From: a virus
Taxonomy: Duplodnaviria > Caudoviricetes
Reading direction: 5' to 3' (one strand)
Length of the DNA stretch: 64,000 nucleotides
IMG/VR virus record: IMGVR_UViG_3300015608_002119
Span: 1 to 64,000 of that record
Shown: in pieces, positions 1-64,000 of the stretch
Numbering within the stretch: the first letter of the stretch is position 1
Layout of the letters: each line of letters opens with the position of its first letter
Position numbers and translations under genes: made by a program
The notes under the pieces: model-generated
What the model was told of the DNA's origin: nothing
Seen by the model: only the letters and a program-made list of their open reading frames with translations
Databases searched by the model: none

Positions 1-194
1 TCGCCATGCTGGGTGGCGACGGTTCTACGGCGGCGGGTACGGTTATTACCTACACAATGAGGGCTTACGAGACGACCCTCTTGGCGTACGTAACATGGTC
101 ATCTACATCAACCCCGGACCTTACTGGTGACTCTTCGGGATATACCCCGGCAAATCTCAGGGGAATATCGGTCATCAAGCGTACGACCACCTAG
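1..194 (+). CDS. 3' end of a hypothetical gene (probably truncated by the window edge)
   Basis: Open frame at the window start ending in TAG at 194; no recognisable motif. Confidence 0.4.
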   Translation, partial: AMLGGDGSTAAGTVITYTMRAYETTLLAYVTWSSTSTPDLTGDSSGYTPANLRGISVIKRTTT

Positions 195-248
195 CAACCA
201 AGCCGGTTGGCTTTGGCGACGTCGGGCTGCTAGCATTGTTCTGGACAT

Positions 249-1490
249 ATGGTCGTTAAACGTCGCCGCATCGCCACAAACAACATCATCAACTCAGTCA
301 TCGAAACTATTACTCAAAACGGTTTATCGCTGATTCCGCTATACACCACCAGAGATGGGGAGTGTTGCTGTAGGAACGCCGGTTGCAGTTCTCCTGGTAA
401 GCACCCATTGTTCAGGTGTAACTGGAAGAAGGTAGCCTCTAGTGATAAAGCTAAGATAGAAGACTGGTTGTCAATGCGCAGCAAGATGAACTACGGCGTT
501 GCAACCGGCAGGAAATCGCCGGTCACTGGCAAGTTTCTTGTTGTTGTTGACGTTGATCGTGGTGATAACGACGAGTTTGTGAGCTCGCTGCCCGAGACGT
601 TCACATATCTCACCGGATCTGGCGGCAAGCACATGTGGTATTGGTCTGATGAGCCGGTACCAAACTCCGTATCGCTGCTAGCACATAAGGTTGATGTGCG
701 CGGTACCGACGGGTACGTGGTGGCACCGCCAAGCAGGCATTGCAATGGCACAGAATACGGGGCTCGAACATCGATCGAAGAGATCTCTAGGCCAATTGCT
801 GCACTGCCACTTGAGGTCGTTCGTGCTTGCAATGCTGTAAAGCTACCGAAGAAACGGGGAAAAAGAAAGCGGCAAACGCCGCCAGAAACGCTGGATCCGG
901 CTAATCGTCACCAAGTTGCCGCGCCAAAGCAGCTAAAAGTCGCTGACGTGCGCGCGCTGATCGCACAAGGCAGCAAAGTACCGACCGGTTGCAGAAACGT
1001 AGCCTTGCACCGGCTGTTATCGTCTAAACGAGCCGCTGGTCTGCTGAGGGAGGAGCTAGTTCGCGAGGCGGAGGCCGTCGTGCTTAGCTCGTTCGAAGAC
1101 CCTGACTCGATCATGCAAGACATACCAGCTATCGTCGCGTCAGTGGCCAAGTACCCTGCCTATAACACGTCCTACCAGCGCGTTAACGAGCTGTACGTCA
1201 AGTGGTTGCGCAAGAACTTCCCATCGATCGCAACAACGATTGATGAGGACAAGTTGAACAGGCTCGACATCGAATTCTTTGGTGCCTTGCGTGCCACGGA
1301 ACGTCCCGTACGGGCTTTCCCCTCACTTAAAGACATCGCCGCCGCAAGGGCCGTCTATATTCGTTCTAGGGGTATCGACCGGTTTGCTACCTACAAGCCG
1401 CAGCTGCTCGCCGCCAAGCTGCGGTCACTCGGCCTCGAACGCGTACGTACCGCTGGTGGAAACGTCTGGAAAGTAGCGCTTCCGACGTAA
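249..1490 (+). CDS. Bifunctional DNA primase/polymerase (prim-pol) with PriCT-like C-terminal region
   Basis: CxC...C..PGKHP, NYGVATG, VVVDVD, TGSGGKH, DVRGTDGYVVAPPSRH, GCRNVAL motifs. Confidence 0.85.
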   Translation: MVVKRRRIATNNIINSVIETITQNGLSLIPLYTTRDGECCCRNAGCSSPGKHPLFRCNWKKVASSDKAKIEDWLSMRSKMNYGVATGRKSPVTGKFLVVVDVDRGDNDEFVSSLPETFTYLTGSGGKHMWYWSDEPVPNSVSLLAHKVDVRGTDGYVVAPPSRHCNGTEYGARTSIEEISRPIAALPLEVVRACNAVKLPKKRGKRKRQTPPETLDPANRHQVAAPKQLKVADVRALIAQGSKVPTGCRNVALHRLLSSKRAAGLLREELVREAEAVVLSSFEDPDSIMQDIPAIVASVAKYPAYNTSYQRVNELYVKWLRKNFPSIATTIDEDKLNRLDIEFFGALRATERPVRAFPSLKDIAAARAVYIRSRGIDRFATYKPQLLAAKLRSLGLERVRTAGGNVWKVALPT

Positions 1491-1520
1491 ACTACTGGTT
1501 TTGCTGAAGAATTAATTCGC

Positions 1521-1549
1521 TTGACTCGCCGTGAGTCGCATGGTAGCTT
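1521..1549 (+). promoter_or_regulatory. sigma70-type promoter TTGACT-N17-TAGCTT with extended TG; GACTC...GAGTC inverted repeat in spacer
   Basis: Direct sequence; ATG 7 nt after the -10 box. Confidence 0.7.
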
Positions 1550-1556
1550 CATATTC

Positions 1557-2654
1557 ATGAAGACTCAGACGGCTACGAAGCGACTCAACGACATTCTCAA
1601 CTCGCTCGGCACTCTGGCTCGTACGTGCAGTGATATCCGGCGTTGTTCGCGCTGCGGGCTCGAACTGACGGACTGCGCCTCGATCGAGCGCGGCCAGGGT
1701 CCCATCTGTGCGCGCAAGGACACGCACCTCTACGCCAAGACGATCCAGGTGAACTGGTCCATGGTGACGGCCTTCGCGACCATGGTCATCAACGAGAACA
1801 GCTTCCCTACGGAGACGACGGTGGGCGTGTGGACCGCGCTCCGGGACGTGCTGGTCGACATGTCTGGCACGGCACACCAGCGCGCCCTGGCAAACAACGG
1901 CACTGCCGAGATCTCCAACTTCCTGTCCGGAGATGATTGTCGACTTGCCGTGAAGGTGCTCGACTGGCTCCTGTCCTTCAGGCTGCCGCACGACACGCGT
2001 CGCAACCTGATCCAGCTCGTTCGCCATCTTGGTTACATCTCCCTTGCCGGGGTGCTGTCTGGGGAGGCATCCACCGGGGAGTCGGTGCTCAAGTTCGAGA
2101 ACGGTCGGGTAATCCTCTCTGGCAGTAGCAACAAGGCTGGGTACGCGGCTATGCGGAAGAACGTGCGTGGCGTATATCTCCCCGCCCGTCGTGGCCCGTC
2201 CGTGTTCAGTGCACCGGCAACGTCCGCTGCGGCGTTCATCGACGTGGCCACCGAGTTCTGGCCCTGCTTTGATGCCAAGGCCCAGGACGTGCTGGCTCAG
2301 GCAAACAAGTGGGTCGAGGAGCACGTGCAGGTTGCTGCTCCCGTTGTCCATGTTGCGGCGACGGTTGCGACCGATAGTCGCCCGGTTGCGATCATCACGA
2401 AGCGGTCGACCGACTTCCTGATGTCCTTCGAGTGGACTGATCATTCCCGGTCGATCATCGAGCGACTCAAGCAGGCGATCCCGGCCAAGCACAGGACATA
2501 CGACGCTGCCAAGCGGCAGTGGATCATCCGTGACATGTCCTACGAGCCGACCCTGCGTACGCTGCTCGGCCAGAACTACCGGGTCGACATGCAGGATGGT
2601 GGTGTGACCCCGGCCCCGCCGCGTTACGCGCACTACAACTACTACCGTCGCTGA
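1557..2654 (+). CDS. Early protein with N-terminal Zn-finger (DUF6011-like) and C-terminal HARP-like domain
   Basis: CSRCGLELTDCASIERGQGPIC; IIERLKQAIP..RTYDAAKRQWII; strong GC3 bias. Confidence 0.6.
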   Translation: MKTQTATKRLNDILNSLGTLARTCSDIRRCSRCGLELTDCASIERGQGPICARKDTHLYAKTIQVNWSMVTAFATMVINENSFPTETTVGVWTALRDVLVDMSGTAHQRALANNGTAEISNFLSGDDCRLAVKVLDWLLSFRLPHDTRRNLIQLVRHLGYISLAGVLSGEASTGESVLKFENGRVILSGSSNKAGYAAMRKNVRGVYLPARRGPSVFSAPATSAAAFIDVATEFWPCFDAKAQDVLAQANKWVEEHVQVAAPVVHVAATVATDSRPVAIITKRSTDFLMSFEWTDHSRSIIERLKQAIPAKHRTYDAAKRQWIIRDMSYEPTLRTLLGQNYRVDMQDGGVTPAPPRYAHYNYYRR

Positions 2655-2683
2655 GTGAAAGGAAAGGATTTTTAGAAAGACGC

Positions 2684-2830
2684 ATGGATACGCTAACCAC
2701 AATTGCAATCGTCGGCTCTGTTCCTGTTGGGGCTTTGGTAGGTGCCATCTGGTACATCTACGAGAGCTACGACATCTCCTTCCACCCGGACGGTCGTCCG
2801 TGGTTCTTTGTGACACGAAAACAGCGATAG
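2684..2830 (+). CDS. Small membrane protein (48 aa), absent from ORF track
   Basis: ATG..TAG translated by hand: MDTLTTIAIVGSVPVGALVGAIWYIYE...; purine-rich upstream region. Confidence 0.5.
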   Translation: MDTLTTIAIVGSVPVGALVGAIWYIYESYDISFHPDGRPWFFVTRKQR

Positions 2831-2851
2831 TGTGAGCGCTATTTAAGCCGC

Positions 2852-3286
2852 ATGTCGACGACATCATCATCACCAGCGACGGTGCGGCTTAAATCCCTGC
2901 TCTACGAGACGAATGAATCATCATCAACTGGTGACAGCAACACTTCAACAATAAGCAGCAGCGGCGTGGCCTCCAATCGGCTCGTACAAAATGCCGACGA
3001 GGAGTCCCTGCGTAATGTAAAGTCGCGTGCCTTGTTCGTCCTGAGGGCAATCAAGGACGGCAAGCGCTCATCAGACAGTGAGTTGATGGACGAGCTGGCA
3101 ATCCGAATGCGCCAGACGCCAGAACTCGACCCGCTAAACAGCGAAGACACGTATGGCGTGCAGGCGATGTTCAACTATCTGGCAAAGAATAACAAGAACG
3201 TTGCCCGTCGAGCTAAGCGGTTCTATAAGTCCCTGTTAGATCGCTGGATTATGTCTCAAACGTCCAGCAAGAGCGGGGATGAGTGA
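2852..3286 (+). CDS. Hypothetical late/virion-associated protein
   Basis: TATTTA at 2840; leader RLKSLLYE. Confidence 0.6.
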   Translation: MSTTSSSPATVRLKSLLYETNESSSTGDSNTSTISSSGVASNRLVQNADEESLRNVKSRALFVLRAIKDGKRSSDSELMDELAIRMRQTPELDPLNSEDTYGVQAMFNYLAKNNKNVARRAKRFYKSLLDRWIMSQTSSKSGDE

Positions 3287-3310
3287 GATGGTGATCGGAT
3301 AGTAGTTGGA

Positions 3311-3583
3311 TCAGTTGCTACTGTCGTAACCGACATCATCAGCGACTGTGTTTTGCATTGCGGTGCTGATTCGCTCGGCCTCGTCGAGCATTCGCTTAAT
3401 GGCGCTATCAAACCCCGCCTTATACTCGGCCGACATGGTCACATAACCGGTCGCGTCATCTAGCTCAACTTCAAGCGTACGCAGGTTGTCGACAACCGGT
3501 GTGCCAGTTAAGATAGCCAGCTGAAGCAGCTTGGCCAGCTGGGCTACGAGTGAGTCGTCAATGCGATATGTTGGCTTGTTCAT
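3311..3583 (-). CDS. Hypothetical phage protein
   Basis: Likely start MNKPTYRIDD overlapping the dnaJ stop. Confidence 0.6.
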   Translation of the reverse strand: MNKPTYRIDDSLVAQLAKLLQLAILTGTPVVDNLRTLEVELDDATGYVTMSAEYKAGFDSAIKRMLDEAERISTAMQNTVADDVGYDSSN

Positions 3584-4592
3584 GTGTTGTGTTGGCTCCT
3601 TCATCTTTTGATGAGTGTGTTGTAATGCTGCGTAACGCTGCGACGGTTGTCTTGTACTCATCTGACGGCGATTGCGGAATGTCTACGTGCGTTACCAGGT
3701 ACAAGTCACCCCTCTCTTTAGCTGCCGGGCCTGCGTAAACGCCTTTCCCTGCTAGCTTGATCATTTGCTTGTTTCGTAGAGGTGGTACCTTTACATTGAC
3801 AGAAGTGCCATCAATTAGTTCGAGCTTGTGTGACCCGCCCAGTACCGCGGTCTCATATGGCAAGTACACGTCCTGCAACAACCTGCCGTCGTTGCCTATT
3901 GTATACTCTCCAATATCAACGTAGACGTTGACGAACAGAATGCCATGCTGCGTGTTTTGTTGGAGTGTGCATGGGAATATGATTCCTCTTGGTATGTTTA
4001 CCCGAAATGTTTGTGGACCGGTCTTGTTGCCAGACCCATGACAGTCGCGACATTGGCCATAGTGATGACCGCTACCCTTACACAACGGACAACGTTGCTT
4101 GGCGTCGTTATCAGAGCTATCTTTACAACTGGCACATGACTGCTTGCTTGTGCCAGAACCGAAGCATGCCGCACATGGCATTTTAACGTCTTGGATTGTG
4201 ATTACGCGTTCCTGGGCTTGAAGTGTTTCGGCCAGCTTGAGCGTTACGTCAACATCAAACCTTCTGCGTCCACCATGCCAGTTAACGGTGCGCTTCCAGT
4301 TTGATGGTATGCCGCCGTTGCCATGGTTGTTAAACAGCTCAGCGAACATGGCGTCGTCAGACCAGGTCGGTTGCTGCTGGTGATAATGCTGGTATGTTTG
4401 ATGTTGCCGCTGGGAAGCCTTGCCGCTCTTGATGGCCTCGTATGCCTCGTTGATGGCCTTCAGCTTCTCTTCGGCTTTTGGATCGCCCTGGTTACGGTCT
4501 GGGTGTTGCTCGAACACCTTCTTGCGGTAGGCCGACTTGATTTCCTCTGGCGTTGCCCCAGGACTGATACCCAGGGTCTCGAATGGTGTCAT
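3558..4592 (-). CDS. dnaJ: DnaJ co-chaperone
   Basis: J domain with HPD, CxxCxGxG Zn-finger repeats, C-terminal RGDLYL. Confidence 0.92.
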   Translation of the reverse strand: MTPFETLGISPGATPEEIKSAYRKKVFEQHPDRNQGDPKAEEKLKAINEAYEAIKSGKASQRQHQTYQHYHQQQPTWSDDAMFAELFNNHGNGGIPSNWKRTVNWHGGRRRFDVDVTLKLAETLQAQERVITIQDVKMPCAACFGSGTSKQSCASCKDSSDNDAKQRCPLCKGSGHHYGQCRDCHGSGNKTGPQTFRVNIPRGIIFPCTLQQNTQHGILFVNVYVDIGEYTIGNDGRLLQDVYLPYETAVLGGSHKLELIDGTSVNVKVPPLRNKQMIKLAGKGVYAGPAAKERGDLYLVTHVDIPQSPSDEYKTTVAALRSITTHSSKDEGANTTHEQANISH

Positions 4593-4807
4593 GGTTTGAG
4601 GTATAATACCTCATCAGCGAAACGTTGTAGTTCGCGCTGAAAGTTGATCAGTTCCTCCATTGTGAACCCAACCTCGTCGTTCTCAACCTTGTCGAGCATA
4701 AGCTCGGGCCGGTTGACCTTGCCGTTCTTTGTAGAATACTCTACAATCCGGCCGCGGATAACCCAACCGCCACGCACACCAAGAACTTTTTCTTTGGTTA
4801 CCTTCAC
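4589..4807 (-). CDS. Hypothetical protein
   Basis: 4-nt start/stop overlaps on both sides suggest translational coupling. Confidence 0.6.
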   Translation of the reverse strand: MKVTKEKVLGVRGGWVIRGRIVEYSTKNGKVNRPELMLDKVENDEVGFTMEELINFQRELQRFADEVLYLKP

Positions 4808-6021
4808 GGCTTGGGCTCCTCTGATTTTTGCGTTGACGCGTCGCCGACTGCCGCAGACCAGCGAGTATAGGCACTGTTGATATACTTTTCAGCCTCCTTA
4901 GCCTCAAGAAATGCCAGCCCTCGGAGGTATGATTTCACCTGTTGCAACCGGGCACGAGCATCATTGTCATTAGCGCCAATGCCATCAACATGCTTTGTTA
5001 AAACCTCCAAAACGGCGTGCAGCCGCAGCTTGGCGCCCGGCAAGTCCGTAATCCCGGCCGGGATAAGCTCAGACTTCTGAAACGCAATAAACGCATCAAT
5101 ATCGCCATTGCTGCCGGTAGTGCCGTTGTCGATTGCTGGTTCTTTGGACGTTTTTGCTGGCGCCTCGGATGATGTGGACAATGACAGCCTATCTTCAATG
5201 ATTTTTCTGACCGATTCCGAACAATTGTCTTTCTCTTGATTGTCCGTCTTGGTTTGTTTATCCGTAGCCACGGTTACCTTGGCGATAGCCTCGTCTCGAT
5301 CCCGCATAAGTTGTTGCAGTTTCTCATCGGCCTGACGCTCGTTCGGCGATTCATAACGACGCTGAACAACGCGCCGTTGGGTGCAGTTTGGCTCAAACGA
5401 ACCATTCACCAGTGCTGTCAGTCTCTTCTTGGAAAGCACTAGCCATTTGTCACTGCTGCGTTCCTCTGCTGTGAGCTCGGAAAGGTTCTTGATGACAACA
5501 TCGCTGCTAAGTTCTCCAAGTGCCAACGATAGTGCGACCTTGTCACCGCCATCATCAACACTCTTCTCTTTATTGGTGCTGGTACTTGGCCGCTGCTGTT
5601 TTGGCTGTTGAAGTTTTTCTTTTCCTGTTTCAGCCTCAACATCTGCGCCAACCAGAGCGCCACCAAAGTTACATGACCTTGCCCTGCGCAATCCAAGCAA
5701 CCCATAGCCTGCAATGTCGCTATAAGCATCGACGAGCTGTTCTTTGGTCGTGTTGTTCTTGATTGAGGCGATCCTCTTGAGCTTGTCGAAGATCCTGACA
5801 ATTGCGAGACTGTCGACATACTGCTCTGGGAGAATGCCAGTCGGGTACATGAGTTTCAGGAACTCGCCGACCGTGTCAAAGGCGCTGCCGTATGCGGCAT
5901 TCTTTTGGTCGACCAGCTCACCGATCTCTTTTCCGAGGTCGGCGTAGCGCGCCACATCTCGCAAGTCGTTGTCAATGTCCGGGCTGTCGTTGCGGTCTTG
6001 TTTATTTGTATTTGTTGTCAT
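4804..6021 (-). CDS. DUF1599/MazG-like all-alpha nucleotide-modification-associated domain with long C-terminal extension
   Basis: KNAAYG, RIFDKLKRI, DAYSDIAGYGLL. Confidence 0.6.
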   Translation of the reverse strand: MTTNTNKQDRNDSPDIDNDLRDVARYADLGKEIGELVDQKNAAYGSAFDTVGEFLKLMYPTGILPEQYVDSLAIVRIFDKLKRIASIKNNTTKEQLVDAYSDIAGYGLLGLRRARSCNFGGALVGADVEAETGKEKLQQPKQQRPSTSTNKEKSVDDGGDKVALSLALGELSSDVVIKNLSELTAEERSSDKWLVLSKKRLTALVNGSFEPNCTQRRVVQRRYESPNERQADEKLQQLMRDRDEAIAKVTVATDKQTKTDNQEKDNCSESVRKIIEDRLSLSTSSEAPAKTSKEPAIDNGTTGSNGDIDAFIAFQKSELIPAGITDLPGAKLRLHAVLEVLTKHVDGIGANDNDARARLQQVKSYLRGLAFLEAKEAEKYINSAYTRWSAAVGDASTQKSEEPKP

Positions 6022-6029
6022 TTGCTTTT

Positions 6030-6596
6030 TTACTTTCCTCGTACGTACGTTCCGAACGTGTATTGTAGCCCGGCTAGTTCTGGCTGTGTATGCATTTGGC
6101 CTTGTTTGTCTTCGTGCGGTTCCGAGTCGATCATCTTCCATCCGTGCACGTCGCTTACGAGCTCGTCGTATGGAAAACGTGCATCTCCCTGTGCTTCAGC
6201 GCCGATGATGGTGAGGTATACTTTCGAGCAGGGTATGCCGCCATCGATCAGTACGCACTCCCGGTAGAGCGCCTCACCGCCGATCACGAACAGCTCCGAA
6301 ACATCCCCGCCAAGGCCCCTAGCCGCCCGTTCTAGGGCCTCCGATATTGTTTGGCATACCAGGACACCTTCAGGGCATTTCAAGCCCCCAGATCGGCTTA
6401 AAACGACGTTTAATCTGCCGGGGAGTGGCTTGCCAAGCGACTCGTACGTTTTTCGGCCCATGACGACCGGGCAGCCCATTGTTAGCCGCTTGAAACGTTT
6501 AAGGTCCGATGGTAGCCGCCACGGGATTATGCCGCCGTTGCCGATGATTCCGTTACTGGACATCGCGGCTATTGCCGTTATGGTTGGTGATGACAT
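6030..6596 (-). CDS. folA: Dihydrofolate reductase
   Basis: IIG..G.IPW.LPSDLKRFK, MGRKTYESL..PLPGRLNVVLS, VIGGEALY, GDARFP. Confidence 0.95.
   Translation of the reverse strand: MSSPTITAIAAMSSNGIIGNGGIIPWRLPSDLKRFKRLTMGCPVVMGRKTYESLGKPLPGRLNVVLSRSGGLKCPEGVLVCQTISEALERAARGLGGDVSELFVIGGEALYRECVLIDGGIPCSKVYLTIIGAEAQGDARFPYDELVSDVHGWKMIDSEPHEDKQGQMHTQPELAGLQYTFGTYVRGK
6312..6405. repeat. Bipartite ~90-bp dispersed element, copy A (inside folA)
   Basis: 22 nt identical to 23065-23086; right arm CATTTCAAGCCCCCAGATCGGCT at +64. Confidence 0.75.
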
Positions 6597-6626
6597 TGCG
6601 GTGTGATGATGAGTTAAACGGCCAGA

Positions 6627-7262
6627 TCAGCCGAAATCAATAGCAACGTCGAACACGACCTTGGCTTTGGGAATGCGCACATGGTTTACGATTCCATGCT
6701 TAAGCGTGTCGTTTGCGTTGAAGTAAAGGTCAGCATGGCTGTTGTCATGCACCAGCTTCTTGAAATATCCTGGCGCTTGCTTGCAGTTCTCATCAAGGAT
6801 TGAGTAGATCTGGTCATTAAGCCTCGTGATCTCCTTGGCTTCAACCTTGATGTCTTCCACTTTACCGAACGCGTATGATGCGGCATCGTGCACCATTACC
6901 GTTGCACTCGGAGCAATATATCGCTGCCCATCAGCGCCACATGAGAGAAGAATGGCACCGCAAGACATTGCCTTTCCCATGCAGATTGTTGCAACCGGTA
7001 CTGGCGATGATCTGATGATGTCGATCATCTTGAGAAGCGAATATACCTCGCCTCCGTATGAATCGATCACAACTGGAATGATTGTTTGCCCAGTGTTCTG
7101 CGCGTTGATCATCCCCTCCAGGAACTCCTTGGCAGACTCCTCACTGAACTTGTTTACACAGAGGATGTGTGGGGCATGCGCATTGATCGTTATCTCGCCG
7201 TTCTCTGTGATGGTTGGCTTTGATAGAATCGGGTTCCGTGCTTCGATTTGAAATATGCTCAT
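6627..7262 (-). CDS. clpP: ClpP-like serine protease
   Basis: IDSYGG, AMSCGA (catalytic Ser), MVHD; AAGGAG SD before ATG at 7262. Confidence 0.88.
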   Translation of the reverse strand: MSIFQIEARNPILSKPTITENGEITINAHAPHILCVNKFSEESAKEFLEGMINAQNTGQTIIPVVIDSYGGEVYSLLKMIDIIRSSPVPVATICMGKAMSCGAILLSCGADGQRYIAPSATVMVHDAASYAFGKVEDIKVEAKEITRLNDQIYSILDENCKQAPGYFKKLVHDNSHADLYFNANDTLKHGIVNHVRIPKAKVVFDVAIDFG

Positions 7263-7331
7263 ACTTCTCCTTGGTGGTCGTGCCACAACATGCGGTCGCT
7301 TCGAGCATACACATACTTAATCCAAAAATCC

Positions 7332-8477
7332 ATGGATAAGCGTAAGCAGCTGGCAGTCAAAGCCATTCGGAAGGTGATCAGAGAAGAGGCCGCTGGTAAT
7401 GCAGCGGCCGAGCAGCTGCTTCTGGAGCAGGGCCTTGTAGGAGCAGCAGGGCAGGCGGCAAAGGCAGCCGGTGGCGGCGTCATCAACCTGCTTGCACAGG
7501 CACTGTTTGGCAAAGGCAAGGGCACACCTCAACAAATCGCATCGTTGCGTGATGTGATTCGACGCGTAAGGACAAACCTTGCCGCCATCACAAACGCGTT
7601 CGTTTCTAGCGACTATGGGCTGTACAAGAAGCTGGGCTCAGAGCTCCGGAAGTTGCAAAAGGCATCCGAGGCGGCTTTCGCGGCAAACAACCCAAGGCAA
7701 GTTCAAGCATATCTGTCACAGGCCGCAACAGTGAGCGCATATATGTCTGCGTTTCCAAACATCGCAGAAGACATGGAGGCCATCTACAACGCACACATAG
7801 AAGAGATTGAATCGCCAACAATTTCTGCCGAGCAGCTCAACACCATCGTCAACATGATAAGCAACAATGTCCTTCGTGAGCTGAACGCAACAAACTATGA
7901 TAAGCTCGGCGCTCTCGGAAAGAGCATCAAGCTGCTTGGTATTAAGTGGAGCCCCGCCCCTGCCGGTCTTAAACCACAAGACATTGCCAACGCCATCACG
8001 AAGGACTTAAGAGATGCCATTCCTACTACTTCTACTGGTACTCCTCCTGCGCCAGCCGCAACACCACCAGCTCCGGTTGCCGAAGGATTCAAGCGCTCAA
8101 TACGCCTACTGTCGGAAAATGCGAAACGAGCAAGGTACCAAGTCGCCGTAGGCAACGCCTTTTGCGAGCTGCTTGAGAGGTACTCACCAATTAACGAGAA
8201 CGCACAGGAAACACTTCAGCAGTTTCGGGATGCCACAAAGACCGTGGCGCAGGGTGTGAGAAACGCCGCCGCTAAGGCACAACAGCCTCCTGCCATCGCA
8301 ACTGGGGCTCAGCCCCCGTCGGCATCAGGACAAATGGCAAGCCCAGCAGCGCAAGGCAGGGCAGCCAAGGTCAAGGGACTGCTTGGAAACGTTGGGAACA
8401 TCATCGGTTCTCTGACCCCAGAAGAGAAGCAAGCCCTAAAAGCTGACTTTGATGCCTTGAAGGCTAAGTTGGGTTGA
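7332..8477 (+). CDS. Ala-rich putative internal head protein
   Basis: TACTTA at 7314; repeated IREE, LLLEQ, LSEN, INEN motifs. Confidence 0.6.
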   Translation: MDKRKQLAVKAIRKVIREEAAGNAAAEQLLLEQGLVGAAGQAAKAAGGGVINLLAQALFGKGKGTPQQIASLRDVIRRVRTNLAAITNAFVSSDYGLYKKLGSELRKLQKASEAAFAANNPRQVQAYLSQAATVSAYMSAFPNIAEDMEAIYNAHIEEIESPTISAEQLNTIVNMISNNVLRELNATNYDKLGALGKSIKLLGIKWSPAPAGLKPQDIANAITKDLRDAIPTTSTGTPPAPAATPPAPVAEGFKRSIRLLSENAKRARYQVAVGNAFCELLERYSPINENAQETLQQFRDATKTVAQGVRNAAAKAQQPPAIATGAQPPSASGQMASPAAQGRAAKVKGLLGNVGNIIGSLTPEEKQALKADFDALKAKLG

Positions 8478-8480
8478 CTG

Positions 8481-9179
8481 TCAAAACCCATACCGCTTTA
8501 GATCAAGCGGTTCTTCCCTCGGAAGATCACTAAATCCACCAGCCGCATTGATCTTCTGAACCTCCGCATCTGTCAACACTCGGTTCACCTTCATCGCACC
8601 ACCAATGATCCAGTTTCCTGTCATGTTGGGATTGGTTTTGTAACGGTAGTGACCGCCACGTGGAATCTGGTCTGTGATGTGAGCTGTGGATGGCCTTATG
8701 TCACCCTTCCGAAGACCGGTCGACTTGCTGTCCTTTTTTACTCTCTCGGCTCGACTGTTTGCGACCGTCTGCCAGTCAACATCTGCTGGCATCTCTACCT
8801 CAGCCCACACCTGAGTCGATGGTCTGATGGTTGGCTTGTTATCTTTCAGCTTGCCGCCGATGTGCGTGGCCATTGGGTAATCACCGGCATGCCAGCCGGG
8901 CCGGTAAGCTAACGTTCCCAACGTCGACTTGACACCTGCCTTGCCGGTCTTGGTTGTAACCATCTTGCCTTCCTCTGCCTCATACCATACGCCTAGCTTC
9001 ACTGGCTTGTTGGCGTTGACAAACAGCGGAAACAGCTCTCCAGGTCGATTTGGATCGATCCTAAACAGCTTGTATGCCTTGATGGTTTTGGTTGGTGGCA
9101 CAAAGCCAGATGATGCCGGTTGAAGATCAATGGCCGGGCTGGTGGCTTCTGTGAGATATAGAAGGTCAGATAGTTTCAT
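8481..9179 (-). CDS. Stand-alone domain resembling those in large polyvalent proteins; leader MKLSDLLYLTEA
   Basis: AYKLFR, LFPLFV, LAYRPGWH, QVWAEVEMP, YRYKTNPN; recognised from memory only. Confidence 0.55.
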   Translation of the reverse strand: MKLSDLLYLTEATSPAIDLQPASSGFVPPTKTIKAYKLFRIDPNRPGELFPLFVNANKPVKLGVWYEAEEGKMVTTKTGKAGVKSTLGTLAYRPGWHAGDYPMATHIGGKLKDNKPTIRPSTQVWAEVEMPADVDWQTVANSRAERVKKDSKSTGLRKGDIRPSTAHITDQIPRGGHYRYKTNPNMTGNWIIGGAMKVNRVLTDAEVQKINAAGGFSDLPREEPLDLKRYGF

Positions 9180-9543
9180 AACCAAGAATAGCTTGTTTTG
9201 GTATGTCGTTTTTGGCAATCACTTCGTAATCGGCAGCGTCGGATGATACTGTATCAACATAGATCCCATTGACCTTTATCACGATCAATTCTTCATCTTC
9301 GTCAAATCGATCACCCAACCAATTCATCAAAGCATCTTCGACATCGTTCATATTACGGAACAAATAAACTCCGATTTCTTCACCTTCCATGTCTTGCGGT
9401 ACTGCCATCTTCAAGCCGTTACGTTTAATTGAATTCCAGTGTTTTTTTGTTGTAACATGATATAGTATATCGGCCTCTTCTAATGATTTATTTAATGAAG
9501 TTTTCCGATCGGCCTCGAACAACAGCTTGTACATTCTCATCAT
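9166..9543 (-). CDS. ADP-ribosyltransferase-fold protein (H-Y-E type), AT-rich
   Basis: LYHVT...SIKRNGL...GVYLF...YEV...IP; leader MYKLLFEA; TATTTA box at 9554-9559 (minus strand). Confidence 0.6.
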   Translation of the reverse strand: MMRMYKLLFEADRKTSLNKSLEEADILYHVTTKKHWNSIKRNGLKMAVPQDMEGEEIGVYLFRNMNDVEDALMNWLGDRFDEDEELIVIKVNGIYVDTVSSDAADYEVIAKNDIPKQAILGYETI

Positions 9544-9577
9544 TGTATGTTGATAAATATGTCACGGACGCTTACGC

Positions 9578-9811
9578 TTAGAACAGCGTATGTTGTGTGA
9601 TAGTCTCCGATGAGATGCTTGTGTTCGGATAGTTTCTGCACTCAGCACACTTGGCATCGAGCTTGTGTTGCGCAGTATATTCTGGTGGACAGTTTGGGCA
9701 TGTGCCATGTCTATGCCAACCACAATAACACTTCTCGCCTGGAGCGAGTTGATTGAGTGATTCCATCGCTTCCAGTTGTTCGTTATTGAACACCGACCAT
9801 CCATTACTCAT
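9578..9811 (-). CDS. Small Cys-rich (Zn-finger-like) protein
   Basis: CYCGW..GTCPNC, CAECR; coupled to the thyA stop. Confidence 0.5.
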
Positions 9812-10746
9812 ACTGCCACCTTCGCCTTGATTGCTGGGTGGTACGCGTACCCATCAAGCCGGATATCGTCAAACCCGAACGAGTCAATGCTCTTGATATC
9901 AGGATTCAACCAGAGCTTGGGCATTGCGTACGGCTCTCTGGCTAGCTGTGTGTTGATCATTTCCATGTGGTTGCTGTAGACGTGCAAATCGCCAAACGAG
10001 TGAACGAACTCACCGACTTGAAGATCGCAGACATGTGCTATCATGTGCGTTAGCAGTGCATATGAAGCTATGTTGAACGGCATACCAAGAAACGCATCAC
10101 AGCTTCTTTGGTATAGGTGGCATGATAGTCTTCCATTGTCGACATAGAACTGGAACAAGATATGACACGGAGGCAGCGCTGACTTGTCGATGTCTGCCGG
10201 GTTCCATGCGGTAACAACCAGGCGCCTAGAGTCCGGGTTTGATTTGATCTGCGCGATGACGTTGGCAATCTGGTCGATCGTTGAAGGCTTGTCGTGTAAA
10301 ATGCAGCTACTGTCACTATAAAATTGAAACTGTGAACCTCTTTGAAGCTCAATGTCGGCCTTGGTTCCGTCTGCAAAGAACACGGGCTCGAACTTTGCAG
10401 GCTTCGGCTCTGGCTTTGGAACCGCCCACTTTCTCCACTGCTTCCCATAAACAGGACCCAGGTTGCCGTCCTTGTCGGCCCACTCGTTCCAGATGGTAAT
10501 CTTGTTCTGTTGGAGCCATTTAACGTTCGTGTCGCCTTTCAAAAACCACAAAAGCTCTCCAACGACCGAGTGAAAGTGGACTTTCTTGGTTGTGAGGATC
10601 GGGAAGCCTTTCGATAGGTCGTACCGTGCTTGCCGCCCAAACACGCTCGTTGTGCCAGTACCAGTTCGGTCAGACCTTTTCGTGCCATTCTCAAGCACGT
10701 CACGTATGAGGTTGAAGTAGGTTTCGTCTGCGTTGTTGTATGCCAT
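9808..10746 (-). CDS. thyA: Thymidylate synthase
   Basis: [37 protein letters not shown]. Confidence 0.97.
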
Positions 10747-10779
10747 GGCCTGACATACTACGCGCCAGTTAATAGAAGG

Positions 10780-11823
10780 TCAACCCTTCATGCGTTTTGG
10801 TAGTGAAATACCGGTTGCGGCAGGGTCTTTGAGCGACGACCCAGACCCAGCAAACCAACCGGCCTTGTTGATGTTATTGTTGACGGCCTTCTGTAAGTCT
10901 TTGTGGTAGCTTGGGCTGTTATCATCGCGAGCATGAATAAAGGTATCAGAGCCAAGTCGTTTGTTCCTGCCAATGAACTTGTAGCCCATTCTTTTCAGAA
11001 GCTCGCGATTGTAACCGGCCTCAATGAGCATGGATTCGTAGAGTTCTTGCAAGTCTTCTTCGTTAACAACATCGCGCATGCTGCATTCGCTTAGCGTTTT
11101 ACCAACAACAGCATCTGATGCCGGGTGTAGCAGGCCAAGCTCACGTACCCTGTCGAGTGTTTTGATTCCGTTGTCATAGTACACGGTGTTCATCGCACTC
11201 ATGAACTTGTCCTTGTTTGGACCTTTAAGCTCGGCGTTCCAGTCTGGATCAAGGTGATACTTTGGTTTGCAGTCGTCTGACGGATCATCCGGTGTCAGCT
11301 TGCCATCGGGATCTAGCGGTAAAGTCTTCACATCTGACCGGTTGCCGAAGTAATGATACCAGACACGAGCGGCATATTGCGACACGAGATGCCTGTCTGG
11401 CATCAAGCCGTCCTTGCCAGCCGCGGCCAAAGCCATGTCGTAAAGCATCGGTCCATACCCTTTGGCCGCATCAGATGCGTGCACAACGTAAGCTCCTCGG
11501 CAGTTGCCAGAAACGCCAGCCACCTTGCCAATGTTGATTTGGCCCCAAGGGAACAGCGGTTTGTCTGACTGTGGTTCGTGCCAACGTCCAACACCGGCCG
11601 GGTTGTCTGTGTATCTCTGAAAGTCGACCGCAGAAGCACCGTAGTAGCTTTGTATTGTCGCGCCGCGCTGATTACGGAGTTCGCCTCTTGGACTGACAAA
11701 CTGTATGGAGATTATACTGTTTTTCTTGGTGGTTACCAGTACGCGTACCTCAAAGTCTGGTCTACCAACACTTCTAACGTACTCATTAAACGCCACTATA
11801 TCTTCAGGTGTCTTTGCGGGCAT
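10780..11823 (-). CDS. GNAT-like acetyltransferase domain protein
   Basis: AAKGYGPMLYDMAL...GLMPDR..VS..AARVW; TATTTA box at 11829-11834 (minus strand). Confidence 0.55.
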   Translation of the reverse strand: MPAKTPEDIVAFNEYVRSVGRPDFEVRVLVTTKKNSIISIQFVSPRGELRNQRGATIQSYYGASAVDFQRYTDNPAGVGRWHEPQSDKPLFPWGQINIGKVAGVSGNCRGAYVVHASDAAKGYGPMLYDMALAAAGKDGLMPDRHLVSQYAARVWYHYFGNRSDVKTLPLDPDGKLTPDDPSDDCKPKYHLDPDWNAELKGPNKDKFMSAMNTVYYDNGIKTLDRVRELGLLHPASDAVVGKTLSECSMRDVVNEEDLQELYESMLIEAGYNRELLKRMGYKFIGRNKRLGSDTFIHARDDNSPSYHKDLQKAVNNNINKAGWFAGSGSSLKDPAATGISLPKRMKG

Positions 11824-12190
11824 ACCGGTAAATATCGGTTACCTCATGCGCCATCACAACGTACTCGCGCCTGCTGGCAGTGTCGCCTGACACTACTACC
11901 GACAACAGTTCCACGTACGGTTGCCCTGATGGCTTGGCGTGATACAACGCCTTCACAACGCCACTCACACTGCATCGTGCAATAACATCATTGTCATACT
12001 TTCTGTTTGATTCTGACAGTTTTTGCATCGCTGCGCAGATCCCTTTGGACAGCGAGAACTTGACAATATCACCCGGCGCCAGATCTGTGAAGACTGGGCG
12101 ATGATCGTTGTGAGATGCCACGCCTGCTTCTCTATTGTCTGCGCGCAACAACCGTTTGATACTTAACCACCAAGGATTAGCCATAACCAT
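11804..12190 (-). CDS. Hypothetical protein
   Basis: ORF fills the gap; no motif. Confidence 0.5.
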   Translation of the reverse strand: MVMANPWWLSIKRLLRADNREAGVASHNDHRPVFTDLAPGDIVKFSLSKGICAAMQKLSESNRKYDNDVIARCSVSGVVKALYHAKPSGQPYVELLSVVVSGDTASRREYVVMAHEVTDIYRYARKDT

Positions 12191-12195
12191 ATCTT

Positions 12196-14199
12196 ATGCA
12201 TCTCTCCTCCTCTCTTGGTTATGTTCCACTGATTAATCTCAGGGTGTTGAGCACTGATGCTGAGAGGGCACGTGGGTTCATGGGGTGGAAGGCGCCTCCA
12301 AACGACAAGTTCGGAATGTTGTTCAAACACGACCGTCCGAAAAGACAAAGCTACTGGATGAAAGACGTTCCATTTGACCTGGACGCCATAGGGTTTGACG
12401 AGAACAACCGGGCCGTTGAAGTGCTGCACCTGAAAGCCCACGACAAGACGCCTAGGAGGTTTATACGGGCCGTGCAAAACGTTGTTGAGGTCCGAGGCGG
12501 TTGGTGTCGAGAACATCGACTAGAAAAAGGCTGGGAGCTTCGTATGGGCATTGGGAACAATAGCGACATGACTGGTGTTGTTGACGAGGCCGCACGAACT
12601 CCGGAGTACGCATCATCAAAGAACATCGGTGCCTTGTGGGTGCCACCGGCTAGCCGCGACACGTCTGGCGCCGTGATATTGTGTTCGACCAATGCTGTTC
12701 AGAAGGACATGGGCGTGCATGGTGTGCTCAGACAGTCGAACATAGATCGCAGTGTTATTGTGGCCCAGGTCCGATTCATGATCGACCAGCACTACAACGA
12801 CCTATACCAAGCAAAGTACAGCTCGGCAACAAACAAGTTTGGTCCACTTGCTTATGAGATGTTACTGAACAAGCTGGCCAAGAACTACAACGGGTCTTGG
12901 CTGCACAGCGACAATCGTCTTTCGGCAGATGCCGCCAATGTGTGGGCCAAGTATTATGACCGGTCTGAGGCCGGTCAGGATATTGAACGTAAGTGGCTTG
13001 GTGATTGGGGCCTGATAAAAGCAGAGGACGCGTTTGACGCAATAGAAAATGACCTGCACGGGTCCGGGATTGATGTCGATGTGTCAACGGAGCAGGCATT
13101 CCTTACATTGCTCAAAAGGCTAAAAAACCACAACCTTGGCCCAAGGGACTTTGCTCATATGTGGGCTTATCGCCTGACGGCTGACAAGACAGAGATGTTT
13201 GCGCCGCTCTACCAGATCGGATCAAACATGGTCAATGATATCATCACGGCACAAGAGACTAGGCCCATCACTCGCAAGGAAGTTCTGGATATGTTTATGA
13301 CTGGCACGCTTGGCCACTTCTCAAGACTGTATGAAGACATGCCGCCAAAAGGCGACGTATCGTTGGCTGGAGTGTTGTATGCCGAAGCAGCCAGGACGTC
13401 GTTTGAGGCTGTGCACAATGAGATGGCCATACTGTTCACGTATGACAATCCCGCCGAAGACATAACAGTGACTCTTGTGTCTGTTGATGAGGTGGACGAT
13501 TTCATCTCTGTTGTGCGCAGCAAACCAAAGAATGCACGTCGTCTGACGGACTTGAAATGGTTGTTTGCCAACAAGGCCATTATAGGCTCAATCACGGCTA
13601 GACGCCGTCAAACAGACTTGTACGCGATTGATGCAACGGCAGCGACAGACAAGTATGGTCCGCTGCTATATGACCTGCTGATGGGGGCAATTTATCCGGC
13701 GTATCTAAGATCAGACACCAGACTTACGGCAGGGAGCCGAAACGTTTGGAACCAGATGTTCAGGCGCGATGATGTAGAGCGCGAATGGCTTGGTAACATA
13801 TCCAGCGTAATCGACATCAAGGAAACAATGCCTGCCGTGTTAAATGGCTGGGGGGCGTCTGCACGTGTTGCAGCCAGGGAATATGAGGAGAACCACCTGG
13901 ACTCCGAAACGGTTGAGAGTGGCGATGAGGCTTACAACAACTTCGTAGACTTCGTGCAGCGGCTATATCGAGTCAGCAAGGCCGATGGTGATAACATTGG
14001 CCCGTTCTTCGCTTATAGAAAGAAGCCAGGAAAGACAGAGCTTGGTGACTTCTCCAAGTTGTGGCGTCGAGGGATTGACATGGTGGATGAGCTGGCCAAG
14101 CTCTACGGCGTAACCAACAAGGATATACTCGACAAGGTCGACGAAGCAGGCCAGCTGCACTTCAACAACCTGTATATACCTCAGATCCGTAACACATGA
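12196..14199 (+). CDS. DUF192 domain followed by two tandem GNAT-like domains
   Basis: RARGFMG..GMLF..YWMKDVPFDLD..VVEVRGG; two GPLxYx..LxSDxRL....NVW repeats. Confidence 0.7.
   Translation: MHLSSSLGYVPLINLRVLSTDAERARGFMGWKAPPNDKFGMLFKHDRPKRQSYWMKDVPFDLDAIGFDENNRAVEVLHLKAHDKTPRRFIRAVQNVVEVRGGWCREHRLEKGWELRMGIGNNSDMTGVVDEAARTPEYASSKNIGALWVPPASRDTSGAVILCSTNAVQKDMGVHGVLRQSNIDRSVIVAQVRFMIDQHYNDLYQAKYSSATNKFGPLAYEMLLNKLAKNYNGSWLHSDNRLSADAANVWAKYYDRSEAGQDIERKWLGDWGLIKAEDAFDAIENDLHGSGIDVDVSTEQAFLTLLKRLKNHNLGPRDFAHMWAYRLTADKTEMFAPLYQIGSNMVNDIITAQETRPITRKEVLDMFMTGTLGHFSRLYEDMPPKGDVSLAGVLYAEAARTSFEAVHNEMAILFTYDNPAEDITVTLVSVDEVDDFISVVRSKPKNARRLTDLKWLFANKAIIGSITARRRQTDLYAIDATAATDKYGPLLYDLLMGAIYPAYLRSDTRLTAGSRNVWNQMFRRDDVEREWLGNISSVIDIKETMPAVLNGWGASARVAAREYEENHLDSETVESGDEAYNNFVDFVQRLYRVSKADGDNIGPFFAYRKKPGKTELGDFSKLWRRGIDMVDELAKLYGVTNKDILDKVDEAGQLHFNNLYIPQIRNT
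12200..12230 (-). repeat. AGTGGAACATAACCAAGA repeat with purine tail, copy 1
   Basis: 18-nt exact match to 29916-29933 (-) and 46661-46678 (+). Confidence 0.85.
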
Positions 14200-14228
14200 A
14201 ACTTGGCTACTTAGACCAATAAATCAAC

Positions 14229-15521
14229 ATGAAGAAAGCAACAATGACGTCAACACCATCATTCACCACTCTAACAAAACTGTTGTTTGAGCAAGAAATA
14301 GACCTCATGGCCGGTGCAACTCATTTGTCTGATGAGCAGGTTGCCGGTATCAATCGATCACTGGCCAAACTGGGAATTGCGCCTTTGGCCACATCTGTCC
14401 CCGCCGCTGAACTGGAAAACGAACTGGCTCCGGTCACGGAGGCAGGCTATAAGATACCCGGACGGGCGAACTCTAAAGACGTTTCGATCGCCCCGGAAAC
14501 GATCGAGCTAGCAAGGAAGTTCTACAAGGCTGGTAAGCAAGGCGAGAACTGGTATTACGACGCCGCCAAGACGCTTCAGGAGGGATTTGATGACGAGCAG
14601 GAGCTTGCCCTGTTTTCTCTTTTGCTGGCCGCAACGTCAGTGCAGACCGAGATCTACAGCAACTTCATTGAGGCCGGGCTTCTGTTTAACGCGATTATGT
14701 CCGACATGAAGAACCAGCCAGAGCTGCTCATGCGGTTTGTTGATGATCCAAAGGCCGCGGCGATGGATACAAAGACCGCCATGGCTAGCCAGTTCGCTTC
14801 ACTGGAGCTCTACAAGCAAGCCGCCGCAGCCAAGATCATTAACCTTCCTGCGAAATTTGGCAACGTATCTCGCGCCATCTCACTGATGTTCAACAACAGG
14901 CTCGATGCCAATACCGTCGTCAACATGATATCAAACTCTGTTGACCTTGACAGGAAGGGCAACTTCGACGCTAGATCACCATTCTTCCGAAAGCTGAAGA
15001 TCGCCAACTACGCGCTGACCCTACTCGATCCAGAATATGCCTCTACTGACAACAACTGGTTCAACGTAGTCGTTGACACCTGGATGATCAGGGTGTTTTA
15101 TCCGGGCAAGAACCCTGCCGAGGTGAAAAACCTACTTGGTAGCGAGCGAGCATATGCGGAAGTTGCGAGGGTTACCGCAGAGCTGGCGAACGAAGCGGGT
15201 GTGTCTCCTCATGCAATGCAGGCTGCGATCTGGCTTGGGATCAAGCGTGAAAAGGAAGGCGACCTTGGTGGTGTAACGGACTACGTGACAGCCATTAGGA
15301 AGTTGGGAGAGGATTACGCTTACCTGTGGAATGGTATCTCAAAGGAAACGGTCAAGCTGCGCGACGTAATTCGGAAGATCGATGTCGGTACGGCAAAGCA
15401 AGCCCTAAACGACATCAGGGCCACCAACATCCGTAACGTTATTAAGCGTCAGACGGCAGCGCGGCGGGCTGCCAAGGCGGCGGCTTCTTCTAGCACCACT
15501 GGTGAAACAACCGATATCTGA
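14229..15521 (+). CDS. Putative HhH DNA-glycosylase-like phage domain protein
   Basis: NWY..A, LAATS....SN, KIANY, VVVDTWMIR, P.AMQAAIW; leader LTKLLFEQ; TACTTA at 14208. Confidence 0.5.
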   Translation: MKKATMTSTPSFTTLTKLLFEQEIDLMAGATHLSDEQVAGINRSLAKLGIAPLATSVPAAELENELAPVTEAGYKIPGRANSKDVSIAPETIELARKFYKAGKQGENWYYDAAKTLQEGFDDEQELALFSLLLAATSVQTEIYSNFIEAGLLFNAIMSDMKNQPELLMRFVDDPKAAAMDTKTAMASQFASLELYKQAAAAKIINLPAKFGNVSRAISLMFNNRLDANTVVNMISNSVDLDRKGNFDARSPFFRKLKIANYALTLLDPEYASTDNNWFNVVVDTWMIRVFYPGKNPAEVKNLLGSERAYAEVARVTAELANEAGVSPHAMQAAIWLGIKREKEGDLGGVTDYVTAIRKLGEDYAYLWNGISKETVKLRDVIRKIDVGTAKQALNDIRATNIRNVIKRQTAARRAAKAAASSSTTGETTDI

Positions 15522-15530
15522 TCGTTGGTG

Positions 15531-15908
15531 CTACACCAACGACCCGTCGCGGCTGTCCTTGCCGTGAAGGTTTGGCGAGTCGGTCTTCACGTCAGACTCT
15601 TCATCTTCTAGCCCATCCCACAACCCAAGCATTGCAGGTCCATCGAAGTCTGGCTTGTGCATGCCTTCCGTCTTGAGTGAGGCCGTCTTGACCTTCCTGT
15701 TGGCGTCTCGTTTGCCCCAAAAGCCTTCCAGGCCCTTTTTAGACGCCCGCAAACCACCAGATCCGAGCGGAGCCGTATAACCAACAACGTTGCCAGCAGA
15801 GAGGGCGTTATATTCGTCCAGGGCCGCATCCTCGTCGCTGGTGATGTCTGAGACATCACTAAACAGAACTTGCTCCAGGATCCCAGCGTGTTTTGAACGA
15901 TTGGCCAT
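15531..15908 (-). CDS. Small putative head-internal protein
   Basis: TAGTTA upstream (15923-15928, minus strand); LDEYNALSAGNVVGYTAPLG. Confidence 0.55.
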   Translation of the reverse strand: MANRSKHAGILEQVLFSDVSDITSDEDAALDEYNALSAGNVVGYTAPLGSGGLRASKKGLEGFWGKRDANRKVKTASLKTEGMHKPDFDGPAMLGLWDGLEDEESDVKTDSPNLHGKDSRDGSLV

Positions 15909-15939
15909 ATATGAACCAACCCTAACTATTCCAAACACC

Positions 15940-16569
15940 ATGCAGGATAAAGCACATATAGCGATAGGCACACTGCTGTTCACTGAGAAACTAGAGCTTG
16001 TCAACTGGGATGAATACAAACGACTCGTTGCCGATGCATATGATAAAGCGCCCGAGTATGACGAACGCGCTGTGCCAGCATATCAAGCCATGTTGTCGGC
16101 ATGCGACCGGTTCTTCAAAATGATTGGTTCAAAGGTGAAGGTGGAGTTTGTTGACGGAGATCCGTATACGTCCCAGCAGCAAATGAAACAGGAAGTGGCA
16201 GCTACAAAAGTTCTGAAGGTGATGAAAGATTTTAGTGATCACCCGCTGTTTACCAAAGAACAGAATTGGAAATTCAGAGCCGTGCATGATTGGTTTACAC
16301 ACATCTTAACCAACCAGCCGTTCACACTAGAAGGTGAACTAAAGGCATACAACACGCACCTTAAGATGTTCCCACCAGCTTCATATCCAGCGCTGTTTAC
16401 CGAGATAGTTGGCCAAGTGTGTTATCAGACATCACACGGCAGTTTTCCAACACAAAAGGTTTGTGTGCTGGATGGGTTTGATTACAAGAATCTAGGCCAC
16501 GTAGAAGGACACACGATCCAAAACAAACAACTTATGAGAAACGACGCGTCCACTAACGCAACCGGTTAA
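15940..16569 (+). CDS. Metal-binding (zincin-like variant) polyvalent-type domain
   Basis: NWKFRAVHDWFTH...GE..AY..H...TEIVGQ; leader TLLFTEK. Confidence 0.55.
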   Translation: MQDKAHIAIGTLLFTEKLELVNWDEYKRLVADAYDKAPEYDERAVPAYQAMLSACDRFFKMIGSKVKVEFVDGDPYTSQQQMKQEVAATKVLKVMKDFSDHPLFTKEQNWKFRAVHDWFTHILTNQPFTLEGELKAYNTHLKMFPPASYPALFTEIVGQVCYQTSHGSFPTQKVCVLDGFDYKNLGHVEGHTIQNKQLMRNDASTNATG

Positions 16570-17179
16570 ATGTCGACTCAACTAACCGCTCAGAGCGAGT
16601 GCTGGCCTTGTATTCCATGAACACGAACGGCCGACCTTTAACGCGACTATACGCTTGAGCGATCGTGTCCGGGCTGAACGCCCCAAGTGCTACCGTTGAA
16701 CCATCGACCGTAAAGTACAACGTCACTTTGTTTGCGGTTTCCTTGCCAGCAAAAATACCAGCGTCCTGGTTGTATCTCACCAGCAGCTCTCGGAACAGGC
16801 CAAAGTCAATTTCAGGCACGAATAGCGTTGGTTCTGTGGTATCGATCAGCTGATCTTTCGGGCAGTCATCATACGGAACACCGACCACTTGGCACTCTTG
16901 CCAGTGACCTTCAAGGTTAAAGAACCCGAGCCCACGTGATCTTAATGTCGACTTGAGCTCTAAAAGGTCTGACTTGTTCTTTGCTGTAGAATTGCTAGCG
17001 CGCCATGACGTAAAGATTGCGAAGTTAGCGGCGCCACTGCGCATGGACATATAATGTTGCCATACGCGAGACAGGCTGGCCTCGTGCAGCTGTTTTCTAT
17101 TGCCACCTTGTTCTCTTGCGGCAAGCACATCAAGGAATGGAATAATCGATGAGAGCTTTGACTTTGGCATTGTGTTCAT
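16553..17179 (-). CDS. DUF3293-like phage protein
   Basis: LHEASLSRVWQH, FTSWR, LEGHWQE, EPTLFV, YNQD; TACTTA box at 17185-17190 (minus strand). Confidence 0.55.
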   Translation of the reverse strand: MNTMPKSKLSSIIPFLDVLAAREQGGNRKQLHEASLSRVWQHYMSMRSGAANFAIFTSWRASNSTAKNKSDLLELKSTLRSRGLGFFNLEGHWQECQVVGVPYDDCPKDQLIDTTEPTLFVPEIDFGLFRELLVRYNQDAGIFAGKETANKVTLYFTVDGSTVALGAFSPDTIAQAYSRVKGRPFVFMEYKASTRSERLVESTFNRLR

Positions 17180-17183
17180 GAGC

Positions 17184-17729
17184 CTAAGTACCTAGCTCCA
17201 GTTGCCTGCGTATATCATCCGGAACGCGCGTAACCATAACTGGCTCAAACCAGATCACCATGTCAATTCCACCAGCCGTGTAATAACACCCATCATATCG
17301 ATGGCCATCTGATCGCTTGACATAATCGGTATACTTGCCACTGGGGCCTCGTTCCCAGCCAGAGATCGACATCAGTAGCTTGTTGAAGTCGATCACACCG
17401 TACTGGTTGCGCGCAGCTTCAATTAGCCCTTCTGGGTCTTGCTTGAGGTTGTAGATGCTAGCGGCCGGTACTTTAGCAGAGTACAGCTTGTGGGAATGTT
17501 CGGTGAAGAACACTTCCTTTTGTGATGGATCAACATAAAAGAACGTCCTAGGAACGTTTGACCGCTCAGCTTCGCGACGACTGTATGCGTTCGGATTGTT
17601 TGTGATGCGAAACGGTTCGAGGAGAATCTGATCGGAGTCTGTTGTTGAGTAGTGGTACAACTCAACGAGTCCATCAGAGTTCGGGGACAGGGCTTCTGTG
17701 TAAAGGACGCGGCACAGCGAAACAGCCAT
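17184..17729 (-). CDS. ADP-ribosyltransferase-like (polyvalent-type) domain
   Basis: LYHYS, TFFY, YDGCYY, VIWFEP; leader VLYTEA; TATTTA box at 17736-17741 (minus strand). Confidence 0.5.
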   Translation of the reverse strand: MAVSLCRVLYTEALSPNSDGLVELYHYSTTDSDQILLEPFRITNNPNAYSRREAERSNVPRTFFYVDPSQKEVFFTEHSHKLYSAKVPAASIYNLKQDPEGLIEAARNQYGVIDFNKLLMSISGWERGPSGKYTDYVKRSDGHRYDGCYYTAGGIDMVIWFEPVMVTRVPDDIRRQLELGT

Positions 17730-17759
17730 GCCGTGTAAATAGGTTTGGTGTTTGCGAGC

Positions 17760-20700
17760 TTATGAGCAGCGGCTGTAGCCGCAGTCAAGGCACTGCACGC
17801 AGCCGTCCTTATAGGCTAGGCTCTTAGAGCCACACTCCGAGCACTTCTTGGAGTTTGACTGGATTTTTGTGCCATCGACGATATAGTTCTTCAGGACCCG
17901 AGCCAGAACCTTGCTGATCGAGAACAGGTCGCTCTCGCGATCACCTGCTTTCGTGAGCTGCTCAACAATGAACTGCACCGGAACGCCGTGGCGCATCGAC
18001 AGGGACAGCATTCTCGTATAACCGGAATGCACCGGGTTCTCAAAGATGTTGCCAACGTCGCTGATCACCATTTCATCCTCCGGCAATTCCTCATAGTCGA
18101 AGTGAAAGTCGTATCTCGCAGGATTTATGTCGCCGTTGTGCTTGGACAGCTTACCGGCCTTGACTCGTTTCGGAATCTTGATGAACTTGCTAAGCCCACC
18201 CATGATCTCGTATGGTCGATCATCCAGCTTTCCAACGAATATCGTCCACTTCTCACCTTGCACGGTGGAGTGGTAAACGTCGCACGCTAGCTCGTTTGGA
18301 CGTTTGGCTGCGTGGTTGATCAGGCTGCCAAAAGATTGTTGCTTGTCTTTGTTGGCAGTTGATGACTCAGTGGAGGACACCAGCACGCCACTGCGAGAGC
18401 CGTCGCGATAGACCGTGAACCCCTTACAGCCACTCTTCCATGCGCGCAGATAGACCTCACTAACAAGTTCTTCTGTTGCGTCTTTTGGAAGGTTGCACGT
18501 CTTGCTGATGCTGTGCGCAATCCACTTCTGGGCTGCGGCCTGTAGATCGACGGACATCTTCCAGTCAACGTCTGCTGATGTGGCCTTCCAGTAAGGAGAG
18601 TTCTCTGGGGAGATAAGGTTCTCCGCGGCACCACACTCTCGTTGCTCCTTGCACCAGCGCTCATACCCACCATGCCGAACCTCGAACTCGGTCCACTTGT
18701 CTCCGAGCTCATCAACATAGTCGACCCGTGCATCGACATCGTTTGGATTGATTTTCTTCCTTCTCTTATAGCTGATCAGGTAAGCTGGCTCAATACCGCT
18801 AGTTGTTCCGTGGATGTTGTGCTTCTCAGACACAAGAGCCAGCATCGATGTAGTGCCTGCTGGTGGCGTGGTCGTGTCTGCGATGTTCCTGCGGCCATAC
18901 TTCAAGTAACGATCGCGATACACCGGACCAAGATAATCGTACTGGTTACTAGCCTCAAGCACTCGTGTAAGAAATGGATGGTCTTTCTCCTTGCCGTAGT
19001 CATACACCGGGAACGAGCCGCGTTGCATTGCCATATCCACAGATGACCTGAACGCGTTAACAGCCATGACCTTGTATAGACGATCGATATACTCAATACT
19101 CTCCTGACTGCCGTAGCGCAAACCAACGGCAGCCACAAGGTCACCAACTCCGGTGAGTCCAAGCCCGGTGCGCCTTCCCTGAGCACAGACACGTGATATG
19201 TTGGTCCACAGGTTAAGCTCTGGTTGCTTTGTGTCGTCATCCTCTGGGTCGTTCTTGATCTTTGCAATGATCTTGTCGATCGCTTCAAGCTCAAGGTCAA
19301 CAAGGTCGTCCATCAGCCGCTGAGCATCATAACAGGCAGCTGCGAACTTTTGAAAGTCAAACCTATCAGGCGATTCTGGAGGCACGCCCTCATTCAGAAA
19401 GCCCATACAATTAACCAGTAGAAGCCTGCACGCGCCCCAGGCTTCTAGAATTATTTCGCCGCAGTTCGACACGAGCAATCCACCGGTCCAGTATGTGTGT
19501 TCTGGGGCATCAACGGTGATGTCGAACACGTCCTCTTTGCTGACAGGTTTAACCTCAATGATCTCGTGTGTGTGTTCGGGCAGCGTTGTCTCTGGCCTTT
19601 CCAACAGCTCGCCTAGCGCCTTCTGTTGGTCTTGGTCTGTGAACCCAACGAGCTGACTGAACAACAACTGGTCGTGTCGTGTATTGATGCGTAGAACATC
19701 AATGGCGCCATTGCAGTCTGTTGTTTGGTGAGATTCAATGCCAATGGCCGACAGCATCAATTGAATGCGCTCAATCAGCTTAACGCTACTCCAGTGCTCA
19801 AATCTGATTTGGTCATTAGCAATATATCCGAACGCGTCAGTCAATGCCATTAAGAGCTGGCGCAACTCTTCCAAGTTCGCCTTGTAATCGGCGTGCAGTG
19901 GTGCTGTTGCAGCATCATAAGCGACACTAGAATCACATAGACTCAGTGGCTTGGCAACGGGTGGCATTCCTTGTGATGAATCAATCGACTCTGCCAGTCC
20001 CGCCTCGACCTTTTCCCCGTTCGAGACAACCCGATGGTTCTTTGTGCCATAGAACACACCAGCATGTGTCCTAAAGCTATGAACTGGCTTGACGCCAGTT
20101 GCAACCTTCCTGATAATCTTGGTCCATTGCTTACCGGACCAGATCGTGTCACCAACAGATACTTGCCCGAGCGTCCTGATGCCATCCGGTGTCAAGACGG
20201 TGGCCCATGCTGGCTGGCATGGGTTCGTTGATATTGACTCAAAACCAACGTCCGCGTAACAGTCAGACGGCGTCTGGGAAGTGACCGTGTCCCAGAACAG
20301 AGCTCCAGGTTCGGCGGAGTCCCACGCAGCATGAACGAACTGTTTCCATATATCCCTGGCGATAACGCGCTTGGTGATCTTTGGCGTCTTGCTATTGACT
20401 GGCCAGCGCAGCTCTACGTCCCGGTCTTCCACGATGGCGTTAAGAAACTCGTCTGACCACCGTACGGAGATATTCGCTCCGGTGACCTTCTTGAGATCGC
20501 GTTTGATGTTGATGAACGTCTCGATTTCTGGGTGGTGGCATGAGATCGTGAGCATTAGCGCTCCACGCCTGCCGCCCTGTGCCACTTCGCGACACGTGTT
20601 CGAGAACCGCTCCATGAACACGCCGATTCCATCGGTGGTGCTGGCGGCGTTGGCCGTTGGTAGCCCACGTGGCCGGATGTTGGAGATGTCGTGCCCAACA

Positions 20701-21122
20701 CCTCCGCGACGTTTCATGATTTGCGCCTGTCGCTGGTCTGTGTTGAGAATAGACCCGTACGAGTCCTGGCAGGACGGGATCACAAAGCAGTTGCCAAGCG
20801 ACAAGAGCTGGTGTGGATTTCCAATACCAGCCATCGGGCTTCCTTGAGGAATAAGCTCTTTGAACTTATGGAATCGCTGATAGATCGAGTCAGCTGACAG
20901 CGCATTGCCATACTTCGATTCAATCCTGGCAAACTCTGCCGCCATACGCCGGTGCATGTCGTCGGGCGTTGCTTCAAGCAGATTGCCGCCGTTATCCTTC
21001 ATCGCGTACTTGCCAACAAACGCCTTGGCACCCAGCTCATTGCCATTCAGGTACTTGGTCGTCTCAGCCAAGGCTGTTTCATAGTCTACGATCACGTTTT
21101 TACTACCAGCTGCCATCTTCAA
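17760..21122 (-). CDS. nrdJ: Class II (adenosylcobalamin) ribonucleotide reductase with intein
   Basis: NCFV, RRGGVG, RRGA, NPC|intein|CGE, PAGT, SGIEP, SISKT, KGFTVYRDGSR, C-terminal Zn ribbon; no small subunit nearby. Confidence 0.9.
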   Translation of the reverse strand: MKMAAGSKNVIVDYETALAETTKYLNGNELGAKAFVGKYAMKDNGGNLLEATPDDMHRRMAAEFARIESKYGNALSADSIYQRFHKFKELIPQGSPMAGIGNPHQLLSLGNCFVIPSCQDSYGSILNTDQRQAQIMKRRGGVGHDISNIRPRGLPTANAASTTDGIGVFMERFSNTCREVAQGGRRGALMLTISCHHPEIETFINIKRDLKKVTGANISVRWSDEFLNAIVEDRDVELRWPVNSKTPKITKRVIARDIWKQFVHAAWDSAEPGALFWDTVTSQTPSDCYADVGFESISTNPCQPAWATVLTPDGIRTLGQVSVGDTIWSGKQWTKIIRKVATGVKPVHSFRTHAGVFYGTKNHRVVSNGEKVEAGLAESIDSSQGMPPVAKPLSLCDSSVAYDAATAPLHADYKANLEELRQLLMALTDAFGYIANDQIRFEHWSSVKLIERIQLMLSAIGIESHQTTDCNGAIDVLRINTRHDQLLFSQLVGFTDQDQQKALGELLERPETTLPEHTHEIIEVKPVSKEDVFDITVDAPEHTYWTGGLLVSNCGEIILEAWGACRLLLVNCMGFLNEGVPPESPDRFDFQKFAAACYDAQRLMDDLVDLELEAIDKIIAKIKNDPEDDDTKQPELNLWTNISRVCAQGRRTGLGLTGVGDLVAAVGLRYGSQESIEYIDRLYKVMAVNAFRSSVDMAMQRGSFPVYDYGKEKDHPFLTRVLEASNQYDYLGPVYRDRYLKYGRRNIADTTTPPAGTTSMLALVSEKHNIHGTTSGIEPAYLISYKRRKKINPNDVDARVDYVDELGDKWTEFEVRHGGYERWCKEQRECGAAENLISPENSPYWKATSADVDWKMSVDLQAAAQKWIAHSISKTCNLPKDATEELVSEVYLRAWKSGCKGFTVYRDGSRSGVLVSSTESSTANKDKQQSFGSLINHAAKRPNELACDVYHSTVQGEKWTIFVGKLDDRPYEIMGGLSKFIKIPKRVKAGKLSKHNGDINPARYDFHFDYEELPEDEMVISDVGNIFENPVHSGYTRMLSLSMRHGVPVQFIVEQLTKAGDRESDLFSISKVLARVLKNYIVDGTKIQSNSKKCSECGSKSLAYKDGCVQCLDCGYSRCS
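19464..20219 (-). mobile_element. Intein (252 aa) with degenerate LAGLIDADG remnant
   Basis: Starts CQP, block B TKNHRV, ends VFDITV...LLVSN followed by Cys. Confidence 0.88.
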
Positions 21123-21164
21123 TCTCTTCTCCTAGCTCTTTTTTCGTCTTCGCTTCGTATGTTG

Positions 21165-22673
21165 TTATTGTCGAACCGCACCGAGACCTGTCAGGTGCAG
21201 CTTTTCTTTGCTGTCTTTGATTGCCTGACGGAACCTGCTGATGGTGTCCTGTTGGATCTGTTCACGCTCAGCCTCCATGGACCCTTGCAGGTCTTCCACC
21301 TCCGCATCACTAAGCACACGCATTTTGCTTCGTGCTGTATCGAGGTGTACCTTGAAGCTCAGGCCGTCAATCCCAAAACGGTTCTTGGCTACAAACAGCG
21401 TGCCAAGCCCGGTTGCTTTCTGTGTGCTGACGCGTTGCAAGCCAAGGATGCAGTCGGCCTCACTGGCTTGCCCATAGCTCTCAGCGAGGTTCGTCGAGTC
21501 AACGATCTCACTCTTTGCACCTTCCTTGTTGCTCTGGAGAGCAGTCCACAGTGGCACATCAAGCTCCTTGGCCAGCTTTCGGAGCTCTTGAATGACATAT
21601 TGCATTTCAAGCCGCGGAAGATCGTAACGTTCGGTACTTCTGATGATACCTGCATAGTCAACGATGATCATATCCGGCTTGATGCCGCGATAGCTCATCT
21701 TCTCAATATGTGCCTTGATGTTGCTGCATGTAATCGACCGCGGCGGAAACTCCTTGATGATCAGACGCCCAAGATGTTCCCTGTTGGAAGCGAAGTATTC
21801 CCGGATCAGATCTTTAGACTCCGAACAGTCCGAGCTGTTGATGTCTGTAAGGTGTGAGTCATACCTGATACCGACATAACGCTCATTCAACTCCATGGTA
21901 TAGTGAAACACGTTCTTGCCACGAAGCAGCGCGTTCGCGCCAAAGTGCGTCAGAATGTGAGACTTACCACCACCGGTAGGCGCACACACAATCCCGATCT
22001 CACCAGCTCCAAGGCCACCAGCAAGCACCTTCTTGTTATCGAGGTGATCGATACCCGTTGGAATCGGATGCCTGAACGTCTCGGAGTAACGGGCATCAAT
22101 GTCGTTGACATAGTCGTGACCCGGAGAAGCCGCCATACCAGCCGAGATGGCTGTCTTCATAATATCAATGACGGTCTCGTACTTGTCGGTCAAGATAACA
22201 TCAACCGATTCAGAGAGTGCTTTCTTTAGTAGTTGCTGTCGACAAAACGTGAATGCCTTATCCTTCACCCACGGAAGGTCGGCGCCATTCTCGTTCTTGA
22301 TAGTACGTTGTAGAAACGCCGCGCACTGCTCACGAATGACAAGGTCGTTCTTGTGACTGAGCTCATCACGCAATATCGTCACCATAAGCTCCATCGTCGG
22401 GAACTCCTTGTAGGTGTGATAGTAGTTGATGTACTTGTAAGCGATTAGCTTGAGATGCGGCGGCTCTAGGCACTCATCGACATTGAACACTTCGATAAAT
22501 GATGATGCCCACTGCCTGTCGTTGAGAAGCGCCTGGAGCACTTTCTCCTGGAAAGACCTGCCGAGGTGAGTGAAAGGCTCGATTACTTCTGTCGAGCTAT
22601 GTCGCTGGTCTGCGTTGATTATGTCACTGGCCGTTGATTGCAATGCTGATGGTTGGTTGTTGGTGTTTGTCAT
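21165..22673 (-). CDS. Replicative helicase (DnaB/T4 gp41-like)
   Basis: APTGGGKS Walker A, YTMEL, IIVDYA, WTALQSN, KNRFG. Confidence 0.9.
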   Translation of the reverse strand: MTNTNNQPSALQSTASDIINADQRHSSTEVIEPFTHLGRSFQEKVLQALLNDRQWASSFIEVFNVDECLEPPHLKLIAYKYINYYHTYKEFPTMELMVTILRDELSHKNDLVIREQCAAFLQRTIKNENGADLPWVKDKAFTFCRQQLLKKALSESVDVILTDKYETVIDIMKTAISAGMAASPGHDYVNDIDARYSETFRHPIPTGIDHLDNKKVLAGGLGAGEIGIVCAPTGGGKSHILTHFGANALLRGKNVFHYTMELNERYVGIRYDSHLTDINSSDCSESKDLIREYFASNREHLGRLIIKEFPPRSITCSNIKAHIEKMSYRGIKPDMIIVDYAGIIRSTERYDLPRLEMQYVIQELRKLAKELDVPLWTALQSNKEGAKSEIVDSTNLAESYGQASEADCILGLQRVSTQKATGLGTLFVAKNRFGIDGLSFKVHLDTARSKMRVLSDAEVEDLQGSMEAEREQIQQDTISRFRQAIKDSKEKLHLTGLGAVRQ

Positions 22674-22725
22674 GGTGCTGTTTGGTGTTTTGTCTTGTTG
22701 CCTATGTGTCGGACAGTAGAGACAG

Positions 22726-22757
22726 AATCGCCCCTGGTGGTTATACCAGGGGCGATT
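22726..22757. terminator. 13-bp stem hairpin between exonuclease and helicase
   Basis: AATCGCCCCTGGT-GGTTAT-ACCAGGGGCGATT. Confidence 0.6.
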
Positions 22758-22797
22758 ATCTAAGCCAAGTGCATGTGCTGAGAGGAGGTGTGGTTAA

Positions 22798-23829
22798 CTA
22801 CTCCGACAAGGTCATCAATCTCTTGAGCTGAGTGAATGAACGATCGATACCCGCATCAACCGGAATATCCACCGCGGCAAACACCTTGATATAGTCAAGC
22901 CTGTTGCACACCTTGTTGTTGTCGTGCTCGTCGATCTTGTAGTTGATCTTGGCAATCTGGTTTGCCGCTAGACTTGACGCGTCCAGGTACATCAGCTTCC
23001 AGTTGCGTTCGATAATGTCCGCGGACGACTTGATGCTCTCGTAGCACTTCGGAACACGGCCGCTAAGGCCCCTAGCCGCCCGTTCTGCGGCCTCAAACAA
23101 CCAGGACGTATCCAAGTCCACGTCGTCACGTTTCAGGTCCTGAAATCGACTCGTAATCGTTTTGAACCCGATCCCGTCAACACCGTCCAGATTATCCGAC
23201 GGATCACCAACAACAGCGCGCGCCAGTGTGATGTTTCGTGGGTGTGCGGCAAAGTTTTCCAACACCCAACCGGCGTCTATGATGATCTTGCGTGCAGGAT
23301 CATATATTCTGACCGTGTCATCTTCTAGCAGCTGGTAGAAGTCCTTGTCGCTTGACATAACGAACTTGGTTCGCCGTTTGCCCTCCAACATCTCTGACCG
23401 GTACTTCTGCTTCACAATATAGGCAATCACATCATCTGCTTCCGTGTCCGGGACATAAACCTGACACACGGGCGTATGGCTCAAAGCCTTCGCGCACAGA
23501 GACAACTGGAAGATCTTGTTGCTCTCGTCGGAGGAAGCCTTGTACTTACCGTCCTTCCGATACATCTCATTGATCTTCTTGTTTGTTGATCGGTTGGCTT
23601 TATAGCCTGGGAATATGTGCTTCCTCCTCTGAGATGGTCCGCCTTGTTCCCACACCACAAACAGTTTCTCTGGCTTTAGCAGCTCTGTCGCTGCTCCAAT
23701 TGCCTTGATAAACCCGGTCGCGCCTCCAACAAGTTGTCCACCAGCATTAACCGCTTCGGAGACTGCAAAGTGACGCATGAACACGTTAAGCCCGTCAACC
23801 ACCAAGATACTGTTTTGTATTGCCATCAT
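22798..23829 (-). CDS. 5'-3' exonuclease / T4 RNase H-like flap nuclease
   Basis: VDGLN, YKANR, EADD, SSDKDFYQL, GDPSDNLDGV.GIG.KT. Confidence 0.92.
   Translation of the reverse strand: MMAIQNSILVVDGLNVFMRHFAVSEAVNAGGQLVGGATGFIKAIGAATELLKPEKLFVVWEQGGPSQRRKHIFPGYKANRSTNKKINEMYRKDGKYKASSDESNKIFQLSLCAKALSHTPVCQVYVPDTEADDVIAYIVKQKYRSEMLEGKRRTKFVMSSDKDFYQLLEDDTVRIYDPARKIIIDAGWVLENFAAHPRNITLARAVVGDPSDNLDGVDGIGFKTITSRFQDLKRDDVDLDTSWLFEAAERAARGLSGRVPKCYESIKSSADIIERNWKLMYLDASSLAANQIAKINYKIDEHDNNKVCNRLDYIKVFAAVDIPVDAGIDRSFTQLKRLMTLSE
23065..23158. repeat. Bipartite ~90-bp dispersed element, copy B (inside exonuclease gene)
   Basis: AAGGCCCCTAGCCGCCCGTTCT; right arm CGTTTCAGGTCCTGAAATCGACT at +64. Confidence 0.75.
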
Positions 23830-23859
23830 GTTGTGTTTGTGCCTTTAAGCCTTCTTGCT

Positions 23860-24399
23860 CTAAAGAAGCAGGAACTGTCGGTTGCCAAATGATTTCAGAC
23901 TAGTTGCATTGATGATTCCATCATCGTCGCTATAGTCATCCTTGCCGCCTTGATCGACGGTACCTCGCAGGTAGGCAACACGGCCGTCTGCCAACAGCAG
24001 ACTGACGCCAATTGTCCAGTCGCTATCATAGTCGGGGTCATATGCAAGATAATAGCTGCCAAGGTACATTCCGATGTTCTTGCCGACGTCAAAGCGCGCC
24101 ACGGTTGACGCTGCCGGGCTCTCCGGAAAGGTGTACTTCTTTATCAGCTCCTGATCATACGGGTGTGTGGTGAACAACTCCTTGCGTAGCTGCGCGGCCG
24201 TATATACAAAGTACCGCTTGTCGTCGTCTGACAGTCTGAGCTCTGCCACGTGCACTGCCCGAATGTAGTCGACCGCCTCGCTTTGGTTCTCCCACCCATC
24301 AACAGAAAAGTGCGCGACGCGCCCTAGATGACTTGGCTTTATTGTCAGGCCGCGTATCATGGTACCGGGCTTTAGATCAACCAGTTCACGCAGCAACAT
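23860..24399 (-). CDS. Hypothetical protein
   Basis: TAATG coupling to dut. Confidence 0.6.
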   Translation of the reverse strand: MLLRELVDLKPGTMIRGLTIKPSHLGRVAHFSVDGWENQSEAVDYIRAVHVAELRLSDDDKRYFVYTAAQLRKELFTTHPYDQELIKKYTFPESPAASTVARFDVGKNIGMYLGSYYLAYDPDYDSDWTIGVSLLLADGRVAYLRGTVDQGGKDDYSDDDGIINATSLKSFGNRQFLLL

Positions 24400-24923
24400 T
24401 ACTTCCCAGTACTCCCATAGCCGCTAGTGCCACGTGTCGATGAGGACATGTCGGCGTCGGTGGCTTCGACAAACGCGACCGTACAGTCAGATGTGTTCGT
24501 TAGAATAAGTTGAATGACCAGCTGTGCGATCCTATCACCCGGCATGATCGTGTATGGCGTTTTACCGGCATTAAGCAGAACAACGCCGATCTCACCCCTA
24601 TATCCAACATCCACAGTGCCGGTCACGGTAAACACTGACTTCCTTGCAAGTCCGCTTCGTGACCTGATATCAAGGAATACTGCGTTGCCATTGAATGACA
24701 ATGGACAGCTGGCCAGTTGAAGTCCGGTCCTTACAACTTCAACAGATCCTGGTTCAATAGTCGTTTCGGTCACAGCGTACAGGTCAAACCCAGCATCGCC
24801 TGGGTGTGCCTGGGTTGGCATCTGGGCATTCTCATGTACTTTGAGAAGTCCGACCTTGAATGGCGAGAACATGGAATGAACGTGAATGACCTGAGGAGTT
24901 ACGGGCAATGGGATTGATGACAT
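24399..24923 (-). CDS. dut: Trimeric dUTPase
   Basis: AGFDL, RSGLA, GTVDVGYRGEI, DRIAQL, RGTSGYGSTG. Confidence 0.95.
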   Translation of the reverse strand: MSSIPLPVTPQVIHVHSMFSPFKVGLLKVHENAQMPTQAHPGDAGFDLYAVTETTIEPGSVEVVRTGLQLASCPLSFNGNAVFLDIRSRSGLARKSVFTVTGTVDVGYRGEIGVVLLNAGKTPYTIMPGDRIAQLVIQLILTNTSDCTVAFVEATDADMSSSTRGTSGYGSTGK

Positions 24924-24984
24924 ATGCTGCTTGTAGCATATGTGTCCGTTATTCCTTAGTCAACATGGTCAAACGCACAACGCA

Positions 24985-25019
24985 GAAAGGCCGGTGGGAT
25001 TAAATCCCACCGGCCTTTC
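24985..25019. terminator. Intrinsic terminator hairpin downstream of the AAA ATPase
   Basis: GAAAGGCCGGTGGGAT-TAA-ATCCCACCGGCCTTTC. Confidence 0.8.
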
Positions 25020-25080
25020 ATTTATTGGTCGTGTGTCGATTAGTTGCCAGCTGGTTAGCTGGTTGCTGGCTGTTAAACAC

Positions 25081-26307
25081 TCAGCCGGTCTTGGCACCGC
25101 TCTGGTTGCCGAGCACCTCGACGTACCGCTGGGCGACGTGGGAGTGCATCACGGCGATGTTGTTGTTCAGGTTGATGGTCTTCCACAGGACCATCAGCAG
25201 CTCCGGGGGAGCTGCGAGCACGAACCCCGCAAGATTCTTGGCCTCGGCCGGAGACAGCGTGTGCGTCTTCAGGAGGTGTTCGAGCTTGCCGTGCAGGTCG
25301 ACAAACTTGAGGTGACGCTTGCTGTCGTCCTTCGGTAGCCGCTTCTCGGTCTTGGACCACGGGTTCGCGAGGAGCTCCTCGGCCGTGATATCCGAGGCCC
25401 GGTCCTTGCAGTGGTTCTGGTACGCCGCGGCGGCCTCAAAACCAACCATCGAAGCCGCCATGTGCAGGAACACGGGGGACTCTGGCGTGTTGTACAGGCC
25501 CGAGGCGGTCAGCTCGGAGTCCAGGGCGAACCACGCACGTCGATCGGGCGTCTTCTTGTTGGGCTCGGACGTGCCCTCAACCTCAAGGTACCGTGCATTG
25601 GCACGGATGAACTCCGAGAGCGCCCCGTTGCAGTTCTCCGCGTAGTATTCGATCGCCTCGTCGACCGTCGGCGCAAGATCGATCACGGCGTACCGGCTGA
25701 GCGCCGCAGGGTCCATGGACTGCACGTCGTACTCGTCCCCGAGGTTGACCGCCACGATCACCTGGGTATCGGCATGCAGCCGGTTGCCATCGAACGCCTT
25801 CGAGTCAGCGAGCTGGAAGGTCGCCTGCTCGACCCCCTTGATCGCTCGGTTGAGCTCGTCGAGGAAGAGGGTGCACGGGAACTCGCAGGTCGCGAGGAGC
25901 CACTCGACCGACCGGAACACGGTGCCACCGCGGCAGCCCTCGAACGGCAGGCCCGTGATGTCGCCCTCCGTCATCTGGGAGAGGCGGCGCTCGACGACCG
26001 GGCGCCCCATGTCATAGTGCCAGACGTTGCGCGGCAGGTCGGCGTAGGCCGGGTTCTTGTCGTTCTTCTTCCAGAACGCCGCGAGCATCCGGTTGAACCC
26101 GGAGTCGTTACGCAGCGCCTCCGAGACGCGGCGGCAGTTGTCCGCGTCCTTGTAGAAGTCCACCTTCCGCTGCGCGGAAGCCTGATAGACGCCCTCGCTC
26201 TTGCCGATGCCATGACGGCCACGGAGCATCACGGCGCGCTGCGAGGAGAAGCGGCGGAGCAGTTCCTGGGTGTTCTTGAACGAAAGGGAGATAGCGAGGA
26301 AACTCAT
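25081..26307 (-). CDS. MoxR/dynein-related AAA+ ATPase
   Basis: GRHGIGKS, LFLDELNRA, MDPAALSRY, PDRRAW. Confidence 0.85.
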   Translation of the reverse strand: MSFLAISLSFKNTQELLRRFSSQRAVMLRGRHGIGKSEGVYQASAQRKVDFYKDADNCRRVSEALRNDSGFNRMLAAFWKKNDKNPAYADLPRNVWHYDMGRPVVERRLSQMTEGDITGLPFEGCRGGTVFRSVEWLLATCEFPCTLFLDELNRAIKGVEQATFQLADSKAFDGNRLHADTQVIVAVNLGDEYDVQSMDPAALSRYAVIDLAPTVDEAIEYYAENCNGALSEFIRANARYLEVEGTSEPNKKTPDRRAWFALDSELTASGLYNTPESPVFLHMAASMVGFEAAAAYQNHCKDRASDITAEELLANPWSKTEKRLPKDDSKRHLKFVDLHGKLEHLLKTHTLSPAEAKNLAGFVLAAPPELLMVLWKTINLNNNIAVMHSHVAQRYVEVLGNQSGAKTG

Positions 26308-26384
26308 GTCTTTACTCTCGGTGGTGTGACTGCTATGGTCGTCTGCGTCGCCGCTCTGTTGTTGGCGTCGCGTTGTGTGAAGCC

Positions 26385-26588
26385 ACCCTAGCAGGCCGAC
26401 ATGAGACAGTCAAGGATTATGTCCGACAATTTTTCAAACGGCCGAACCAATTGGTGTTTTGCGGTAATCTAGCCGGGCATGTCGACCGGTTGCTGAATCG
26501 TGCGCGCATTGCAAGGTACATGCCACTGTACCGGATATACAAACCGATCAGAATACCCATTGACTCTCAATCACGCAGATGGTACGGT
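26385..26588. promoter_or_regulatory. Back-to-back sigma70-type promoters (TTGACT-N17-TAGGGT on -, TTGACT-N17-TACGGT on +)
   Basis: Boxes at 26413-26385 (-) and 26560-26588 (+), both with extended TG. Confidence 0.65.
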
Positions 26589-26598
26589 GCTTTTCACC

Positions 26599-27915
26599 AT
26601 GAGTGAACCCGCACAGAACGTCAGTGACACCAGCAACACCAGTGATGAGGCCGAAGGCCCGCTCAAGCCGGACCCGGCCGTCGACCCCAAGGACTACTGT
26701 TTCGAGCGTGAGATCATTGACCTGATGCAGAACGAGCATTTCGTAGGCCCACTGAGCCTGCGAATCCCGAAGGTGCAGGACTGGAACTGTGAGACCGCGT
26801 ACATCCGCGTTGGAACGGATGCCAACATTCGGATGGGCTACAATCCCGAGTGGCTTCGACGCATGCCGAGCAAGCATCGGGTCGGAATCTTCATCCATGA
26901 GTTCCTGCACGTAGCACTGATGCACGTGACGGAACGTAACGTCGAGGACCGGCGACAGGCCAAGATGTGGAACGTCGCCACAGACCTCGCGATCAACTCG
27001 ATGATCGGCGCGGACAGGCTTCCGGAAGCGACGCTGCTTCCTGGCCGGGCGCCAAAGACCAACGACAAGGGACTGTCGGACCTGATCGTCAGCTTCCCGC
27101 TGCTTGAGTCGGCCGACTGGTACATGGAGCGGCTCATGCGGTATGCCGAGGCGAATTCGCCTCCTGGTGGCGGCGACTACGAGTTTGAGCTCGGGTCGGT
27201 CGATGACCACAGCGGTTGGGGCAACGTGCCGGAGGAGGTTCGAGACATTCTGAAGGAGCACGTGCGATCGATGATCGAGCGGGGGGTCAATAACGCCCAC
27301 AACCGGGCATCGTGGGGCTGTGTACCTGCACAGGCCCAGCGGCTGATCGAGGCCCTGCTGAAGCACGAGCTCGACTGGAAGGCAATTCTGAAGATGTTTA
27401 TCGGTCGCACGCGATCGATGGAGCGGCTGTCGAGCATGAAGCGGATCAACAAGCGCGCCCCGTACCTGATGCCGGGACCCAAGCGCTCGACGTTCGCGAA
27501 CGTGATCTGGTTCATCGACCAGTCCGGGTCTGTCGGTGATGATGACGTGCAGCGTGGGCTTGCAGAGGGTTTTGCATGCAGCAAGCACTCCAAGATCGAC
27601 ATCGTCAACTTCGACACGGAGATCGACATGAGCTCGTTCCAGTCCGTTCAGAACGGGCAGAACTTCAAGTGGGAGCGTACGCGCTGCGGCGGCACTGACT
27701 TCGACGCGGTGGCAAACTTCCTGAACCGTCCGGAAAACCGGAAGAAGTACAGTGCGGCCATCATCTTCACGGACGGTTATGCGCCCAAGATGAGTGCCGT
27801 GAACGGGACGCGCGTCCTCTGGTTGATTACTGAGAGTGGAACGATGAGCGCCCCCCGGCCCGGTGATCTGGTCGTGCAGATGTCCAAGGACAAGACGGTC
27901 AAGCGGGCCGCGTAG
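26599..27915 (+). CDS. Metallopeptidase + VWA-like protein (DUF2201 type)
   Basis: HEFLH, WNVATDLAIN, DQSGS, GGTDF, FTDGY. Confidence 0.88.
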   Translation: MSEPAQNVSDTSNTSDEAEGPLKPDPAVDPKDYCFEREIIDLMQNEHFVGPLSLRIPKVQDWNCETAYIRVGTDANIRMGYNPEWLRRMPSKHRVGIFIHEFLHVALMHVTERNVEDRRQAKMWNVATDLAINSMIGADRLPEATLLPGRAPKTNDKGLSDLIVSFPLLESADWYMERLMRYAEANSPPGGGDYEFELGSVDDHSGWGNVPEEVRDILKEHVRSMIERGVNNAHNRASWGCVPAQAQRLIEALLKHELDWKAILKMFIGRTRSMERLSSMKRINKRAPYLMPGPKRSTFANVIWFIDQSGSVGDDDVQRGLAEGFACSKHSKIDIVNFDTEIDMSSFQSVQNGQNFKWERTRCGGTDFDAVANFLNRPENRKKYSAAIIFTDGYAPKMSAVNGTRVLWLITESGTMSAPRPGDLVVQMSKDKTVKRAA

Positions 27916-27938
27916 GCCGACAGCTTCAATGCTCTGAT

Positions 27939-27973
27939 AAAAGAGAAAGGGCGGCTGCCGCCCTTTCTCTTTT
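27939..27973. terminator. Bidirectional terminator between convergent genes
   Basis: AAAAGAGAAAGGGCGGC-T-GCCGCCCTTTCTCTTTT. Confidence 0.85.
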
Positions 27974-27989
27974 GCTGTTGCAACTGATA

Positions 27990-28394
27990 TCAGCCAACCG
28001 GCACAACAAAGCCCGTATCTGATGCTTGCGACACTGGCTGCAATGTCACTGTTAGAATGCCATTCTTGCACTCTGCCGTGGTCTGCTTATGATTGAAGTT
28101 GTGACTGTCAAATTCGACTCGGTATTCGGTTTTACCGTGAAGTGTAATTGACAGCACGCCATTCTCGTGAGCCACGAGCTGTATGTCCTCGCGCCCAACG
28201 CCTGGAACAACGCAGCGTATCGTCGCGACGCCATGGTCATTTACAGTCATTGTGTAACTCATAAACTGACTGCCACGGCCAACCGCAGCGACCGCCGCAT
28301 CATCGATCAATGACGTTAGTGTTTGGCCGGGCGTAGCACGCAGCCGACTGGCGGTCAGACGCAGAATACTGTTGAACGGGTCTACAAACGGCAT
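27990..28394 (-). CDS. Small heat-shock protein (Hsp20-like)
   Basis: VPGVGREDIQL, A.CKNGILTVTL. Confidence 0.75.
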   Translation of the reverse strand: MPFVDPFNSILRLTASRLRATPGQTLTSLIDDAAVAAVGRGSQFMSYTMTVNDHGVATIRCVVPGVGREDIQLVAHENGVLSITLHGKTEYRVEFDSHNFNHKQTTAECKNGILTVTLQPVSQASDTGFVVPVG

Positions 28395-28578
28395 ATTTCT
28401 TCTCTCTTTCTCTTGTGGTGTTGATTGCCAGACCAGCCGCGGCGGTAAGCATCTATAATTTTGCAGCTGTTTAAGCCTCGACTGGCGCTACGACCTGTTG
28501 TAAGCATGCGGCGAGCGGCCGTCAAGTGGTCTTGTACTTATTTGGCAACATCCACGGTGGAAAGGCCAACTATCAAAC

Positions 28579-29292
28579 ATGAGCGACACGAGTAGATCGG
28601 TTAACACGCTACCAGAAATGGTCAGTGACTATCTGATGAACGTAACATGGAAGCATAATCCTGCCGTGTGTTTCCGTAAGAAATCCACCTCTTGGCTTAT
28701 GCGAGCTGCCGGGTGGTTGTTTGCGGCATTGCGCATCAACACCAAGTTTATGGGCCAGTATTACACGGTAATTGATACTGACATCCTAACACCAGATGCC
28801 AAGCTCGACACACCAGATGATCGCGAACTTACAGATGTTCTATCACATGAAACAATCCATGTGATAGATCGAGGCCGAATGAACAAGTACCTGTACAACT
28901 TTTTGTACATGTTCCCGCAATCACTTGCGCCGATGGCACTACTGGCGCTGGGCGCTTTCTGGCACACAAACATGCTGTGGTGTCTGTTGTTTTTGCTGTG
29001 TCTTGCGCCAATTCCGGCGCCGTTTCGTTACTGGTTTGAGCTGCGCGCTTACCGCACGTCGATCGTGTTTGCGCGCAAGATGTACCGGCTAAACAACGCA
29101 CAGATGGAAAAGGTTTACGACTGGGTCGTGATGCAGCTGTCTACCAGCTTGTACTACTTCACATGGCCGTTCCCGAAGATGATTCGGCGTCATCTGATGG
29201 ATGAATCATTCATGTCAAAGCCAGAGTATAAAGAGATCGTGAAGTGGATCGCGATTCAGAAGACGCTGAAGACCATTCAAAACAACGCGTAA
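28579..29292 (+). CDS. Membrane-associated HExxH metalloprotease-like protein
   Basis: HETIH, hydrophobic segment, FELRAY; TACTTA at 28535. Confidence 0.6.
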   Translation: MSDTSRSVNTLPEMVSDYLMNVTWKHNPAVCFRKKSTSWLMRAAGWLFAALRINTKFMGQYYTVIDTDILTPDAKLDTPDDRELTDVLSHETIHVIDRGRMNKYLYNFLYMFPQSLAPMALLALGAFWHTNMLWCLLFLLCLAPIPAPFRYWFELRAYRTSIVFARKMYRLNNAQMEKVYDWVVMQLSTSLYYFTWPFPKMIRRHLMDESFMSKPEYKEIVKWIAIQKTLKTIQNNA

Positions 29293-29302
29293 CATCATCG
29301 TT

Positions 29303-29782
29303 ATGGCAAAATACACCAACAGTGAAGGCTTCTACGGCAACCAGGGCGCTGGCGTGTTGTTCTTTGCACGGTCAACTTGCCGGTTTCTGTTGCTTTTAAG
29401 GTCTGCTTGGGTCAATGAGCCGCATACATGGTGCACCCCAGGTGGAAAAGTAGACGCTGGCGAAACGCCGCTTCAAGCAGCTAAGCGAGAAGTACAAGAA
29501 GAGTCCGGCGCGACTATATCAAACGAAGGCAACCTGCAACTGCTCTACGTGTTCAGGCCGCCTAACGGTACGTTTGAGTACCACAACTACATTGGCATAG
29601 TAGAGAACGAGTTTACGCCGACACTGTCGGACAGGGAGAGCGACGACTACAAGTGGTTGACGTTCGAGCAGCTGCTAGCACTTCCATCAAAACACTTTGG
29701 AATAGAAGACCTGCTATCCGTGGCTGGCAGCAGGCTGTCAAAACTTGTAGATGATTGTGTTAGAAAGGATATAGGCCAATAA
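29303..29782 (+). CDS. NUDIX hydrolase
   Basis: GGKVDAGETPLQAAKREVQEESG. Confidence 0.93.
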   Translation: MAKYTNSEGFYGNQGAGVLFFARSTCRFLLLLRSAWVNEPHTWCTPGGKVDAGETPLQAAKREVQEESGATISNEGNLQLLYVFRPPNGTFEYHNYIGIVENEFTPTLSDRESDDYKWLTFEQLLALPSKHFGIEDLLSVAGSRLSKLVDDCVRKDIGQ

Positions 29783-29899
29783 TGGATAACGAAAAGTCAA
29801 CAGATGAAGTGATCGCCGATTACGTCGGAGCACTTCTTGGTGTCGCGATTCTGCTTTGTTTCGTGTATGCCTGTGAATAAGTGGTCGACAAGTTATTCG

Positions 29900-29945
29900 C
29901 CCCCCTTCCCCCTCTTCTTGGTTATGTTCCACTAGCTCGTCCGTA
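29900..29945 (-). repeat. AGTGGAACATAACCAAGA repeat, copy 2 (intergenic)
   Basis: 33 of 34 nt match to 46649-46682, followed by G-runs. Confidence 0.88.
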
Positions 29946-29957
29946 AGGTAAGAAACC

Positions 29958-30509
29958 ATGGCAAAACAAGACCTAAAGTCACTGATCTCGGAGGAAATAG
30001 ACCTGTTTCTAGGTAAAATCATCGCATGCTCGGCTAAAGCTACGGTAAACATAGGCCATTTATCCGAACAGCAACAGCCTCCACCAGCGCCGGGCATGCT
30101 CGATCAGGCTGCCGGGGATGCCGCCTCGATGCAGCAACCAGCTGATATTACCGGTGATTCGCCAGCCAGTGATGATAAAGAGGAAAGTCAGGACGAGGAT
30201 AGCCCTGACATGTCGCCCGAGGAGCGGGCCAAGGAGCTCGCCACAAAGTCGGACGTTGACATCAGGAAGGAGTTGATCGCCGACTTGCAGGGTCCCAAAA
30301 GAGGCTCGGCAAAGGCCCTAATCGATTATGTAGCGGCCTCCGATGATCAGCCACCCAATCTGGTGCGTGGGGTCAAAGAAACGGAACAGGTGGCTTATAC
30401 GGGCCGCTCCTCGACGACGGGCACAACAAAATCAACGTCCGTGTCTCCGCAGCTTAAAGAGGCGCTGAAAACCTATTTAACACTGTCAAAAGCCAACGAG
30501 ACAAAATGA
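29958..30509 (+). CDS. Acidic low-complexity putative head protein
   Basis: LISEE, LSEQ, LKEA motifs. Confidence 0.6.
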   Translation: MAKQDLKSLISEEIDLFLGKIIACSAKATVNIGHLSEQQQPPPAPGMLDQAAGDAASMQQPADITGDSPASDDKEESQDEDSPDMSPEERAKELATKSDVDIRKELIADLQGPKRGSAKALIDYVAASDDQPPNLVRGVKETEQVAYTGRSSTTGTTKSTSVSPQLKEALKTYLTLSKANETK

Positions 30510-30889
30510 GAACTGGAAGATTGGTCAGAGCAATTTACGGTCACAAGACGACTGGCGACAATGGCGTGCTTCAAGAATGTGGCTGCGAAGACAGCACACC
30601 TCCAAATGTCACTTCTGTCACGGTGATTGATCCGGATAAGACAGTGCCAAGTGAAGAGTCGCTGCAAGCCGGATTGTTTCCTGGCATGTCAGCCAATGCC
30701 ACCACACTAGGCTCCGACAGCGGCGTCAGTACATCAACACCTGAGGTGGTTAGTGGGCTCGCTTCAATGACCACTGATCTTGTGTCAGCAGAGATCCCGA
30801 CAGACGCACGGGATGAAGACGTACGTGACAAGCTGGTCAATGCATCCGCATTGCTTGAGTCCGTGCTGAAATACCTAAAGGTACGGTAA
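30506..30889 (+). CDS. Hypothetical late protein
   Basis: TATTTA at 30474; VLQECGC. Confidence 0.55.
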   Translation: MRTGRLVRAIYGHKTTGDNGVLQECGCEDSTPPNVTSVTVIDPDKTVPSEESLQAGLFPGMSANATTLGSDSGVSTSTPEVVSGLASMTTDLVSAEIPTDARDEDVRDKLVNASALLESVLKYLKVR

Positions 30890-30893
30890 CACA

Positions 30894-31298
30894 ATGGCAC
30901 TTACAGAAGAAAAGCTACAAAGGCTTGTCAGTTTGATGGTTGAGAAGAAGATCATTCTTCTTAAAGAAGGCAAGAAGTTTCAGGCAATTCGTTCTCTAAC
31001 GATAGAAGCACAGACGGCCGCGAAACGTTTCGAGGACAGCATGGTAAAAACGCTTGGTCTCGTCGATCCTGACGAGATGCCGGATGAGGCCCAGCAGATT
31101 TATGCGCAAGCCATGTCCGATCTGCACTCAAAGTTCATAGAGGCAGTGGTGCATGCCGCCAACGTACTCAAACACCTCCCAGAAGACCAGTCGCTTAAAG
31201 CAGACGATGCTCCAAAGAAGCCAGCAAGCAAGCCAGTCACTGGCACTTCATCGACCGTACATCGCGACCTTCCGACACTTCAGCTGAACAGCCAATAA
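30894..31298 (+). CDS. Hypothetical late protein
   Basis: LLKEG motif; helical. Confidence 0.55.
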   Translation: MALTEEKLQRLVSLMVEKKIILLKEGKKFQAIRSLTIEAQTAAKRFEDSMVKTLGLVDPDEMPDEAQQIYAQAMSDLHSKFIEAVVHAANVLKHLPEDQSLKADDAPKKPASKPVTGTSSTVHRDLPTLQLNSQ

Positions 31299-31396
31299 CC
31301 ATCAACGGCTGGGTCTTCACCGACAGCAGTCTATAAACAGCCATCGCTGCTAGCTATACTCCGGTCAACAGCACCTCGGAACATATAGCAAGGCAT

Positions 31397-32311
31397 ATGG
31401 CAAACTCAACAGACCAAGACAACAGCAGGCAATCGCGTAACTCTGCCGTGTTCAACACGAGCGGTAACGTACCAACCGATACCGGTGGCATTCCGACGAA
31501 AACGTTTCAAGCCGCTGCCATCGACAAGGCGAGAGAAGACTTTGGATTCGATCTCGGTGTCGCTTCCGTACCACTCCCATCACGTGGGCTCGTGTATGAA
31601 GACCCGGCGCTCAAGGGCGTCGAGTTTGTTGACATCAAGTCGATGACGGCCAAAGAGGAGGACATACTCATGAACAGGGTGTTCCTTCGCAAAGGCACAG
31701 TCATTCAAGAGCTCATTAAGTCTTGTCTTATGGACAAGAACATCGATGTCAACTCTCTGATTGCGGGCGACCGTGATGCACTAATGATCGCGGTACGGAT
31801 CACGGCTTACGACTCTATAATGCGCATGAAGATCAAGTGTCCGGCCTGCGAAGCCGAAGTTGATCGAGATGTTGACTTGCAGGGTCTACCAATCAGGGAA
31901 CTAGATCTGCAAAAGCTCCAACAGGTGTCGCCACACAGGAATGCTTTCGAGCTGTTCCTGCCGCGTTCCAAGAAGACGGTCGTGTTCAAGTTTTTGACCG
32001 GGCGCGAAGAGGAGGCAATTCAGCGTGACATGGAAGCGCGCAAGAAGTCTGGTTTCTTGGCGGAAACGGCCGTTACGACAAAACTGGTCAATTCCATCAT
32101 CTCGGTTGACGGCAGAACGGAGAAGGGCTACATCACCCAGTTCTGTCAGTTGATGCCAGCGGCAGACTCGCTGCTTCTTCGAAAGACGATTGACAATTCA
32201 GAGCCGGGTGTTCGCCTTGTGACAAACTTCGCGTGTAACTCATGTGAGCATGAGGAGGTGATGCCGATACAGCTCGGCGTCGAGTTTCTTTGGCCTAACC
32301 TCGGCCGATAG
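31397..32311 (+). CDS. Baseplate hub / tail assembly chaperone (T4 gp26-like)
   Basis: LPSRG..Y, MTAKEEDIL, GDRDALMI..RI, CPAC, LP.SKK.V.FKFLTG, CNSC, FLWP end. Confidence 0.75.
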   Translation: MANSTDQDNSRQSRNSAVFNTSGNVPTDTGGIPTKTFQAAAIDKAREDFGFDLGVASVPLPSRGLVYEDPALKGVEFVDIKSMTAKEEDILMNRVFLRKGTVIQELIKSCLMDKNIDVNSLIAGDRDALMIAVRITAYDSIMRMKIKCPACEAEVDRDVDLQGLPIRELDLQKLQQVSPHRNAFELFLPRSKKTVVFKFLTGREEEAIQRDMEARKKSGFLAETAVTTKLVNSIISVDGRTEKGYITQFCQLMPAADSLLLRKTIDNSEPGVRLVTNFACNSCEHEEVMPIQLGVEFLWPNLGR

Positions 32312-32564
32312 AGAGAAGGTATTACTTGAGCCATTCTTCCTGCTTGGATACTATTTCGGCATGGACTGGCAGACATTCTACAGTTTCCCTTTGTCATACC
32401 GCCGCTGGCTGTTGAAGAGAGTGGAGACCGAGATTGAGAAGGCTTCTGGCTCCAACAACATCCAGACAAAAGGCGCTCATCACAACACACCAGAAGCCAG
32501 GTCGCTGACCGGTAAGTTCAGAAAAGTCGGCGCAAACGTCGGTGCACACCAGCGGTTTACCTGA
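32289..32564 (+). CDS. Downstream chaperone segment (gp51/gpT-like), probably reached by frameshift; first ATG at 32361
   Basis: +1 frame FGLTSADREKVLLEPFFLLGYYFGMDWQTFYSFPLSYRRWLL. Confidence 0.6.
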   Translation, partial: FGLTSADREKVLLEPFFLLGYYFGMDWQTFYSFPLSYRRWLLKRVETEIEKASGSNNIQTKGAHHNTPEARSLTGKFRKVGANVGAHQRFT

Positions 32565-32614
32565 CAATTGCCTTGTGACCACCAACCATAACACACAGAG
32601 AGAAGCAATCATCG

Positions 32615-32932
32615 ATGAGCTACGGCAGATATACGATTGGCATACCAGGAGTTGGTGAGTTGTTTGAGTTTGATGCGGCGCGTTCGCGACAGCTTGCACC
32701 ATATCTCTCGTTGGTGTTGAGCCGCCCTCTTGTCACAAATCCGTTGTCAAACCCGCTGATGCAAGCCGTCAAAGGTGCTAGGTTTGCAGTGGTCGTTGTC
32801 AGACGCTATGACACGGGTGGCTCGCTACTAAGATCTGTCGAGTATTCAGATGCCATCATTCAGAACGTGATCGATGGACCCGATTTGATTGTTGAATTTC
32901 GCTACGTCTCAGCGAAAGAGGTCGGAACATGA
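32615..32932 (+). CDS. Hypothetical protein
   Basis: ATGA overlap with tdk. Confidence 0.55.
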   Translation: MSYGRYTIGIPGVGELFEFDAARSRQLAPYLSLVLSRPLVTNPLSNPLMQAVKGARFAVVVVRRYDTGGSLLRSVEYSDAIIQNVIDGPDLIVEFRYVSAKEVGT

Positions 32933-33561
32933 CGAGCGATGCAGCATCGTTCTTACCGGTGGACATGCGTAACACGGGCAAGTTGACCGTGTATTGCGGG
33001 CCGATGTTCGCTGGCAAGAGCAGCTCCTTGATTGCGGAGCTGGAACTTGCTTGTGAAGATGGCAAACGAGTCCTGGTCATAAAACCCAAGATTGACAACC
33101 GCTACAGCAACGATGACATTATCTCACATGACGGAGTATCACTCAAAGATGTTACCGGGCATGATGTGTTGGTGCTCGACGTCGATGCGTGTGTTAAACT
33201 TGAAGACCTTGAGGATGTCGACCTACTTCTGATTGAAGAAGCACACTTCTTCACCACCTTGCATGAACAGATCAAAGCCTATATGCTCATGGGTGTTGAT
33301 ATAGTGGCTGTGGGCCTTGACATGGACAGCGACGGCGAGCCGTTCGGCATCATGCCGCATCTATTGAGTATGGCAAACAACATATACAAACTCACTGGCT
33401 TGTGTGCTGTGTGCCAGCAAGAAGCCACCATGACGTTCCGTAAGCTGGTTGCTAGATCAATGAGTCAGGTGTTGGTTGGCGGATCCGAAACTTACGAGCC
33501 GCGATGTTTTGCGCACTGGGTTCTTGGCAACGAGGAAAAGCATCACTGGTACAACGCCTAG
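32929..33561 (+). CDS. tdk: Thymidine kinase
   Basis: GPMFAGKS, IEEAHFF, GLDMD..GEPF, CAVC, GG.ETYEPRC. Confidence 0.95.
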   Translation: MTSDAASFLPVDMRNTGKLTVYCGPMFAGKSSSLIAELELACEDGKRVLVIKPKIDNRYSNDDIISHDGVSLKDVTGHDVLVLDVDACVKLEDLEDVDLLLIEEAHFFTTLHEQIKAYMLMGVDIVAVGLDMDSDGEPFGIMPHLLSMANNIYKLTGLCAVCQQEATMTFRKLVARSMSQVLVGGSETYEPRCFAHWVLGNEEKHHWYNA

Positions 33562-33569
33562 GCGTTGGG

Positions 33570-33944
33570 TCACTCGTCTTGTGCTGACGCCTTGTTGTTG
33601 GCGCCCTTCTTCCCACCAGACTTAGTCCCACCACCAGCGGCAACGCCAATCAAGCTATCCACCTTTGTCTCGATCGCGTCCAGCTTAGCGACACTCGCTG
33701 CCGCCGTGCCAGAAGCCAATGCCGCATCAGCGGCCCTTAGTTTCTCATCGGCCGAACGGAGGCGCCGGTCTGCCTCTTTAAGCTCGTCGATGACATCTTC
33801 CAACTTGCTGATTTTTGTGCTCATCGCCGCAATGCTTTTCAAGATGTCAACGCCGTTTATTGTTACCGATGGCATTTGCACTTCCAGTGCATCCTGGCCG
33901 TTTGACTCCGCGACAACACCGCTTCTGTTGATTACGACTTTCAT
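33570..33944 (-). CDS. Coiled-coil protein
   Basis: GGGAG SD; heptad-like sequence. Confidence 0.6.
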   Translation of the reverse strand: MKVVINRSGVVAESNGQDALEVQMPSVTINGVDILKSIAAMSTKISKLEDVIDELKEADRRLRSADEKLRAADAALASGTAAASVAKLDAIETKVDSLIGVAAGGGTKSGGKKGANNKASAQDE

Positions 33945-33997
33945 GTGTTATATCTCCCTATCTTTCGTAGTGTTGATGATTGGTTGGTACACAGCTT

Positions 33998-34174
33998 TCA
34001 GTAGCCAAGTTGTCTTTCAAGTTCTGTCACACGAGTTTGAAGTGCGGCGATCAAAGCTGCTAGCCGTTCAAACTCTGTCTTGACGTTGACGGACTGAATA
34101 ACGACCGGCACTTCGTAAGTAACATCCCTTACTCGCTCAGCAGTAACAACAACGCTCTGTGGACTGTAGCTCAT
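33998..34174 (-). CDS. Small coiled-coil protein (58 aa), absent from ORF track
   Basis: MSYSPQSVVV...LAALIAALQTRVTELERQLGY translated by hand. Confidence 0.55.
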   Translation of the reverse strand: MSYSPQSVVVTAERVRDVTYEVPVVIQSVNVKTEFERLAALIAALQTRVTELERQLGY

Positions 34175-34184
34175 AATATCTTCA

Positions 34185-34559
34185 TCAGAGTGGCCATTTT
34201 ACACCAAACCTAGCGTAAAAGTTACTGGCGTCAACGTTTTTAAGATCCATGGCGCGTATAACTGAGTCCACGGTGGCACCTGGGCGTCGAATCTCGTCCT
34301 GAAATCTCTTCGATGACTGCACAGCTCTGCTTAGCAACTCGATGTCGTGCGGGCTTCCTGACACCTTGAACGGCGACCGTTTGCCGGTCATCATATTAGC
34401 GATCAGGCTTGCGAAGAACAGCTTGCCGATCGTTGTTAGCTTATAGTTCCCGCCAGCAAGCGCCAGTGGACTCGGCGCTCTTGGAATTTGCAAGAACTCA
34501 TTGAGGAGTTTATCAGCCATGGCGTCAATGTCGTCATCGCTGTTGCGGTCTGAAGCCAT
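34185..34559 (-). CDS. Hypothetical late protein
   Basis: KLLNEF motif; late box upstream. Confidence 0.6.
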   Translation of the reverse strand: MASDRNSDDDIDAMADKLLNEFLQIPRAPSPLALAGGNYKLTTIGKLFFASLIANMMTGKRSPFKVSGSPHDIELLSRAVQSSKRFQDEIRRPGATVDSVIRAMDLKNVDASNFYARFGVKWPL

Positions 34560-34586
34560 GGTTTTTACGACCTTTGCCAGTTTTGA

Positions 34587-34601
34587 TACTTACGGTAAGT
34601 A
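34587..34601. promoter_or_regulatory. Palindromic bidirectional late box TACTTACGGTAAGTA
   Basis: TACTTA on both strands between divergent genes. Confidence 0.6.
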
Positions 34602-34625
34602 GGAGCGGCCTAAGCACAGCACGTC

Positions 34626-37600
34626 ATGGCAACAAACACAACGCCCACCGTTGACAACCTGAAGATTGCTCAAGGGTTGGTCCAGGCCATGTCGCAAATG
34701 GCCGACATTCTGGACAAACAGACCGAGTCGCTCAAGACGCAGCTCCAACTGAGCGAAGCCATTAAAAAGGTCCAAGAGCTTACGACGGACGACATCAGAA
34801 ACCGGTCGTTTAACGGCGAAGCACTCAACGAGGCATTGGAAAAGTCGCTCTCCGAATCAGAGTCACTGGCCGAGTCAATGACCAACGTCGGCAAGACCGT
34901 TGAAAAGTCGACTGGACTTGTCAATACGTTCGGTAAGGTCGCCTCAGGCGTGTTTGGTACTGTGGTTGTTACGCTTAGTGAGATGACCAATGGCTTTCGG
35001 GCCGGTTTCAACATATCGAAGAACTTCTTCGGGAACATATGGAGGATGGGGCGCACAGCGGTAGGTGTGCTGGTCGATATTGCCAAGGTCGTCGCTGGCA
35101 TGCCTGGGGCTTTCTTGGAGTTTATGCAGGGCGCTGCTACCGGTGGCGTTGACGCTTATAGAGTCGCCCTGGAGGAGCTAAGAGAGGAGTTCGGTAACCT
35201 AGCCACTGGCACGAGCTTGTCTGTTCGCTCAATGAACGAGTCCATGCGCAACTTCTCTGCCACTGGACTGTCATTTGGTCGCGTGTTCGGCTATGGTCGT
35301 GAAGGTTTGGCCGCGGCGCTCAAGGAGTTCCAGAAGATAGCTACCGAGATGGGACCGATTTTCAATCGGTTCGCGGCAGACTCACGTGGAATGTCACGTG
35401 AAATTGTAGTGCTTGCGAAGGGCGCCAACATAACCGGTGAAGGGTTCCGTGCCATGCAGCTTGCCGCGGATAACGGCGGTGAGAGCATCAGAGTGGCCAT
35501 GAACGGGATGATTCGTGGTTTGGCCATGGCCGAAAGGGAGTTTGGCATCGCTTCCAAGGAGATAGGCAAGGACGTTAACGCCATGCTTAAAGACCTTGGC
35601 TCGTTCGGTGTCATGTCTCGTGACACGATGATCAAAACCAGCGTCTACGCAAGACGTTTGGGCTTATCAATCGAAGCTCTCAAGAAGGTGATGGACAAGT
35701 ACCTCAACTTTGAAGATGCAGCACAGTCCGCTGCTGGTATGGCCGAGGCGTTCAACATGAACATCGACGCCATGAGAATGATGAGGGAGCAAGATCCGAC
35801 GAGACGACTTGACATGCTTCGTCAGGCGTTCTTCCGCACTGGTCGCAACATTGACCAGATGTCCATTGCAGAGCGTCGACACCTTGCAAACCTAAGCGGC
35901 ATGTCCGAAGAGGAAACGAGGATTGCGTTTGCTCAACGCAACAGGGCCTTGTCTGGTGCGCAACTAGACGCTCAGATGCGTCGATCGCAGCGCCAGCAAA
36001 TGACTCAGGTGCAAGCGTTGCAACAGGTAGCAAAATCTATCAAGTTGCTGGTGATGTCTGGCAGCCCGCTGCAAGGCAGCTTCTTCGACATATTCATTCG
36101 TGGTTTCAAACAGGGCATCATGTGGTCGCGTGAGTTCCGCGGAGCAGTCCGCGCCATTCAACAGTCCATGAGGGTGATCTTTATGTCTGGCCGGGAAGTT
36201 GGCCGGATGTTTGCGCACCTGTTCCCTGGATTTAAGGAGTTCTTCGGTGGTGTACGAGACCTGTTCAATCCACGACGGTATCGTGCGCTGATGACGCAGG
36301 TAAAAGCACAGTTCCGGGAGTTCTTCACGTCCTTGTCCGACCCGAACAGACGCGACAGTGCCCTTGGAACTTTCATGCGAAACATGAGAACCAACTTCCT
36401 CAACTACTTCACTCAAGGCTCCCCAGCGGCCAGAAGGACAGCGGAAGGGTTCAAGACGTTCTTCAAGACGATTGGGATCCTTGCAATTCAAGGGGCAAGG
36501 TACTTGCTTGTGCAGCTTAGGGACGGAACAAAGAAGGCCCTTGATGCTGTGAGGGCCGTTCTTCTAAATCCACGTGGGATTAGACAAGGCTTGCGTGAGC
36601 TGTTTGCACCAGGAACAAACGTCGCTGGTACCATGGGCAGCCAGCTCACATCGACGTTCCAGGAAGTGTTCCAATATGCCGCGTCACAACTGGGGCCGGT
36701 TCTAGGGCAGCTGTGGGATACCGTTGTTGGGTTTATATCCGACAGGAGAGTACAGCAAGCACTGGAAGACAAGCTGGGGCCACCTCTCAGAAAGGCCGGT
36801 CAGTTTGTCGGCAAGTATTTCATCGCGGCGATGTTCGGCCCTGCTGTAATCATGGCCGCCGTACGCGGAGCTGGTGCCATGATTGCGACTGCGCTCGGGA
36901 AGGCGCTGTTCCCTGTGGCAAAGAGCACCTTTGCTAGCTTCTCTCTAACATCTACGGCGGTTGCCGCAGTGTTGGCTTCGGTCGTAGCTTTGACGGTTGG
37001 GTTTGACCAGTTCCCAGATAAGACAGCCAAGGCAATGAAGCGAGTCGACGAGGTTGTCGCTAGACTGTCAAACAACATCGGCCTGTACATGGGCAAGGCG
37101 TACAAGGCGATCGTTGATGGTGCAACTGCCGTCGGGTTCTTGGTAGCAGGCTACTTGTTTGATCCGGCCCGCTGGCTGGCTGCGGTCGGTAGGCTTACCG
37201 CTGCCGTTGTCCCGGCCTTGATGTCTATAGGAAGCACTGTTATCACTGGAATTGGCAACCTTGTTGCTGGGTTCTTGGAAGGTGCCGGAATGCAAGAGGC
37301 GGCCAATGACCTACGCGCATCGATCAGGTGGGTGTCTGATGGCGTGCACGAGTTTGTGGGCGACCTTCGTGGCAGCATAACGACAATTCGTACGTCGTGG
37401 GATATTGTACGCGCCGACTTGCTTCGACTTGGTGGATGGTTGAACGATCACAACCCGTTCATGTCCCTCATAAACTCCATGAGGGACGTATGGAACACGG
37501 CCCAGAGGATCTTTGGTCACTCAGTCAACACTGTCGTCGCAGCAGACCTCGCAAAGATTGAACGTCCTGCCCAAAGAGCTCAAGAGACAATTTCGAACGC

Positions 37601-38831
37601 GTTGCAAACCGGGTTCAACAACGCCTCCCAGGCATCTCGAACCGGAACAGACCGGATTGTACGTAACGTCAATGCCGCAACCCAAGCAACCCAGACTCTG
37701 GCCGCGGCGGGACAACAGATGAGAGATGTCCAGGCTGGGAACATCAACAACTCTGGGGCATTGGTTGAGATGTTTGGCCAGATGCGAGAGGTTGTTGCAG
37801 GGCTGGTCACATTCGCAACGGACACGTTCCGCAACATGACACCAAGCCAAGCCGGGGTTGTGCGAACCGGCGTTGAGACAGTGGCGGCGATGCTGAATGC
37901 TGTGAAGACAGTACCGGAGATAGTGGCAGCCGTTGGCAGCGGCCCAAACGTCAATCCGGCCGAGATGGTGAACAGACTTGTTGGTCCAAACGGCCTGCTC
38001 TCATATCTTTTTATCACACAGGGACCAAACGCGCACCAGGAAGCGCGTTGGTTGTTGGACATGTTCAAGGCCGACGGAGTAATAGACCGATTCGTTGCTC
38101 AATTGCCTACGCGGTTTGAGCGAACAATCAACAAAGTAAAGACCTTGTTCGAAACTGTCAAGTCCATGTCTGATGCGGCAACCAGTCTCAGCTCTGCCGC
38201 ACAAACAGGAGCTGGCGGCAATGTATACAACAACGTGATTAGTCCGCTGGTTGGATCTAGCGGCTTGTTGTCGTATCTCTTTGACGAAAGCAAGCATCGT
38301 GAGGCTTCAGACTTCAAGAGCATGTTCAAGTCGGGTGGGCTGATTCAGTCATTTGCCGACTCTATGCCGGACAGCTATAGGCGTGTTACTACGAAGCTGG
38401 CATCGATAGGTGCGATCGTGAGAAGTACCGTTGAGGCTTCCGGAGAGCTGTCGACTGGCAACACCAGGATCAGCTCCATGCTGACTGGTTTGAATCTACA
38501 GTCGGCCATGCAATCGTTCCGCACAAACTTCACAGAACAGATATCGGCGTTCGTTTCTGAGTATAACAGAATATCAATAGAACTTGCCAACCTGAACGTG
38601 CATGCAATCGATGCATCACTAGACCGTGTTGGCGAAGTGTTGGGTGCTGACCGGACCGTAAGGCTGGAGTCTGCTGCGGCTAACGTTACGGTGAACGTGA
38701 ACGTCAAACTTGCAGCGGCAGACATTGAGCAGGCCCTGTTTGAGTATTCCAACTCCCCTCGCGCACGCAACAGGCCCGGAACACTGAGACCAACGTCGTT
38801 CTACCCCAGGACTGAACCAGTAACGCAGTAA
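34626..38831 (+). CDS. Tape measure protein
   Basis: 1401 aa, helical, Ala/Gly-rich with hydrophobic segments, upstream of baseplate genes. Confidence 0.8.
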   Translation: MATNTTPTVDNLKIAQGLVQAMSQMADILDKQTESLKTQLQLSEAIKKVQELTTDDIRNRSFNGEALNEALEKSLSESESLAESMTNVGKTVEKSTGLVNTFGKVASGVFGTVVVTLSEMTNGFRAGFNISKNFFGNIWRMGRTAVGVLVDIAKVVAGMPGAFLEFMQGAATGGVDAYRVALEELREEFGNLATGTSLSVRSMNESMRNFSATGLSFGRVFGYGREGLAAALKEFQKIATEMGPIFNRFAADSRGMSREIVVLAKGANITGEGFRAMQLAADNGGESIRVAMNGMIRGLAMAEREFGIASKEIGKDVNAMLKDLGSFGVMSRDTMIKTSVYARRLGLSIEALKKVMDKYLNFEDAAQSAAGMAEAFNMNIDAMRMMREQDPTRRLDMLRQAFFRTGRNIDQMSIAERRHLANLSGMSEEETRIAFAQRNRALSGAQLDAQMRRSQRQQMTQVQALQQVAKSIKLLVMSGSPLQGSFFDIFIRGFKQGIMWSREFRGAVRAIQQSMRVIFMSGREVGRMFAHLFPGFKEFFGGVRDLFNPRRYRALMTQVKAQFREFFTSLSDPNRRDSALGTFMRNMRTNFLNYFTQGSPAARRTAEGFKTFFKTIGILAIQGARYLLVQLRDGTKKALDAVRAVLLNPRGIRQGLRELFAPGTNVAGTMGSQLTSTFQEVFQYAASQLGPVLGQLWDTVVGFISDRRVQQALEDKLGPPLRKAGQFVGKYFIAAMFGPAVIMAAVRGAGAMIATALGKALFPVAKSTFASFSLTSTAVAAVLASVVALTVGFDQFPDKTAKAMKRVDEVVARLSNNIGLYMGKAYKAIVDGATAVGFLVAGYLFDPARWLAAVGRLTAAVVPALMSIGSTVITGIGNLVAGFLEGAGMQEAANDLRASIRWVSDGVHEFVGDLRGSITTIRTSWDIVRADLLRLGGWLNDHNPFMSLINSMRDVWNTAQRIFGHSVNTVVAADLAKIERPAQRAQETISNALQTGFNNASQASRTGTDRIVRNVNAATQATQTLAAAGQQMRDVQAGNINNSGALVEMFGQMREVVAGLVTFATDTFRNMTPSQAGVVRTGVETVAAMLNAVKTVPEIVAAVGSGPNVNPAEMVNRLVGPNGLLSYLFITQGPNAHQEARWLLDMFKADGVIDRFVAQLPTRFERTINKVKTLFETVKSMSDAATSLSSAAQTGAGGNVYNNVISPLVGSSGLLSYLFDESKHREASDFKSMFKSGGLIQSFADSMPDSYRRVTTKLASIGAIVRSTVEASGELSTGNTRISSMLTGLNLQSAMQSFRTNFTEQISAFVSEYNRISIELANLNVHAIDASLDRVGEVLGADRTVRLESAAANVTVNVNVKLAAADIEQALFEYSNSPRARNRPGTLRPTSFYPRTEPVTQ

Positions 38832-38860
38832 ACTAGACCTGAAAGAGTAATAAATCAACA

Positions 38861-39094
38861 ATGACCGATTGCAACCACAGCACCACCAACGGTGATCAGA
38901 ATGAGACTGATAGCAACGCGACAATCTCAGTCAGCGAGGCCGTCCTGCGCTCGTCGGTCATGACCGACATCCTGAGCCATTTATCAGACGAGGATAAGAT
39001 CGCTGCCTCCATGTTTATTGAGAGGCTGCTCGGAGACTTTGACAGCATTCTCACTGCCTATAAGGCAGTCGACACGTCCAACGCCAAACGATAA
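38861..39094 (+). CDS. Hypothetical protein
   Basis: ORF in the tail block. Confidence 0.5.
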   Translation: MTDCNHSTTNGDQNETDSNATISVSEAVLRSSVMTDILSHLSDEDKIAASMFIERLLGDFDSILTAYKAVDTSNAKR

Positions 39095-39114
39095 TCGGCT
39101 AGTTAGCTGGTACG

Positions 39115-42100
39115 ATGAGCAGGCCGTCACCAGTTGTTAACCCAGCGTTGCTGACCGACCCAGGTGATTCTAGCTCTGGGCGGCGCTTAACGATATACTT
39201 TCAGAAAGGGCCAGACGTTCCAGTAGCGCCGGAAGTAAATGCCGGAGTCGATGTTGCGGATGCTATCAAGGCTGCTTACGTTGATTATACGGCCACGCAA
39301 GCGGTCGCCGCCAACACAGCCATACCAATTGTTGCCGGTGACGACAGACAGCCCGTATATGTCAGTGCAGAGCCGGATCTGAACACGAGCGGACTAACGA
39401 GCGAGGCAGTAAACGCTGCGCTGGCTCCGGCCACCATGTTCAATCCAAGACGTTTTCAGCTCGTTGGGGTTGGATCTGGTGACAGGGTTAACTTCGGCTC
39501 TAGCAAGAACGAGCTTGGTGTAAACGACCCCGTTAAAAACCAAAAGCTACAAAACATTACGAATTATGTTCGTAATGTTGAGTTGCGGCAAGATAGCGCA
39601 CACTCCAAGATCGTCGACTCCGAAAAACTTGAATCTTCTGGGTATAACGACGCAAACAAGTACCTGCGCAGCTCGGACACAACTGGCCCGGCAGACCAAG
39701 TCGGCAGAACTCTAAGGCTTGGATCGGTTTTCTATAACAAGCTCGGAGCATACGTGTCATCGAGCTACACTGGGCAACCAATCCTAGATGGGTCCACGGT
39801 AAAGGCTGCCAACCTAACCGTAACCGACCTTGAGAACATCGCCATCAACATGATGTTCGATGCAGTTCAGGGTGATGCTGGTTTAGACTTCAAGTATACT
39901 GGCACTTCTTCTGATGACATCGAAGCCGAAGCTAGGATGGCCATACCATCGCCGCAGCGGCTAGGCAAGAAAGTGCCAATGGGCAGGTTCTCAGCGGCCA
40001 GGGAGATCAAGAAGCTATACGGAATTGAAAAACGCTCCGAGTCAAACATCATCGACAGTAGCGATTACCTGGAGTCACACGGTAGCTTCTACAACCAGTT
40101 CTCGCAGTTCGATTCGCTTATACCACTTGGTCAGATTGCCGTGTCCGTCGCGATGGTGCTTGGGTTTAACGCACTGCTTAGCTCCATTGGCGCAATAATT
40201 CGTGCGGCCAGCTCCAACAACCCGGAGGTCATCACATCATTTAACGAGCTGTCGGTGGATGAACGTAGGTCGTTGCTTGGTGTGGTGTCAGTATCAAAGG
40301 CGGCATTTCCCACATCGGAGGTTGGTGGCCTTGATATTCTTACGCAGACTCTAGGAATAACATCTCTGTTCTCGCCAACGCTACACGATTCAGACAGCTG
40401 CTTACTCGTAGGGATTGAGGAGTTCTTTGGCTTTAGTTTTGGCACTGGACTATCTGGTAGAGCTACGCCGCCGTCACAGCAAGCAGCCAGAGGAAGCCTT
40501 AAGGTGTTGACGGAGAGCGGGCGTCTGAACGTCATACTTCGCGAGATCCTTCGCAGTGGCATAAGCATTGTTGAGAGCGCTCAAGCGGACTTCACTGGCG
40601 GCGCGTCATTGGCTGGTATCAGCAACTTGGTTCGCAGAATAAAAAGCACCAAGATGCTTAAGTTCGTCGACCTGTTGATGCAGATTGGTGATCGCATCAA
40701 GATGGAAGACGACCTAAAGACAGATGCTAGTCTGAACGGCAACCCATCATTCAACGTGTCTGCCAGCTCTAATGTGTCATATGTTGATAGCCTACCGGAC
40801 CAGCGCGCATTCTACGCAGCCAAGTCACGGCTGAGTGATGGTAGAATGGCATGGGGAGCATCGACGGCCACGTCGATGCTGTTGCCGGTGGATTCTTTGT
40901 TGATGTCCGGACTAAGCGAGTCAATGGGAGGCGCCCGGATGGGTTACCCATTGCCATCGCGAGCGCAAGACCCAGGCTTTCTGACAAGCAACCAAAGGTC
41001 TGCTGCCATACGAAACGGTAGATTGGATGCTGAGTCCGTTGCAAAGTTTGAACGCGAGCTCGAACAAGACTATATGCCGTTTTACTTTCAGGACTTGCGC
41101 ACCAATGAGATGATTTCATTTCATGCGTTCTTGGAAGATGCCTCAGAAGACTTCAATGTCGATTACAACAGCACTGATGGATATGGGCGTATCGACAAGG
41201 TGCAAATCTATAAAGGCACTACAAGAACGGTAAACGTTTCGTTCAAGATGGTAGCTACAAACGAAGATGACATGGCGGCGATGTGGTATAAGCTGAACCG
41301 TCTGGCCATGTTGATCTATCCACAATGGACAGGTGGCCGTGAAGTCAACGTAGGGGACATCAAGTTCACCCAGCCGTACTCGCAGATTCCAGGTGCTACT
41401 CCAGTTGTCCGCATGCGCCTGGGTGACCTGTTTAAGTCGAACTATAGCAAAATGGCGGTTGCTAGGCTGTTTGGTATATCAACACGCCCAGACTACAACG
41501 TCACGTCCAGGCAGCCAAATCAGCCGCGCACCGCCGGAGCACAGACGGAGAACACCTCACAACCAGCATCACAAGGTAACTCTGGGCAGAACACACTGGC
41601 GTTTCGTGTTGCGGCGTTGCAAGACCCACAAGTGCAGTTCACGTCCAACCAGAGCAACAGTTCGGCCGAGCCAAGGACCATAAATCCAACCGACGTGTTC
41701 ACCGGCCCAGATCCACGTGTTTACTTGAACATTCGGCCGATTGCCAGCCAGCTGCGCAGGTTTAGAGCTGGACCATCGAGGCGACAGATCACTGCAAACA
41801 ACAGCTCTGCGCGTATCCTGGCGAGGTTCGTTGATGTCAGCGCGACATCGAACAAAGCAAACTTTCAATTAATAAGCCTTGTCACGCCTGGACCTAATGG
41901 TAACCAGCGCTCAGAAGTCATAACGGGGCCGTCCGGCGCCGAGCCCACGATCTCATTGTCGTTGAGTGCTGGGTTTCGCGGCATGATCGATGTATCAAAG
42001 ACTGTGAGCGAGATGCAAAGGTCAGATACGTCTGCACAGTCCGAAAGCCAGCGTACAAGCAACGACACGGCAGATGGTACCGTGGGCATCGGCGCCCTCA

Positions 42101-42483
42101 CGCCAGAGATATTCTACGACGATGACAAAAATCCGATCTTAAAGTCGTTCAAGTCGACAGCTGGGCGTGGGCTCGCTGGCGTCGTAACGTCTTTCAAGGT
42201 TGATTATAGCGAGGCAAAGGGAAACTGGGGAACCGACGCAAGTCGTCTAAACAGGGCGCCTATGTTTATGACAGTCCAAGTCGGGCTGGCGGTGATTCAT
42301 GATGCACCGCTCGGTCTTGACGCTAACGGCATGATGCTAGCACCAATTTGGCCCGTGGGCCACTATGCGAACTTCTATGCGCCAACCGGTCGGGACGTAC
42401 GCGAACAGTCACCAAACTATCGCGGCAGCTTGCTATCCAGGTTTGATCCAGAAGTCAATCCATACTTCAATCGGAAGAGGTAG
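39115..42483 (+). CDS. Large baseplate / tail-tube initiator-like protein
   Basis: PFYFQDLRT..ISFHAFL....GYGRIDKVQIY.GTTRTVNVSF; TAGTTA at 39100. Confidence 0.65.
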   Translation: MSRPSPVVNPALLTDPGDSSSGRRLTIYFQKGPDVPVAPEVNAGVDVADAIKAAYVDYTATQAVAANTAIPIVAGDDRQPVYVSAEPDLNTSGLTSEAVNAALAPATMFNPRRFQLVGVGSGDRVNFGSSKNELGVNDPVKNQKLQNITNYVRNVELRQDSAHSKIVDSEKLESSGYNDANKYLRSSDTTGPADQVGRTLRLGSVFYNKLGAYVSSSYTGQPILDGSTVKAANLTVTDLENIAINMMFDAVQGDAGLDFKYTGTSSDDIEAEARMAIPSPQRLGKKVPMGRFSAAREIKKLYGIEKRSESNIIDSSDYLESHGSFYNQFSQFDSLIPLGQIAVSVAMVLGFNALLSSIGAIIRAASSNNPEVITSFNELSVDERRSLLGVVSVSKAAFPTSEVGGLDILTQTLGITSLFSPTLHDSDSCLLVGIEEFFGFSFGTGLSGRATPPSQQAARGSLKVLTESGRLNVILREILRSGISIVESAQADFTGGASLAGISNLVRRIKSTKMLKFVDLLMQIGDRIKMEDDLKTDASLNGNPSFNVSASSNVSYVDSLPDQRAFYAAKSRLSDGRMAWGASTATSMLLPVDSLLMSGLSESMGGARMGYPLPSRAQDPGFLTSNQRSAAIRNGRLDAESVAKFERELEQDYMPFYFQDLRTNEMISFHAFLEDASEDFNVDYNSTDGYGRIDKVQIYKGTTRTVNVSFKMVATNEDDMAAMWYKLNRLAMLIYPQWTGGREVNVGDIKFTQPYSQIPGATPVVRMRLGDLFKSNYSKMAVARLFGISTRPDYNVTSRQPNQPRTAGAQTENTSQPASQGNSGQNTLAFRVAALQDPQVQFTSNQSNSSAEPRTINPTDVFTGPDPRVYLNIRPIASQLRRFRAGPSRRQITANNSSARILARFVDVSATSNKANFQLISLVTPGPNGNQRSEVITGPSGAEPTISLSLSAGFRGMIDVSKTVSEMQRSDTSAQSESQRTSNDTADGTVGIGALTPEIFYDDDKNPILKSFKSTAGRGLAGVVTSFKVDYSEAKGNWGTDASRLNRAPMFMTVQVGLAVIHDAPLGLDANGMMLAPIWPVGHYANFYAPTGRDVREQSPNYRGSLLSRFDPEVNPYFNRKR

Positions 42484-42492
42484 TTGTCGACA

Positions 42493-42789
42493 ATGAGCGC
42501 AGTAAGCAGATATACGGTTACTCCTAGAATTGCGTTCGGCAAGCAGTACGGCACCAGCAGCACCATCGCCAACATTCGCAGCGCCATCAAGGAAGGCAAA
42601 ATACAAACCACCACGATCTTTCTGAAAGAGGCGATAAGGCTTGACGTGTTGGCCGGTCAGTATTACAACGATGGTCGCTATGGGTGGCTGATTGCTGCGG
42701 CATCTGAGATAGGCTGGATGCCACAAACGCCGCCAAACACAAGAATTGTGATCCCAGACCTGGAGCAGTCACTGAGGTATCTCGGCTGA
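42493..42789 (+). CDS. LysM/gp53-like baseplate wedge protein
   Basis: RLDVLAGQYYNDGRYGWLIAAAS..IVIP. Confidence 0.7.
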   Translation: MSAVSRYTVTPRIAFGKQYGTSSTIANIRSAIKEGKIQTTTIFLKEAIRLDVLAGQYYNDGRYGWLIAAASEIGWMPQTPPNTRIVIPDLEQSLRYLG

Positions 42790-42796
42790 AATCCTC

Positions 42797-45700
42797 ATGC
42801 TAAGCATCGACAGCAAGCTAACACGCGAACAAAAGTCAGCTCGACTTGGCAGGATCAAGTCCGACTTGGCAAGGTATTTTGGGTTCGCAACACCCGAAAA
42901 CATCGCAGAGGCGTTGGCTTTTGCACAGGCCGTAGGCCAAACGGAGGCAGCCCAAGTACCGCTGACACCGACTACTGCCAACGGCCCTCAAGTTGTTAGG
43001 AGCCGTCTTGGTATACGCGCAGACCCAGAGCTGCAAGATGTGTTTGAGCTGCTGCTGGACTCCGGCGAAGGTTCTCGATTTGCGATTACTGGAGCTGGGT
43101 CGATTTTAGAGCTCTTGGCAGCCAAGGTACGCGATGCTCGCGGTGACCGGAACAAGCTCATAAAGCTGGCAAGGTGTGCCAAGCTGCACTACTGCAACAC
43201 AGTCAGGACCCCGGTGGCGGCATCGGTGGCCGACAGCAGCGCCGCGTTGGGTACGAGAGTCCTGTACGATAACCTGGGAGTGATTGGGTTTGGGAACAGC
43301 GCCGATGAACAAGCGGCCAAGCAGCGGCTGAGCGTGTTTCGGGTAGAACACCCAATGATCGTACCGGGAAACAAGAACGCCGAGCTTTTGACGGTGTTCT
43401 TCAACGCGTTTCCGGCGATTGAACTCACCAGAGCAATACCGGTCCTGAACCTCAAGGTTTACTCGTCACGGCAGGTGTTCCAGAACGGCAAGCTCGGCGC
43501 AATATCGCTGCAAAAGTTCCTTGAGGGCGCCAGGACAGTCTCCCCAGATAATGCTACCGACATGCCAGTGCGCGCAATCGGGTTAGCAAACCAAGTCACA
43601 GCATCCCTGTTCGGTCAAACCGACCAGGAGTTTAGCAGCTACTCACTGACAGGATTAGAGCTGTTCACTGCGCCACAGACGCTCGTTAACCCATCTGCTA
43701 ACAAACAACAAGGAAACTACCTTGCCCCAGTAATTGATCCGTTCAGGCCACTTGCCTCAATCAAGAACTTCGATGTTGAGGTTCGTAGTGCTGTTGGTCT
43801 TATATCAACCAAGACCGCCAAGTTGGAAATGACCCTGCATGACCGCAGCAGACTTGGGGAGTTCGCTGACTTTGTCAAGCCTGATCGGTATGGCAGCTCG
43901 TTTGTTGAAGTAGAGTATGGATGGTCACACCCAGATGGCTTGGATGTTGGCAACCCATATGCTGACCTGCTAAATCTTACGCGTGTCAAGGAGCAATATA
44001 ACATCGTCAACTCGTCCTTCAACTTTGATGAGGTTGGTCAAGTAAACATCACCCTGAACTTGGCTACTCGCGGATCATCCGAGATGACAGAGTTGTCTAT
44101 TACGGGGAACCAGCCGCAGGTTAGAGAATATATTCGTGCCGTCGAGAGACTGAGCCGTGAGATCAACGCGTTGTCCGATCAGGTGTTTGGGACACGGCAG
44201 AGATCAGGCAACAACACCAGTAGTGAATCAAACTCAAACAGCTCGCACCGCAGAGAGATTCGTGGGCAACAAATGCTAACAGCGGCCGGTGATGCAACCA
44301 GCTACCTGATACTGACGCCTGAACTGTTTACGTCATTGGCTCAACTAAGGCGAACGTTAACTCAACGCATCAGCGGCGACAGTTCTCCGGCCGTTAGAAG
44401 ACAGGCGCAGCAGCTTAAGGCACGACTAGATGAGCTTGTAGGCACAAGCAGCAACTCCGTGTCGCCAAACTCCAGAATCGGTATTATTCAAAGCACAATT
44501 AACAACGACGTTAGCACGGCGATATCGATGATCAACCGAGACACGGATGGCCAGCCGTCGTCCGACCCGCTTGCAAGAGACATCTTCTTGCGCGAAATGC
44601 CATCTGTTCCACGTTCGATGCTGTTGGAGGCCAATGGAACACTAAAGCGTCGACAAAGCGGTATACGAAGAGACGCCAGCACAGCAAACGGCCAAGTTGT
44701 TGCCACACCAGCACAGACACGCTCGGCTTCTGGGAGAGTCTCCAGTAGAGGAATAGTATCAGATGGGTCTGTGATATCACTAGGGTCGCTTATCATGGCG
44801 TTGGTTGCGAAGCCGCTTGCTAAAGTGAAAAACGCGGACGGGTTCAAGTTTGATGAGGTGCAAACGTACTTCTACAACTTCAATACCAAAGCTGGCCCGA
44901 TGAGCCATTGCAACATTAGCCAGTTTCCAGTTTACACGGACTTCTTTGCGCGTGAATACTCTCGGCTCAGGCTTGAAAACTCTAGCCGCACTGTCGACTT
45001 GTCAGTAACCGAGTTCGTCTCGTTTATTGCCAGCAGGATGATAGATGACCCAATGAATCCAGCCTATGGAATCAATGGCCTGTACCGGCCATCGACGACT
45101 TCTGATGAGCTGGTGGCGAGAACAAACGGCGACGAGTTCAACAGGAACATGCAGCGTATTATGCGCGCAGCCAACATCGGCCAGTCACCCGACTTTGTGA
45201 TGCCGCAAATCACCCTGGACATCGAGGCCGTCCCACATGCGACCGACGAGACCAAGTCTATTCTGAAGTTGCACATATACGACAAGGCATGCTCGCCAAA
45301 CAACACATTGCGTGAGCTGCTATCACTATCGACCGACAATCTCCTGTCAAACCTGTCTGCATACCCAGGAGATGACCAGTCACGGATAGCACAAGAGGAA
45401 CAGAACAGGGCCGCAGGAGCTACTGGCGTGCCTCGTCATGTCCTGCGTGACAACTGGCGAGAGATACACGCCGCAATAACAGAACACGCTCGCGCCACCG
45501 GGTTGATAGAGGCCGTACAAGGAACCAATGGCTCTCAGTATCGATTTGTTGGCGGTCCAAAGCGGCTCAAAGAACTTGTCATGCAGTATGTGCCGCACAT
45601 CATCTACGGGTGTATGGGATCGACTGTCAAGGCAGCAAACCTGTCGACAATGCAAAACGCGTTGCTTGCCACAATAAACATGCAAAGGAGCCTGAACGGC

Positions 45701-46033
45701 GATCCGGTTGATGCAAACGGCGAGCAGCCCGGTGGAGTTCCGCTGAGCGTGTACCCGGTCGAGCTGTCAGTCACCGCACTCGGTTGTCCGTTTGTCCGAT
45801 ATAGCCAAGAACTGTTCATGGACTTCAACACCAACACGACCGCTGACAACATCTATTACGTCACGGGCCTTAGTCATAAGATTGAGCCTGGAACATTTGA
45901 GACAACAGTCAAGCTCACCGCCACGGACGCGTTCGGCCAATACAGAAACTTGATAGGCCAACTTAACAATGCACAAACAACTCTAAATGCAATTGTTAGT
46001 TCAAACACCAATAACAGAAATCAACAAAACTAA
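42797..46033 (+). CDS. Baseplate hub-like structural protein
   Basis: VEYGWSHP; C-terminal YYVTGLSHKIEPG.FETTVKL. Confidence 0.6.
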   Translation: MLSIDSKLTREQKSARLGRIKSDLARYFGFATPENIAEALAFAQAVGQTEAAQVPLTPTTANGPQVVRSRLGIRADPELQDVFELLLDSGEGSRFAITGAGSILELLAAKVRDARGDRNKLIKLARCAKLHYCNTVRTPVAASVADSSAALGTRVLYDNLGVIGFGNSADEQAAKQRLSVFRVEHPMIVPGNKNAELLTVFFNAFPAIELTRAIPVLNLKVYSSRQVFQNGKLGAISLQKFLEGARTVSPDNATDMPVRAIGLANQVTASLFGQTDQEFSSYSLTGLELFTAPQTLVNPSANKQQGNYLAPVIDPFRPLASIKNFDVEVRSAVGLISTKTAKLEMTLHDRSRLGEFADFVKPDRYGSSFVEVEYGWSHPDGLDVGNPYADLLNLTRVKEQYNIVNSSFNFDEVGQVNITLNLATRGSSEMTELSITGNQPQVREYIRAVERLSREINALSDQVFGTRQRSGNNTSSESNSNSSHRREIRGQQMLTAAGDATSYLILTPELFTSLAQLRRTLTQRISGDSSPAVRRQAQQLKARLDELVGTSSNSVSPNSRIGIIQSTINNDVSTAISMINRDTDGQPSSDPLARDIFLREMPSVPRSMLLEANGTLKRRQSGIRRDASTANGQVVATPAQTRSASGRVSSRGIVSDGSVISLGSLIMALVAKPLAKVKNADGFKFDEVQTYFYNFNTKAGPMSHCNISQFPVYTDFFAREYSRLRLENSSRTVDLSVTEFVSFIASRMIDDPMNPAYGINGLYRPSTTSDELVARTNGDEFNRNMQRIMRAANIGQSPDFVMPQITLDIEAVPHATDETKSILKLHIYDKACSPNNTLRELLSLSTDNLLSNLSAYPGDDQSRIAQEEQNRAAGATGVPRHVLRDNWREIHAAITEHARATGLIEAVQGTNGSQYRFVGGPKRLKELVMQYVPHIIYGCMGSTVKAANLSTMQNALLATINMQRSLNGDPVDANGEQPGGVPLSVYPVELSVTALGCPFVRYSQELFMDFNTNTTADNIYYVTGLSHKIEPGTFETTVKLTATDAFGQYRNLIGQLNNAQTTLNAIVSSNTNNRNQQN

Positions 46034-46091
46034 GCCAGACCAACCTGTTCACTTGTCATTGTCGTGCCCCCCGTGCTCAGATTAAGTCACG

Positions 46092-47288
46092 ATGGTCAAC
46101 GACAATGACACCATACGGAAGCTCTACCTCCTACCCGACCCGCCAGCACCCCCTAGATCGTTCCAGAATGCTTTTAAGTCGATCCGGACGGACTTGGTGG
46201 GCTCTCGGGTGCCTTGGCAATTTGCGCTCCCGTATAAGGCGTATAGGAGCTTCTGTGAGGAACAGGAGAAATACCAGACCAATTTCTTGTCCAAGCTCGA
46301 CCTGTCCTACTATCAGAACGTGTACTTGCCGACCGAGGAGCTGTTCTCGTTTCTCAGACCGGCAAGAATAACGAGTGATATGGGCTTGTTCGAGAGGCTG
46401 GCCGAGGAAGACACGGCTGGCCATGTGCTTACGTTCCGCCCAGGGCCAGACGGGTTTACTCGGCACGTGCCGGACTATTCGCGCATCAAGTCTGTAACGG
46501 GCCGACTTACTACGAGCTCGACCGGTCCAAGGATCCTTAATCTACAGAAAGACCATAGAAAGATTCTGGTGTCTCGTTTTCACCAAGATACCGGTTTGGT
46601 GGTCGCTTTGGACTTTAAGTCATTGGAACCAAAGGTACTTTTACATGCTACGGACCAGCTAGTGGAACATAACCAAGAAGAGAGAGGGGAGGGGGAAGAA
46701 AACATCGACATATACCAGTCGTTGCTTGATAGAGTGCTAGAGAACAGGCCAGACTTGCAAACACTGCTCGGTCGAGACAACATGAAGCAGCTCGTTGTGT
46801 CGGAACTTTATGGGGCTGGACTGGCACGTCTCCAGGCGATGTTGCCTAAATCCTTGCCGCCGCGTGACGTTGGTTGGTTGGCTGCGCTGGTAAAGGAGTA
46901 TTTTCGTTCAGATTTGCTGTTGGAGCGTCTGACAAAGGAGTGGGTTAACAACGATTGCAAGTATATTCTGAACGGGTACGGCAGACCGGTGGCCACAGTC
47001 TCCAACAACTTGTTGATCAACCATTATGTTCAAAGCACCGCTGTTGATATTGCAATGATTGGTTTCCTATCAATGGTTAAATACCTTGAGGCAATCGACG
47101 CTTTGGACCGCGTTGTCCCGATTTATCTTGTACACGATGCGATAGTCTTTGATGTCCGAGCCGATTCCTTGCCTTTGGTTTATTCACTGGCTAAGATCGG
47201 CGTTAGCGACATTCCGTCGTTCGCAGGCTCGTCCAAACCTATCACCTCACTGGCACTTAAAGTCGACAGGCTGTTTGCTGGGCCGTAA
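46092..47288 (+). CDS. Compact family-A DNA polymerase (no exonuclease domains)
   Basis: TGRL, DFKSLEPKV (motif A), R...K.......YG (motif B), NHYVQSTAVD, VHDAI (motif C). Confidence 0.8.
   Translation: MVNDNDTIRKLYLLPDPPAPPRSFQNAFKSIRTDLVGSRVPWQFALPYKAYRSFCEEQEKYQTNFLSKLDLSYYQNVYLPTEELFSFLRPARITSDMGLFERLAEEDTAGHVLTFRPGPDGFTRHVPDYSRIKSVTGRLTTSSTGPRILNLQKDHRKILVSRFHQDTGLVVALDFKSLEPKVLLHATDQLVEHNQEERGEGEENIDIYQSLLDRVLENRPDLQTLLGRDNMKQLVVSELYGAGLARLQAMLPKSLPPRDVGWLAALVKEYFRSDLLLERLTKEWVNNDCKYILNGYGRPVATVSNNLLINHYVQSTAVDIAMIGFLSMVKYLEAIDALDRVVPIYLVHDAIVFDVRADSLPLVYSLAKIGVSDIPSFAGSSKPITSLALKVDRLFAGP
46649..46695 (+). repeat. AGTGGAACATAACCAAGA repeat, copy 3 (inside the polymerase gene)
   Basis: Near-identical to the reverse complement of 29900-29945. 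Confidence 0.88.
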
Positions 47289-47319
47289 CAAACAATCACC
47301 GAGAAACAAACAACACACC

Positions 47320-47946
47320 ATGGCACTTTCAGAAGAACAGATCATTCTCAAGAACTTCGAGCAGTTCCGGGCACAGGCAGCCAAGCTAAGCGCCGACAAG
47401 CGCGGCAAGCTGATGGACTTCATCGACGCGGAAGCACAACGAATCATGCTCGCGCCAGCATCCACACGAATCGAATATACGTGTGCATATCCCGGAGGGC
47501 TTGTCGAACACTCGCTGCGTGTACTTCAAAACATGGCCAAGTTGGTTCGCGCATACGGCGTTGACGGACGCATCAGCGTGGAGTCGATCCTCACGTGCGC
47601 TCTACTACATGACATTGGCAAGGTAGGGACTATAGGCAGCAAACCCAAAGACTTCTACGTCCAGAATGATTCCCAGTGGCATCGTGAAAAACTGGGTGTG
47701 ATGTACAACATCAATGAGAAGTTTGGTCATATCCCATCGTCACAAATGTCACTCCACCTACTAGCTTCTATTGGTGTTAAGCTAGACATCGACGAGTGGT
47801 ACGCGATCTCTACGATAGGCTACGATAAAGGTCGGCCTGATCTTGGTACAGCGGGCGAACCGTGGGAAGCTGTCATTCTCCAACAGGCAGTTCGGGCCGC
47901 GTGCATGTTTGGCAGTGGTCGCACCGCAGCTTCCCAGATCGCTTGA
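47320..47946 (+). CDS. HD-domain phosphohydrolase
   Basis: APAS...AYPGGLVEHSLRV, LLHDIGK. Confidence 0.8.
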   Translation: MALSEEQIILKNFEQFRAQAAKLSADKRGKLMDFIDAEAQRIMLAPASTRIEYTCAYPGGLVEHSLRVLQNMAKLVRAYGVDGRISVESILTCALLHDIGKVGTIGSKPKDFYVQNDSQWHREKLGVMYNINEKFGHIPSSQMSLHLLASIGVKLDIDEWYAISTIGYDKGRPDLGTAGEPWEAVILQQAVRAACMFGSGRTAASQIA

Positions 47947-47976
47947 CACCGGAAATAAGGCGCAGTAACCTATTTA
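47943..47976 (+). promoter_or_regulatory. Overlapping sigma70 promoter (TTGACA-N17-TAACCT) and late box TATTTA
   Basis: Direct sequence upstream of the SSB gene. Confidence 0.65.
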
Positions 47977-48088
47977 TATCTCAAGCGAGCGAGTGACCAC
48001 CGCCGCTTGAAATGCCGTCTACAGCAGCTATAGCTCAACATAACACGGCCAATCACAACAACACAGGTCAAAGGTAAATCACATCATC

Positions 48089-48928
48089 ATGCCAACGTAT
48101 CTCGACGCAATCAAAGCAGCACTCGCAAACAAGTCCGATAAGGGAACAAACAACAACAGTGCCAATGGCACGAAGCTCGCGTACTGGAAGCCGACGCTCG
48201 GCGAGCACGACGTACGGTTTCTTCCACTGAAGACACAGACCGGCGAACCTTTCCTGGAAGTCCTTTACTATGAGGGACTTTCTGAGCGTCGCACCCCGGC
48301 ACCGTACGGGTTCGGCCTTGAAGACCCAATCAAGGAGCAGTTTGAGAAGCTGCGCAAGACCAAGGAAGGCTGGGCGGTTGCCAAGTTCCTCCAGCCCAGG
48401 AAGCGCTTCTATGGCATCGTTATTGTCCGTGGCGACGAGAACAAAGGCCCGCAAGTCTGGGAGTTCGCACAGTCAGTCCGAGACGACATCTACAAGACTC
48501 TTTGTCACAAAGACAACGTCGATGAGGACATGCTCTCGTTCGACGGCGGCTACGACTTCACGTGCTCGGTGACCCCGACAATCGATGAAAAGTCTGGCAA
48601 GGTCAAGATGTACAAGGGCAATGCCTGCAAGACCATCGACCTCAAGGCGCGGAAGAAGCCGACTCCTCTGTCTAAGAACAAGGCAGACGCAGACAAGTGG
48701 ATCGCGGCAATCCCCAACCTTGCCGAGATGTTCAAGCAGCAATGCAAGGAACCAGCCGAGCTCGTTGACATGCTGGAGAACTTCGTTGAGCGGCTGGCCA
48801 GTGGCGGGTCCACAACCGACGACAGCGAGGCTGGCACAGACCATACTGCAAGCCGGTCCGGTCCGGACACCAAGACCGCTACCGAGGCCGGTTTGAACGA
48901 CGCGTTCGCTGGCCTGATCAACGGCTGA
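48089..48928 (+). CDS. ssDNA-binding protein (T4 gp32-like)
   Basis: YWKP..G...VRFLP, DPI, VIVRG.E..G.QVW.F, GYDF, LNDAFAGL tail. Confidence 0.75.
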   Translation: MPTYLDAIKAALANKSDKGTNNNSANGTKLAYWKPTLGEHDVRFLPLKTQTGEPFLEVLYYEGLSERRTPAPYGFGLEDPIKEQFEKLRKTKEGWAVAKFLQPRKRFYGIVIVRGDENKGPQVWEFAQSVRDDIYKTLCHKDNVDEDMLSFDGGYDFTCSVTPTIDEKSGKVKMYKGNACKTIDLKARKKPTPLSKNKADADKWIAAIPNLAEMFKQQCKEPAELVDMLENFVERLASGGSTTDDSEAGTDHTASRSGPDTKTATEAGLNDAFAGLING

Positions 48929-48959
48929 GCAAACACACACCAACACAACCCAAGCAGGC

Positions 48960-49004
48960 GAAAGGGGAAGAACAAGTTTGGCTGTTCTTCCCCTTTCCTT
49001 TTGT
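48960..49004 (+). terminator. Intrinsic terminator
   Basis: 15-bp stem GAAAGGGGAAGAACA/TGTTCTTCCCCTTTC followed by T-run. Confidence 0.8.
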
Positions 49005-49029
49005 TCATCATCACTAACAAGTCATCGCG

Positions 49030-49170
49030 GTGAAACACCAACCAATCATACCCGAAGAGGTTTGGGTCGTGTTGTGGATCATGCTTGTCGTGTTAGCATT
49101 GACGATAGGCTTGGCCGCAGCCAAGAACGCGCCGCTGATCTTCATCGAAGTTGGAAGACTTGAGGCTTGA
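49030..49170 (+). CDS. Small membrane protein (46 aa), absent from ORF track
   Basis: GTG start; VWVVLWIMLVVLALTIGLAAA. Confidence 0.45.
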   Translation: MKHQPIIPEEVWVVLWIMLVVLALTIGLAAAKNAPLIFIEVGRLEA

Positions 49171-49250
49171 TTGTCGATAAACTGTAGGCTATCATCGCTT
49201 AAGCGACAAAGAGCACACGCTCTCTTATCGCCGGATGACACAACACAGCC

Positions 49251-50564
49251 ATGGCAAAACCACAACAACCACAAGCACAGTCAAAAGCAACAGCAGTAGT
49301 GACCAACAGCAAGCCTCAAGCTGCGGCGACAAAAAAGCCGGTATATACACACGATGATGCGGGGGAAGACGACTTCGTCAAAGACCTGATCAAGCAAACC
49401 AACAAGGAGTCTGGGTCCCGGATTGCGTTCAACCTGTCCGAAGACGATGCGCCAACAAACGTCAAGCGCTGGATCGGGACTGGTTCGCGGCAGCTCGACT
49501 ACATCATTGCCAACAGGCGTGGTGGTGGCCTGCCAGAAGGCAGGATTATAGAAGTCCAAGGGCCTCCAAGCGTTGGTAAAACGCACTTGGCATACGAAAT
49601 GTGCAAGGCCACCCAGCAACTTGGTGGGATTGTCGTATACGTCGATACGGAAAACGCAACGTCCGTTGACAACCTTCACGGGCTTGGAATTGACATTCGA
49701 CGAAGGTTCATGTTTGTCCAAGAAACGTGCATGGAAGAGATCTTCAAGGTTATAGAGAGCACGATCGAGAAGGCTAGAAACCTTAAGTCAGACATTCCGG
49801 TTCTGATCGTTTGGGACTCTATTGCTGCTAGTGCTCCGAAGGCTGAGATCGAAGGTGATTATGACCAGAACACGATCGGTCTTGCAGCAAGGGTGCTTAG
49901 CAAGGGATTCCGAAAGATTACACACGTAATTGGTGATAAAAACATATGTTTGGTGTTGTTAAATCAACAAAGAACTAAAATAGGTGTGATGTACGGAGAC
50001 CCGCTGACGACTTCCGGGGGCATGGCAATCCCGTATCACGCGTCAGTGAGGCTTAAAATAACTGGCGGTCAGCAACTCAAGAAAACCATTAACGGCAAGG
50101 AAGCCGTAATTGGCATCGAGGTGGAAGTGAAGACCATCAAGAACAAGGTCGCCCGACCATGGAGACAGATTGGTTTTGAGATCCACTTCGGCAAAGGCAT
50201 TTACGAGGACGAGCATGTCCTCACAGAGATTGCCCGTTATTGCCGCGAGTCTAAAGATCCAGTGCTAGCTGGTAAAGACAACAGTCGTCGCGTCTCACTT
50301 GAGACCGGCGCATGGAACACGTTCACCATTGCGGATAACAGCACGGGCGAAGTGATCGAGGAAGTGAAGTTCCGCAAATCTGACTTTGGCTCCGAGGTGT
50401 TGCGTAATCCGAAATACTCCGAGTACGTTGACGCGTTGTTTGATGCGTGCTACATCATGCGCTCGGATACACACGCGACCGTCACCGGGGTCGATACTGA
50501 GTCAGCTACCGAGCTTGAAGCCGCCAGACTGGAGGCCGGTGGCAAGCAGCTCTTGAACGACTGA
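49251..50564 (+). CDS. recA: RecA/UvsX recombinase
   Basis: GGLPEGRIIEV.GPPSVGKT, DTENA, WDSIAA, NQ.R.KIGVMYGDP.TTSGG, KNKVA.P. Confidence 0.93.
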   Translation: MAKPQQPQAQSKATAVVTNSKPQAAATKKPVYTHDDAGEDDFVKDLIKQTNKESGSRIAFNLSEDDAPTNVKRWIGTGSRQLDYIIANRRGGGLPEGRIIEVQGPPSVGKTHLAYEMCKATQQLGGIVVYVDTENATSVDNLHGLGIDIRRRFMFVQETCMEEIFKVIESTIEKARNLKSDIPVLIVWDSIAASAPKAEIEGDYDQNTIGLAARVLSKGFRKITHVIGDKNICLVLLNQQRTKIGVMYGDPLTTSGGMAIPYHASVRLKITGGQQLKKTINGKEAVIGIEVEVKTIKNKVARPWRQIGFEIHFGKGIYEDEHVLTEIARYCRESKDPVLAGKDNSRRVSLETGAWNTFTIADNSTGEVIEEVKFRKSDFGSEVLRNPKYSEYVDALFDACYIMRSDTHATVTGVDTESATELEAARLEAGGKQLLND

Positions 50565-50635
50565 CGCGCTCATTATCGTGGCTTGACTTTATCTCGCCAT
50601 TGTGGCATCATGCACAATACCACAGGGACAATGTC

Positions 50636-51274
50636 ATGAAAACGCCTCCAACAGCCTTAGCACGTGTTAATAAATCACCACAGCCAATTCTTCACACCGG
50701 CCAGGAACAACCGGCTGTCACAATACCAGACCAGCCACACGTAGGGGCCTGGGCACACGATATTCGCGCTTGTTGTCCTTACCCATCCGAGAACGTACGT
50801 GAGCACGTGTTTGTGTATGGAACGCTGAAAAGCGGCTTCCGTAACAATCACGTGTTCATGCGTGACGATTCTGAGCTTATCTCCCATGCTGCATACACAC
50901 TCAACGCGGCCTATGAGCTTGTTGGGATCGGGTCGTCATATGCGGCGATGCTGACCGGCGGTCAATTTCGGATCAAGGGCGAGCTGTACGCGGTCGGCCC
51001 AGAAACAATGGCACGTATCGACCTTTTGGAAGGCAACGGCGTAATGTATACGCGCGTTCGTGTACCGGTGCTTGTTTTGGCGAACGGCCTCGCACAAGAC
51101 CGGACCGTCGACGCATGGGCATATGTCATGGATCGAGAACTTAGTGAAGGTATGTGCAACGACAAACGGTCTGCAACACACATGCCAGATGGCCCATGCG
51201 TGGTCCGCGTAATTGGCTTGACATCCACCCAGGAGTGGGTTAAGCTGTCTGCTGTCTCTGAGCGCTACCACTGA
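50636..51274 (+). CDS. Gamma-glutamylcyclotransferase (AIG2-like)
   Basis: VFVYGTLKSG..N, GELY.V, IDLLEG..Y.R, AWAY. Confidence 0.85.
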   Translation: MKTPPTALARVNKSPQPILHTGQEQPAVTIPDQPHVGAWAHDIRACCPYPSENVREHVFVYGTLKSGFRNNHVFMRDDSELISHAAYTLNAAYELVGIGSSYAAMLTGGQFRIKGELYAVGPETMARIDLLEGNGVMYTRVRVPVLVLANGLAQDRTVDAWAYVMDRELSEGMCNDKRSATHMPDGPCVVRVIGLTSTQEWVKLSAVSERYH

Positions 51275-51327
51275 CACGGCATAGTTACACACTAGCAAAC
51301 ACCTGGAAACACGAGAGACAAAGTATT

Positions 51328-52620
51328 ATGGGCGACCTTCGTAACAAGATCCGCAGCATGGTTCGTAATGAGTTCGCCCGACGCCTCGTTGGCGAGGCTT
51401 ACGAGCAGCAGAACGCCGATACCGCCGATGCCACCAAGGCGTACCGCGCATCAAACTACGACCTGACGTGGTCCGGCCTCCCGGAAGGCGGTATCGACAA
51501 GAAGAAGCCCGACGCCCCCAGCCCGGAAGCGACGAAGACCGACTTCGTCCGGTGGTTTCTGAAGACGTACGTCAACGCGGCGAACTCCACCCTGAACCTC
51601 ACACCCGAGCAGCGAGACCGGGTCATGGCTGTTCTGGGTCCCGTCAAGGATGACCCGGACCAGTTCGTCGAGATGATCAACAAGGAGCGCGAGCTCGTGT
51701 TCGGCGCGTCGAACTACCGGTCGGATCCTGACCCGGTATACAAGCTGCTCCAGGCATATACTGGCGCCAAGTCGATGATCCCGCGGATTCACGGGTCTTC
51801 TGATGACCTGGACAAGCTCGTTCCGGATGACGGTACAGACGCGGACAAGCGCAAGTACAACGTGGCCAAGGATGGGGAAGAGAAGCAGACTGGCATTCTG
51901 GACATGTTCGCCAGTGACCCGACCGAGTCGGGCACGAAGGAGCGCGTTCGTCAGCGGCTCAACGCGGCCATGGAGCACCTCGGAGGTGAGGACGTTATCC
52001 ATCTTCTGAAGTTCCTCAAGGACCCGAACACGTCCAAGGGAGTTCGCGAAGATGTCCTTAATGACCTGGAGGAGCTTGGCATCGTGATCGGCGAAGCCAT
52101 GGAGCAGTACACGGACCTTTTTGTCCGGGCCATGGTCCCTGCGTTCCGGGGTGTTACCTCGGTTGACGACGATGCTGCCCTCAAGTCGGCATTCGCAAAG
52201 GGCCTCGTAGCCTTCCAGAGCCAGCTGGAGGAGCATGGTGTGGCGAGGATGGGCTCGCAGGAGATCGACGTGTTCAGCGAGGTATTCAACGAGGACGTCG
52301 GCGAAGGCAAGACTGTTCTGGATCTTGTCCTCGCGGCTAGCAAGAACCCCGGAAGTGCTGACGTGTACATGGACGAGATCAAGGCCGCAGCGCTCGACGT
52401 GTTCCGTACGGAGTACGCCGACCGCCAGACCAACTTCAACACCATGGGCGACTTCGTCGATGCGAATGCCGAGGTCAAGCGGCTCAGGCAAGAGGTCTAT
52501 GGCACGGTGGCCCGCCGTGGTCGTCCAGCCGCGTCGCCCGGTGAGATCGGCGGTCCTGCGCCCGCAGCCCCGGCTGCCGACGTTAAGCGGCCTCGTGGGC
52601 GCCCGCCCAAGGCACGCTGA
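51328..52620 (+). CDS. Acidic protein with C-terminal AT-hooks; putative abundant head-internal DNA-binding protein
   Basis: RRGRP and KRPRGRPPK; leader LVGEA; TAGTTA at 51282; high GC3. Confidence 0.65.
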   Translation: MGDLRNKIRSMVRNEFARRLVGEAYEQQNADTADATKAYRASNYDLTWSGLPEGGIDKKKPDAPSPEATKTDFVRWFLKTYVNAANSTLNLTPEQRDRVMAVLGPVKDDPDQFVEMINKERELVFGASNYRSDPDPVYKLLQAYTGAKSMIPRIHGSSDDLDKLVPDDGTDADKRKYNVAKDGEEKQTGILDMFASDPTESGTKERVRQRLNAAMEHLGGEDVIHLLKFLKDPNTSKGVREDVLNDLEELGIVIGEAMEQYTDLFVRAMVPAFRGVTSVDDDAALKSAFAKGLVAFQSQLEEHGVARMGSQEIDVFSEVFNEDVGEGKTVLDLVLAASKNPGSADVYMDEIKAAALDVFRTEYADRQTNFNTMGDFVDANAEVKRLRQEVYGTVARRGRPAASPGEIGGPAPAAPAADVKRPRGRPPKAR

Positions 52621-52637
52621 CGCCGCAGTACGGTCAC

Positions 52638-52991
52638 ATGATACTGCCACCACCTTTCCTCAGTTTTCTCTCCAATCACAACATTATCAACCACCACCAA
52701 ACCACAAATGATGGCACCGTGATCCACACAGTCAATGGCAATCGTGGCGGTGAATATGTTGTGTCGCTGAGCTGCGACAACAGTTGTCAAATGGAGCTAG
52801 CATGCGACGTGATGGCCGCTAGTCATGCGTACGGCCTCAGCCTCATTGTCAGGCCGGAGAAATCCAAGCTGGTCGTGCGCGTTGAATATGGCTCTGTTGA
52901 CATGGCAGCCGAGGCCGAGAGCTTGGCACACTGGCTTGTTGCCAAGTACGGCCATGACAAAGGTGGCGGCACCGTCGACGAGGCTAGTTAA
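52638..52991 (+). CDS. Hypothetical protein (start uncertain)
   Basis: ORF fills the gap. Confidence 0.4.
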   Translation: MILPPPFLSFLSNHNIINHHQTTNDGTVIHTVNGNRGGEYVVSLSCDNSCQMELACDVMAASHAYGLSLIVRPEKSKLVVRVEYGSVDMAAEAESLAHWLVAKYGHDKGGGTVDEAS

Positions 52992-53001
52992 CTCCGACAC
53001 C

Positions 53002-53472
53002 ATGAGCACTGCCTCACCAACACTAAAGACAAAGCTACTTGCCGCGGCTCTCCTTCGCGGAGCACGAGTCCTTAAAGAGCAACAGGAGCAGGCGCCAATG
53101 GCGGCACCTCCTGTAACCACCCCAGCGACCCCCGACCAGACAGCGCAACAGCAACCGCCAGAGGCACAACCACAAGCGCCCGCAACCGGCCCTGCTATCG
53201 ATCAGGTTATTGCAAAACTCAATGACATTCGTGCCGGTAAGTCATTTGAGGACCCAAACACGTATGCGAAGCTATCGGCGGTTTACAACGGCATGGCCGA
53301 ACAAACCAAGGCCGTGCTCGACAAGGCGCTCGGAGATGTTGCAATGGCCGTGCAACCGCAGCCACCACCTCAGGCAGCACCGCCCCAGCCACCGCAGCAG
53401 CCACCAGCGCCACCAGCGCCAGCGGCCACACCACAGCAACAACAACAACCAGCGCCCGCAGCGGCGGTGTAA
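53002..53472 (+). CDS. Pro/Gln-rich putative head protein
   Basis: TAGTTA at 52985; VLKEQ; core KLNDIRAGKSF. Confidence 0.6.
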   Translation: MSTASPTLKTKLLAAALLRGARVLKEQQEQAPMAAPPVTTPATPDQTAQQQPPEAQPQAPATGPAIDQVIAKLNDIRAGKSFEDPNTYAKLSAVYNGMAEQTKAVLDKALGDVAMAVQPQPPPQAAPPQPPQQPPAPPAPAATPQQQQQPAPAAAV

Positions 53473-53807
53473 TGATCGACCAGCTCGCCATGAACCACCA
53501 GCACCCATCAAACGAAGAAGACAGGCAGCTGCCTGTTCTGCTCAGAGAAGTTCTTGGTTTGGCGGTAGTGAGCGAGTCGCGTACATGGAACTTCCGGCAG
53601 TCGCATCTGAATATGGACTCCAGGGCCAAACCGGTACGAATCGATTCGGCTAGGCATAAGAGGCTGCTCAAACAGACCATCGATCATCTGATGGCGCTCA
53701 AGAACGCATACCCAAACGGGTCGGCCAATCGTCATGTTATATCTCAGGCTTGTACGCGTCTCAAGCGTGTTTTAGCAAGGTTCGAGTCGGTTGGCGAGCT
53801 TGACTGA
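53472..53807 (+). CDS. Hypothetical protein
   Basis: TAATG coupling; LLRE motif. Confidence 0.55.
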   Translation: MIDQLAMNHQHPSNEEDRQLPVLLREVLGLAVVSESRTWNFRQSHLNMDSRAKPVRIDSARHKRLLKQTIDHLMALKNAYPNGSANRHVISQACTRLKRVLARFESVGELD

Positions 53808-53901
53808 GCATTAAGCGTAGTATATCGTGTCCGAATGGCGGTATGAGTGGCGATCGATCGATCGTTGCTGACCGCCAAAACAACGAAAGCACTACACGCA
53901 T

Positions 53902-54243
53902 ATGTCAACACCGAAACAATCTATCAGCCTTACAACAGCCGCGGCGTCATCGATCGGAGCATTGATGGTCCTGTGGATCATTATGGCTCTCATGTTTGGT
54001 GTGCGCGACACCAGCGTTGGTACGCTTGTACAAACAGACGCAGCAGTGGACGTTGCTGCAACAACATTGCTGGCCGATAGCGGCATGCAGACGGTCGACG
54101 CCGCAACCGATACCTCCGAGGTAGAACCAGTAGAGACCTCTGTAACGGTCACAGCCAGGACAGTTTTGTTCTCGGCCGACGTACCACTGGCCGGTGACGA
54201 TGCCGATGATGTACCTCCGGAGGAGCGCGGCTGCTCGCACTGA
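53902..54243 (+). CDS. Single-pass membrane protein
   Basis: IGALMVLWIIMALMFGV; acidic tail. Confidence 0.55.
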   Translation: MSTPKQSISLTTAAASSIGALMVLWIIMALMFGVRDTSVGTLVQTDAAVDVAATTLLADSGMQTVDAATDTSEVEPVETSVTVTARTVLFSADVPLAGDDADDVPPEERGCSH

Positions 54244-54452
54244 TAACAAACAGCAGAAAATTAATCACAATATAACTTTCTCTAATGCCAGTTGGCTTGA
54301 ACCAAGTTGTAAACCAGACAAACATACATCTGCCAAGCAGCTCAGCACACCAGTAGCTGCAAACCATTGCAAACAACAACCATCAATAACAGCTTGGTCA
54401 TGGCACGAGAAGAACATTCAACCACAAAGCCAAGAAAGACCAAGTTAAACCA

Positions 54453-54890
54453 ATGTTTCTGTTTCGTCTGTTCCAAACAATCACGCTGATCATTCTAGGA
54501 CTCTGCCGCGGTCTTACCAGGGATCAAGCAGAGCTGATGGCACACGTTATCAGCGACACATCGATCACACACGAGCAAGCGGCGATGTTGATCACGGTCT
54601 CATATTATGAAACCGGCTTTCGTACCAGCGGCGGTGTGGTGCCGTTTGGTGTGACATCAATACGAAGCGTGTGCCGACCACAAGGCAGTCTGGATGAGTG
54701 TGCTAGCGCGTCTTTGGCCATCTTGAACAGGGCACGACGATGCTCGTCAGACATGGAACGCGTGTTTGGGTTTTACCACACGGGCCGCTGTGTGGCCGAC
54801 GAGTACAGCATACGCCAAGCGTCGACATACCGGCTTGTCGTCCGTACTCTCAACAGTTCTATCCCATCGATCACCGACGGTCTGCTCTGA
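54453..54890 (+). CDS. Secreted lysozyme/transglycosylase-like protein
   Basis: Signal-like N-terminus, SYYETGF, YHTGRC. Confidence 0.45.
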   Translation: MFLFRLFQTITLIILGLCRGLTRDQAELMAHVISDTSITHEQAAMLITVSYYETGFRTSGGVVPFGVTSIRSVCRPQGSLDECASASLAILNRARRCSSDMERVFGFYHTGRCVADEYSIRQASTYRLVVRTLNSSIPSITDGLL

Positions 54891-54943
54891 ATCACGTAAT
54901 CGGCTTGACTCCGGCCTGACAGGCTGTTATCGTGGCGCTCACG

Positions 54944-56044
54944 ATGAGCAAGGTGTTGGTTGGAATGTCTGGCGGGGTTGACTCCGCCGTTGCGGCTGCA
55001 ATTCTTAAGAGTGAAGGTCATGAGGTTGTCGGCCTGACCCTCAAGCTGCTCGAATACTCTTGCGACGACAGCCCAGGTTGCTGTACGGCGTCTGATATTA
55101 TCGACGCTACACGTGCATGTGACTCGATCGGCATCGAGCATGTCGTGATATCGCGAAAGGTCGCGTTCAAGTCGCAGGTGATCGACCCGTTTCTAGAGCT
55201 GCACAAGCAAGGCGTATATACGAACCCGTGCGTCACATGCAACACGCACGTAAAGGTTCCGCAGCTTATCGACATCGCAGACCACATGGGGTTTGATTTC
55301 ATTGCGACCGGCCATTATGCGAACCGGTCTGCATGTGGGAATTATATCGTACGTGGAAATGACCGGTCCAAGGACCAGAGCTACTTCCTCTGGGACCTGC
55401 CGCCCTCAGCGATCGGGCGCCTCTTGCTGCCGCTTGGTACCTACACCAAGGCCGAGACACGCAAGCTGGCCAAGAGCTTTGCACTGAAGGTTGCGACCAA
55501 GAAGGACTCTACGGACTTGTGCTTCCTTGAAGGGAAGTCGAAGAGGGAGTTTCTCACAAAGCATGGTGTTGGCACTGAGGCCGGTAACGTCGTTGACTCG
55601 GCTACCGGGGCTGTTCTTGGTACCCATAACGGTTTGGCTAGGTTTTCACCGGGCCAGCGTTACGGTGTCGATACCAAGACCGGCAAGCCGCGGTACGTTC
55701 TAAACGTGCTCCCAAGCTCAAACACCGTCCAACTTGGACCGATCGAAGAGACATTTACGAGTTCGGTTCGGGTACAGGGCCTGCGCATTCGGTGCCCAGA
55801 CCGGTCTCTCAACGGTATGCCACTGACAGCCGTGTGTCGATACTCAAGCAAGCAAAGCCCCGTACCGGTTATCGAAATCAGCGGGGTAACCATGCTAGAG
55901 CTCGATGATGGCGATGACGGTCCTGAGTTTCTTCCGACGGTCATGTTCGACCGGCCAATCAATGGCGTCGCAAACGGACAGTCGATCGTTCTGTACGACG
56001 AGACCGATGGCGCTGTCGTCGGTGGTGGCACGATCGTTGCCTAA
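54944..56044 (+). CDS. mnmA: tRNA 2-thiouridylase MnmA
   Basis: SGGVDS, NPCVTCN, ATGHYA, KDQSYFL, KKDS.DLCF, GQR, GQS.VLY...GGG. Confidence 0.93.
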   Translation: MSKVLVGMSGGVDSAVAAAILKSEGHEVVGLTLKLLEYSCDDSPGCCTASDIIDATRACDSIGIEHVVISRKVAFKSQVIDPFLELHKQGVYTNPCVTCNTHVKVPQLIDIADHMGFDFIATGHYANRSACGNYIVRGNDRSKDQSYFLWDLPPSAIGRLLLPLGTYTKAETRKLAKSFALKVATKKDSTDLCFLEGKSKREFLTKHGVGTEAGNVVDSATGAVLGTHNGLARFSPGQRYGVDTKTGKPRYVLNVLPSSNTVQLGPIEETFTSSVRVQGLRIRCPDRSLNGMPLTAVCRYSSKQSPVPVIEISGVTMLELDDGDDGPEFLPTVMFDRPINGVANGQSIVLYDETDGAVVGGGTIVA

Positions 56045-56092
56045 CGATTTAATCCCTTGACTCTCACAGGACGAGCTGGTAACGTGCAGGCT

Positions 56093-56347
56093 ATGAGTAG
56101 TGACGCCAGCAGAAAGACCACAACCATCTGTCTGTTTCAGGACATGGTCGTGAAGTGTGGTTATTACCCAGTAGCCATCGAGGGCGTGAAGCCCTCGCTC
56201 TCACTCCAAAGCGTAGAAAGCGGCGATTTTCTGCGATGCCACTTCGACACCGAGAACCCCGGTGATCGCGAGGCCCTGCGAAGGCTTAGCGCCCAGCTGG
56301 CCGAGATTGTTCGCGACATCAACAATACGTACGGCGAGAGGGAGTAG
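56093..56347 (+). CDS. Hypothetical early protein
   Basis: TTGACT-N17-TAACGT promoter at 56057-56085. Confidence 0.55.
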   Translation: MSSDASRKTTTICLFQDMVVKCGYYPVAIEGVKPSLSLQSVESGDFLRCHFDTENPGDREALRRLSAQLAEIVRDINNTYGERE

Positions 56348-56356
56348 GGTATCACA

Positions 56357-56569
56357 ATGGCTCGTTCTGAACGTTCGCACACGCCTGTCAAGGTCCGGGA
56401 TTGGGTTGCTGTCGCTGCGCACTTTCGCAGCTCGGCTGGCCCGATGCGCCACCGATGCGTCGAGCGCGGCGGTGCAAGGAACGCAATGCCCGGTATGATG
56501 TTCGAGTACCTCGACGAGCTTGATGACATCGATGAGCCAACCGCGGTCGAGCTCACATCCTCTGTCTGA
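56357..56569 (+). CDS. Hypothetical protein
   Basis: GGAG upstream. Confidence 0.5.
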   Translation: MARSERSHTPVKVRDWVAVAAHFRSSAGPMRHRCVERGGARNAMPGMMFEYLDELDDIDEPTAVELTSSV

Positions 56570-56600
56570 TCGCGAACAGAGACAAGAAACAACAGCAACA

Positions 56601-56933
56601 ATGTCAAACAACAACATGTCCAGCAACGGTCCATCGTCCAAGGCGCGCAAGGCGCGCAAGTCACAGTTCAAGCCAGGAATGACTGTCGTGGTAAATGGCA
56701 GTCGCGGCTCTGATCGGATGCTGATGAAGGCCGAAACCCCAGAGTCGCTGGTCGTGCAATTGCTTGCACGGGAAAACAACCCGGACATTACTGACGTTCA
56801 ACAGTTCATGGCCAGAACTGCCGTAGAGGTCAAGTCCGTGGTTGGCGCGGATGTTCTGCCAACTCATTCTGCGGCTTCTTTTGTTGAGGGCCTGTTCAGG
56901 CTATCAATCATCGAAGAGGCAGTGCTCAACTAG
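56601..56933 (+). CDS. Hypothetical protein
   Basis: A/C-rich leader. Confidence 0.5.
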   Translation: MSNNNMSSNGPSSKARKARKSQFKPGMTVVVNGSRGSDRMLMKAETPESLVVQLLARENNPDITDVQQFMARTAVEVKSVVGADVLPTHSAASFVEGLFRLSIIEEAVLN

Positions 56934-56939
56934 CAAGCA

Positions 56940-57272
56940 ATGGACAACCAGCGCCTTCCGGAAATAAAGGCATGGGTTGAGAGCGACTCAGAGCACCCGG
57001 TCCCAGGCGAACTGGTTGCCGTGGTGATAGACTATGACGCGGAACTGACGGCTCATGGCCCGTTCTTATACATTGCGCGCGTATGCGAACCACCGCCGAT
57101 ATGGGATTACTATGTGTTGCTTGATCAACACGGGCACACACGCAACGTCAACATAGGATTTTGTACCGGGTCGATTCGTGCACATGTTGTGTGCCGCTAC
57201 GAAAACAGGGAACGCGTCCTTGCTGACGGGTTCTTGAAGTCGTACATCGACGCTGCCACTACTGCCAAGTAA
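56940..57272 (+). CDS. Hypothetical protein, paralog 1
   Basis: IKAWVESDSEHPVPGELVAVV. Confidence 0.6.
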   Translation: MDNQRLPEIKAWVESDSEHPVPGELVAVVIDYDAELTAHGPFLYIARVCEPPPIWDYYVLLDQHGHTRNVNIGFCTGSIRAHVVCRYENRERVLADGFLKSYIDAATTAK

Positions 57273-57305
57273 CAACAAAGCTCAGTTCAACTCTTCGGTG
57301 CCTCC

Positions 57306-57656
57306 ATGCCATATAAAACCATGAAAGCGTGGGTTGAAGCCGACACGGAGCACCCTGCCCTGGGTGAGATTGTTTCCTTTGTTGTTGTGGCAACTATGCA
57401 GCATCTAGGTGGCGGTACCATGGTTGATATTCCACACGTATGCGAAATGGTTGATGCGTGCTTGTGCATCGAAATAGTCAACAAGCAATCGCCGCACTGG
57501 AGCTATTATGAGCTACTGGGACCCACAGGCGAGACCTATGCAGTAAACATTTTGTCGGACACGATGCCCAGGGTGTTTATCTGCTGGTACGGGAACGCAT
57601 CAAAGGCATTTTCCCTTGACTTCCTGGAACGCAGCGTGATATGGTCTCCGACATGA
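57306..57656 (+). CDS. Hypothetical protein, paralog 2
   Basis: MKAWVEADTEHPALGEIVSFVV. Confidence 0.6.
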   Translation: MPYKTMKAWVEADTEHPALGEIVSFVVVATMQHLGGGTMVDIPHVCEMVDACLCIEIVNKQSPHWSYYELLGPTGETYAVNILSDTMPRVFICWYGNASKAFSLDFLERSVIWSPT

Positions 57657-58147
57657 GCGCGTACGTACCAAAGCATCGGAATGACGCGGCATATATGGCC
57701 GCGGACGACATTGTTCGGGCGCCGTTTCATCGACACGTTGACATGGCGCTTGCGTTCGCTCGCTCTCATAAGTTTGACGAGAGCCTCGTGGCGCATGTCG
57801 CTGCCGTGATCATCTCTGGTGGGCGTGTTTTGTCGATCGGCTACAACAGCCGTAGCAATTCTGGCTTGCAGGCGGCGTACAAGACGAACCCGAACTGCAC
57901 GAGTATTCACGCAGAGGTCGACGCGATCCTGAATGTCCGACGGAAGATCAACCTCAGAGGTAGCAGGGTGGTCGTGGTGCGCAAGCTCCTGAATGACAGG
58001 GAGAACAACCCTCTCGTGGCGCTTGCTAGGCCGTGCCCTATGTGTGAGGCGGTCTTGCACAGCTACGGCGTCAAGCGGGCCATGTACACGATCGACAATG
58101 GTGCGTACGGGATCATGCGTGTGACGGATCCCAGGGAAGCCCGCTAG
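57653..58147 (+). CDS. Cytidine/dCMP deaminase-fold protein
   Basis: SIGYN, HAEVDAI, ARPCPMC. Confidence 0.85.
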   Translation: MSAYVPKHRNDAAYMAADDIVRAPFHRHVDMALAFARSHKFDESLVAHVAAVIISGGRVLSIGYNSRSNSGLQAAYKTNPNCTSIHAEVDAILNVRRKINLRGSRVVVVRKLLNDRENNPLVALARPCPMCEAVLHSYGVKRAMYTIDNGAYGIMRVTDPREAR

Positions 58148-58237
58148 GGCCTCCAGGCGCCCGAGCAGCGCCAGCAAATATACCGGCCGTGCCTCCGGGC
58201 AGTCAAAACGTTTCAGGCCCCAAAACGGGCGTATAGG
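58146..58237. repeat. Bipartite ~90-bp dispersed element, copy C (intergenic)
   Basis: AGGGCCTCCAGGCGCCCG left arm; CGTTTCAGGCCCCAAAACGGGC at +63. Confidence 0.6.
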
Positions 58238-58260
58238 AAGACGAGGAAGATAATAACACC

Positions 58261-58803
58261 ATGAGCAGCAACGGCGACCATCGGCACGAGGACGAGGACG
58301 GCACCATCACAACGACCAAGACGGTCAAGGTTGCAGTGACCGAGCACCCAAGGCACAAGCGCTACCCTAATTCCGGAACACGTGAGTTCATGTGCGCACA
58401 GATGATGTACGTGGCCGGTGGCGGCGACATCAGTGACAGTCCCAGCAACCGTGAGACGGTCGACCGGTTTGCTGGCACGCTCAGGGTTGGTGATGTCATC
58501 GGCATCGGGAACTATACGTACGTCATCGAGGACCGCGGTGGCGATGGGTGCTCTCCACCGGCATATGCAAAGGACGTGGCACTGGTAGCGCGCAGCACCA
58601 AGACCAAGCAGCTAGCCAGCGTGCCGTACAGCGAGGCTGCAACAGCGCTAGCGATCGGATACGCAGAGATCCTATACCGCGGCGGAAAGCCGTACGGGGT
58701 AGAACTGGAGAAGGAAGTCACTGTGAAGATCGTAGATCGACGCCAAGCACAGCCAGAGGCTGACAGCGGCCAGAAGAACCAACAGGAGGATGCGCCGGTA
58801 TGA
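58261..58803 (+). CDS. Hypothetical protein
   Basis: GAGGA upstream. Confidence 0.6.
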   Translation: MSSNGDHRHEDEDGTITTTKTVKVAVTEHPRHKRYPNSGTREFMCAQMMYVAGGGDISDSPSNRETVDRFAGTLRVGDVIGIGNYTYVIEDRGGDGCSPPAYAKDVALVARSTKTKQLASVPYSEAATALAIGYAEILYRGGKPYGVELEKEVTVKIVDRRQAQPEADSGQKNQQEDAPV

Positions 58804-59330
58804 GCGGGCCAACAGTGATAGACAGTGGCGGCACATCGGATGCGCAGCTCATCAAGAGCCTTCGCAATGATCTTGCTATTGCTCAGACCAGTTTGAACGA
58901 GTACAAGAACGAGAAGTCGTACTACTACAACCAGTATGAACAGTTGAAGCGTAATAACAAGCAAGAGCGTTTCGTACAAAGAATGATCGTTGTTGCCACG
59001 TCGGTCATCGTGTCGTTGTTCGTCGCATTGATTTACGGCAACATCGATCGCCGTGCTGATGCCGAACTGGCGGCGCGGTCGTGGGCGATCGGGTCGCTTG
59101 GGTATCCACGCCAGTCCACAACGGCAGCATGCCGCACTGGCATAATGCGGTATGGCACGCTATGTGTTGTGCGCAGTGGTAATGCGTCAGACGGGCGCGT
59201 GGCATATGTCAACTGTGACGGGTCACGCTGGAACAATGGTGGCTGTTATCCAATACGAGCCCAAATATACTACGGAATTGGCTCTGTCGACGCGCTCGAT
59301 GCACCAGCCTCGACAGCAAACCAGCGCTGA
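58800..59330 (+). CDS. Coiled-coil + transmembrane protein with Cys-containing exterior domain
   Basis: MIVVATSVIVSLFVALIY. Confidence 0.6.
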   Translation: MSGPTVIDSGGTSDAQLIKSLRNDLAIAQTSLNEYKNEKSYYYNQYEQLKRNNKQERFVQRMIVVATSVIVSLFVALIYGNIDRRADAELAARSWAIGSLGYPRQSTTAACRTGIMRYGTLCVVRSGNASDGRVAYVNCDGSRWNNGGCYPIRAQIYYGIGSVDALDAPASTANQR

Positions 59331-59362
59331 TTAGTGTATCATAACGTCTGCACGTTAAACCA

Positions 59363-60286
59363 ATGCAGACACTACAACAGCCGCGGAGGGAGTTCTACGT
59401 TCCTCCGTCCACCCAAGTCATCTTTGTTCAGGACTTCTTCGCATCCGAGCTGATCGGCGGTGCAGAGCTCACGTCCGACGCAATCATCCAAGCCTGCCCG
59501 TACAGGCTGTTTCAGATGCACAGCCATTCCGTAACGGAGTCGATTGTACTGAAGAACAAAGAGAAAGTGTGGGTGTTTGGCAATCAGGTGGGCGTTGCAC
59601 CATGGCTTCTTGACCTGTTCAGGCAGCATAATATCGAATACTACTTCTTCGAGTACGACTTCAAGCCATGCTTATACAGAAGCACAAAGAAACACGAGCT
59701 TGCCACTGGTCGATGTGACTGTCACCTGTTGCCACACGGCAAGTTCATGAGCGAGTGGATGGTTGGGGCGAGGAAGCTGTTCTGGTGCTCTGATGGCCAG
59801 CGTGACAAGTTCTACGGCCTGTACCCACACCTTAAAGGTCGCACGACCGACTTCACGCAAAGCAGTACGTTCTACCCAGACACGGTTAAACGACTTGGTG
59901 AAATTCGTAAAAGGAGGCAGTCTGGTGAGATTGCCGTGCAGGACCACTGGATCATCCTGAACTCCGACTCATGGATCAAGGGTAGGGACGCAAGTGTTCA
60001 ATACTGCCGAGATCACAGCCTGAAATACAAGCTGGTCGGAGGAGTGTCGAACGACGAGTTTATCATGGAACTCGCCTCCAGTAAAGGCATGGTGTTCTTG
60101 CCACTGGACATTGATGTTGGTAGCAGGACACTGACGGAATGTAAGCTGGTTGGTGCTGAGCCGGTTGTCAATGAGTTCGTGCTGCATGCCAAGGAGGACT
60201 GGTTTAATGGCCGCTCGGCGGAAGATATTGAGGCTTACCTCTTGAACGGTCCTGACAGGTTCTGGCGTCAGGTCAGGTCGCTGTAG
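59363..60286 (+). CDS. GT-B glycosyltransferase-like protein
   Basis: GGAELT, WIKG, KGMVFLP..D...R...ECKL.G. Confidence 0.65.
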   Translation: MQTLQQPRREFYVPPSTQVIFVQDFFASELIGGAELTSDAIIQACPYRLFQMHSHSVTESIVLKNKEKVWVFGNQVGVAPWLLDLFRQHNIEYYFFEYDFKPCLYRSTKKHELATGRCDCHLLPHGKFMSEWMVGARKLFWCSDGQRDKFYGLYPHLKGRTTDFTQSSTFYPDTVKRLGEIRKRRQSGEIAVQDHWIILNSDSWIKGRDASVQYCRDHSLKYKLVGGVSNDEFIMELASSKGMVFLPLDIDVGSRTLTECKLVGAEPVVNEFVLHAKEDWFNGRSAEDIEAYLLNGPDRFWRQVRSL

Positions 60287-60636
60287 ATCTGACGGTTCTT
60301 CCTGCCGTAGAAGCGAACCAGCTTGCCTGCCGAACTATTGGCCATATTCTCCCACGGTTGCAGGCCCTCGTCATCGTCTGGAAACTCAACTCCGTCCTCT
60401 AGCTGTTTGCAGTGCGTCAGTTCATGCGCAATGGTGCGCATGATATCCGCCATGGCCCTGTTCTTGACCGCCGCAAAAACCGTTCTGGCCCCGACGTTGA
60501 AATAGCCAGCCGTAGGCATGCCGGTCTGTTTGGCTGCCAGGATAAGGCGCACAGGCCCCTTGATGCCCAACTCCTTGATGCAGTGCTTCGCGAACCGTTC
60601 TACTTCCGCAACGCTGGCTTTGTCTCTGAGGTCCAT
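60268..60636 (-). CDS. Small zincin metallopeptidase
   Basis: RTIAHELTHCKQ...ENMAN; TATTTA box at 60643-60648 (minus strand). Confidence 0.75.
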   Translation of the reverse strand: MDLRDKASVAEVERFAKHCIKELGIKGPVRLILAAKQTGMPTAGYFNVGARTVFAAVKNRAMADIMRTIAHELTHCKQLEDGVEFPDDDEGLQPWENMANSSAGKLVRFYGRKNRQIYSDLT

Positions 60637-60691
60637 TGCCAGTAAATACTGGTTGACTTCAGACTAGGCCAATGCTATAGGTGACAGCACC

Positions 60692-61786
60692 ATGCACTTC
60701 TTCAACTCAAAGGTTACCGGTTACATACCGGAGCGGCTACTCTATGCGGCACGGCCCTTGTCCGTGCATAGGGACTACTGGGAGTCTGACATATTCGCTG
60801 GAGAAGCGGCGAAGGAGACGTTTGACGTACGAGACACGTACGTCGCAGACTTCAACGCCGAGAAGCAACTTGCTTCTGCGCGCTCACGGGCCATGGCCGG
60901 GAGAGAGCCGAACAGCTCGACTGACGAGCAGCAAGTCTACAATGAACCGATCGACGAGGTTAAAATTATCTCTTTGGAGCGCCGCGGTAACGGTGGGCGG
61001 GCGTGGAAGGTACTGATTGACGACACGTACTGCGTCGATCTTCGCGAAGACGTGTTCCTTGATGCCATTCGGAACGGCAATGGAATGGTCAAGGACATGC
61101 TCCGCGGCCCGTTTCGCTGGTGCTACCTTGGCAACAACATGAAGCTTGTGCGTGTTGGCTCGCGACTCTACGAGGCCGCGTTGGATGCGCATGACCGCCG
61201 TAGCAAGCCGAAGATCCTGGCCAGCCAATTGGTTCCTGGCACCATTTATGCCAACTACCGCGGCAACAAACTGCTTTACATGGGCCTAGTCAAGACAAGC
61301 TCATTGCAAGTTGTAGAGCCTGGCTATAACGGTTACTACTGTGGCTATGGCAGCCCCGCCAGAAACACACAGCCTGTTCGTGTCACGATTGACCACAGTA
61401 AGACGGAGGAGTGGTGGGTACAGCTGCGCGACCGGTGCGATATCAAGGAGCTGGTGACCAAGGGCACGTACACGGTCCACGCCCCTTACCAGCACAACCC
61501 AGAGTATTCCTACACTATCTCTCTGGCGTCCGTGTCTGAGTTTGCAAAGCACAAGACCGTACGGTCTGTGGTGGGTACGGTTGACTTTCCGCTTCCGTCG
61601 CTGGAGACCCATCGGAAGAACAGTGCTGTAAGGCAAGATTCCAACCTCATAAACGGGCACACATACGCGAGCTTTATGCTGGCTACGCTGCGTGCTCCAA
61701 CTGATCCGGCACCTGATTTCCAAGCCGTGCTCGACGCAATGTTCGGGCCAAACCACGGTTACAAGATTGTAACCAAAAAGCCCTAA
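60692..61786 (+). CDS. Hypothetical early protein
   Basis: TTGACT promoter at 60653; GGRAWKV, VDLREDV. Confidence 0.65.
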   Translation: MHFFNSKVTGYIPERLLYAARPLSVHRDYWESDIFAGEAAKETFDVRDTYVADFNAEKQLASARSRAMAGREPNSSTDEQQVYNEPIDEVKIISLERRGNGGRAWKVLIDDTYCVDLREDVFLDAIRNGNGMVKDMLRGPFRWCYLGNNMKLVRVGSRLYEAALDAHDRRSKPKILASQLVPGTIYANYRGNKLLYMGLVKTSSLQVVEPGYNGYYCGYGSPARNTQPVRVTIDHSKTEEWWVQLRDRCDIKELVTKGTYTVHAPYQHNPEYSYTISLASVSEFAKHKTVRSVVGTVDFPLPSLETHRKNSAVRQDSNLINGHTYASFMLATLRAPTDPAPDFQAVLDAMFGPNHGYKIVTKKP

Positions 61787-61792
61787 TGATCA

Positions 61793-62371
61793 TTGAATGA
61801 TCATTCAGCAGTAGCCAATGGAACAAGCACTCAAATGATGAACAACAATCATAACAACAAAGCGCGCAGCGACTCCACGGAAAAGACGTGCCAAGCATCA
61901 CGCTGCACACTGTCAAATCTGCGGGCCTGGAAGCATGTTAGTCAGAAACCGTCGCCGGATTACTGGCGCCTGCCATCATGTCCGGTAGCCTCTGTTACAC
62001 CAGAGAAAAGGTCAGCAAGAAAGACAAAACAACAGCAGCAAGCGCCCGTAGAACCACCAGAAGTGCACGTGTCACCGGGGACGCAGTCGCAGGAAAATAA
62101 CAGTGTCCCGGCCACGCAGCACGCCTCACATGTCGGCCAGACCGGTAGTCTTAAAGCAGTTCTGTTGCTAGGCGGTCTGCGCGAGCTGTTTGGTGGCATG
62201 CACGATGACCTTGGAACCGTGTTACAATCTGGTGGTATCTCAGATGAGATGATCGATCAGCTGAAAGATGTTTCTACAGCAATCGGTCTTGTAGTTGAAG
62301 AACTCAACAACTGCCGAGCCCCTTGTTGCGAGCTACATGGCGCCACTGGCGAAAAGTGTAGCTGCGAGTAG
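61793..62371 (+). CDS. Hypothetical protein
   Basis: ORF fills the gap. Confidence 0.5.
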   Translation: MNDHSAVANGTSTQMMNNNHNNKARSDSTEKTCQASRCTLSNLRAWKHVSQKPSPDYWRLPSCPVASVTPEKRSARKTKQQQQAPVEPPEVHVSPGTQSQENNSVPATQHASHVGQTGSLKAVLLLGGLRELFGGMHDDLGTVLQSGGISDEMIDQLKDVSTAIGLVVEELNNCRAPCCELHGATGEKCSCE

Positions 62372-62410
62372 CACTTGCCATCCCGCCTCATCCTGTGGTA
62401 AGCTAGTGCC

Positions 62411-63415
62411 ATGGGAACAACGACAGCAGTAACACCACCAACCACACCAGTCAGCAACAAGCACCTCAAGGTGCTGACTGACAGTATTGCGGCGTATAGG
62501 CAGCGCCCAACCGGGCCTGCTGCCATGCGCACTGAGCCAACGCTCGATACGCTCCTTCAAGATATTAGTTCGCAGGCTGCGCACGGGCTTGACATGTCGG
62601 CACCGACCGATATCGACTACCTCTCGCTGCGGAAGAACGTCTCTTATTCTGAGATTGCCGCGTGGATGGAGTGCAACTGGCGGCACAAGCTAAAGTACCT
62701 TGATGACATCAAGATGGAGGCGGACGGGCCATCCGAACATACCGAATATGGCCAAGCAATGCACGATGCCTTGGAGGAGTTTCTCAAGACAAGAAAGTTC
62801 CCATTGTGTTCTGCTGTTGTTGCTGCCATGAACGCCATGTTTGACGCGCTCCCGGAGCAGCGTAAACTGACATTCAAGCGGTCAGACTTTATCGACACGA
62901 TCGAGCCCGTGCTGTCTGAGGTTCCGAAGTTCATGGACGAGACCTTTGGGCCTGAGTGGGAATACGTGGCCGCAGAGTTTCCACTCATGGAAGCCATAGA
63001 CAACCACAACCACCAGTTCAAGGGATATATTGACGGTATCATCCGGGCTAGGGGTGGGAAGCACAAGAACAAATGGGTGTATTACATTATCGACTGGAAG
63101 TGCAGCAGTTACTTCTGGCCGATGGCAAAGCGTACGGACCCAAAGAAGACCATGCAGCTGATCTTCTACAAGTATTTCTATGCGCGCAAGCTCGGGATCG
63201 ATCCTGACGATATCAAGTGCGGGTTTGTAATCCTGCGTCGTTCCAAGAAGCCAGGAAACTGTCTGTTTGTGCCAGTGTCAGCTGGGCCAGCAGCAACCAA
63301 GCGCGCCCTTGAGACCATAGACACCATGCTCTCATACATTCAGAAGAAGATGTTCCCAAAGAACAGGGAGTCTTGCAAGTATTGCGTTTACAAGGGAACG
63401 GACCACTGCCCATGA
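62411..63415 (+). CDS. PD-(D/E)XK nuclease (Cas4/RecB-like, Fe-S cysteines)
   Basis: SYS......C, G..MH..LE, GYID, IDWK, Q...Y, CKYC......C. Confidence 0.85.
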   Translation: MGTTTAVTPPTTPVSNKHLKVLTDSIAAYRQRPTGPAAMRTEPTLDTLLQDISSQAAHGLDMSAPTDIDYLSLRKNVSYSEIAAWMECNWRHKLKYLDDIKMEADGPSEHTEYGQAMHDALEEFLKTRKFPLCSAVVAAMNAMFDALPEQRKLTFKRSDFIDTIEPVLSEVPKFMDETFGPEWEYVAAEFPLMEAIDNHNHQFKGYIDGIIRARGGKHKNKWVYYIIDWKCSSYFWPMAKRTDPKKTMQLIFYKYFYARKLGIDPDDIKCGFVILRRSKKPGNCLFVPVSAGPAATKRALETIDTMLSYIQKKMFPKNRESCKYCVYKGTDHCP

Positions 63416-64000
63416 CTACGATGACAACAGCGCCTCTTACACCACAGAACAATAGCACTGGCGACGATTATCGATTGCTGGTTAAGTTTCCAACGAGAGG
63501 CCGACCAGAGAAGTTCTTCAAGGTGTTCGATCGATACTACCGAGGCTGCGCCGACCGATCCAGGGTTAAGTTTCTCATCACGGTAGATTGTGATGATGAG
63601 TCCATGCGCTCTGAAAGCGTCGTGAAGCAGCTGCGGGCATACGAGAACATAACCGTCTGCTACGGCCACTCCAAATCAAAGATCGAGGCGGTCAATGCCG
63701 ACATGCACGTTGTCTCCCCAGACGAATATGACATCATCCTGTTGGCGTCCGACGACATGGTGCCGGAGGTAAAAGGCTATGACAGACGCATTCGCGAGGA
63801 AATGGCAAAGACTTACCCAGACACCGACGGCGTGCTCTGGTTCTTTGACGGATATCGTCGTGACTTCAACACGCTAAGCATCCTCGGCAGGAAGTATTAC
63901 GAGCGGTTCGGGTACATCTACCATCCGGGCTATAAGTCGTTTTGGTGTGACAACGAGTTCACAGAGGTAGCAAACCGTCTAGGCAAGCAGACATTCATCG
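63412..64000 (+). CDS. GT-A (family 2-like) glycosyltransferase, runs off the window; absent from ORF track
   Basis: KFPTRGRP, DCDD, SKIEAVNADM, LLASDDMVP translated by hand from ATG 63412. Confidence 0.75.
   Translation, partial: MTTMTTAPLTPQNNSTGDDYRLLVKFPTRGRPEKFFKVFDRYYRGCADRSRVKFLITVDCDDESMRSESVVKQLRAYENITVCYGHSKSKIEAVNADMHVVSPDEYDIILLASDDMVPEVKGYDRRIREEMAKTYPDTDGVLWFFDGYRRDFNTLSILGRKYYERFGYIYHPGYKSFWCDNEFTEVANRLGKQTFI

Follow-up and report, generated by a model that had tools for sequence, protein, structure and literature searches.

To our knowledge, dispersed palindromic repeats, which are well known in bacteria, have been little described in phages. In Cluster A mycobacteriophages, the stoperators are asymmetric sites of 13-14 bp at which a phage protein blocks transcription on the DNA, and in phage T7, RNase III processing sites lie between the early genes. 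In bacteria, REP elements are palindromic units of 20-40 bp with a GTAG or CGTC head (PMC3733652), and roles in termination, mRNA stability and supercoiling have been proposed for them and for the composite BIMEs (40-300 bp). Rickettsia palindromic elements (RPEs) occur both between and inside intact protein-coding genes, where they insert 30-50 residues (PMC10969869, PMC3733652). The E. coli gyrase motif is a degenerate 130-bp signal with GC flanks of 10.75-bp periodicity, and BIME-2 elements, which lie at the ends of genes, act as strong gyrase sites independently of transcription (PMC6379681).

The window analysed here is a stretch of 64,000 nt of tailed-phage DNA (IMG/VR record IMGVR_UViG_3300015608_002119), in which three look-alike sites are true members of one family of imperfect palindromes of ~110 nt (Table 1). 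The closest known kind is REP/BIME: both are dispersed palindromic families found after stop codons in 3' untranslated DNA, of comparable composite size and with a signal that looks DNA-level. The phage element differs in being a single fixed unit of ~110 nt rather than a mosaic of 20-40-bp REPs, in having neither tetranucleotide head at either end, and in being carried by a phage clade and not found in bacterial genomes, with some copies overlapping coding sequence. The RAYT (Y1 HUH) transposase (PF01797) was not detected on the 163-kb contig (control positive in 6/14 genomes), which represents ~44% of the phage genome, so that its absence is not proven. The occurrence both between and inside intact genes recalls RPEs, but the copies within phage genes add at most one residue, overprint a variable loop and are always antisense. 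As with stoperators, many copies of one conserved site lie in short intergenic gaps, oriented with transcription; by contrast, the phage element is ~110 bp long, with inverted arms and a conserved centre, and a stoperator-type repressor is only putative here. The T7 genome likewise carries some ten imperfect hairpins with internal loops, intergenic and all in one orientation, whereas the present elements are longer, lack an RNA-type wobble preference and have their genic copies on the opposite strand. The strong gyrase site of phage Mu and the gyrase motif resemble them in footprint (~110-130 bp), in two-fold symmetry and perhaps in the helical periodicity of GC along the arms, but Mu has a single central site, as against at least 13 strictly conserved copies here, clustered after genes.

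Table 1. Features of the window related to the palindromic family(a).
Feature	Position	Strand	Remarks
folA (dihydrofolate reductase, DHFR) gene	6030..6596	-	Pfam PF00186, 5.9e-41; carries genic copy 1
Genic copy 1	6290..6400	+	Antisense in DHFR gene; arms at 6294-6341 (left) and 6376-6398 (right)
FEN-type 5'-3' exonuclease gene	22798..23829	-	Pfam PF02739, 6e-23; carries genic copy 2
Genic copy 2	23043..23153	+	Antisense in 5'-3' exonuclease gene; arms at 23047-23094 (left) and 23129-23151 (right)
Right-arm-only match ATAAGGCGTATAGGAG	46234..46249	+	Within plus-strand ORF; 3 mismatches to right-arm core
dCMP/cytidine deaminase gene	57641..58147	+	Pfam PF00383, 2.3e-11; 3' end abuts e58k
Full intergenic copy e58k	58124..58246	+	nhmmer E 1.6e-24; covariance model 84 bits
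Gene downstream of e58k	58261..58803	+	ORF list and codon-usage score; no protein-family match
(a)Positions are those of the window.

The identical 22-mer AAGGCCCCTAGCCGCCCGTTCT, on which the original prediction was built, is indeed present at 6312-6333 and 23065-23086, with an exact match in 0/100 shuffles, and encodes ERAARGL in both the DHFR and the exonuclease genes; the alignment around it (6294-6341 versus 23047-23094) spans 48 nt, with 83% identity. In both genes the second arm begins exactly 64 nt further on, at 6376 and 23129, and the third site, at 58146, matches 14/18 nt and has CGTTTCAGGCCCC at 58209 (+63). A bipartite, roughly symmetric unit was recovered, although of ~110 bp rather than ~90 bp, and the core between the arms, first taken to be unrelated, is partially conserved across the family. 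The copies are also present in independent Logan, ENA and JGI assemblies, which disposes of an assembly chimera. With a profile made from intergenic copies only, nhmmer retrieved the folA copy at E 2.7e-5 and the exonuclease copy at E 5.3e-7; their covariance model scores were 24.6 and 37.4 bits. A PWM built from 10 other copies gave left-arm scores of 37.6 and 42.1 bits, respectively, with the two arms among the top nine contig-wide (ranks 8 and 9), and a genome-wide frequency of 3.5e-4 each for the right arms at the fixed offset. The match at 46234..46249, with a right arm of 13.1 bits and no left arm, is probably not a full member, judging from these scores.

The profile scan of the contig and its relatives found further copies in both, so that, instead of a rare site hidden in genes, the three sites are 3 of at least 13-15 dispersed members, mostly in the early-gene region. 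In total, the 163-kb contig holds 10 full copies, two weaker ones and three inside genes. The 10 full copies align without gaps over a fixed length of ~110 nt, with a mean column identity of 63-65% and the consensus AAACACCCCCGCCAAGGCACCYAG.CGCCCGTTCTGAGCCCG ... GTCCCGGAC ... GGGCYCARAACGGGCGTATAGGAGCTCC, in which the left arm approximates the reverse complement of the right arm. No reading frame is open throughout all copies, as a small conserved peptide would need. According to codon-usage ORF calls, all 10-12 full copies lie at or just after plus-strand stop codons, 10/11 of them co-oriented with the upstream gene, and TTGACT-N17 promoters lie downstream of six. At its start, e58k overlaps the dCMP deaminase gene (final codons and TAG stop), and its end is 15 nt upstream of the next start codon. 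A hairpin at RNA 3' ends would account no less well for the position after stops and for the orientation shared with the upstream gene. Twelve copies are within 111-163 kb (the early region), with gaps of 30-35 kb elsewhere; the spacings, from 2 to 35 kb, rule out a regular ladder. Periodic patches at 79.4 kb and 90.9 kb were ruled out as members. A T7-like promoter reading, drawn from the likeness of right-arm CGTATAGGAG to phage RNA polymerase promoters, was dropped; PF00940 gave no match, with a control that was silent too, and the next start codon is anywhere from 37 to 500 nt away.

The loops that house the genic copies differ from one homologue to another, and the proteins are longer by one residue at most. 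DHFR showed no long insertion relative to 11 homologues, with a natural loop-length variation of 0-7 residues, while the exonuclease exceeds its 15 aligned orthologues by a single residue, and the copy segment is variable among them; RPE-type in-frame insertion was ruled out by these alignments. Orientation was antisense in 3/3 or 4/4 genic copies. The folA and exonuclease copies would be best described as length-neutral antisense overprints on variable surface loops, with right arms that are partly ancestral coding sequence (SRF in exonuclease orthologues, SRS in DHFRs). A foreign origin of the patch was ruled out by its ordinary codon usage (44th and 71st percentiles). These copies appear young and lineage-specific, since the contig G002, which carries the family, lacks them in its folA and exonuclease genes. 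They were probably introduced through short-patch recombination (gene conversion) with other members, and a recent conversion between the two is the probable cause of their 22/22 identity. The element was also considered as a mosaic recombination boundary, but the divergence jump seen at the edge of the folA element was not repeated at e58k.

The protein sequences gave a divided answer to the original prediction. The absence of the peptide from homologues held for the exonuclease (ERAARGL in 0/15 orthologues) but not for DHFR, where it resembles natural loops, e.g., RAAERSLAG. Among 13 exonuclease variants, seven change ERAARGL to DRAAGGL by three linked changes, and no donor of this three-site variant (CCCAGCAGCCCGATCT) was found on the 163-kb contig. 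Variants with E to D, R to G and A to T changes stay within the sequence space of the motif. Four polymorphisms of the exonuclease copy keep the family score despite amino-acid change (P 0.006). Selection over protein sequence, as had been proposed, would fit the exonuclease variants, which remain in element space; extra conservation of the folA copy was not significant. Synonymous constraint was not borne out in either gene: the folA copy shows at most one mismatch in 116 nt, matched by 10% of windows (p ~0.1), and variability in the exonuclease copy region is only slightly below that elsewhere in the gene.

We consider it about an even bet that the family is a cis-acting boundary element on double-stranded DNA, with genic copies derived from conversion. 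From a mechanistic point of view, the element would mark the ends of transcription units, where transcription might be stopped or insulated, or the local topology of the DNA managed, in the manner of bacterial REP/BIME elements or phage stoperator-type sites. Either a sequence-specific protein would bind it or it would extrude as a cruciform, although extrusion is not assured, as 73% of arm cells pair and single-strand fold z-scores are modest (-0.6 to -3.6, one positive).

The strongest competitor, although rather unlikely, places the signal in RNA: the sense transcript would form a long imperfect 3' hairpin of early messages that serves as a terminator, shields the 3' end or is a substrate of RNase III, and the genic copies would be inert, surviving only in harmless antisense. 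The orientation of all three or four genic copies agrees with this, as does that of ~19/20 full copies, which follow a stop codon, co-oriented with the upstream gene and often before the next promoter. Canonical hairpin and T-run terminators are few in the early region, according to an over-permissive, non-quantitative finder, and predicted RNA folds are of -35 to -53 kcal/mol. The arms also co-vary (0.234 versus 0.162 in shuffles, 0/500, ignoring subfamily relatedness), with double changes in 9/14 arm pairs that keep complementarity and five compensated positions in one copy of G002. However, no T-run was seen after the right arm, in 7/9 copies the better fold is that of the antisense RNA, Rfam gave no match at E <= 1, and the antisense variants of the exonuclease copy still follow the family profile. 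G·U pairs are not favoured over A·C (25 versus 30 cells, p 0.59), with no wobble bias on either strand, and assignment of an RNA strand through this bias was abandoned. GC content was periodic, with a peak at 11.25 bp (family-wise p ~0.002); at 10.75 bp the p value was 0.02 and at 10.5 bp the signal was not significant, and such a pattern could also arise from GC/AT blocks in a palindrome. The equal numbers of G·U and A·C, the GC period of ~11.25 bp and a primary-sequence conservation far in excess of stem needs favour a DNA-level element over an RNA hairpin.

The boundary-element reading also draws on conservation. In the contig G001, which shares no other alignable DNA, six family copies were found, and the right arm of one matches that of e149k (149991) in the present contig at all of 22 nt. 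G002, whose exonuclease is 55% identical, has a diverged version of the family. Eight clear cases in these two contigs follow stop codons, co-oriented with the upstream gene. The family is specific to a clade of large uncultured phages, and its conservation across phages whose genes have drifted to ~55% identity argues for function over junk. It is improbable, if somewhat less so than the readings that follow, that the element is a selfish or neutral palindromic repeat (MITE- or REPIN-like), functionless, spread by transposition or recombination, with genic copies as tolerated accidents. The arms are inverted repeats, copies pile up in the small-gene early region, and phage genomes are known to carry MITEs (PMC11602168). 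Against this, the copies are ~63-65% alike and fixed in length, no Y1 transposase is on the 163-kb contig, the family persists where other phage DNA has diverged past alignment, and the near-identity, flanking target-site duplications and presence/absence polymorphism of MITEs were not evident, the last at one locus, e58k, present in 10/10 near-identical relatives. There it is invariant in 8/10 and has a 12-nt central deletion in 2/10. A host-derived REP or MITE was ruled out: a host source sought in 185,579 genomes yielded 10 singleton matches, below the estimated chance number and with only the pattern region matching the profile, and none was found in a metagenome scan; no multi-copy source thus emerged. 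A DNA search of a phage database gave no match.

We hold it improbable that the helically periodic ~110-bp palindrome organises the phage DNA as a site for gyrase, for a nucleoid protein or for a boundary factor, placed antisense in tolerant loops of essential enzymes where long operons leave no gap, with selection or conversion acting on the DNA motif at the expense of the protein sequence. The narrower proposal of gyrase sites, in which ~110-130 bp of periodic symmetric DNA would wrap gyrase and remove positive supercoils downstream of genes, and would be imposed on coding sequence where no gap exists, seems slightly less probable still. Size, symmetry and periodic GC resemble the E. coli motif, BIME-2 elements offer a precedent at gene ends, the signal appears DNA-level, and the exonuclease variants remain in element space despite their amino-acid changes. 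However, any palindrome of alternating GC and AT blocks also yields periodicity, the copies are clustered (12 in 111-163 kb, with gaps of 30-35 kb elsewhere), the genic ones are lineage-specific, and strict primary-sequence conservation contrasts with the degenerate, indirect readout of gyrase; no type II topoisomerase is encoded on the 163-kb contig (~44% of the genome).

Chance resemblance, from a shared peptide and codon bias in ERAARGL-like Ala/Gly-rich helices, which are common, could invoke the natural DHFR loops, the ordinary codon usage and the SRF and SRS residues under the right arms, but it is refuted for practical purposes by the independent profile E-values and PWM scores, and is further opposed by the shuffles, the fixed arm offset (p ~1e-3 each), the exonuclease orthologues and a similarity to the intergenic copy at 149888 that runs 5' past the palindrome.

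If the family is a boundary element with converted genic copies, the length-neutral antisense copies in DHFR and in the flap endonuclease would be cases in which the same bases serve a non-coding DNA signal and a protein, and recombination among dispersed repeats can in this way rewrite protein loops. Should gyrase, a boundary protein, a nuclease or some other partner prove to bind it, the family would be a way into the question of how large phages divide up their early transcription units or control the topology of their DNA.

The window covers the first 64 kb, at the 5' end, of a 163,485-bp IMG/VR contig (estimated completeness ~44%) and encodes a primase, a DnaB-like helicase, a ribonucleotide reductase and a tape-measure protein; its source is a large tailed phage, and a DNA-level search of the phage database found no relative. 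The ribonucleotide reductase large subunit (17760-21122, minus strand) is 1120 residues long, against 1190 residues in a close relative (L041:4714-5032), where a LAGLIDADG_3 match is recorded; the difference suggests an intein-like insert, variable in size. Beyond the window, the contig end (162978-163485) consists of ~500 nt of tandem repeats in 15-nt phase with GAGCGAACCTG... units.

The bipartite sites described in the original prediction were confirmed. The 22-mer AAGGCCCCTAGCCGCCCGTTCT is identical at 6312 and 23065 (0 matches in 100 shuffles), its reverse complement gives ERAARGL in both the DHFR and exonuclease ORFs, and a second arm starts exactly 64 nt later in each (6376 and 23129). 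Beyond the 22-mer the likeness continues, spanning 48 nt with 83% identity. The third site, 58146, starts from the TAG that ends a dCMP deaminase gene, and CGTTTCAGGCCCC is indeed present at +63. An assembly chimera is excluded, since both genic copies are found in close relatives (85-99% protein identity) across many independent assemblies.

Read as its reverse complement, the 22-mer is similar to AGAACGGGCGTATAGGAG, a motif present repeatedly along the contig. Flank extraction revealed an ungapped element of ~110 nt in which the left arm, reverse-complemented, approximates the right arm. Further copies do exist: a profile built from 7 intergenic copies only found three additional full ones and also, on the plus strand, matched those in the exonuclease (E 5.3e-7) and folA (E 2.7e-5) genes. 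When all contig positions on both strands were ranked by a position weight matrix made from 10 full copies, the genic left arms took ranks 8 and 9; by the same matrix, their right arms at the fixed offset (±1) had a genome-wide frequency of 3.5e-4 each. A bipartite scan of the contig gave 10 full, 2 weaker and 3 genic copies. The genic right arms resemble a subfamily in which AGAATCGAC replaces AGAACGGGC, as at 130960, 155042 and 160231. An isolated right-arm-like 16-mer, ATAAGGCGTATAGGAG, lies at 46234-46249 within a plus-strand ORF, without a left arm.

Features of the repeat family, the host genes and a second motif family (contig coordinates unless stated)
Feature	Position	Strand	Remark
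Dihydrofolate reductase ORF	6030-6596	-	host of 6312 site
FEN-type 5'-3' exonuclease ORF	22798-23829	-	host of 23065 site
Full copies	58124, 68661, 111826, 123289, 138007, 141620, 149891, 160231, 162373	+	bipartite scan
Full copy	157859	-	bipartite scan
Weaker copies	130960, 155042		bipartite scan
Third genic copy	99179	-	bipartite scan; inside plus-strand 808-residue ORF
AGTGGAACATAACCAAGAAGAG motif family	window 12192-12230, 29900-29945, 46649-46699; contig 78867, 100831, 106394, 150076; L034:9404-9444

Placement was examined with surrounding ORFs scored by codon usage. In every case the start of the full copy lies no more than a few tens of bases from a plus-strand gene's stop codon, some copies supply the last codons of that gene, and orientation is that of the upstream gene in 10 of 11 copies. 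A TTGACT-N17 promoter, often nearly leaderless, follows six full copies, and across full copies the next start codon lies 15 to ~500 nt away; the element thus belongs to gene ends, not starts. Canonical strong hairpins with A/T runs (24985-25023, 27935-27977 and 22720-22755), two of them bidirectional and one directly after the exonuclease stop codon, indicate that ordinary intrinsic terminators are used by the phage as well. A second motif family, AGTGGAACATAACCAAGAAGAG with a purine/G run after it, occupies positions immediately upstream of genes in either orientation. It is conserved in G001, a phage contig that is otherwise unalignable, and looks like a promoter-plus-ribosome-site box.

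Alignments show that the genic copies are no insertions. The exonuclease aligns continuously across the element region with 15 orthologues (39-58% identity), and differences are confined to the stretch flanked by the conserved DLD.SW and PKCY motifs, which here has one additional residue; in DHFR homologues the element loop varies by 0-7 residues, some carrying RAAERSLAG. The right arms partly encode homologue-conserved residues (SRF, SRS), and codon usage of the genic patch is ordinary. All genic copies, including one candidate in a related phage, are antisense to the host gene, a bias that could stem from function or, alternatively, from stop codons in most frames of the sense strand.

In folA, 2 of 116 columns of the element block are variable, versus 29% across the gene's 3' half, yet divergence is mosaic genome-wide, with at most one mismatch in 10% of all 116-nt windows (window versus 85% relative); as a sign of synonymous-site constraint, this conservation is therefore not significant. 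Divergence from that relative rises from ~1-9% to ~29% exactly at the left edge of the folA copy (6285), with no comparable boundary at the 58-kb copy. The exonuclease left arm is a variation hotspot in a protein otherwise 96-100% identical: DRAAGGL occurs in 7 of 13 variants, via three linked changes confined to 11 nt, and EATERAARGL replaces EAAERAARGL (A to T) in two others. These four polymorphisms, three non-synonymous, leave the family score unchanged (P = 0.006 for four random substitutions), which suggests either templating by other family members (gene conversion) or DNA-motif selection. The variant and the folA 22-mer differ at precisely the three linked sites, so the 22/22 identity in this genome would most simply reflect a recent event in which one of these two genic copies converted the other.

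Aligned with MAFFT, 22 copies (drawn from three phages) show arm pairing in 73% of cells, with covariation of 0.234 versus 0.162 in shuffles (0/500; the statistic ignores subfamily kinship) and 0.055-0.136 in slid controls; double changes occur in 9 of 14 arm pairs, with five compensated positions in one copy from phage contig G002. Antisense RNA folds better than sense in 7 of 9 copies; G·U cells are not in excess (25, versus 30 A·C) and single-strand fold z-scores are modest (+0.5 to -3.6). GC content is periodic, peaking at 11.25 bp (family-wise p 0.002). This evidence, together with strict primary-sequence conservation, leads us to read the element as acting at the DNA level, where it may serve as a binding site for a protein, its paired half-sites separated by some six helical turns, or form a cruciform; an RNA hairpin seems less likely. 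In two near-identical relatives (L048, L054) the 58-kb copy lacks 12 central nt (ACCGGCCGTGCC, 58185-58196) and differs by one left-arm change; the centre thus tolerates deletion of about one helical turn.

That the element is a strong gyrase site, as originally proposed, now seems improbable. In E. coli the gyrase motif is symmetric and spans 130 bp, with 10.75-bp periodic flanks, and the BIME-2 repeats present at gene ends act as strong gyrase sites independently of transcription (PMC6379681); the element does resemble the motif in size, symmetry and periodicity, but in a generic way. No type II topoisomerase is encoded on the contig (estimated ~44% complete), and 12 copies within 111-163 kb, with 30-35 kb gaps elsewhere, do not suggest evenly placed topological sites. 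Defining tests led us to reject REP proper, a MITE, an RPE (the genic copies are not insertions), an Rfam RNA (an Rfam search matched no family) and an intrinsic terminator (no T-run lies 3' of the right arm).

The family, from its distribution, predates these phages. G001 (113 kb, no other alignable DNA) carries six copies, scoring up to 88 bits with a covariance model, one of which has a 22-nt right arm that matches exactly the right arm of the present copy at 149991, and G002 (241 kb, exonuclease 55% identical) carries a diverged version with arms GCCTTAT / ATAAGGC. The element is absent from the folA and exonuclease genes of G002, so the genic copies are young and lineage-specific. The DHFR domain of G002 (L086, 158939-159283) forms the N-terminal part of a 338-residue ORF, whose C-terminal extension of ~190 residues has no counterpart in the present phage. 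Neither a multi-copy source among 185,579 bacterial and archaeal genomes nor a match in a metagenome pattern scan was found. The element is a REP/BIME-like repeat of a new form, differing from REP/BIME in being phage-borne, a single fixed ~110-nt unit kept across a phage clade, and in its rare, length-neutral antisense overprints on genes.

Follow-up and report, generated by a model that had tools for sequence, protein, structure and literature searches.

In phage T4, a capsid targeting sequence on the internal proteins IPI-III and on Alt is removed by the prohead protease gp21 (PMC9026906, PMC3012670). Head and ejection proteins of the giant phages phiKZ, 201phi2-1 and SPN3US are cut by gp175/gp245 (PMC9026906, PMC10052503), at sites that share little besides the Glu at P1 (PMC9026906). 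A third point of reference is the polyvalent proteins of phages and conjugative elements (Iyer et al. 2017, PMC5512222), which unite at least two disparate domains in a large carrier and are predicted to be delivered with the DNA.

The locus described here occupies 7.3–17.7 kb of a 64,000-nt window, which is part of a 163-kb record (G000), a fragment that is 44% complete and lacks the head module. A relative of 241 kb (G001), whose head genes are plainly T4-like, and a second relative (G002), used for orthologues, served for comparison. In the island, a hexamer box and a short T4-style leader stand ahead of about eight unrelated enzyme genes. The best explanation taken as a whole, in which we place moderate confidence, is that late genes here form a fast-changing island around thyA in a T4-related jumbo phage and, judging from sequence and by analogy with T4, that the island would supply polyvalent-protein modules as stand-alone cargo for capsid targeting of the T4 type. 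The features are as follows, genes being named by their lower coordinate and arrows marking predicted cuts.

7314..7319, plus strand: box TACTTA, 12 nt upstream of the 7332 start
7332..8477, plus strand: box gene for a 381-residue Ala/Lys-rich protein; leader ends VIRE↓E at residue 18
8481..9179, minus strand: 232-residue 'WHAG' domain protein (phrog_30118); 11-residue leader ends LTE↓A
9166..9543, minus strand: ART-like protein of 122–125 residues with a YHVT motif; leader ends LLFE↓A
9554–9559, minus strand: box TATTTA of 9166, 10–19 nt upstream
10780..11823, minus strand: 347-residue protein, GNAT-like lead; its domain is common to both halves of 12196
11829–11834, minus strand: box of 10780, 5 nt from the ATG
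12196..14199, plus strand: 667-residue protein, a DUF192 domain plus two copies of the 10780-like domain; box at 12160, 30 nt upstream
14229..15521, plus strand: 430-residue DUF7178 protein; leader ends LLFE↓Q at residue 21; box 14208–14213
15531..15908, minus strand: 125-residue protein with box and tag; box TAGTTA at 15923–15928, 14 nt upstream; leader ends ILE↓Q
15940..16569, plus strand: 209-residue protein with an HDxxxH motif, without a box; 16-residue leader ends FTE↓K
16553..17179, minus strand: 208-residue protein (phrog_30877) with a faint SAM-lyase match; box 17185–17190, 5 nt from the ATG
17184..17729, minus strand: 181-residue protein; leader ends LYTE↓A at residue 12; box 17736–17741, 6 nt from the ATG
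2840..3286, plus strand, outside 7.3–17.7 kb: box and 144-residue protein (2852); leader ends LLYE↓T and precedes a Ser/Thr-rich linker
6627..7262, minus strand: ClpP/S49-like protease adjoining the island, not of the T4 gp21 type and also present in G001

Gene 15531, which had escaped the preliminary description of this locus, matches at its C-terminus a box-and-tag gene in both G001 and G002. In 8481, whose start overlaps the end of 9166, a flexible linker follows the leader and the domain begins at residue 31.

The box TA[T/C/G]TTA had been claimed to precede most of these genes, and its placement bears this out. There is no excess in number, the window containing 23 sites against 30.9 in dinucleotide shuffles. 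Position, on the other hand, departs strongly from chance: of the 35 sites in the 163-kb record, 22 lie no more than 45 nt upstream of a same-strand start, where about one is expected, and TATTTA (25×) and TACTTA (18×) are the two hexamers most enriched upstream of starts; the box also yields the top upstream hexamers, independently, in G001. Eight correctly placed boxes fall within 7.3–17.7 kb (7314+, 9559−, 11834−, 12160+, 14208+, 15928−, 17190− and 17741−), and none was found at thyA, the 77-residue gene, the 128-residue gene, 8481 or 15940; the G002 orthologue of 15940 has TATTTA 6 nt upstream. The box is kept in eight orthologous pairs, and in G001 it stands ahead of the capsid, scaffold-like, TerL, two sheath, tape-measure and baseplate genes. 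Because structural genes of relatives are also headed by it, the box behaves, as far as sequence can tell, as the late promoter of the clade. Like the T4 late promoter TATAAATA, it is a single short AT-rich element close upstream of late or structural genes with no apparent −35 element; unlike it, the element reads TA[T/C/G]TTA and in many box genes lies just 5–6 nt from the ATG, a spacing that suggests leaderless mRNAs. The T4 consensus itself occurs once in G000 and not at all in G001, where a candidate for the factor that reads the box, 86203 (264 aa), had no PHROG match.

The N-terminal tag required a stricter definition than hydrophobic-x-Glu, the form in which it was originally proposed. 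The generic [LIVMFY]-x-E is not enriched N-terminally (222 in the first 60 residues, 230 expected); a broader hydrophobic-cluster rule matches 14% of all Glu; and simple leader rules, including one set a priori from T4 mutagenesis, reach only 1.3× at N-termini overall, which is no enrichment, and show no significant association with the box in G001. The strict form L[LIVM][FY]x0-1E did hold: it occurs 10 times in 47,555 residues, five of them within the first 25 residues (p = 0.003), and three of eight occurrences in G001 are placed likewise (p = 0.05), seven of the eight N-terminal cases in the two genomes belonging to box genes. With a Φ-Φ-x-E rule over the first 30 residues, box genes again stand apart (10/22) from the others (24/192; p = 5e-4). 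The expectation that the tag is commoner in box-preceded genes thus holds for the strict and Φ-Φ-x-E forms, not for the simple rules in G001. The leaders measure 7–21 residues and consist of a short helix with a hydrophobic pair, x-Glu and then a flexible linker. They were accepted for 8481, 9166, 14229, 15940, 17184 and 7332, whose individual tags thereby stand, for 2852, where recurrence of the tag had been noted, and for 124180; 15531 also has a separable hydrophobic-x-Glu leader, as have all of these island genes and 2852. By contrast, QLHE↓A of 16553 and the N-terminus of 12196, where the DUF192 domain begins at residue 13, are indistinguishable from chance. A possible weak tag of 10780, ending FNE↓Y, is undecidable as a leader.

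The domains behind the leaders can be named with differing firmness. By its sequence, 9166 probably belongs with the polyvalent-type ARTs, in keeping with the ART-like domains claimed for this locus; a YHVT strand is present, and a Tpt1/KptA match lies below the cut-off (E = 0.007). Structural alignment (VIA-align) of the 8481 'WHAG' domain gave mostly ART-fold proteins among its best rows, at Z ≤ 4.8, with an Atlas lead of 0.79; these weak, model-based resemblances make a divergent ART fold probable. Within the 15940 family the HDxxxH motif does not vary, which upholds the motif of the supposed metallo-domain and not its fold, for which structure comparison gave no known match. The GNAT-like identity of 10780 and 12196 remains a lead only, the DUF3293-like and glycosylase-like labels found no support in Pfam or PHROGs, and 7332 matched no family in either.

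For 8481, 9166 and 15940, hundreds of homologues of the domains were found, and each of these families, counted irrespective of phylogenetic kinship, comes in three formats: bare, bearing a T4-like leader, and leaderless inside giant polyvalent proteins. Among 8481 orthologues the domain is 65% identical, and the leader has diverged with its form retained; one homologue begins MKSFQEFIAE, as compared with MKTYQEFIAE of the T4 IPII/IPIII targeting sequence. Leaders are interchangeable between domains, in that MKLLFENWR.YLNE is found in two families, on ART-like (9166) and on the unrelated 15940-like domains. The proposed kinship with polyvalent domains is supported for 8481, 9166, 14229, 15940 and 17184, since other phages have each of these domains as part of a large multidomain ORF; LPD38, ART-PolyVal or Peptidase_M15 is present in the ORFs that were scanned. 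Some homologues of 8481 are embedded in ORFs of 1,200–3,200 residues with LPD38, DUF7178 or ART-PolyVal, one of 3,169 residues (L086) joining LPD38, DUF7178 and the 8481 domain and another (L051) joining 15940-like and 8481 domains with ART-PolyVal. In a third ORF (L082) the 17184 domain is fused to a 15940-like domain, L038 and L056 likewise hold fusions, and proteins containing relatives of 9166 reach 5,093 residues.

The island genes themselves are not polyvalent proteins by definition, since here every domain has a gene, a box and a leader to itself; two or more disparate domains were not found, most genes holding one recognisable domain and 12196 combining DUF192 with two copies of one domain. 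The domain families are the same and both are predicted to enter the host alongside the DNA, but loading here would proceed by leader and prohead protease rather than by a large carrier. The idea of a disassembled polyvalent arsenal, each part furnished with box and tag, therefore survives in the shared domains and in the leaders on unrelated domains; it fails for the tagless 12196 and for the loose tag rule.

Cleavage by a T4-like prohead protease, also proposed from the outset, finds its evidence in the relative rather than in the fragment. A gp21-type (Peptidase_S77) protease is absent from the 163-kb record, where only the ClpP-like protease is present, and the latter is probably not the leader-cutting enzyme. 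Next to scaffold-like genes, G001 encodes a protease of the Peptidase_S77 family (90.6 bits) that shares 32% identity with T4 gp21, and in its gp23-like capsid protein L-N-E aligns to the T4 L-T-E at the end of the 65-residue propeptide. Leaders of the same kind mark G001 genes around the protease and the scaffold-like genes, and the VIRE↓E leader of 7332 resembles those of three small head-module proteins there.

These observations suggest the following scheme, in which core binding, packaging, cleavage, injection and a role against the host or its defences are inferred by analogy. Transcription units would begin at the clade-specific late-promoter box, often a few nucleotides before the ATG. 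Through its leader the protein would dock to the prohead scaffolding core, as IPI-III and Alt do through their targeting sequence; a gp21-type protease would cut after the leader Glu; and the freed enzyme, left inside the head, would be delivered to the host together with the DNA. As cargoes there would be stand-alone ART, ART-like 'WHAG', DUF7178, HDxxxH and GNAT-like modules, which elsewhere are fused into polyvalent proteins.

The scheme resembles the T4 system in its short N-terminal hydrophobic-x-Glu leader, almost identical to that of T4 in some homologues, in the gp21-type protease and kept gp23-like cleavage site of the clade, and in a cargo set that is diverse, fast-changing, late-expressed (here probably, to judge by the box) and inclusive of an ADP-ribosyltransferase (here a probable one). 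It differs in a clade-specific consensus, LL[F/Y]xE, in being known from genes alone, and in its cargo: T4 has three small basic internal proteins and Alt, whereas here there are some 8–15 candidates, mostly enzymes of 120–430 residues, from the families of polyvalent proteins. With phiKZ, 201phi2-1 and SPN3US it has in common a giant phage and, by prediction for the present one, many head-internal proteins cut after Glu by a gp21-related protease. In phiKZ-type sites a small residue (S/A/G) occupies P3. The present leaders have a hydrophobic residue there, as T4 does, and the head genes are T4-like.

Might the leaders be ordinary amphipathic N-terminal helices, or chance, behind a genuine late promoter? 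On that view the proteins would be enzymes made late but not carried in the virion, with tasks such as the modification of progeny DNA or virions, or a part in the timing of lysis. The failure of the loose rules to exceed chance agrees with this view, as do the weak tag of 16553, the missing one of 12196 and an apparent tag on a tail protein that is unconserved (E in G001, D in G000); moreover, K-L-x-L directly after the leader Glu is conserved in the 15940 family, so this Glu may belong to the fold. We nevertheless consider it unlikely, given that the strict motif is concentrated at the N-termini of box genes, that in three families leaders occur on stand-alone copies and on none of the fused ones, that one leader is nearly identical to a proven T4 targeting sequence and another common to unrelated domains, and that structure models of 8481 and 15940 place leader helix and linker as low-confidence, detached appendages on well-folded domains.

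Granted a real leader, it could address another machine, serving as degron or activation peptide for a ClpP-like protease or as a membrane or secretion signal. The ClpP/S49-like gene does adjoin the island and is conserved in G001, and one leader-bearing 15940 homologue comes from a 344-kb phage record, 91% complete, in which neither an S77 protease nor a gp23-like capsid protein could be detected. The leaders, however, are too short and polar for signal peptides, their hydrophobic P3 and Glu P1 fit gp21-type sites and the G001 capsid-protein site, and in G001 they cluster around the gp21-type protease and scaffold-like genes; we regard this role as improbable. Least credible, to the point of being very improbable, is that the N-terminal likeness reflects not peptide function but a nucleotide constraint of (near-)leaderless mRNAs or a mobile cassette of promoter plus first codons. 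Where the ATG follows the box so closely, the first codons may indeed affect initiation. Yet the core of the leader lies 7–21 codons in, at variable distance from the start and between unrelated flanks, and its codons differ between genes, which points to selection on the peptide and not to a DNA repeat; leaders are also retained in distant phages whose GC contents differ widely.

Returning to capsid targeting, plug-and-play loading is already established for T4 (PMC9026906, PMC3012670), and the system proposed here is thus an extension and not a new principle. As a tentative wider reading, which we hold to be a serious possibility though short of probable, leader-tagged effectors and giant polyvalent proteins might be interconvertible formats of one pool of effector domains, with the leader and its Glu cut site as a universal junction and with a leader dialect peculiar to each T4-like or jumbo clade, co-evolving with its scaffold and protease. 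A module would become free by acquiring a leader, and modules would be joined where a stop codon is lost; 12196, in which a leader-like segment ending VLYAE↓A (residues 378–394) lies between the two 10780-like copies, may be an intermediate. If so, knowing the leader dialect of a clade would allow all the proteins injected by its uncultured phages to be predicted from sequence alone.

The large viral families of 8481 and 15940, having no known fold, are good targets for function discovery. T4 capsid targeting and the computationally defined polyvalent proteins are here brought together, a link that was not found in the literature searched, and polyvalent modules as capsid cargo are a directly testable prediction, packaging through fusion to a T4 leader being an established assay. 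If the proposal is correct, box and leader of the clade would tell which proteins enter the host along with the DNA of an uncultured giant phage, and these would be its tools for takeover and counter-defence in the first minute of infection.

The TA[T/C/G]TTA box, the short N-terminal leader and the stand-alone modules together form a real, coherent feature of this phage. At an estimated completeness of 44%, the 163,485-bp IMG/VR record, whose first 64 kb form the window, implies a full genome of roughly 370 kb, that of a jumbo phage. Megablast with the region found no near relative among cultured phages. The fragment encodes DHFR, thyA, an apparently intein-bearing ribonucleotide reductase, UvsX-like and gp32-like proteins, a tape-measure protein and a baseplate/tail module; this 44% contains no capsid, portal, terminase or gp21-type protease gene. 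The reductase (1,120 residues, window 17760-21122) has an apparent intein-like insertion, judged on sequence only.

A related-locus search with the 667-residue protein 12196 (genes are named by start coordinate) as query returned zero loci. Relatives were obtained with thyA as bait, and one was fetched as a whole record (G001; 241 kb, 66% complete, 46% GC). Besides thyA, the only counterparts of the island in G001 are 8481, part of 12196 and the C-terminus of 15531; the syntenic region carries other tagged genes instead. Such turnover is reminiscent of the internal-protein genes of T-even phages, which are variable (PMC9026906, PMC3012670).

The box is not over-represented as such in the window (23 sites versus 30.9 in dinucleotide shuffles). 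Its placement is distinctive: throughout the record, 22 of 35 sites fall in the 45 nt preceding a start on the same strand (expectation, about one), and the 10.4 kb under study holds eight boxes, which bears out the preliminary description in placing it ahead of the genes. Furthermore, in an unbiased count of hexamers upstream of starts, enrichment was highest for TATTTA (9 of 13 occurrences) and TACTTA (7 of 14), and the top three in G001 are TATTTA, TAGTTA and TACTTA. There, the genes preceded by a box encode the gp23-like capsid protein, a scaffold-like protein, TerL, two sheath paralogues, the tape-measure protein and baseplate proteins. The box is kept on both sides in eight orthologous gene pairs. 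Given its upstream placement, its position before structural genes in G001 and its conservation between orthologues, the box appears to behave as the late promoter of the clade. The T4 late promoter sequence, TATAAATA, is by contrast practically absent from both records.

Box-to-ATG distances cluster at 5-6 nt, with a second maximum at 10-14 nt. The box ends just 5-6 nt from the ATG in 6 of the 22 box genes of our record and in 9 of 45 in G001; examples from the window are:

11829-11823, short box-to-ATG spacing
17190-17179, short box-to-ATG spacing
17741-17729, short box-to-ATG spacing

A spacing of 5-6 nt suggests leaderless or very short-leader mRNAs; many late transcripts may have little or no 5' leader, which would leave a Shine-Dalgarno site no space. 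The T4 genes ipII and ipIII (L118, T4 65.7-66.5 kb) have TATTTA, the same as the box, 15-19 nt upstream of the ATG, probably a coincidence in AT-rich DNA. TTGACT shows an enrichment of about 6-fold upstream of starts across the record (23 genes); it is similar to a sigma-70 -35 element and is probably an early-promoter signal.

The preliminary description defined the tag as a leader ending in hydrophobic-x-Glu. In that wording the signal is ruled out: of 853 matches in the proteome, 222 fall within the first 60 residues, where chance would give 230. A rule asking for a hydrophobic cluster before Glu was dropped because it fits 14% of all Glu residues and is too common inside proteins. Likewise, the rule Phi..PhiPhi.E, set a priori from T4 mutagenesis (positions 4, 7, 8 and 10; PMC9026906), was too common within proteins to discriminate, with only 1.3-fold N-terminal enrichment, and unsupervised EM motif discovery on N-termini, free or Glu-anchored, returned uninformative models only. 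What survives of the claim is a stricter core, L[LIVM][FY]x0-1E, which is real: five of its ten occurrences in the proteome fall in the first 25 residues (p=0.003), as do three of eight in G001 (p=0.05), and seven of the eight N-terminal cases in the two genomes belong to box genes, which make up 10-14% of all genes. Comparison of the N-termini of box-containing and other genes, as had been proposed, found Phi-Phi-x-E in 10 of 22 box genes versus 24 of 192 others (p=5e-4). In G001 the contrast is less marked (p=0.04); there, many of the tagged genes lie within late operons and have no box of their own. The apparent tag of a tail protein is not conserved between the two genomes. A DNA-level cassette carrying the leader is ruled out, as leader codons vary from gene to gene and flanks are unrelated; the similarity has thus been selected at the peptide level.

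Comparison within the 8481 family offers the strongest evidence for the leader. The 8481 protein is 65% identical to its G001 orthologue over the domain; the leader differs, and that of the orthologue keeps the form M-K-L, hydrophobic pair, x, Glu. Among 120 homologues (members of the families counted here are not phylogenetically independent), many stand alone without a leader and many have a 9-12-residue leader ending in Glu. One starts MKSFQEFIAE; IPII and IPIII in the T4 record both start MKTYQEFIAE, a decapeptide known to be sufficient for capsid targeting (PMC9026906). Across 80 viral contigs, the domain is mostly embedded, leaderless, in ORFs extending N-terminally by up to about 3,000 residues. 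Long or fused ORFs among the loci compared include:

L086, 3,169-residue ORF with LPD38 and DUF7178 (the domain of 14229), in the 8481-domain contig set
L051, single ORF with a 15940-like domain, the 8481 domain and ART-PolyVal
L038 and L056, fusion of 15940-like and 8481 domains
L082, fusion of 15940-like and 17184-like domains

Similarly, nearly all stand-alone 15940 homologues begin with leaders, and embedded copies have none. In a further relative, G002, TATTTA lies 6 nt upstream of the orthologue, whose ten-residue leader shares M1, Q5, E6, F7 and E10 with that of T4. The 9166 family (599 relatives) ranges from stand-alone proteins of about 100 residues, with or without leader, to giants with as many as nine copies. 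Domains of the 9166 type and of the 15940 type are both found with the leader MKLLFENWR.YLNE, in keeping with the proposal that one leader can serve unrelated domains.

The labels first given to these domains fared unevenly. The ADP-ribosyltransferase (ART) label probably holds for 9166, which appears to be of the H-Y-E type, having a YHVT strand and a Tpt1 match below cut-off; 10780 has one domain in common with both halves of 12196, for which GNAT is a lead only, and nothing in Pfam or PHROGs supported the glycosylase-like or DUF3293-like labels. Those two databases gave no match for 7332, 10780, 17184, 2852 and others, and 17184 had no relatives in a word-indexed search; 14229 carries DUF7178. 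AlphaFold models of 8481 and 15940, built from 50-sequence alignments, have well-folded domains (pLDDT 88 and 93), with the leader modelled as a short helix of low confidence, attached through a flexible linker. Foldseek matched neither to the PDB. For 8481 (the 'WHAG' domain), the best VIA-align rows are mostly of ART fold (Arr, RES, PARPs, DarT, diphtheria-type toxins; Z at most 4.8) and the nearest named Atlas clusters are Arr and ART-PolyVal at 0.79; the protein is probably a divergent ART. VIA-align found no structural match for 15940 (Z<5 only); H116, D117, H121, E133, H140 and E155 are invariant in its family. Exactly between the two GNAT-like copies of 12196 lies a leader-like segment, M-P-P-K ... 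VLYAE|A (residues 378-394, window 13327-13380), which may be what remains of a tagged gene that was once independent and then became fused, or else a site of internal cleavage.

In T4, an Asp at P1 prevents cleavage of the leader but leaves targeting intact. Which protease would cut such leaders is suggested by G001. Its Peptidase_S77 gene (90.6 bits, phrog_207, 32% identical to T4 gp21) adjoins scaffold-like acidic or Gln-rich genes and the gp23-like capsid gene in T4-like order. In BLASTP of the N-terminal region of T4 gp23 against the G001 capsid protein, L-T-E, the end of the 65-residue propeptide (PMC9026906), aligns with L-N-E. Several small proteins near the protease have leaders ending IRE|A, IKE|A or ISE|S, a form shared by the 381-residue protein 7332. 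From these three features we infer that head maturation in the clade is T4-like; judging from G001, the missing half of our genome presumably holds the same head module. The fragment itself offers one other protease:

6627-7262, ClpP/S49-like protease, oriented divergently to the first tagged gene, the only protease on the 163-kb fragment

It is 56% identical to a counterpart in G001, which also has the gp21-type enzyme, and the database sequence most closely related to it comes from a 595-kb uncultured phage. A 344-kb jumbo phage record (G003, L119; 91% complete) has a leader-bearing 15940 homologue beside RNA-ligase-like and YqeY-like genes, and no S77/gp21-type protease or gp23-like capsid gene is detectable in it; either a divergent protease serves there, or the N-terminus of the homologue has another role.

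In a small box- and tag-bearing protein of G001 (149205-149558, L030) and G002 (L002, 7318 onward), the leader is followed by a stretch, LSTGG..S..QV, similar to the residues that come directly after the cleavage site in the capsid protein; the small protein may imitate the capsid protein N-terminus or be paralogous to it. Its counterpart here (15531-15908) has the C-terminus alone in common with them.

It is established that T4 has a capsid targeting sequence, that this sequence can be used to load foreign proteins and that leader-bearing internal proteins are diverse (PMC9026906, PMC3012670), and capsid delivery of polyvalent proteins has been proposed (PMC5512222, PMC7824862); a limited literature search found no description of stand-alone polyvalent-protein modules as T4-type leader cargo. 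We consider it fairly likely that the leader-bearing cargoes of this phage would be targeted to the capsid and cleaved by a T4-type mechanism, and so packaged and injected.

Follow-up and report, generated by a model that had tools for sequence, protein, structure and literature searches.

Our analysis provides evidence that an 18-bp repeat of an uncultured giant phage belongs to a polar DNA element, composed of a 15-nt core, GTGGAACA(T/C)AACCAA, and a purine tract of about 20 nt, which is maintained by purifying selection on the DNA itself. Judged from sequence comparison, the repeat most likely marks a place at which RNA synthesis starts, and which perhaps also serves as a replication primer site. 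Since, across many independent gene families, intergenic copies stand immediately before a ribosome-binding site and start codon, we tentatively read the repeat as a lineage-specific promoter class, with a probability of roughly 45%. The window analysed here comprises the first 64 kb of a viral contig of 163,485 bp (labelled G000); the other genomes compared are likewise given by their labels.

Core, purine tract and distribution of copies

The exact 18-mer AGTGGAACATAACCAAGA occurs three times in the window, at 12213-12230 (minus strand), 29916-29933 (minus) and 46661-46678 (plus), precisely where a preliminary description had placed it and against 0.04 matches expected by chance in shuffled sequence; there is no other window match at up to three mismatches. 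Beyond the window the contig holds further copies at 78877 (minus), 100837 (minus) and 150077 (plus), and one at 106393 (minus) in which the last base differs and the purine tail is missing. Seven exact copies of the 15-mer core are present in the 163-kb contig, and none with one or two mismatches. The copies of G000 lie 17.7, 16.7, 32.2, 22.0, 5.6 and 43.7 kb apart; intervals of 5.6-43.7 kb across the contig therefore leave no 17-kb period, and a regular spacing of about 17 kb, earlier taken as a property of the element, is not supported by our data. The first two steps of about 17 kb arise because the same genes bear the motif in the same order in G000 and its relative G001, where the corresponding intervals measure 16.9 and 18.9 kb. 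The partial copy GAACATAACC at 63645-63654 (plus), earlier noted as lying about 17 kb further on, is a 10-mer with unmatched flanks and no purine tail, and is probably a chance occurrence rather than a member. Copy density is about one per 23-29 kb, with minus:plus ratios of 5:2 in G000 and 9:3 in G006; the copies of G001 divide 7/5.

As previously stated, a GA/G-rich tract follows each of the three window copies, and copies 2 and 3 agree at 33 of 34 nt (87% over 46 nt). The purine tract is part of the element: its median length is about 20 nt at ≥85% purine, coding contexts included, and only 0.7% of random positions reach 10 nt of such a tract. Directly 3' of a motif lie 6 of the 14 purine runs in the contig that measure at least 14 nt with at least five G. 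The core is invariant with sharp edges, and the tract is variable. The non-palindromic, polar character ascribed to the repeat is borne out, and as a cis-acting site it needs a sequence-specific reader factor. A shared peptide (VEHNQEE or LGYVPL) is out as the conserved unit, because different frames and strands read the same DNA and some copies are non-coding. Searching ten motif-bearing loci with the covariance models of Rfam 15 gave no relevant match (E≤1).

Conservation at orthologous sites

In a structural gene (527 aa) all 21 orthologues at ≥58% identity carry the motif at the same codon with 0-2 mismatches, and none of the 56 orthologues at ≤54% identity does. This copy is antisense to the gene, and pyrimidine-only codons preserve the tract on the opposite strand. 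Because the motif is kept at orthologous sites in different reading frames, selection acts on the DNA and not on the protein. The preliminary description had named a lack of conservation in close relatives as evidence against its reading; the copies are kept at orthologous positions.

Copy 3 (element 46649-46699, plus strand; motif and a 30-nt purine tract in sense) lies inside the family-A DNA polymerase gene (46092-47288), where it encodes a loop just after motif A (...TDQLVEHNQEERGEGE..., with VEHNQEERGEGE as the G000 reading), in agreement with the first account. All six polymerase loci at ≥35% identity keep the motif at this one site in a frame unlike that of G000; in relatives CAA stands in place of TAA, and the other frame gives SGTQP(K/R)E. 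The polymerase copy of G006 differs from that genome's own consensus by one base, which abolishes an in-frame TAA, and in G001 a single base change likewise removes an in-frame TAA. The polymerase copy thus escapes an in-frame stop by a lineage-specific single base change or by a frame shift. Distant polymerases possess an ordinary loop of similar length, so that the comparison of homologous polymerase genes proposed for finding an empty site reveals motif-less loops and no insertion. The polymerase copy is followed by genes for an HD-domain protein, SSB and RecA, and two large proteins upstream of the polymerase (39115-42483 and 42797-46033) have no match in Pfam, PHROG or PDB.

Copy 1 (element 12202-12230, minus strand; 18-mer followed by the purine tract GAGGAGGAGAG at 12202-12212) is aimed leftwards at gene X (11804-12190, minus; 128 aa, no known family), which heads a leftward operon including the thymidylate synthase gene (9808-10746) and whose ATG lies 22 nt after the 18-mer. 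The copy had been assigned to the start of a DUF192 gene, and rightly so: the first 12 codons of a DUF192-domain ORF (12196-14199, plus) overlie the antisense motif and tract, the 18-mer falling in codons 6-12 and the copy with its tract in codons 3-12 (LSSSLGYVPL). This arrangement recurs in G003, G001 and one more contig, and the gene X homologues of relatives (110-117 aa) lie 31-43 nt after the motif (by eye).

Copy 2 (element 29900-29945, minus strand; upstream GAGCT, 18-mer and purine tract AGAGGGGGAAGGGGGG) is intergenic, as it was first described, between a NUDIX gene ending at 29782 and gene Y. Gene Y (29958-30509, plus; 183 aa, N-terminus MAKQDLKSLISEEIDLFL) is by N-terminal likeness an orthologue of VKYQRILLKIIEEEIDRFL genes, which in at least eight relatives begin 18-28 nt downstream of a motif in sense orientation; a homologue at BLAST level is confirmed in G003 only, and a peptide scan found no close relatives of gene Y. 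In G000 the copy faces away from gene Y, toward the 3' end of the NUDIX gene, unlike in the relatives, where the motif at gene Y is aimed toward Y.

The outgroup genome G006 (100% complete) holds zero copies of the G000-type motif and 12 copies of its own variant, GTGGAACCTAACCA, then TAGAAGAG. Motif sequence varies in concert between lineages, at orthologous sites that span genomes whose proteins share only 36-65% identity, and this concerted variation supports co-evolution with a trans-acting reader. Together with DNA-level conservation at orthologous positions it also supports the polar protein-binding site originally proposed. The motif-bearing clade comprises dozens of IMG/VR and metagenome contigs from uncultured giant phages of about 300-370 kb; the near-complete genome G007 has no such motif. 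No cultured relatives were found by DNA or polymerase protein, and RecA identities reached at most 39%. Scanning metagenomes with a 25-nt subclade-specific pattern gave no matches, and a literature search for the motif sequence returned nothing relevant. Matches to the 18-mer in cyanophage pstS genes (about 17 loci) were rejected, since the purine tail is absent and the context unrelated; by our own estimate one independent chance match was expected in that collection. A bacterial origin of the motif was likewise rejected, with 2 matches in 185,579 species genomes against about 1.6 expected by chance (own estimate).

It is extremely improbable that the 18-mer was spread by a miniature mobile element, a recent duplication or gene conversion. 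Such an origin would explain why copies within one genome are identical and why about 75 nt, the first codons of gene Y among them, are common to the second and fifth copies of G000. However, motif-less orthologues have the same length and thus show no insertion, neither terminal inverted repeats nor target-site duplications were seen by eye, and sites are orthologous across genomes as divergent as those above; the miniature mobile element of the preliminary description is not supported. The adjacent TnsA-like ORF (PF08722) is a conserved resident and not a mobile cassette (43% identity, same synteny in G006), and its conserved synteny also led us to reject homing-endonuclease mobilisation of the fifth copy.

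Gene context and a putative promoter class

Intergenic copies usually lie 11-63 nt before a start codon, and the tract forms the ribosome-binding site. This proximity is seen for genes X, Y and Z, a 225-aa gene of G001, the Prim-Pol and 376-aa genes of G006, and others. In divergent intergenic regions most copies adjoin the start codon of the gene that they face (13-63 nt), and one G006 copy lies at 163 nt. In the same genome the copy at 173411 switches strand together with a local island of genes on the plus strand, a strong intrinsic terminator is found about 30-44 nt upstream of the copy at 38675, a GC hairpin and then a T-run (by eye) precede the Prim-Pol copy, and three tandem copies stand before one gene.

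Under the promoter reading, a sequence-specific transcription factor would recognize the invariant core, possibly as an extended -10-type element whose -10 hexamer is TAACCA, and RNA would start a few bases into the purine tract. Before genes, the purine-rich 5' end of the transcript would provide the Shine-Dalgarno sequence. The best candidate for the reader is host RNA polymerase together with a phage RpoD-like sigma factor that has regions 2-3 and lacks the -35-reading region 4.2; both the transcription start at the element and the identity of this reading protein are what we infer. Genic and antisense copies would act as internal or antisense promoters, and some may double as R-loop origins, comparable to oriF and oriG of T4.

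The promoter reading is favoured by the all-or-none specificity of the motif (seven exact 15-mers, zero near-copies), and the genes downstream (thymidylate synthase; HD-domain protein, SSB and RecA) fit a replication/nucleotide-metabolism class. Several observations speak against it. A continuous invariant 15-nt block without weaker variants is unusual for a sigma-dependent promoter, and a 20-nt tract exceeds the needs of a start site or ribosome-binding site. About half of the copies are without a co-oriented gene to serve; these are the antisense copy in the structural gene, one inside a GroEL-like gene, a conserved convergent copy after an 808-aa gene, and the G001 copies at 53900, 180612 and 190782. 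The sense:antisense ratio in co-directional intergenic regions is as low as about 6:2, and the copy at gene Y of G000 faces away from Y. The candidate sigma factor, with regions 2-3 and ending just after region 4.1, is encoded in G001, G002, G003 and G006 and missing from the G000 fragment, but it is shared with the motif-less G007, so that co-occurrence of sigma factor and motif was rejected as a discriminator.

Other polymerases and promoter types were also considered. No T7-like RNA polymerase (PF00940) was found in G000-G003, G005, G006 or G007, in a search whose control genomes included no positive example, and no RNA polymerase beta subunit was found in the phage genomes searched. A bipartite sigma-70 promoter would have hexamers like TTGACA and TATAAT at a spacing of 16-18 bp; the logo has no conserved element upstream of the core, and a consensus scan was empty at the copies. 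The early promoters of the phage, TTGACT-N17-TAAGGT, form a class separate from the motif. The earlier statement that the repeat fits neither promoter class holds in so far as it differs from these early promoters, and it no longer holds where we read the repeat as a further promoter class.

The position of sense copies directly 5' of ribosome-binding sites would also suit an element acting at the RNA level: a translational operator or leader at the 5' end, a site of processing, or a partner in duplexes between sense copies (with their ribosome-binding site) and antisense copies in late mRNAs. Both orientations do occur within mRNAs, so that duplexes of about 35 nt are possible, and a TATTATA(A/G)AGA box that immediately precedes four G006 copies could put the motif at an RNA 5' end. 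We consider such a role improbable: a sharp invariant core with a variable tract suits protein recognition better than base pairing, neither secondary structure, covariation nor an Rfam family was found, and antisense genic copies are conserved as strictly as sense copies, which a leader or operator role cannot explain. Nor is the TATA(A/G)AGA box a promoter of general use in G006; as it is not a general motif in that genome, TATAAAGA or TATAGAGA 5' of the four copies was rejected as a general late promoter.

Comparison with known systems and the question of priming

Promoters of the T7/T3/SP6 type and of phage sigma factors consist of a near-invariant contiguous block, about 15-20 bp long, that recurs along the genome, and a purine-rich start follows the promoter (GGGAGA in T7, GAAGAG in SP6). 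The motif resembles such phage-specific promoters in being a contiguous near-invariant block repeated genome-wide, in the purine stretch directly after it (here GAAGAG or GAGAGG), in a tract that often runs into the ribosome-binding site, and in a sequence that differs between related phages in step with its reader. Unlike in the T7 type, the search for a single-subunit RNA polymerase was negative, with a complete genome of the clade among those searched, copies number only about one per 25 kb with about half of them genic or antisense, and the tract measures about 20 nt rather than 6.

Alternatively, the motif could be a polar DNA-protein site that starts no synthesis, such as a nick site, a roadblock to transcription or replication, or a signal for packaging or recombination. 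The motif combines polarity and high specificity with scattered copies at conserved positions, and known nick consensus sites are equally strict and position-conserved among relatives (PMC3517423). Like the nick sites of T5, phiKMV-like phages and tf (localized single-strand interruptions), it has a short strict consensus and a handful to 14 dispersed copies at conserved positions. A role as boundary or roadblock would be in keeping with the convergent copy found where the 808-aa gene ends. Those nick sites, however, all lie on one strand (PMC3517423), whereas the motif occupies both strands in G000, G001 and G006, and they have neither a purine tract nor a link to start codons. Expression would suffer from a roadblock placed 11-30 nt ahead of a start codon, or in sense inside the polymerase and GroEL-like genes, and the purine tract is left without explanation by any of these roles. 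Such a site is in our view quite unlikely.

A replication-initiation signal deserves closer consideration. T4 has five to seven origins per 169 kb, and its oriF (uvsY) and oriG (34) combine a middle-mode promoter with an unwinding element downstream, at which an R-loop primer is formed (PMC3016281). The motif is comparable to oriF and oriG as a promoter-type signal with a downstream element, present several times per genome, that may serve the mRNA of a neighbour gene or act only as an origin; the gene sets are also alike, with a RecA/UvsX-like protein, SSB and an RNase H-type 5'-3' exonuclease. In contrast, T4 origins share little sequence with each other while the motif copies share one core, and the downstream element of T4 is A+T-rich where a polypurine tract is found here. 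Purine-rich primers are otherwise familiar from the polypurine tracts of retroelements and from the G-rich R-loop elements of ColE1 and mitochondrial origins. A purine-rich RNA downstream of a defined start would similarly form an unusually stable priming RNA:DNA hybrid; no reverse transcriptase is involved here, and the likeness to polypurine-tract primers is an analogy only.

The 15-nt core, read by Prim-Pol, a polymerase or a specialised transcription complex, could direct synthesis of a polypurine RNA across the tract, and the primer would persist as a stable, RNase H-resistant rPu:dPy hybrid (an R-loop, like a polypurine-tract primer) that primes leading strands. There would be about 10-12 unidirectional origins per genome of about 300 kb, and use of the tract as ribosome-binding site would be opportunistic. 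We regard this as unlikely, albeit worth weighing. It would explain why position is conserved irrespective of gene orientation and frame and why a tract of about 20 nt is found even inside genes; the density of one copy per 23-29 kb resembles that of T4 origins, and the three tandem G006 copies are iteron-like. Prim-Pol is encoded in the motif-bearing G000, G001, G003 and G006 and absent from the motif-less G007, a co-occurrence that is suggestive of priming and represents a single comparison. An RNase H-type 5'-3' exonuclease, a DnaB-like helicase, SSB and RecA are encoded nearby. On the other hand, the downstream element is G/A-rich and not A+T-rich as the T4 unwinding element, GC skew is featureless at the sites in G006, and the coupling to start codons across gene families is explained less directly. 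The motif adjoins the Prim-Pol gene in G006 only; the Prim-Pol gene of G000 (PF09250; 249-1490, plus strand), the candidate reader in a priming role, has no motif in the 248 nt available upstream. To our knowledge, no primase recognizes a 15-nt double-strand site that is used at many dispersed places. If priming nevertheless proved true, this would be a giant phage with about a dozen hard-wired, co-evolving origins, even within its polymerase and structural genes.

For this widespread and uncultured clade of giant phages, the motif is the first cis-acting signal to be defined. The list of sites and the lineage-specific variant already allow assays to be designed without a host in culture. Genes have been bent to keep the signal, the polymerase reading the motif in two frames in different lineages, and the element clearly exemplifies how, in nature, codes at the DNA level and the protein level overlap. 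About half of the sites lack a gene that they could serve, which is suggestive of a second role, as an origin or in antisense control.

Copies, anatomy and distribution of the element

The exact 18-mer AGTGGAACATAACCAAGA is present three times in the window, at 12213-12230 (-), 29916-29933 (-) and 46661-46678 (+), and no further match at up to three mismatches was found there (0.04 expected from shuffles). A G/A tract directly follows each copy, and copies 2 and 3 are identical at 33 of 34 nt (87% identity across 46 nt). The contexts given in the preliminary description are also correct: copy 1 overlaps codons 6-12 of a DUF192-domain ORF in antisense orientation, copy 2 separates a NUDIX gene from the gene that begins at 29958, and copy 3 encodes the loop that follows motif A in a family-A polymerase. 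The window is the start of a 163,485-bp viral contig (G000), whose completeness of 44% (CheckV) points to a phage of roughly 370 kb. Additional copies are located at G000 78877(-), 100837(-), 106393(-) (final base different, tail absent) and 150077(+). Since the resulting intervals of 17.7, 16.7, 32.2, 22.0, 5.6 and 43.7 kb are uneven, the formerly proposed 17-kb period is no property of the element. The partial 10-mer at 63645, previously seen as a further step of that series, has nothing else in common with the motif.

The 15-mer GTGGAACATAACCAA is found seven times in G000 as an exact match and, contig-wide, never with one or two mismatches, i.e. copies are perfect or absent. From 30-47 non-redundant contexts in G000 and its relatives the consensus [A/T]GTGGAACA[T/C]AACCAA[G/T/A]A was obtained, with a weak preference for GCT or TTA immediately 5' of the core and a purine-rich run downstream. 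This run belongs to the element. Six of the 14 G000 purine runs of at least 14 nt sit 3' of the motif, and in coding contexts the median run is still ~20 nt long (>=85% purine); a 10-nt purine run is reached at just 0.7% of random positions. Where copies lie antisense in genes the encoded peptide differs (FFSSS, SGSSI, SFFPL), the codons always being pyrimidine-rich. No inverted repeat was seen in the element and it has no Rfam match; an element acting at the RNA level is a quite unlikely reading.

Thirty-six IMG/VR loci contain the exact 18-mer. About 17 of these are cyanophage pstS genes without the purine tail, coding for ...GLGYVPLPEDL... across the 18-mer (L009, L010, L013, L017 and other loci); they were rejected as members, probably representing one chance match multiplied by family conservation. 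The other IMG/VR loci, 49 loci from a degenerate-pattern search and 15 metagenome loci form a single lineage of large phages (among them G001, 260 kb; G002, 113 kb; G003, 241 kb; G004, 51 kb; G005, 123 kb) with 2-12 copies each. Bacterial genomes were likewise rejected as carriers (two matches in 185,579 species, near our estimate of the chance level), and a search for cultured relatives found none.

The contig also contains other repeated sequences. Its early promoters, TTGACT-N17-TAAGGT, are a class distinct from the motif. They consist of (aat)CCCTTGACTCTC, a 17-nt spacer and (GA)TAAGGT, occur at window 56054 and 26557 and about 11 more times in G000 141770-162839 (clustered in the 141-163 kb region), and have an ATG just 5-8 nt past the -10 element, so that the mRNAs are nearly leaderless. 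Another dispersed element, ~60-100 bp long and confined to the plus strand (...GGACGGGTTCCTG...CCCAGAACGGGCGTATAGGAGCT), is found at window 58227 and G000 68764, 123392, 141723, 149994 (84 nt 5' of motif copy 7) and 162476. A 48-nt direct repeat containing AAGGCCCCTAGCCGCCCGTTCT (window 6294-6341 and 23047-23094; 83% identical, 16.75 kb apart) is unrelated to the motif, and the tandem array at the contig end (G000 162978-163480; ~30 units of 15 nt, GGGAGCGAACCTG...) may be repetitive-protein coding or an assembly-end repeat.

Orthologous sites with and without the motif

Two genes, the polymerase and a structural gene (G000 78359-79942, 527 aa), were compared with orthologues gathered independently of the motif. 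All six polymerase loci at 35-37% identity to G000 bear GTGGAACACAACCAA in the same position beyond motif A, translated S-G-T-Q-P, a frame in which the consensus T would give a TAA stop. In polymerases further removed from G000 the motif is missing, and the loop is an ordinary one of similar length (e.g. AGGTPE). The perfect consensus is found in G000 alone, where it is read one frame over as VEHNQEE and the polymerase has eight extra residues. The structural gene carries the motif in all 21 orthologues that share >=58% identity, at an identical codon position with 0-2 mismatches, and in 0 of 56 at <=54% identity; both groups are equal in length. A miniature mobile element, the alternative offered in the preliminary description, is therefore ruled out by the two tests and keeps a negligible probability. 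Across these orthologues the pattern shows a site that evidently arose in place and was kept by selection.

Possible promoter or origin function

With a probability of roughly 0.45, the genomic contexts suggest that the motif is a lineage-specific promoter with a purine-rich initial transcript. Intergenic copies usually lie 11-63 nt 5' of a start codon, and their purine tract would usually act as a Shine-Dalgarno sequence. Genes preceded in this way include gene X (window 11804..12190 (-), 128 aa; four genomes, divergent from DUF192), gene Y (window 29958..30509 (+), 183 aa; at least eight relatives), gene Z, a 225-aa gene of G001 and genes of G006 (a complete outgroup genome), among them those for the Prim-Pol and a 376-aa protein. 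A promoter also fits the strong terminator that precedes G006 copy 38675 by ~30-44 nt, the three tandem copies before one G006 gene, and G006 copy 173411, whose strand is flipped together with a local island of plus-strand genes. The same is true for window copy 1, which heads a leftward operon including thymidylate synthase, and for the polymerase copy, 5' of genes for an HD-domain protein, SSB and RecA.

For about half of the copies there is no gene in the same orientation that they could serve. These include the antisense copy in the structural gene, a copy lying in sense orientation within a GroEL-like gene, the convergent copy that follows the 808-aa gene and several antisense copies in G001. 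The gene Y copy of G000 is inverted relative to all relatives, and G003 has a degenerate sense copy there. A signal for a replication primer or R-loop origin, with T4 oriF/oriG as the model (PMC3016281), accounts better for such orientation-blind, intragenic copies; we consider this reading rather unlikely. By analogy, the promoter and origin readings are compatible, since T4 shows both. Some other polar DNA site is quite unlikely; known nick sites, unlike the motif, are confined to one strand (PMC3517423).

The GroEL-like protein is encoded in relatives (L058:432-1472:- and relatives), and a second chaperone homologue, DnaJ-like, at window 3558-4592 (-). The convergent copy, which has the 791/808-aa gene on one side and a TnsA-like gene on the other, is orthologous in G000, G001, G005 and G006. 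This PD-(D/E)xK nuclease-fold gene (PF08722; G000 100869-101330, L005:1533-1994:+; G006 245366-245851, L231:5366-5851:-; best PHROG family annotated 'head closure') immediately follows the 808/791-aa structural gene in a conserved arrangement, and so resembles a resident late gene more than a homing endonuclease.

Candidate readers and lineage-specific variants

Neither a T7-like RNA polymerase nor a beta-subunit homologue turned up in any of the genomes tested, complete G006 included. An RpoD-like sigma of 246-318 aa is encoded by G001 (L110:1102-1881:-), G002 (L109:1027-1983:-), G003 (L111:1267-2154:+) and G006 (L217:1135-1875:-), and a sigma of this type also by the motif-less, more distant G007; G003 has a second, weak sigma-like ORF (L112). 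Regions 2 and 3 are intact and the protein ends just past region 4.1, i.e. without the -35-binding helix-turn-helix, so that it would require a one-block, extended -10-type promoter. TAACCA could then be the -10 hexamer, with a start inside the purine tract, and the sole base differing between the G000/G001 and G006 cores would be position -13. The Prim-Pol (window 249-1490) is encoded by all motif-bearing genomes tested, and G007 lacks it; this is a single comparison.

The G000-type 15-mer is missing from G006 (305 kb, terminal repeats), even when one mismatch is allowed. De novo counting of k-mers revealed 12 dispersed copies of a motif of this genome's own, in which GTGGAACCTAACCA leads into TAGAAGAG and further purines. 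At the orthologous polymerase site G006 bears GTGGAACCTTACCA, one base off the G006 consensus, a difference that again abolishes the in-frame TAA. In G007 (322 kb, 93% complete) such a motif is absent and other dispersed repeats occur, including an element of ~23 nt, GCAGGACCATCTTCTC(G/T)ATGAAG, with ~20 copies on both strands (L249-L265; e.g. 74-100, 48171-48260 and 54459-54830). A trans-acting, sequence-specific reader predicts that all sites change together within a lineage, and this is the pattern observed. Overall, the motif is a genuine functional element, strongly selected and neither mobile nor periodic.
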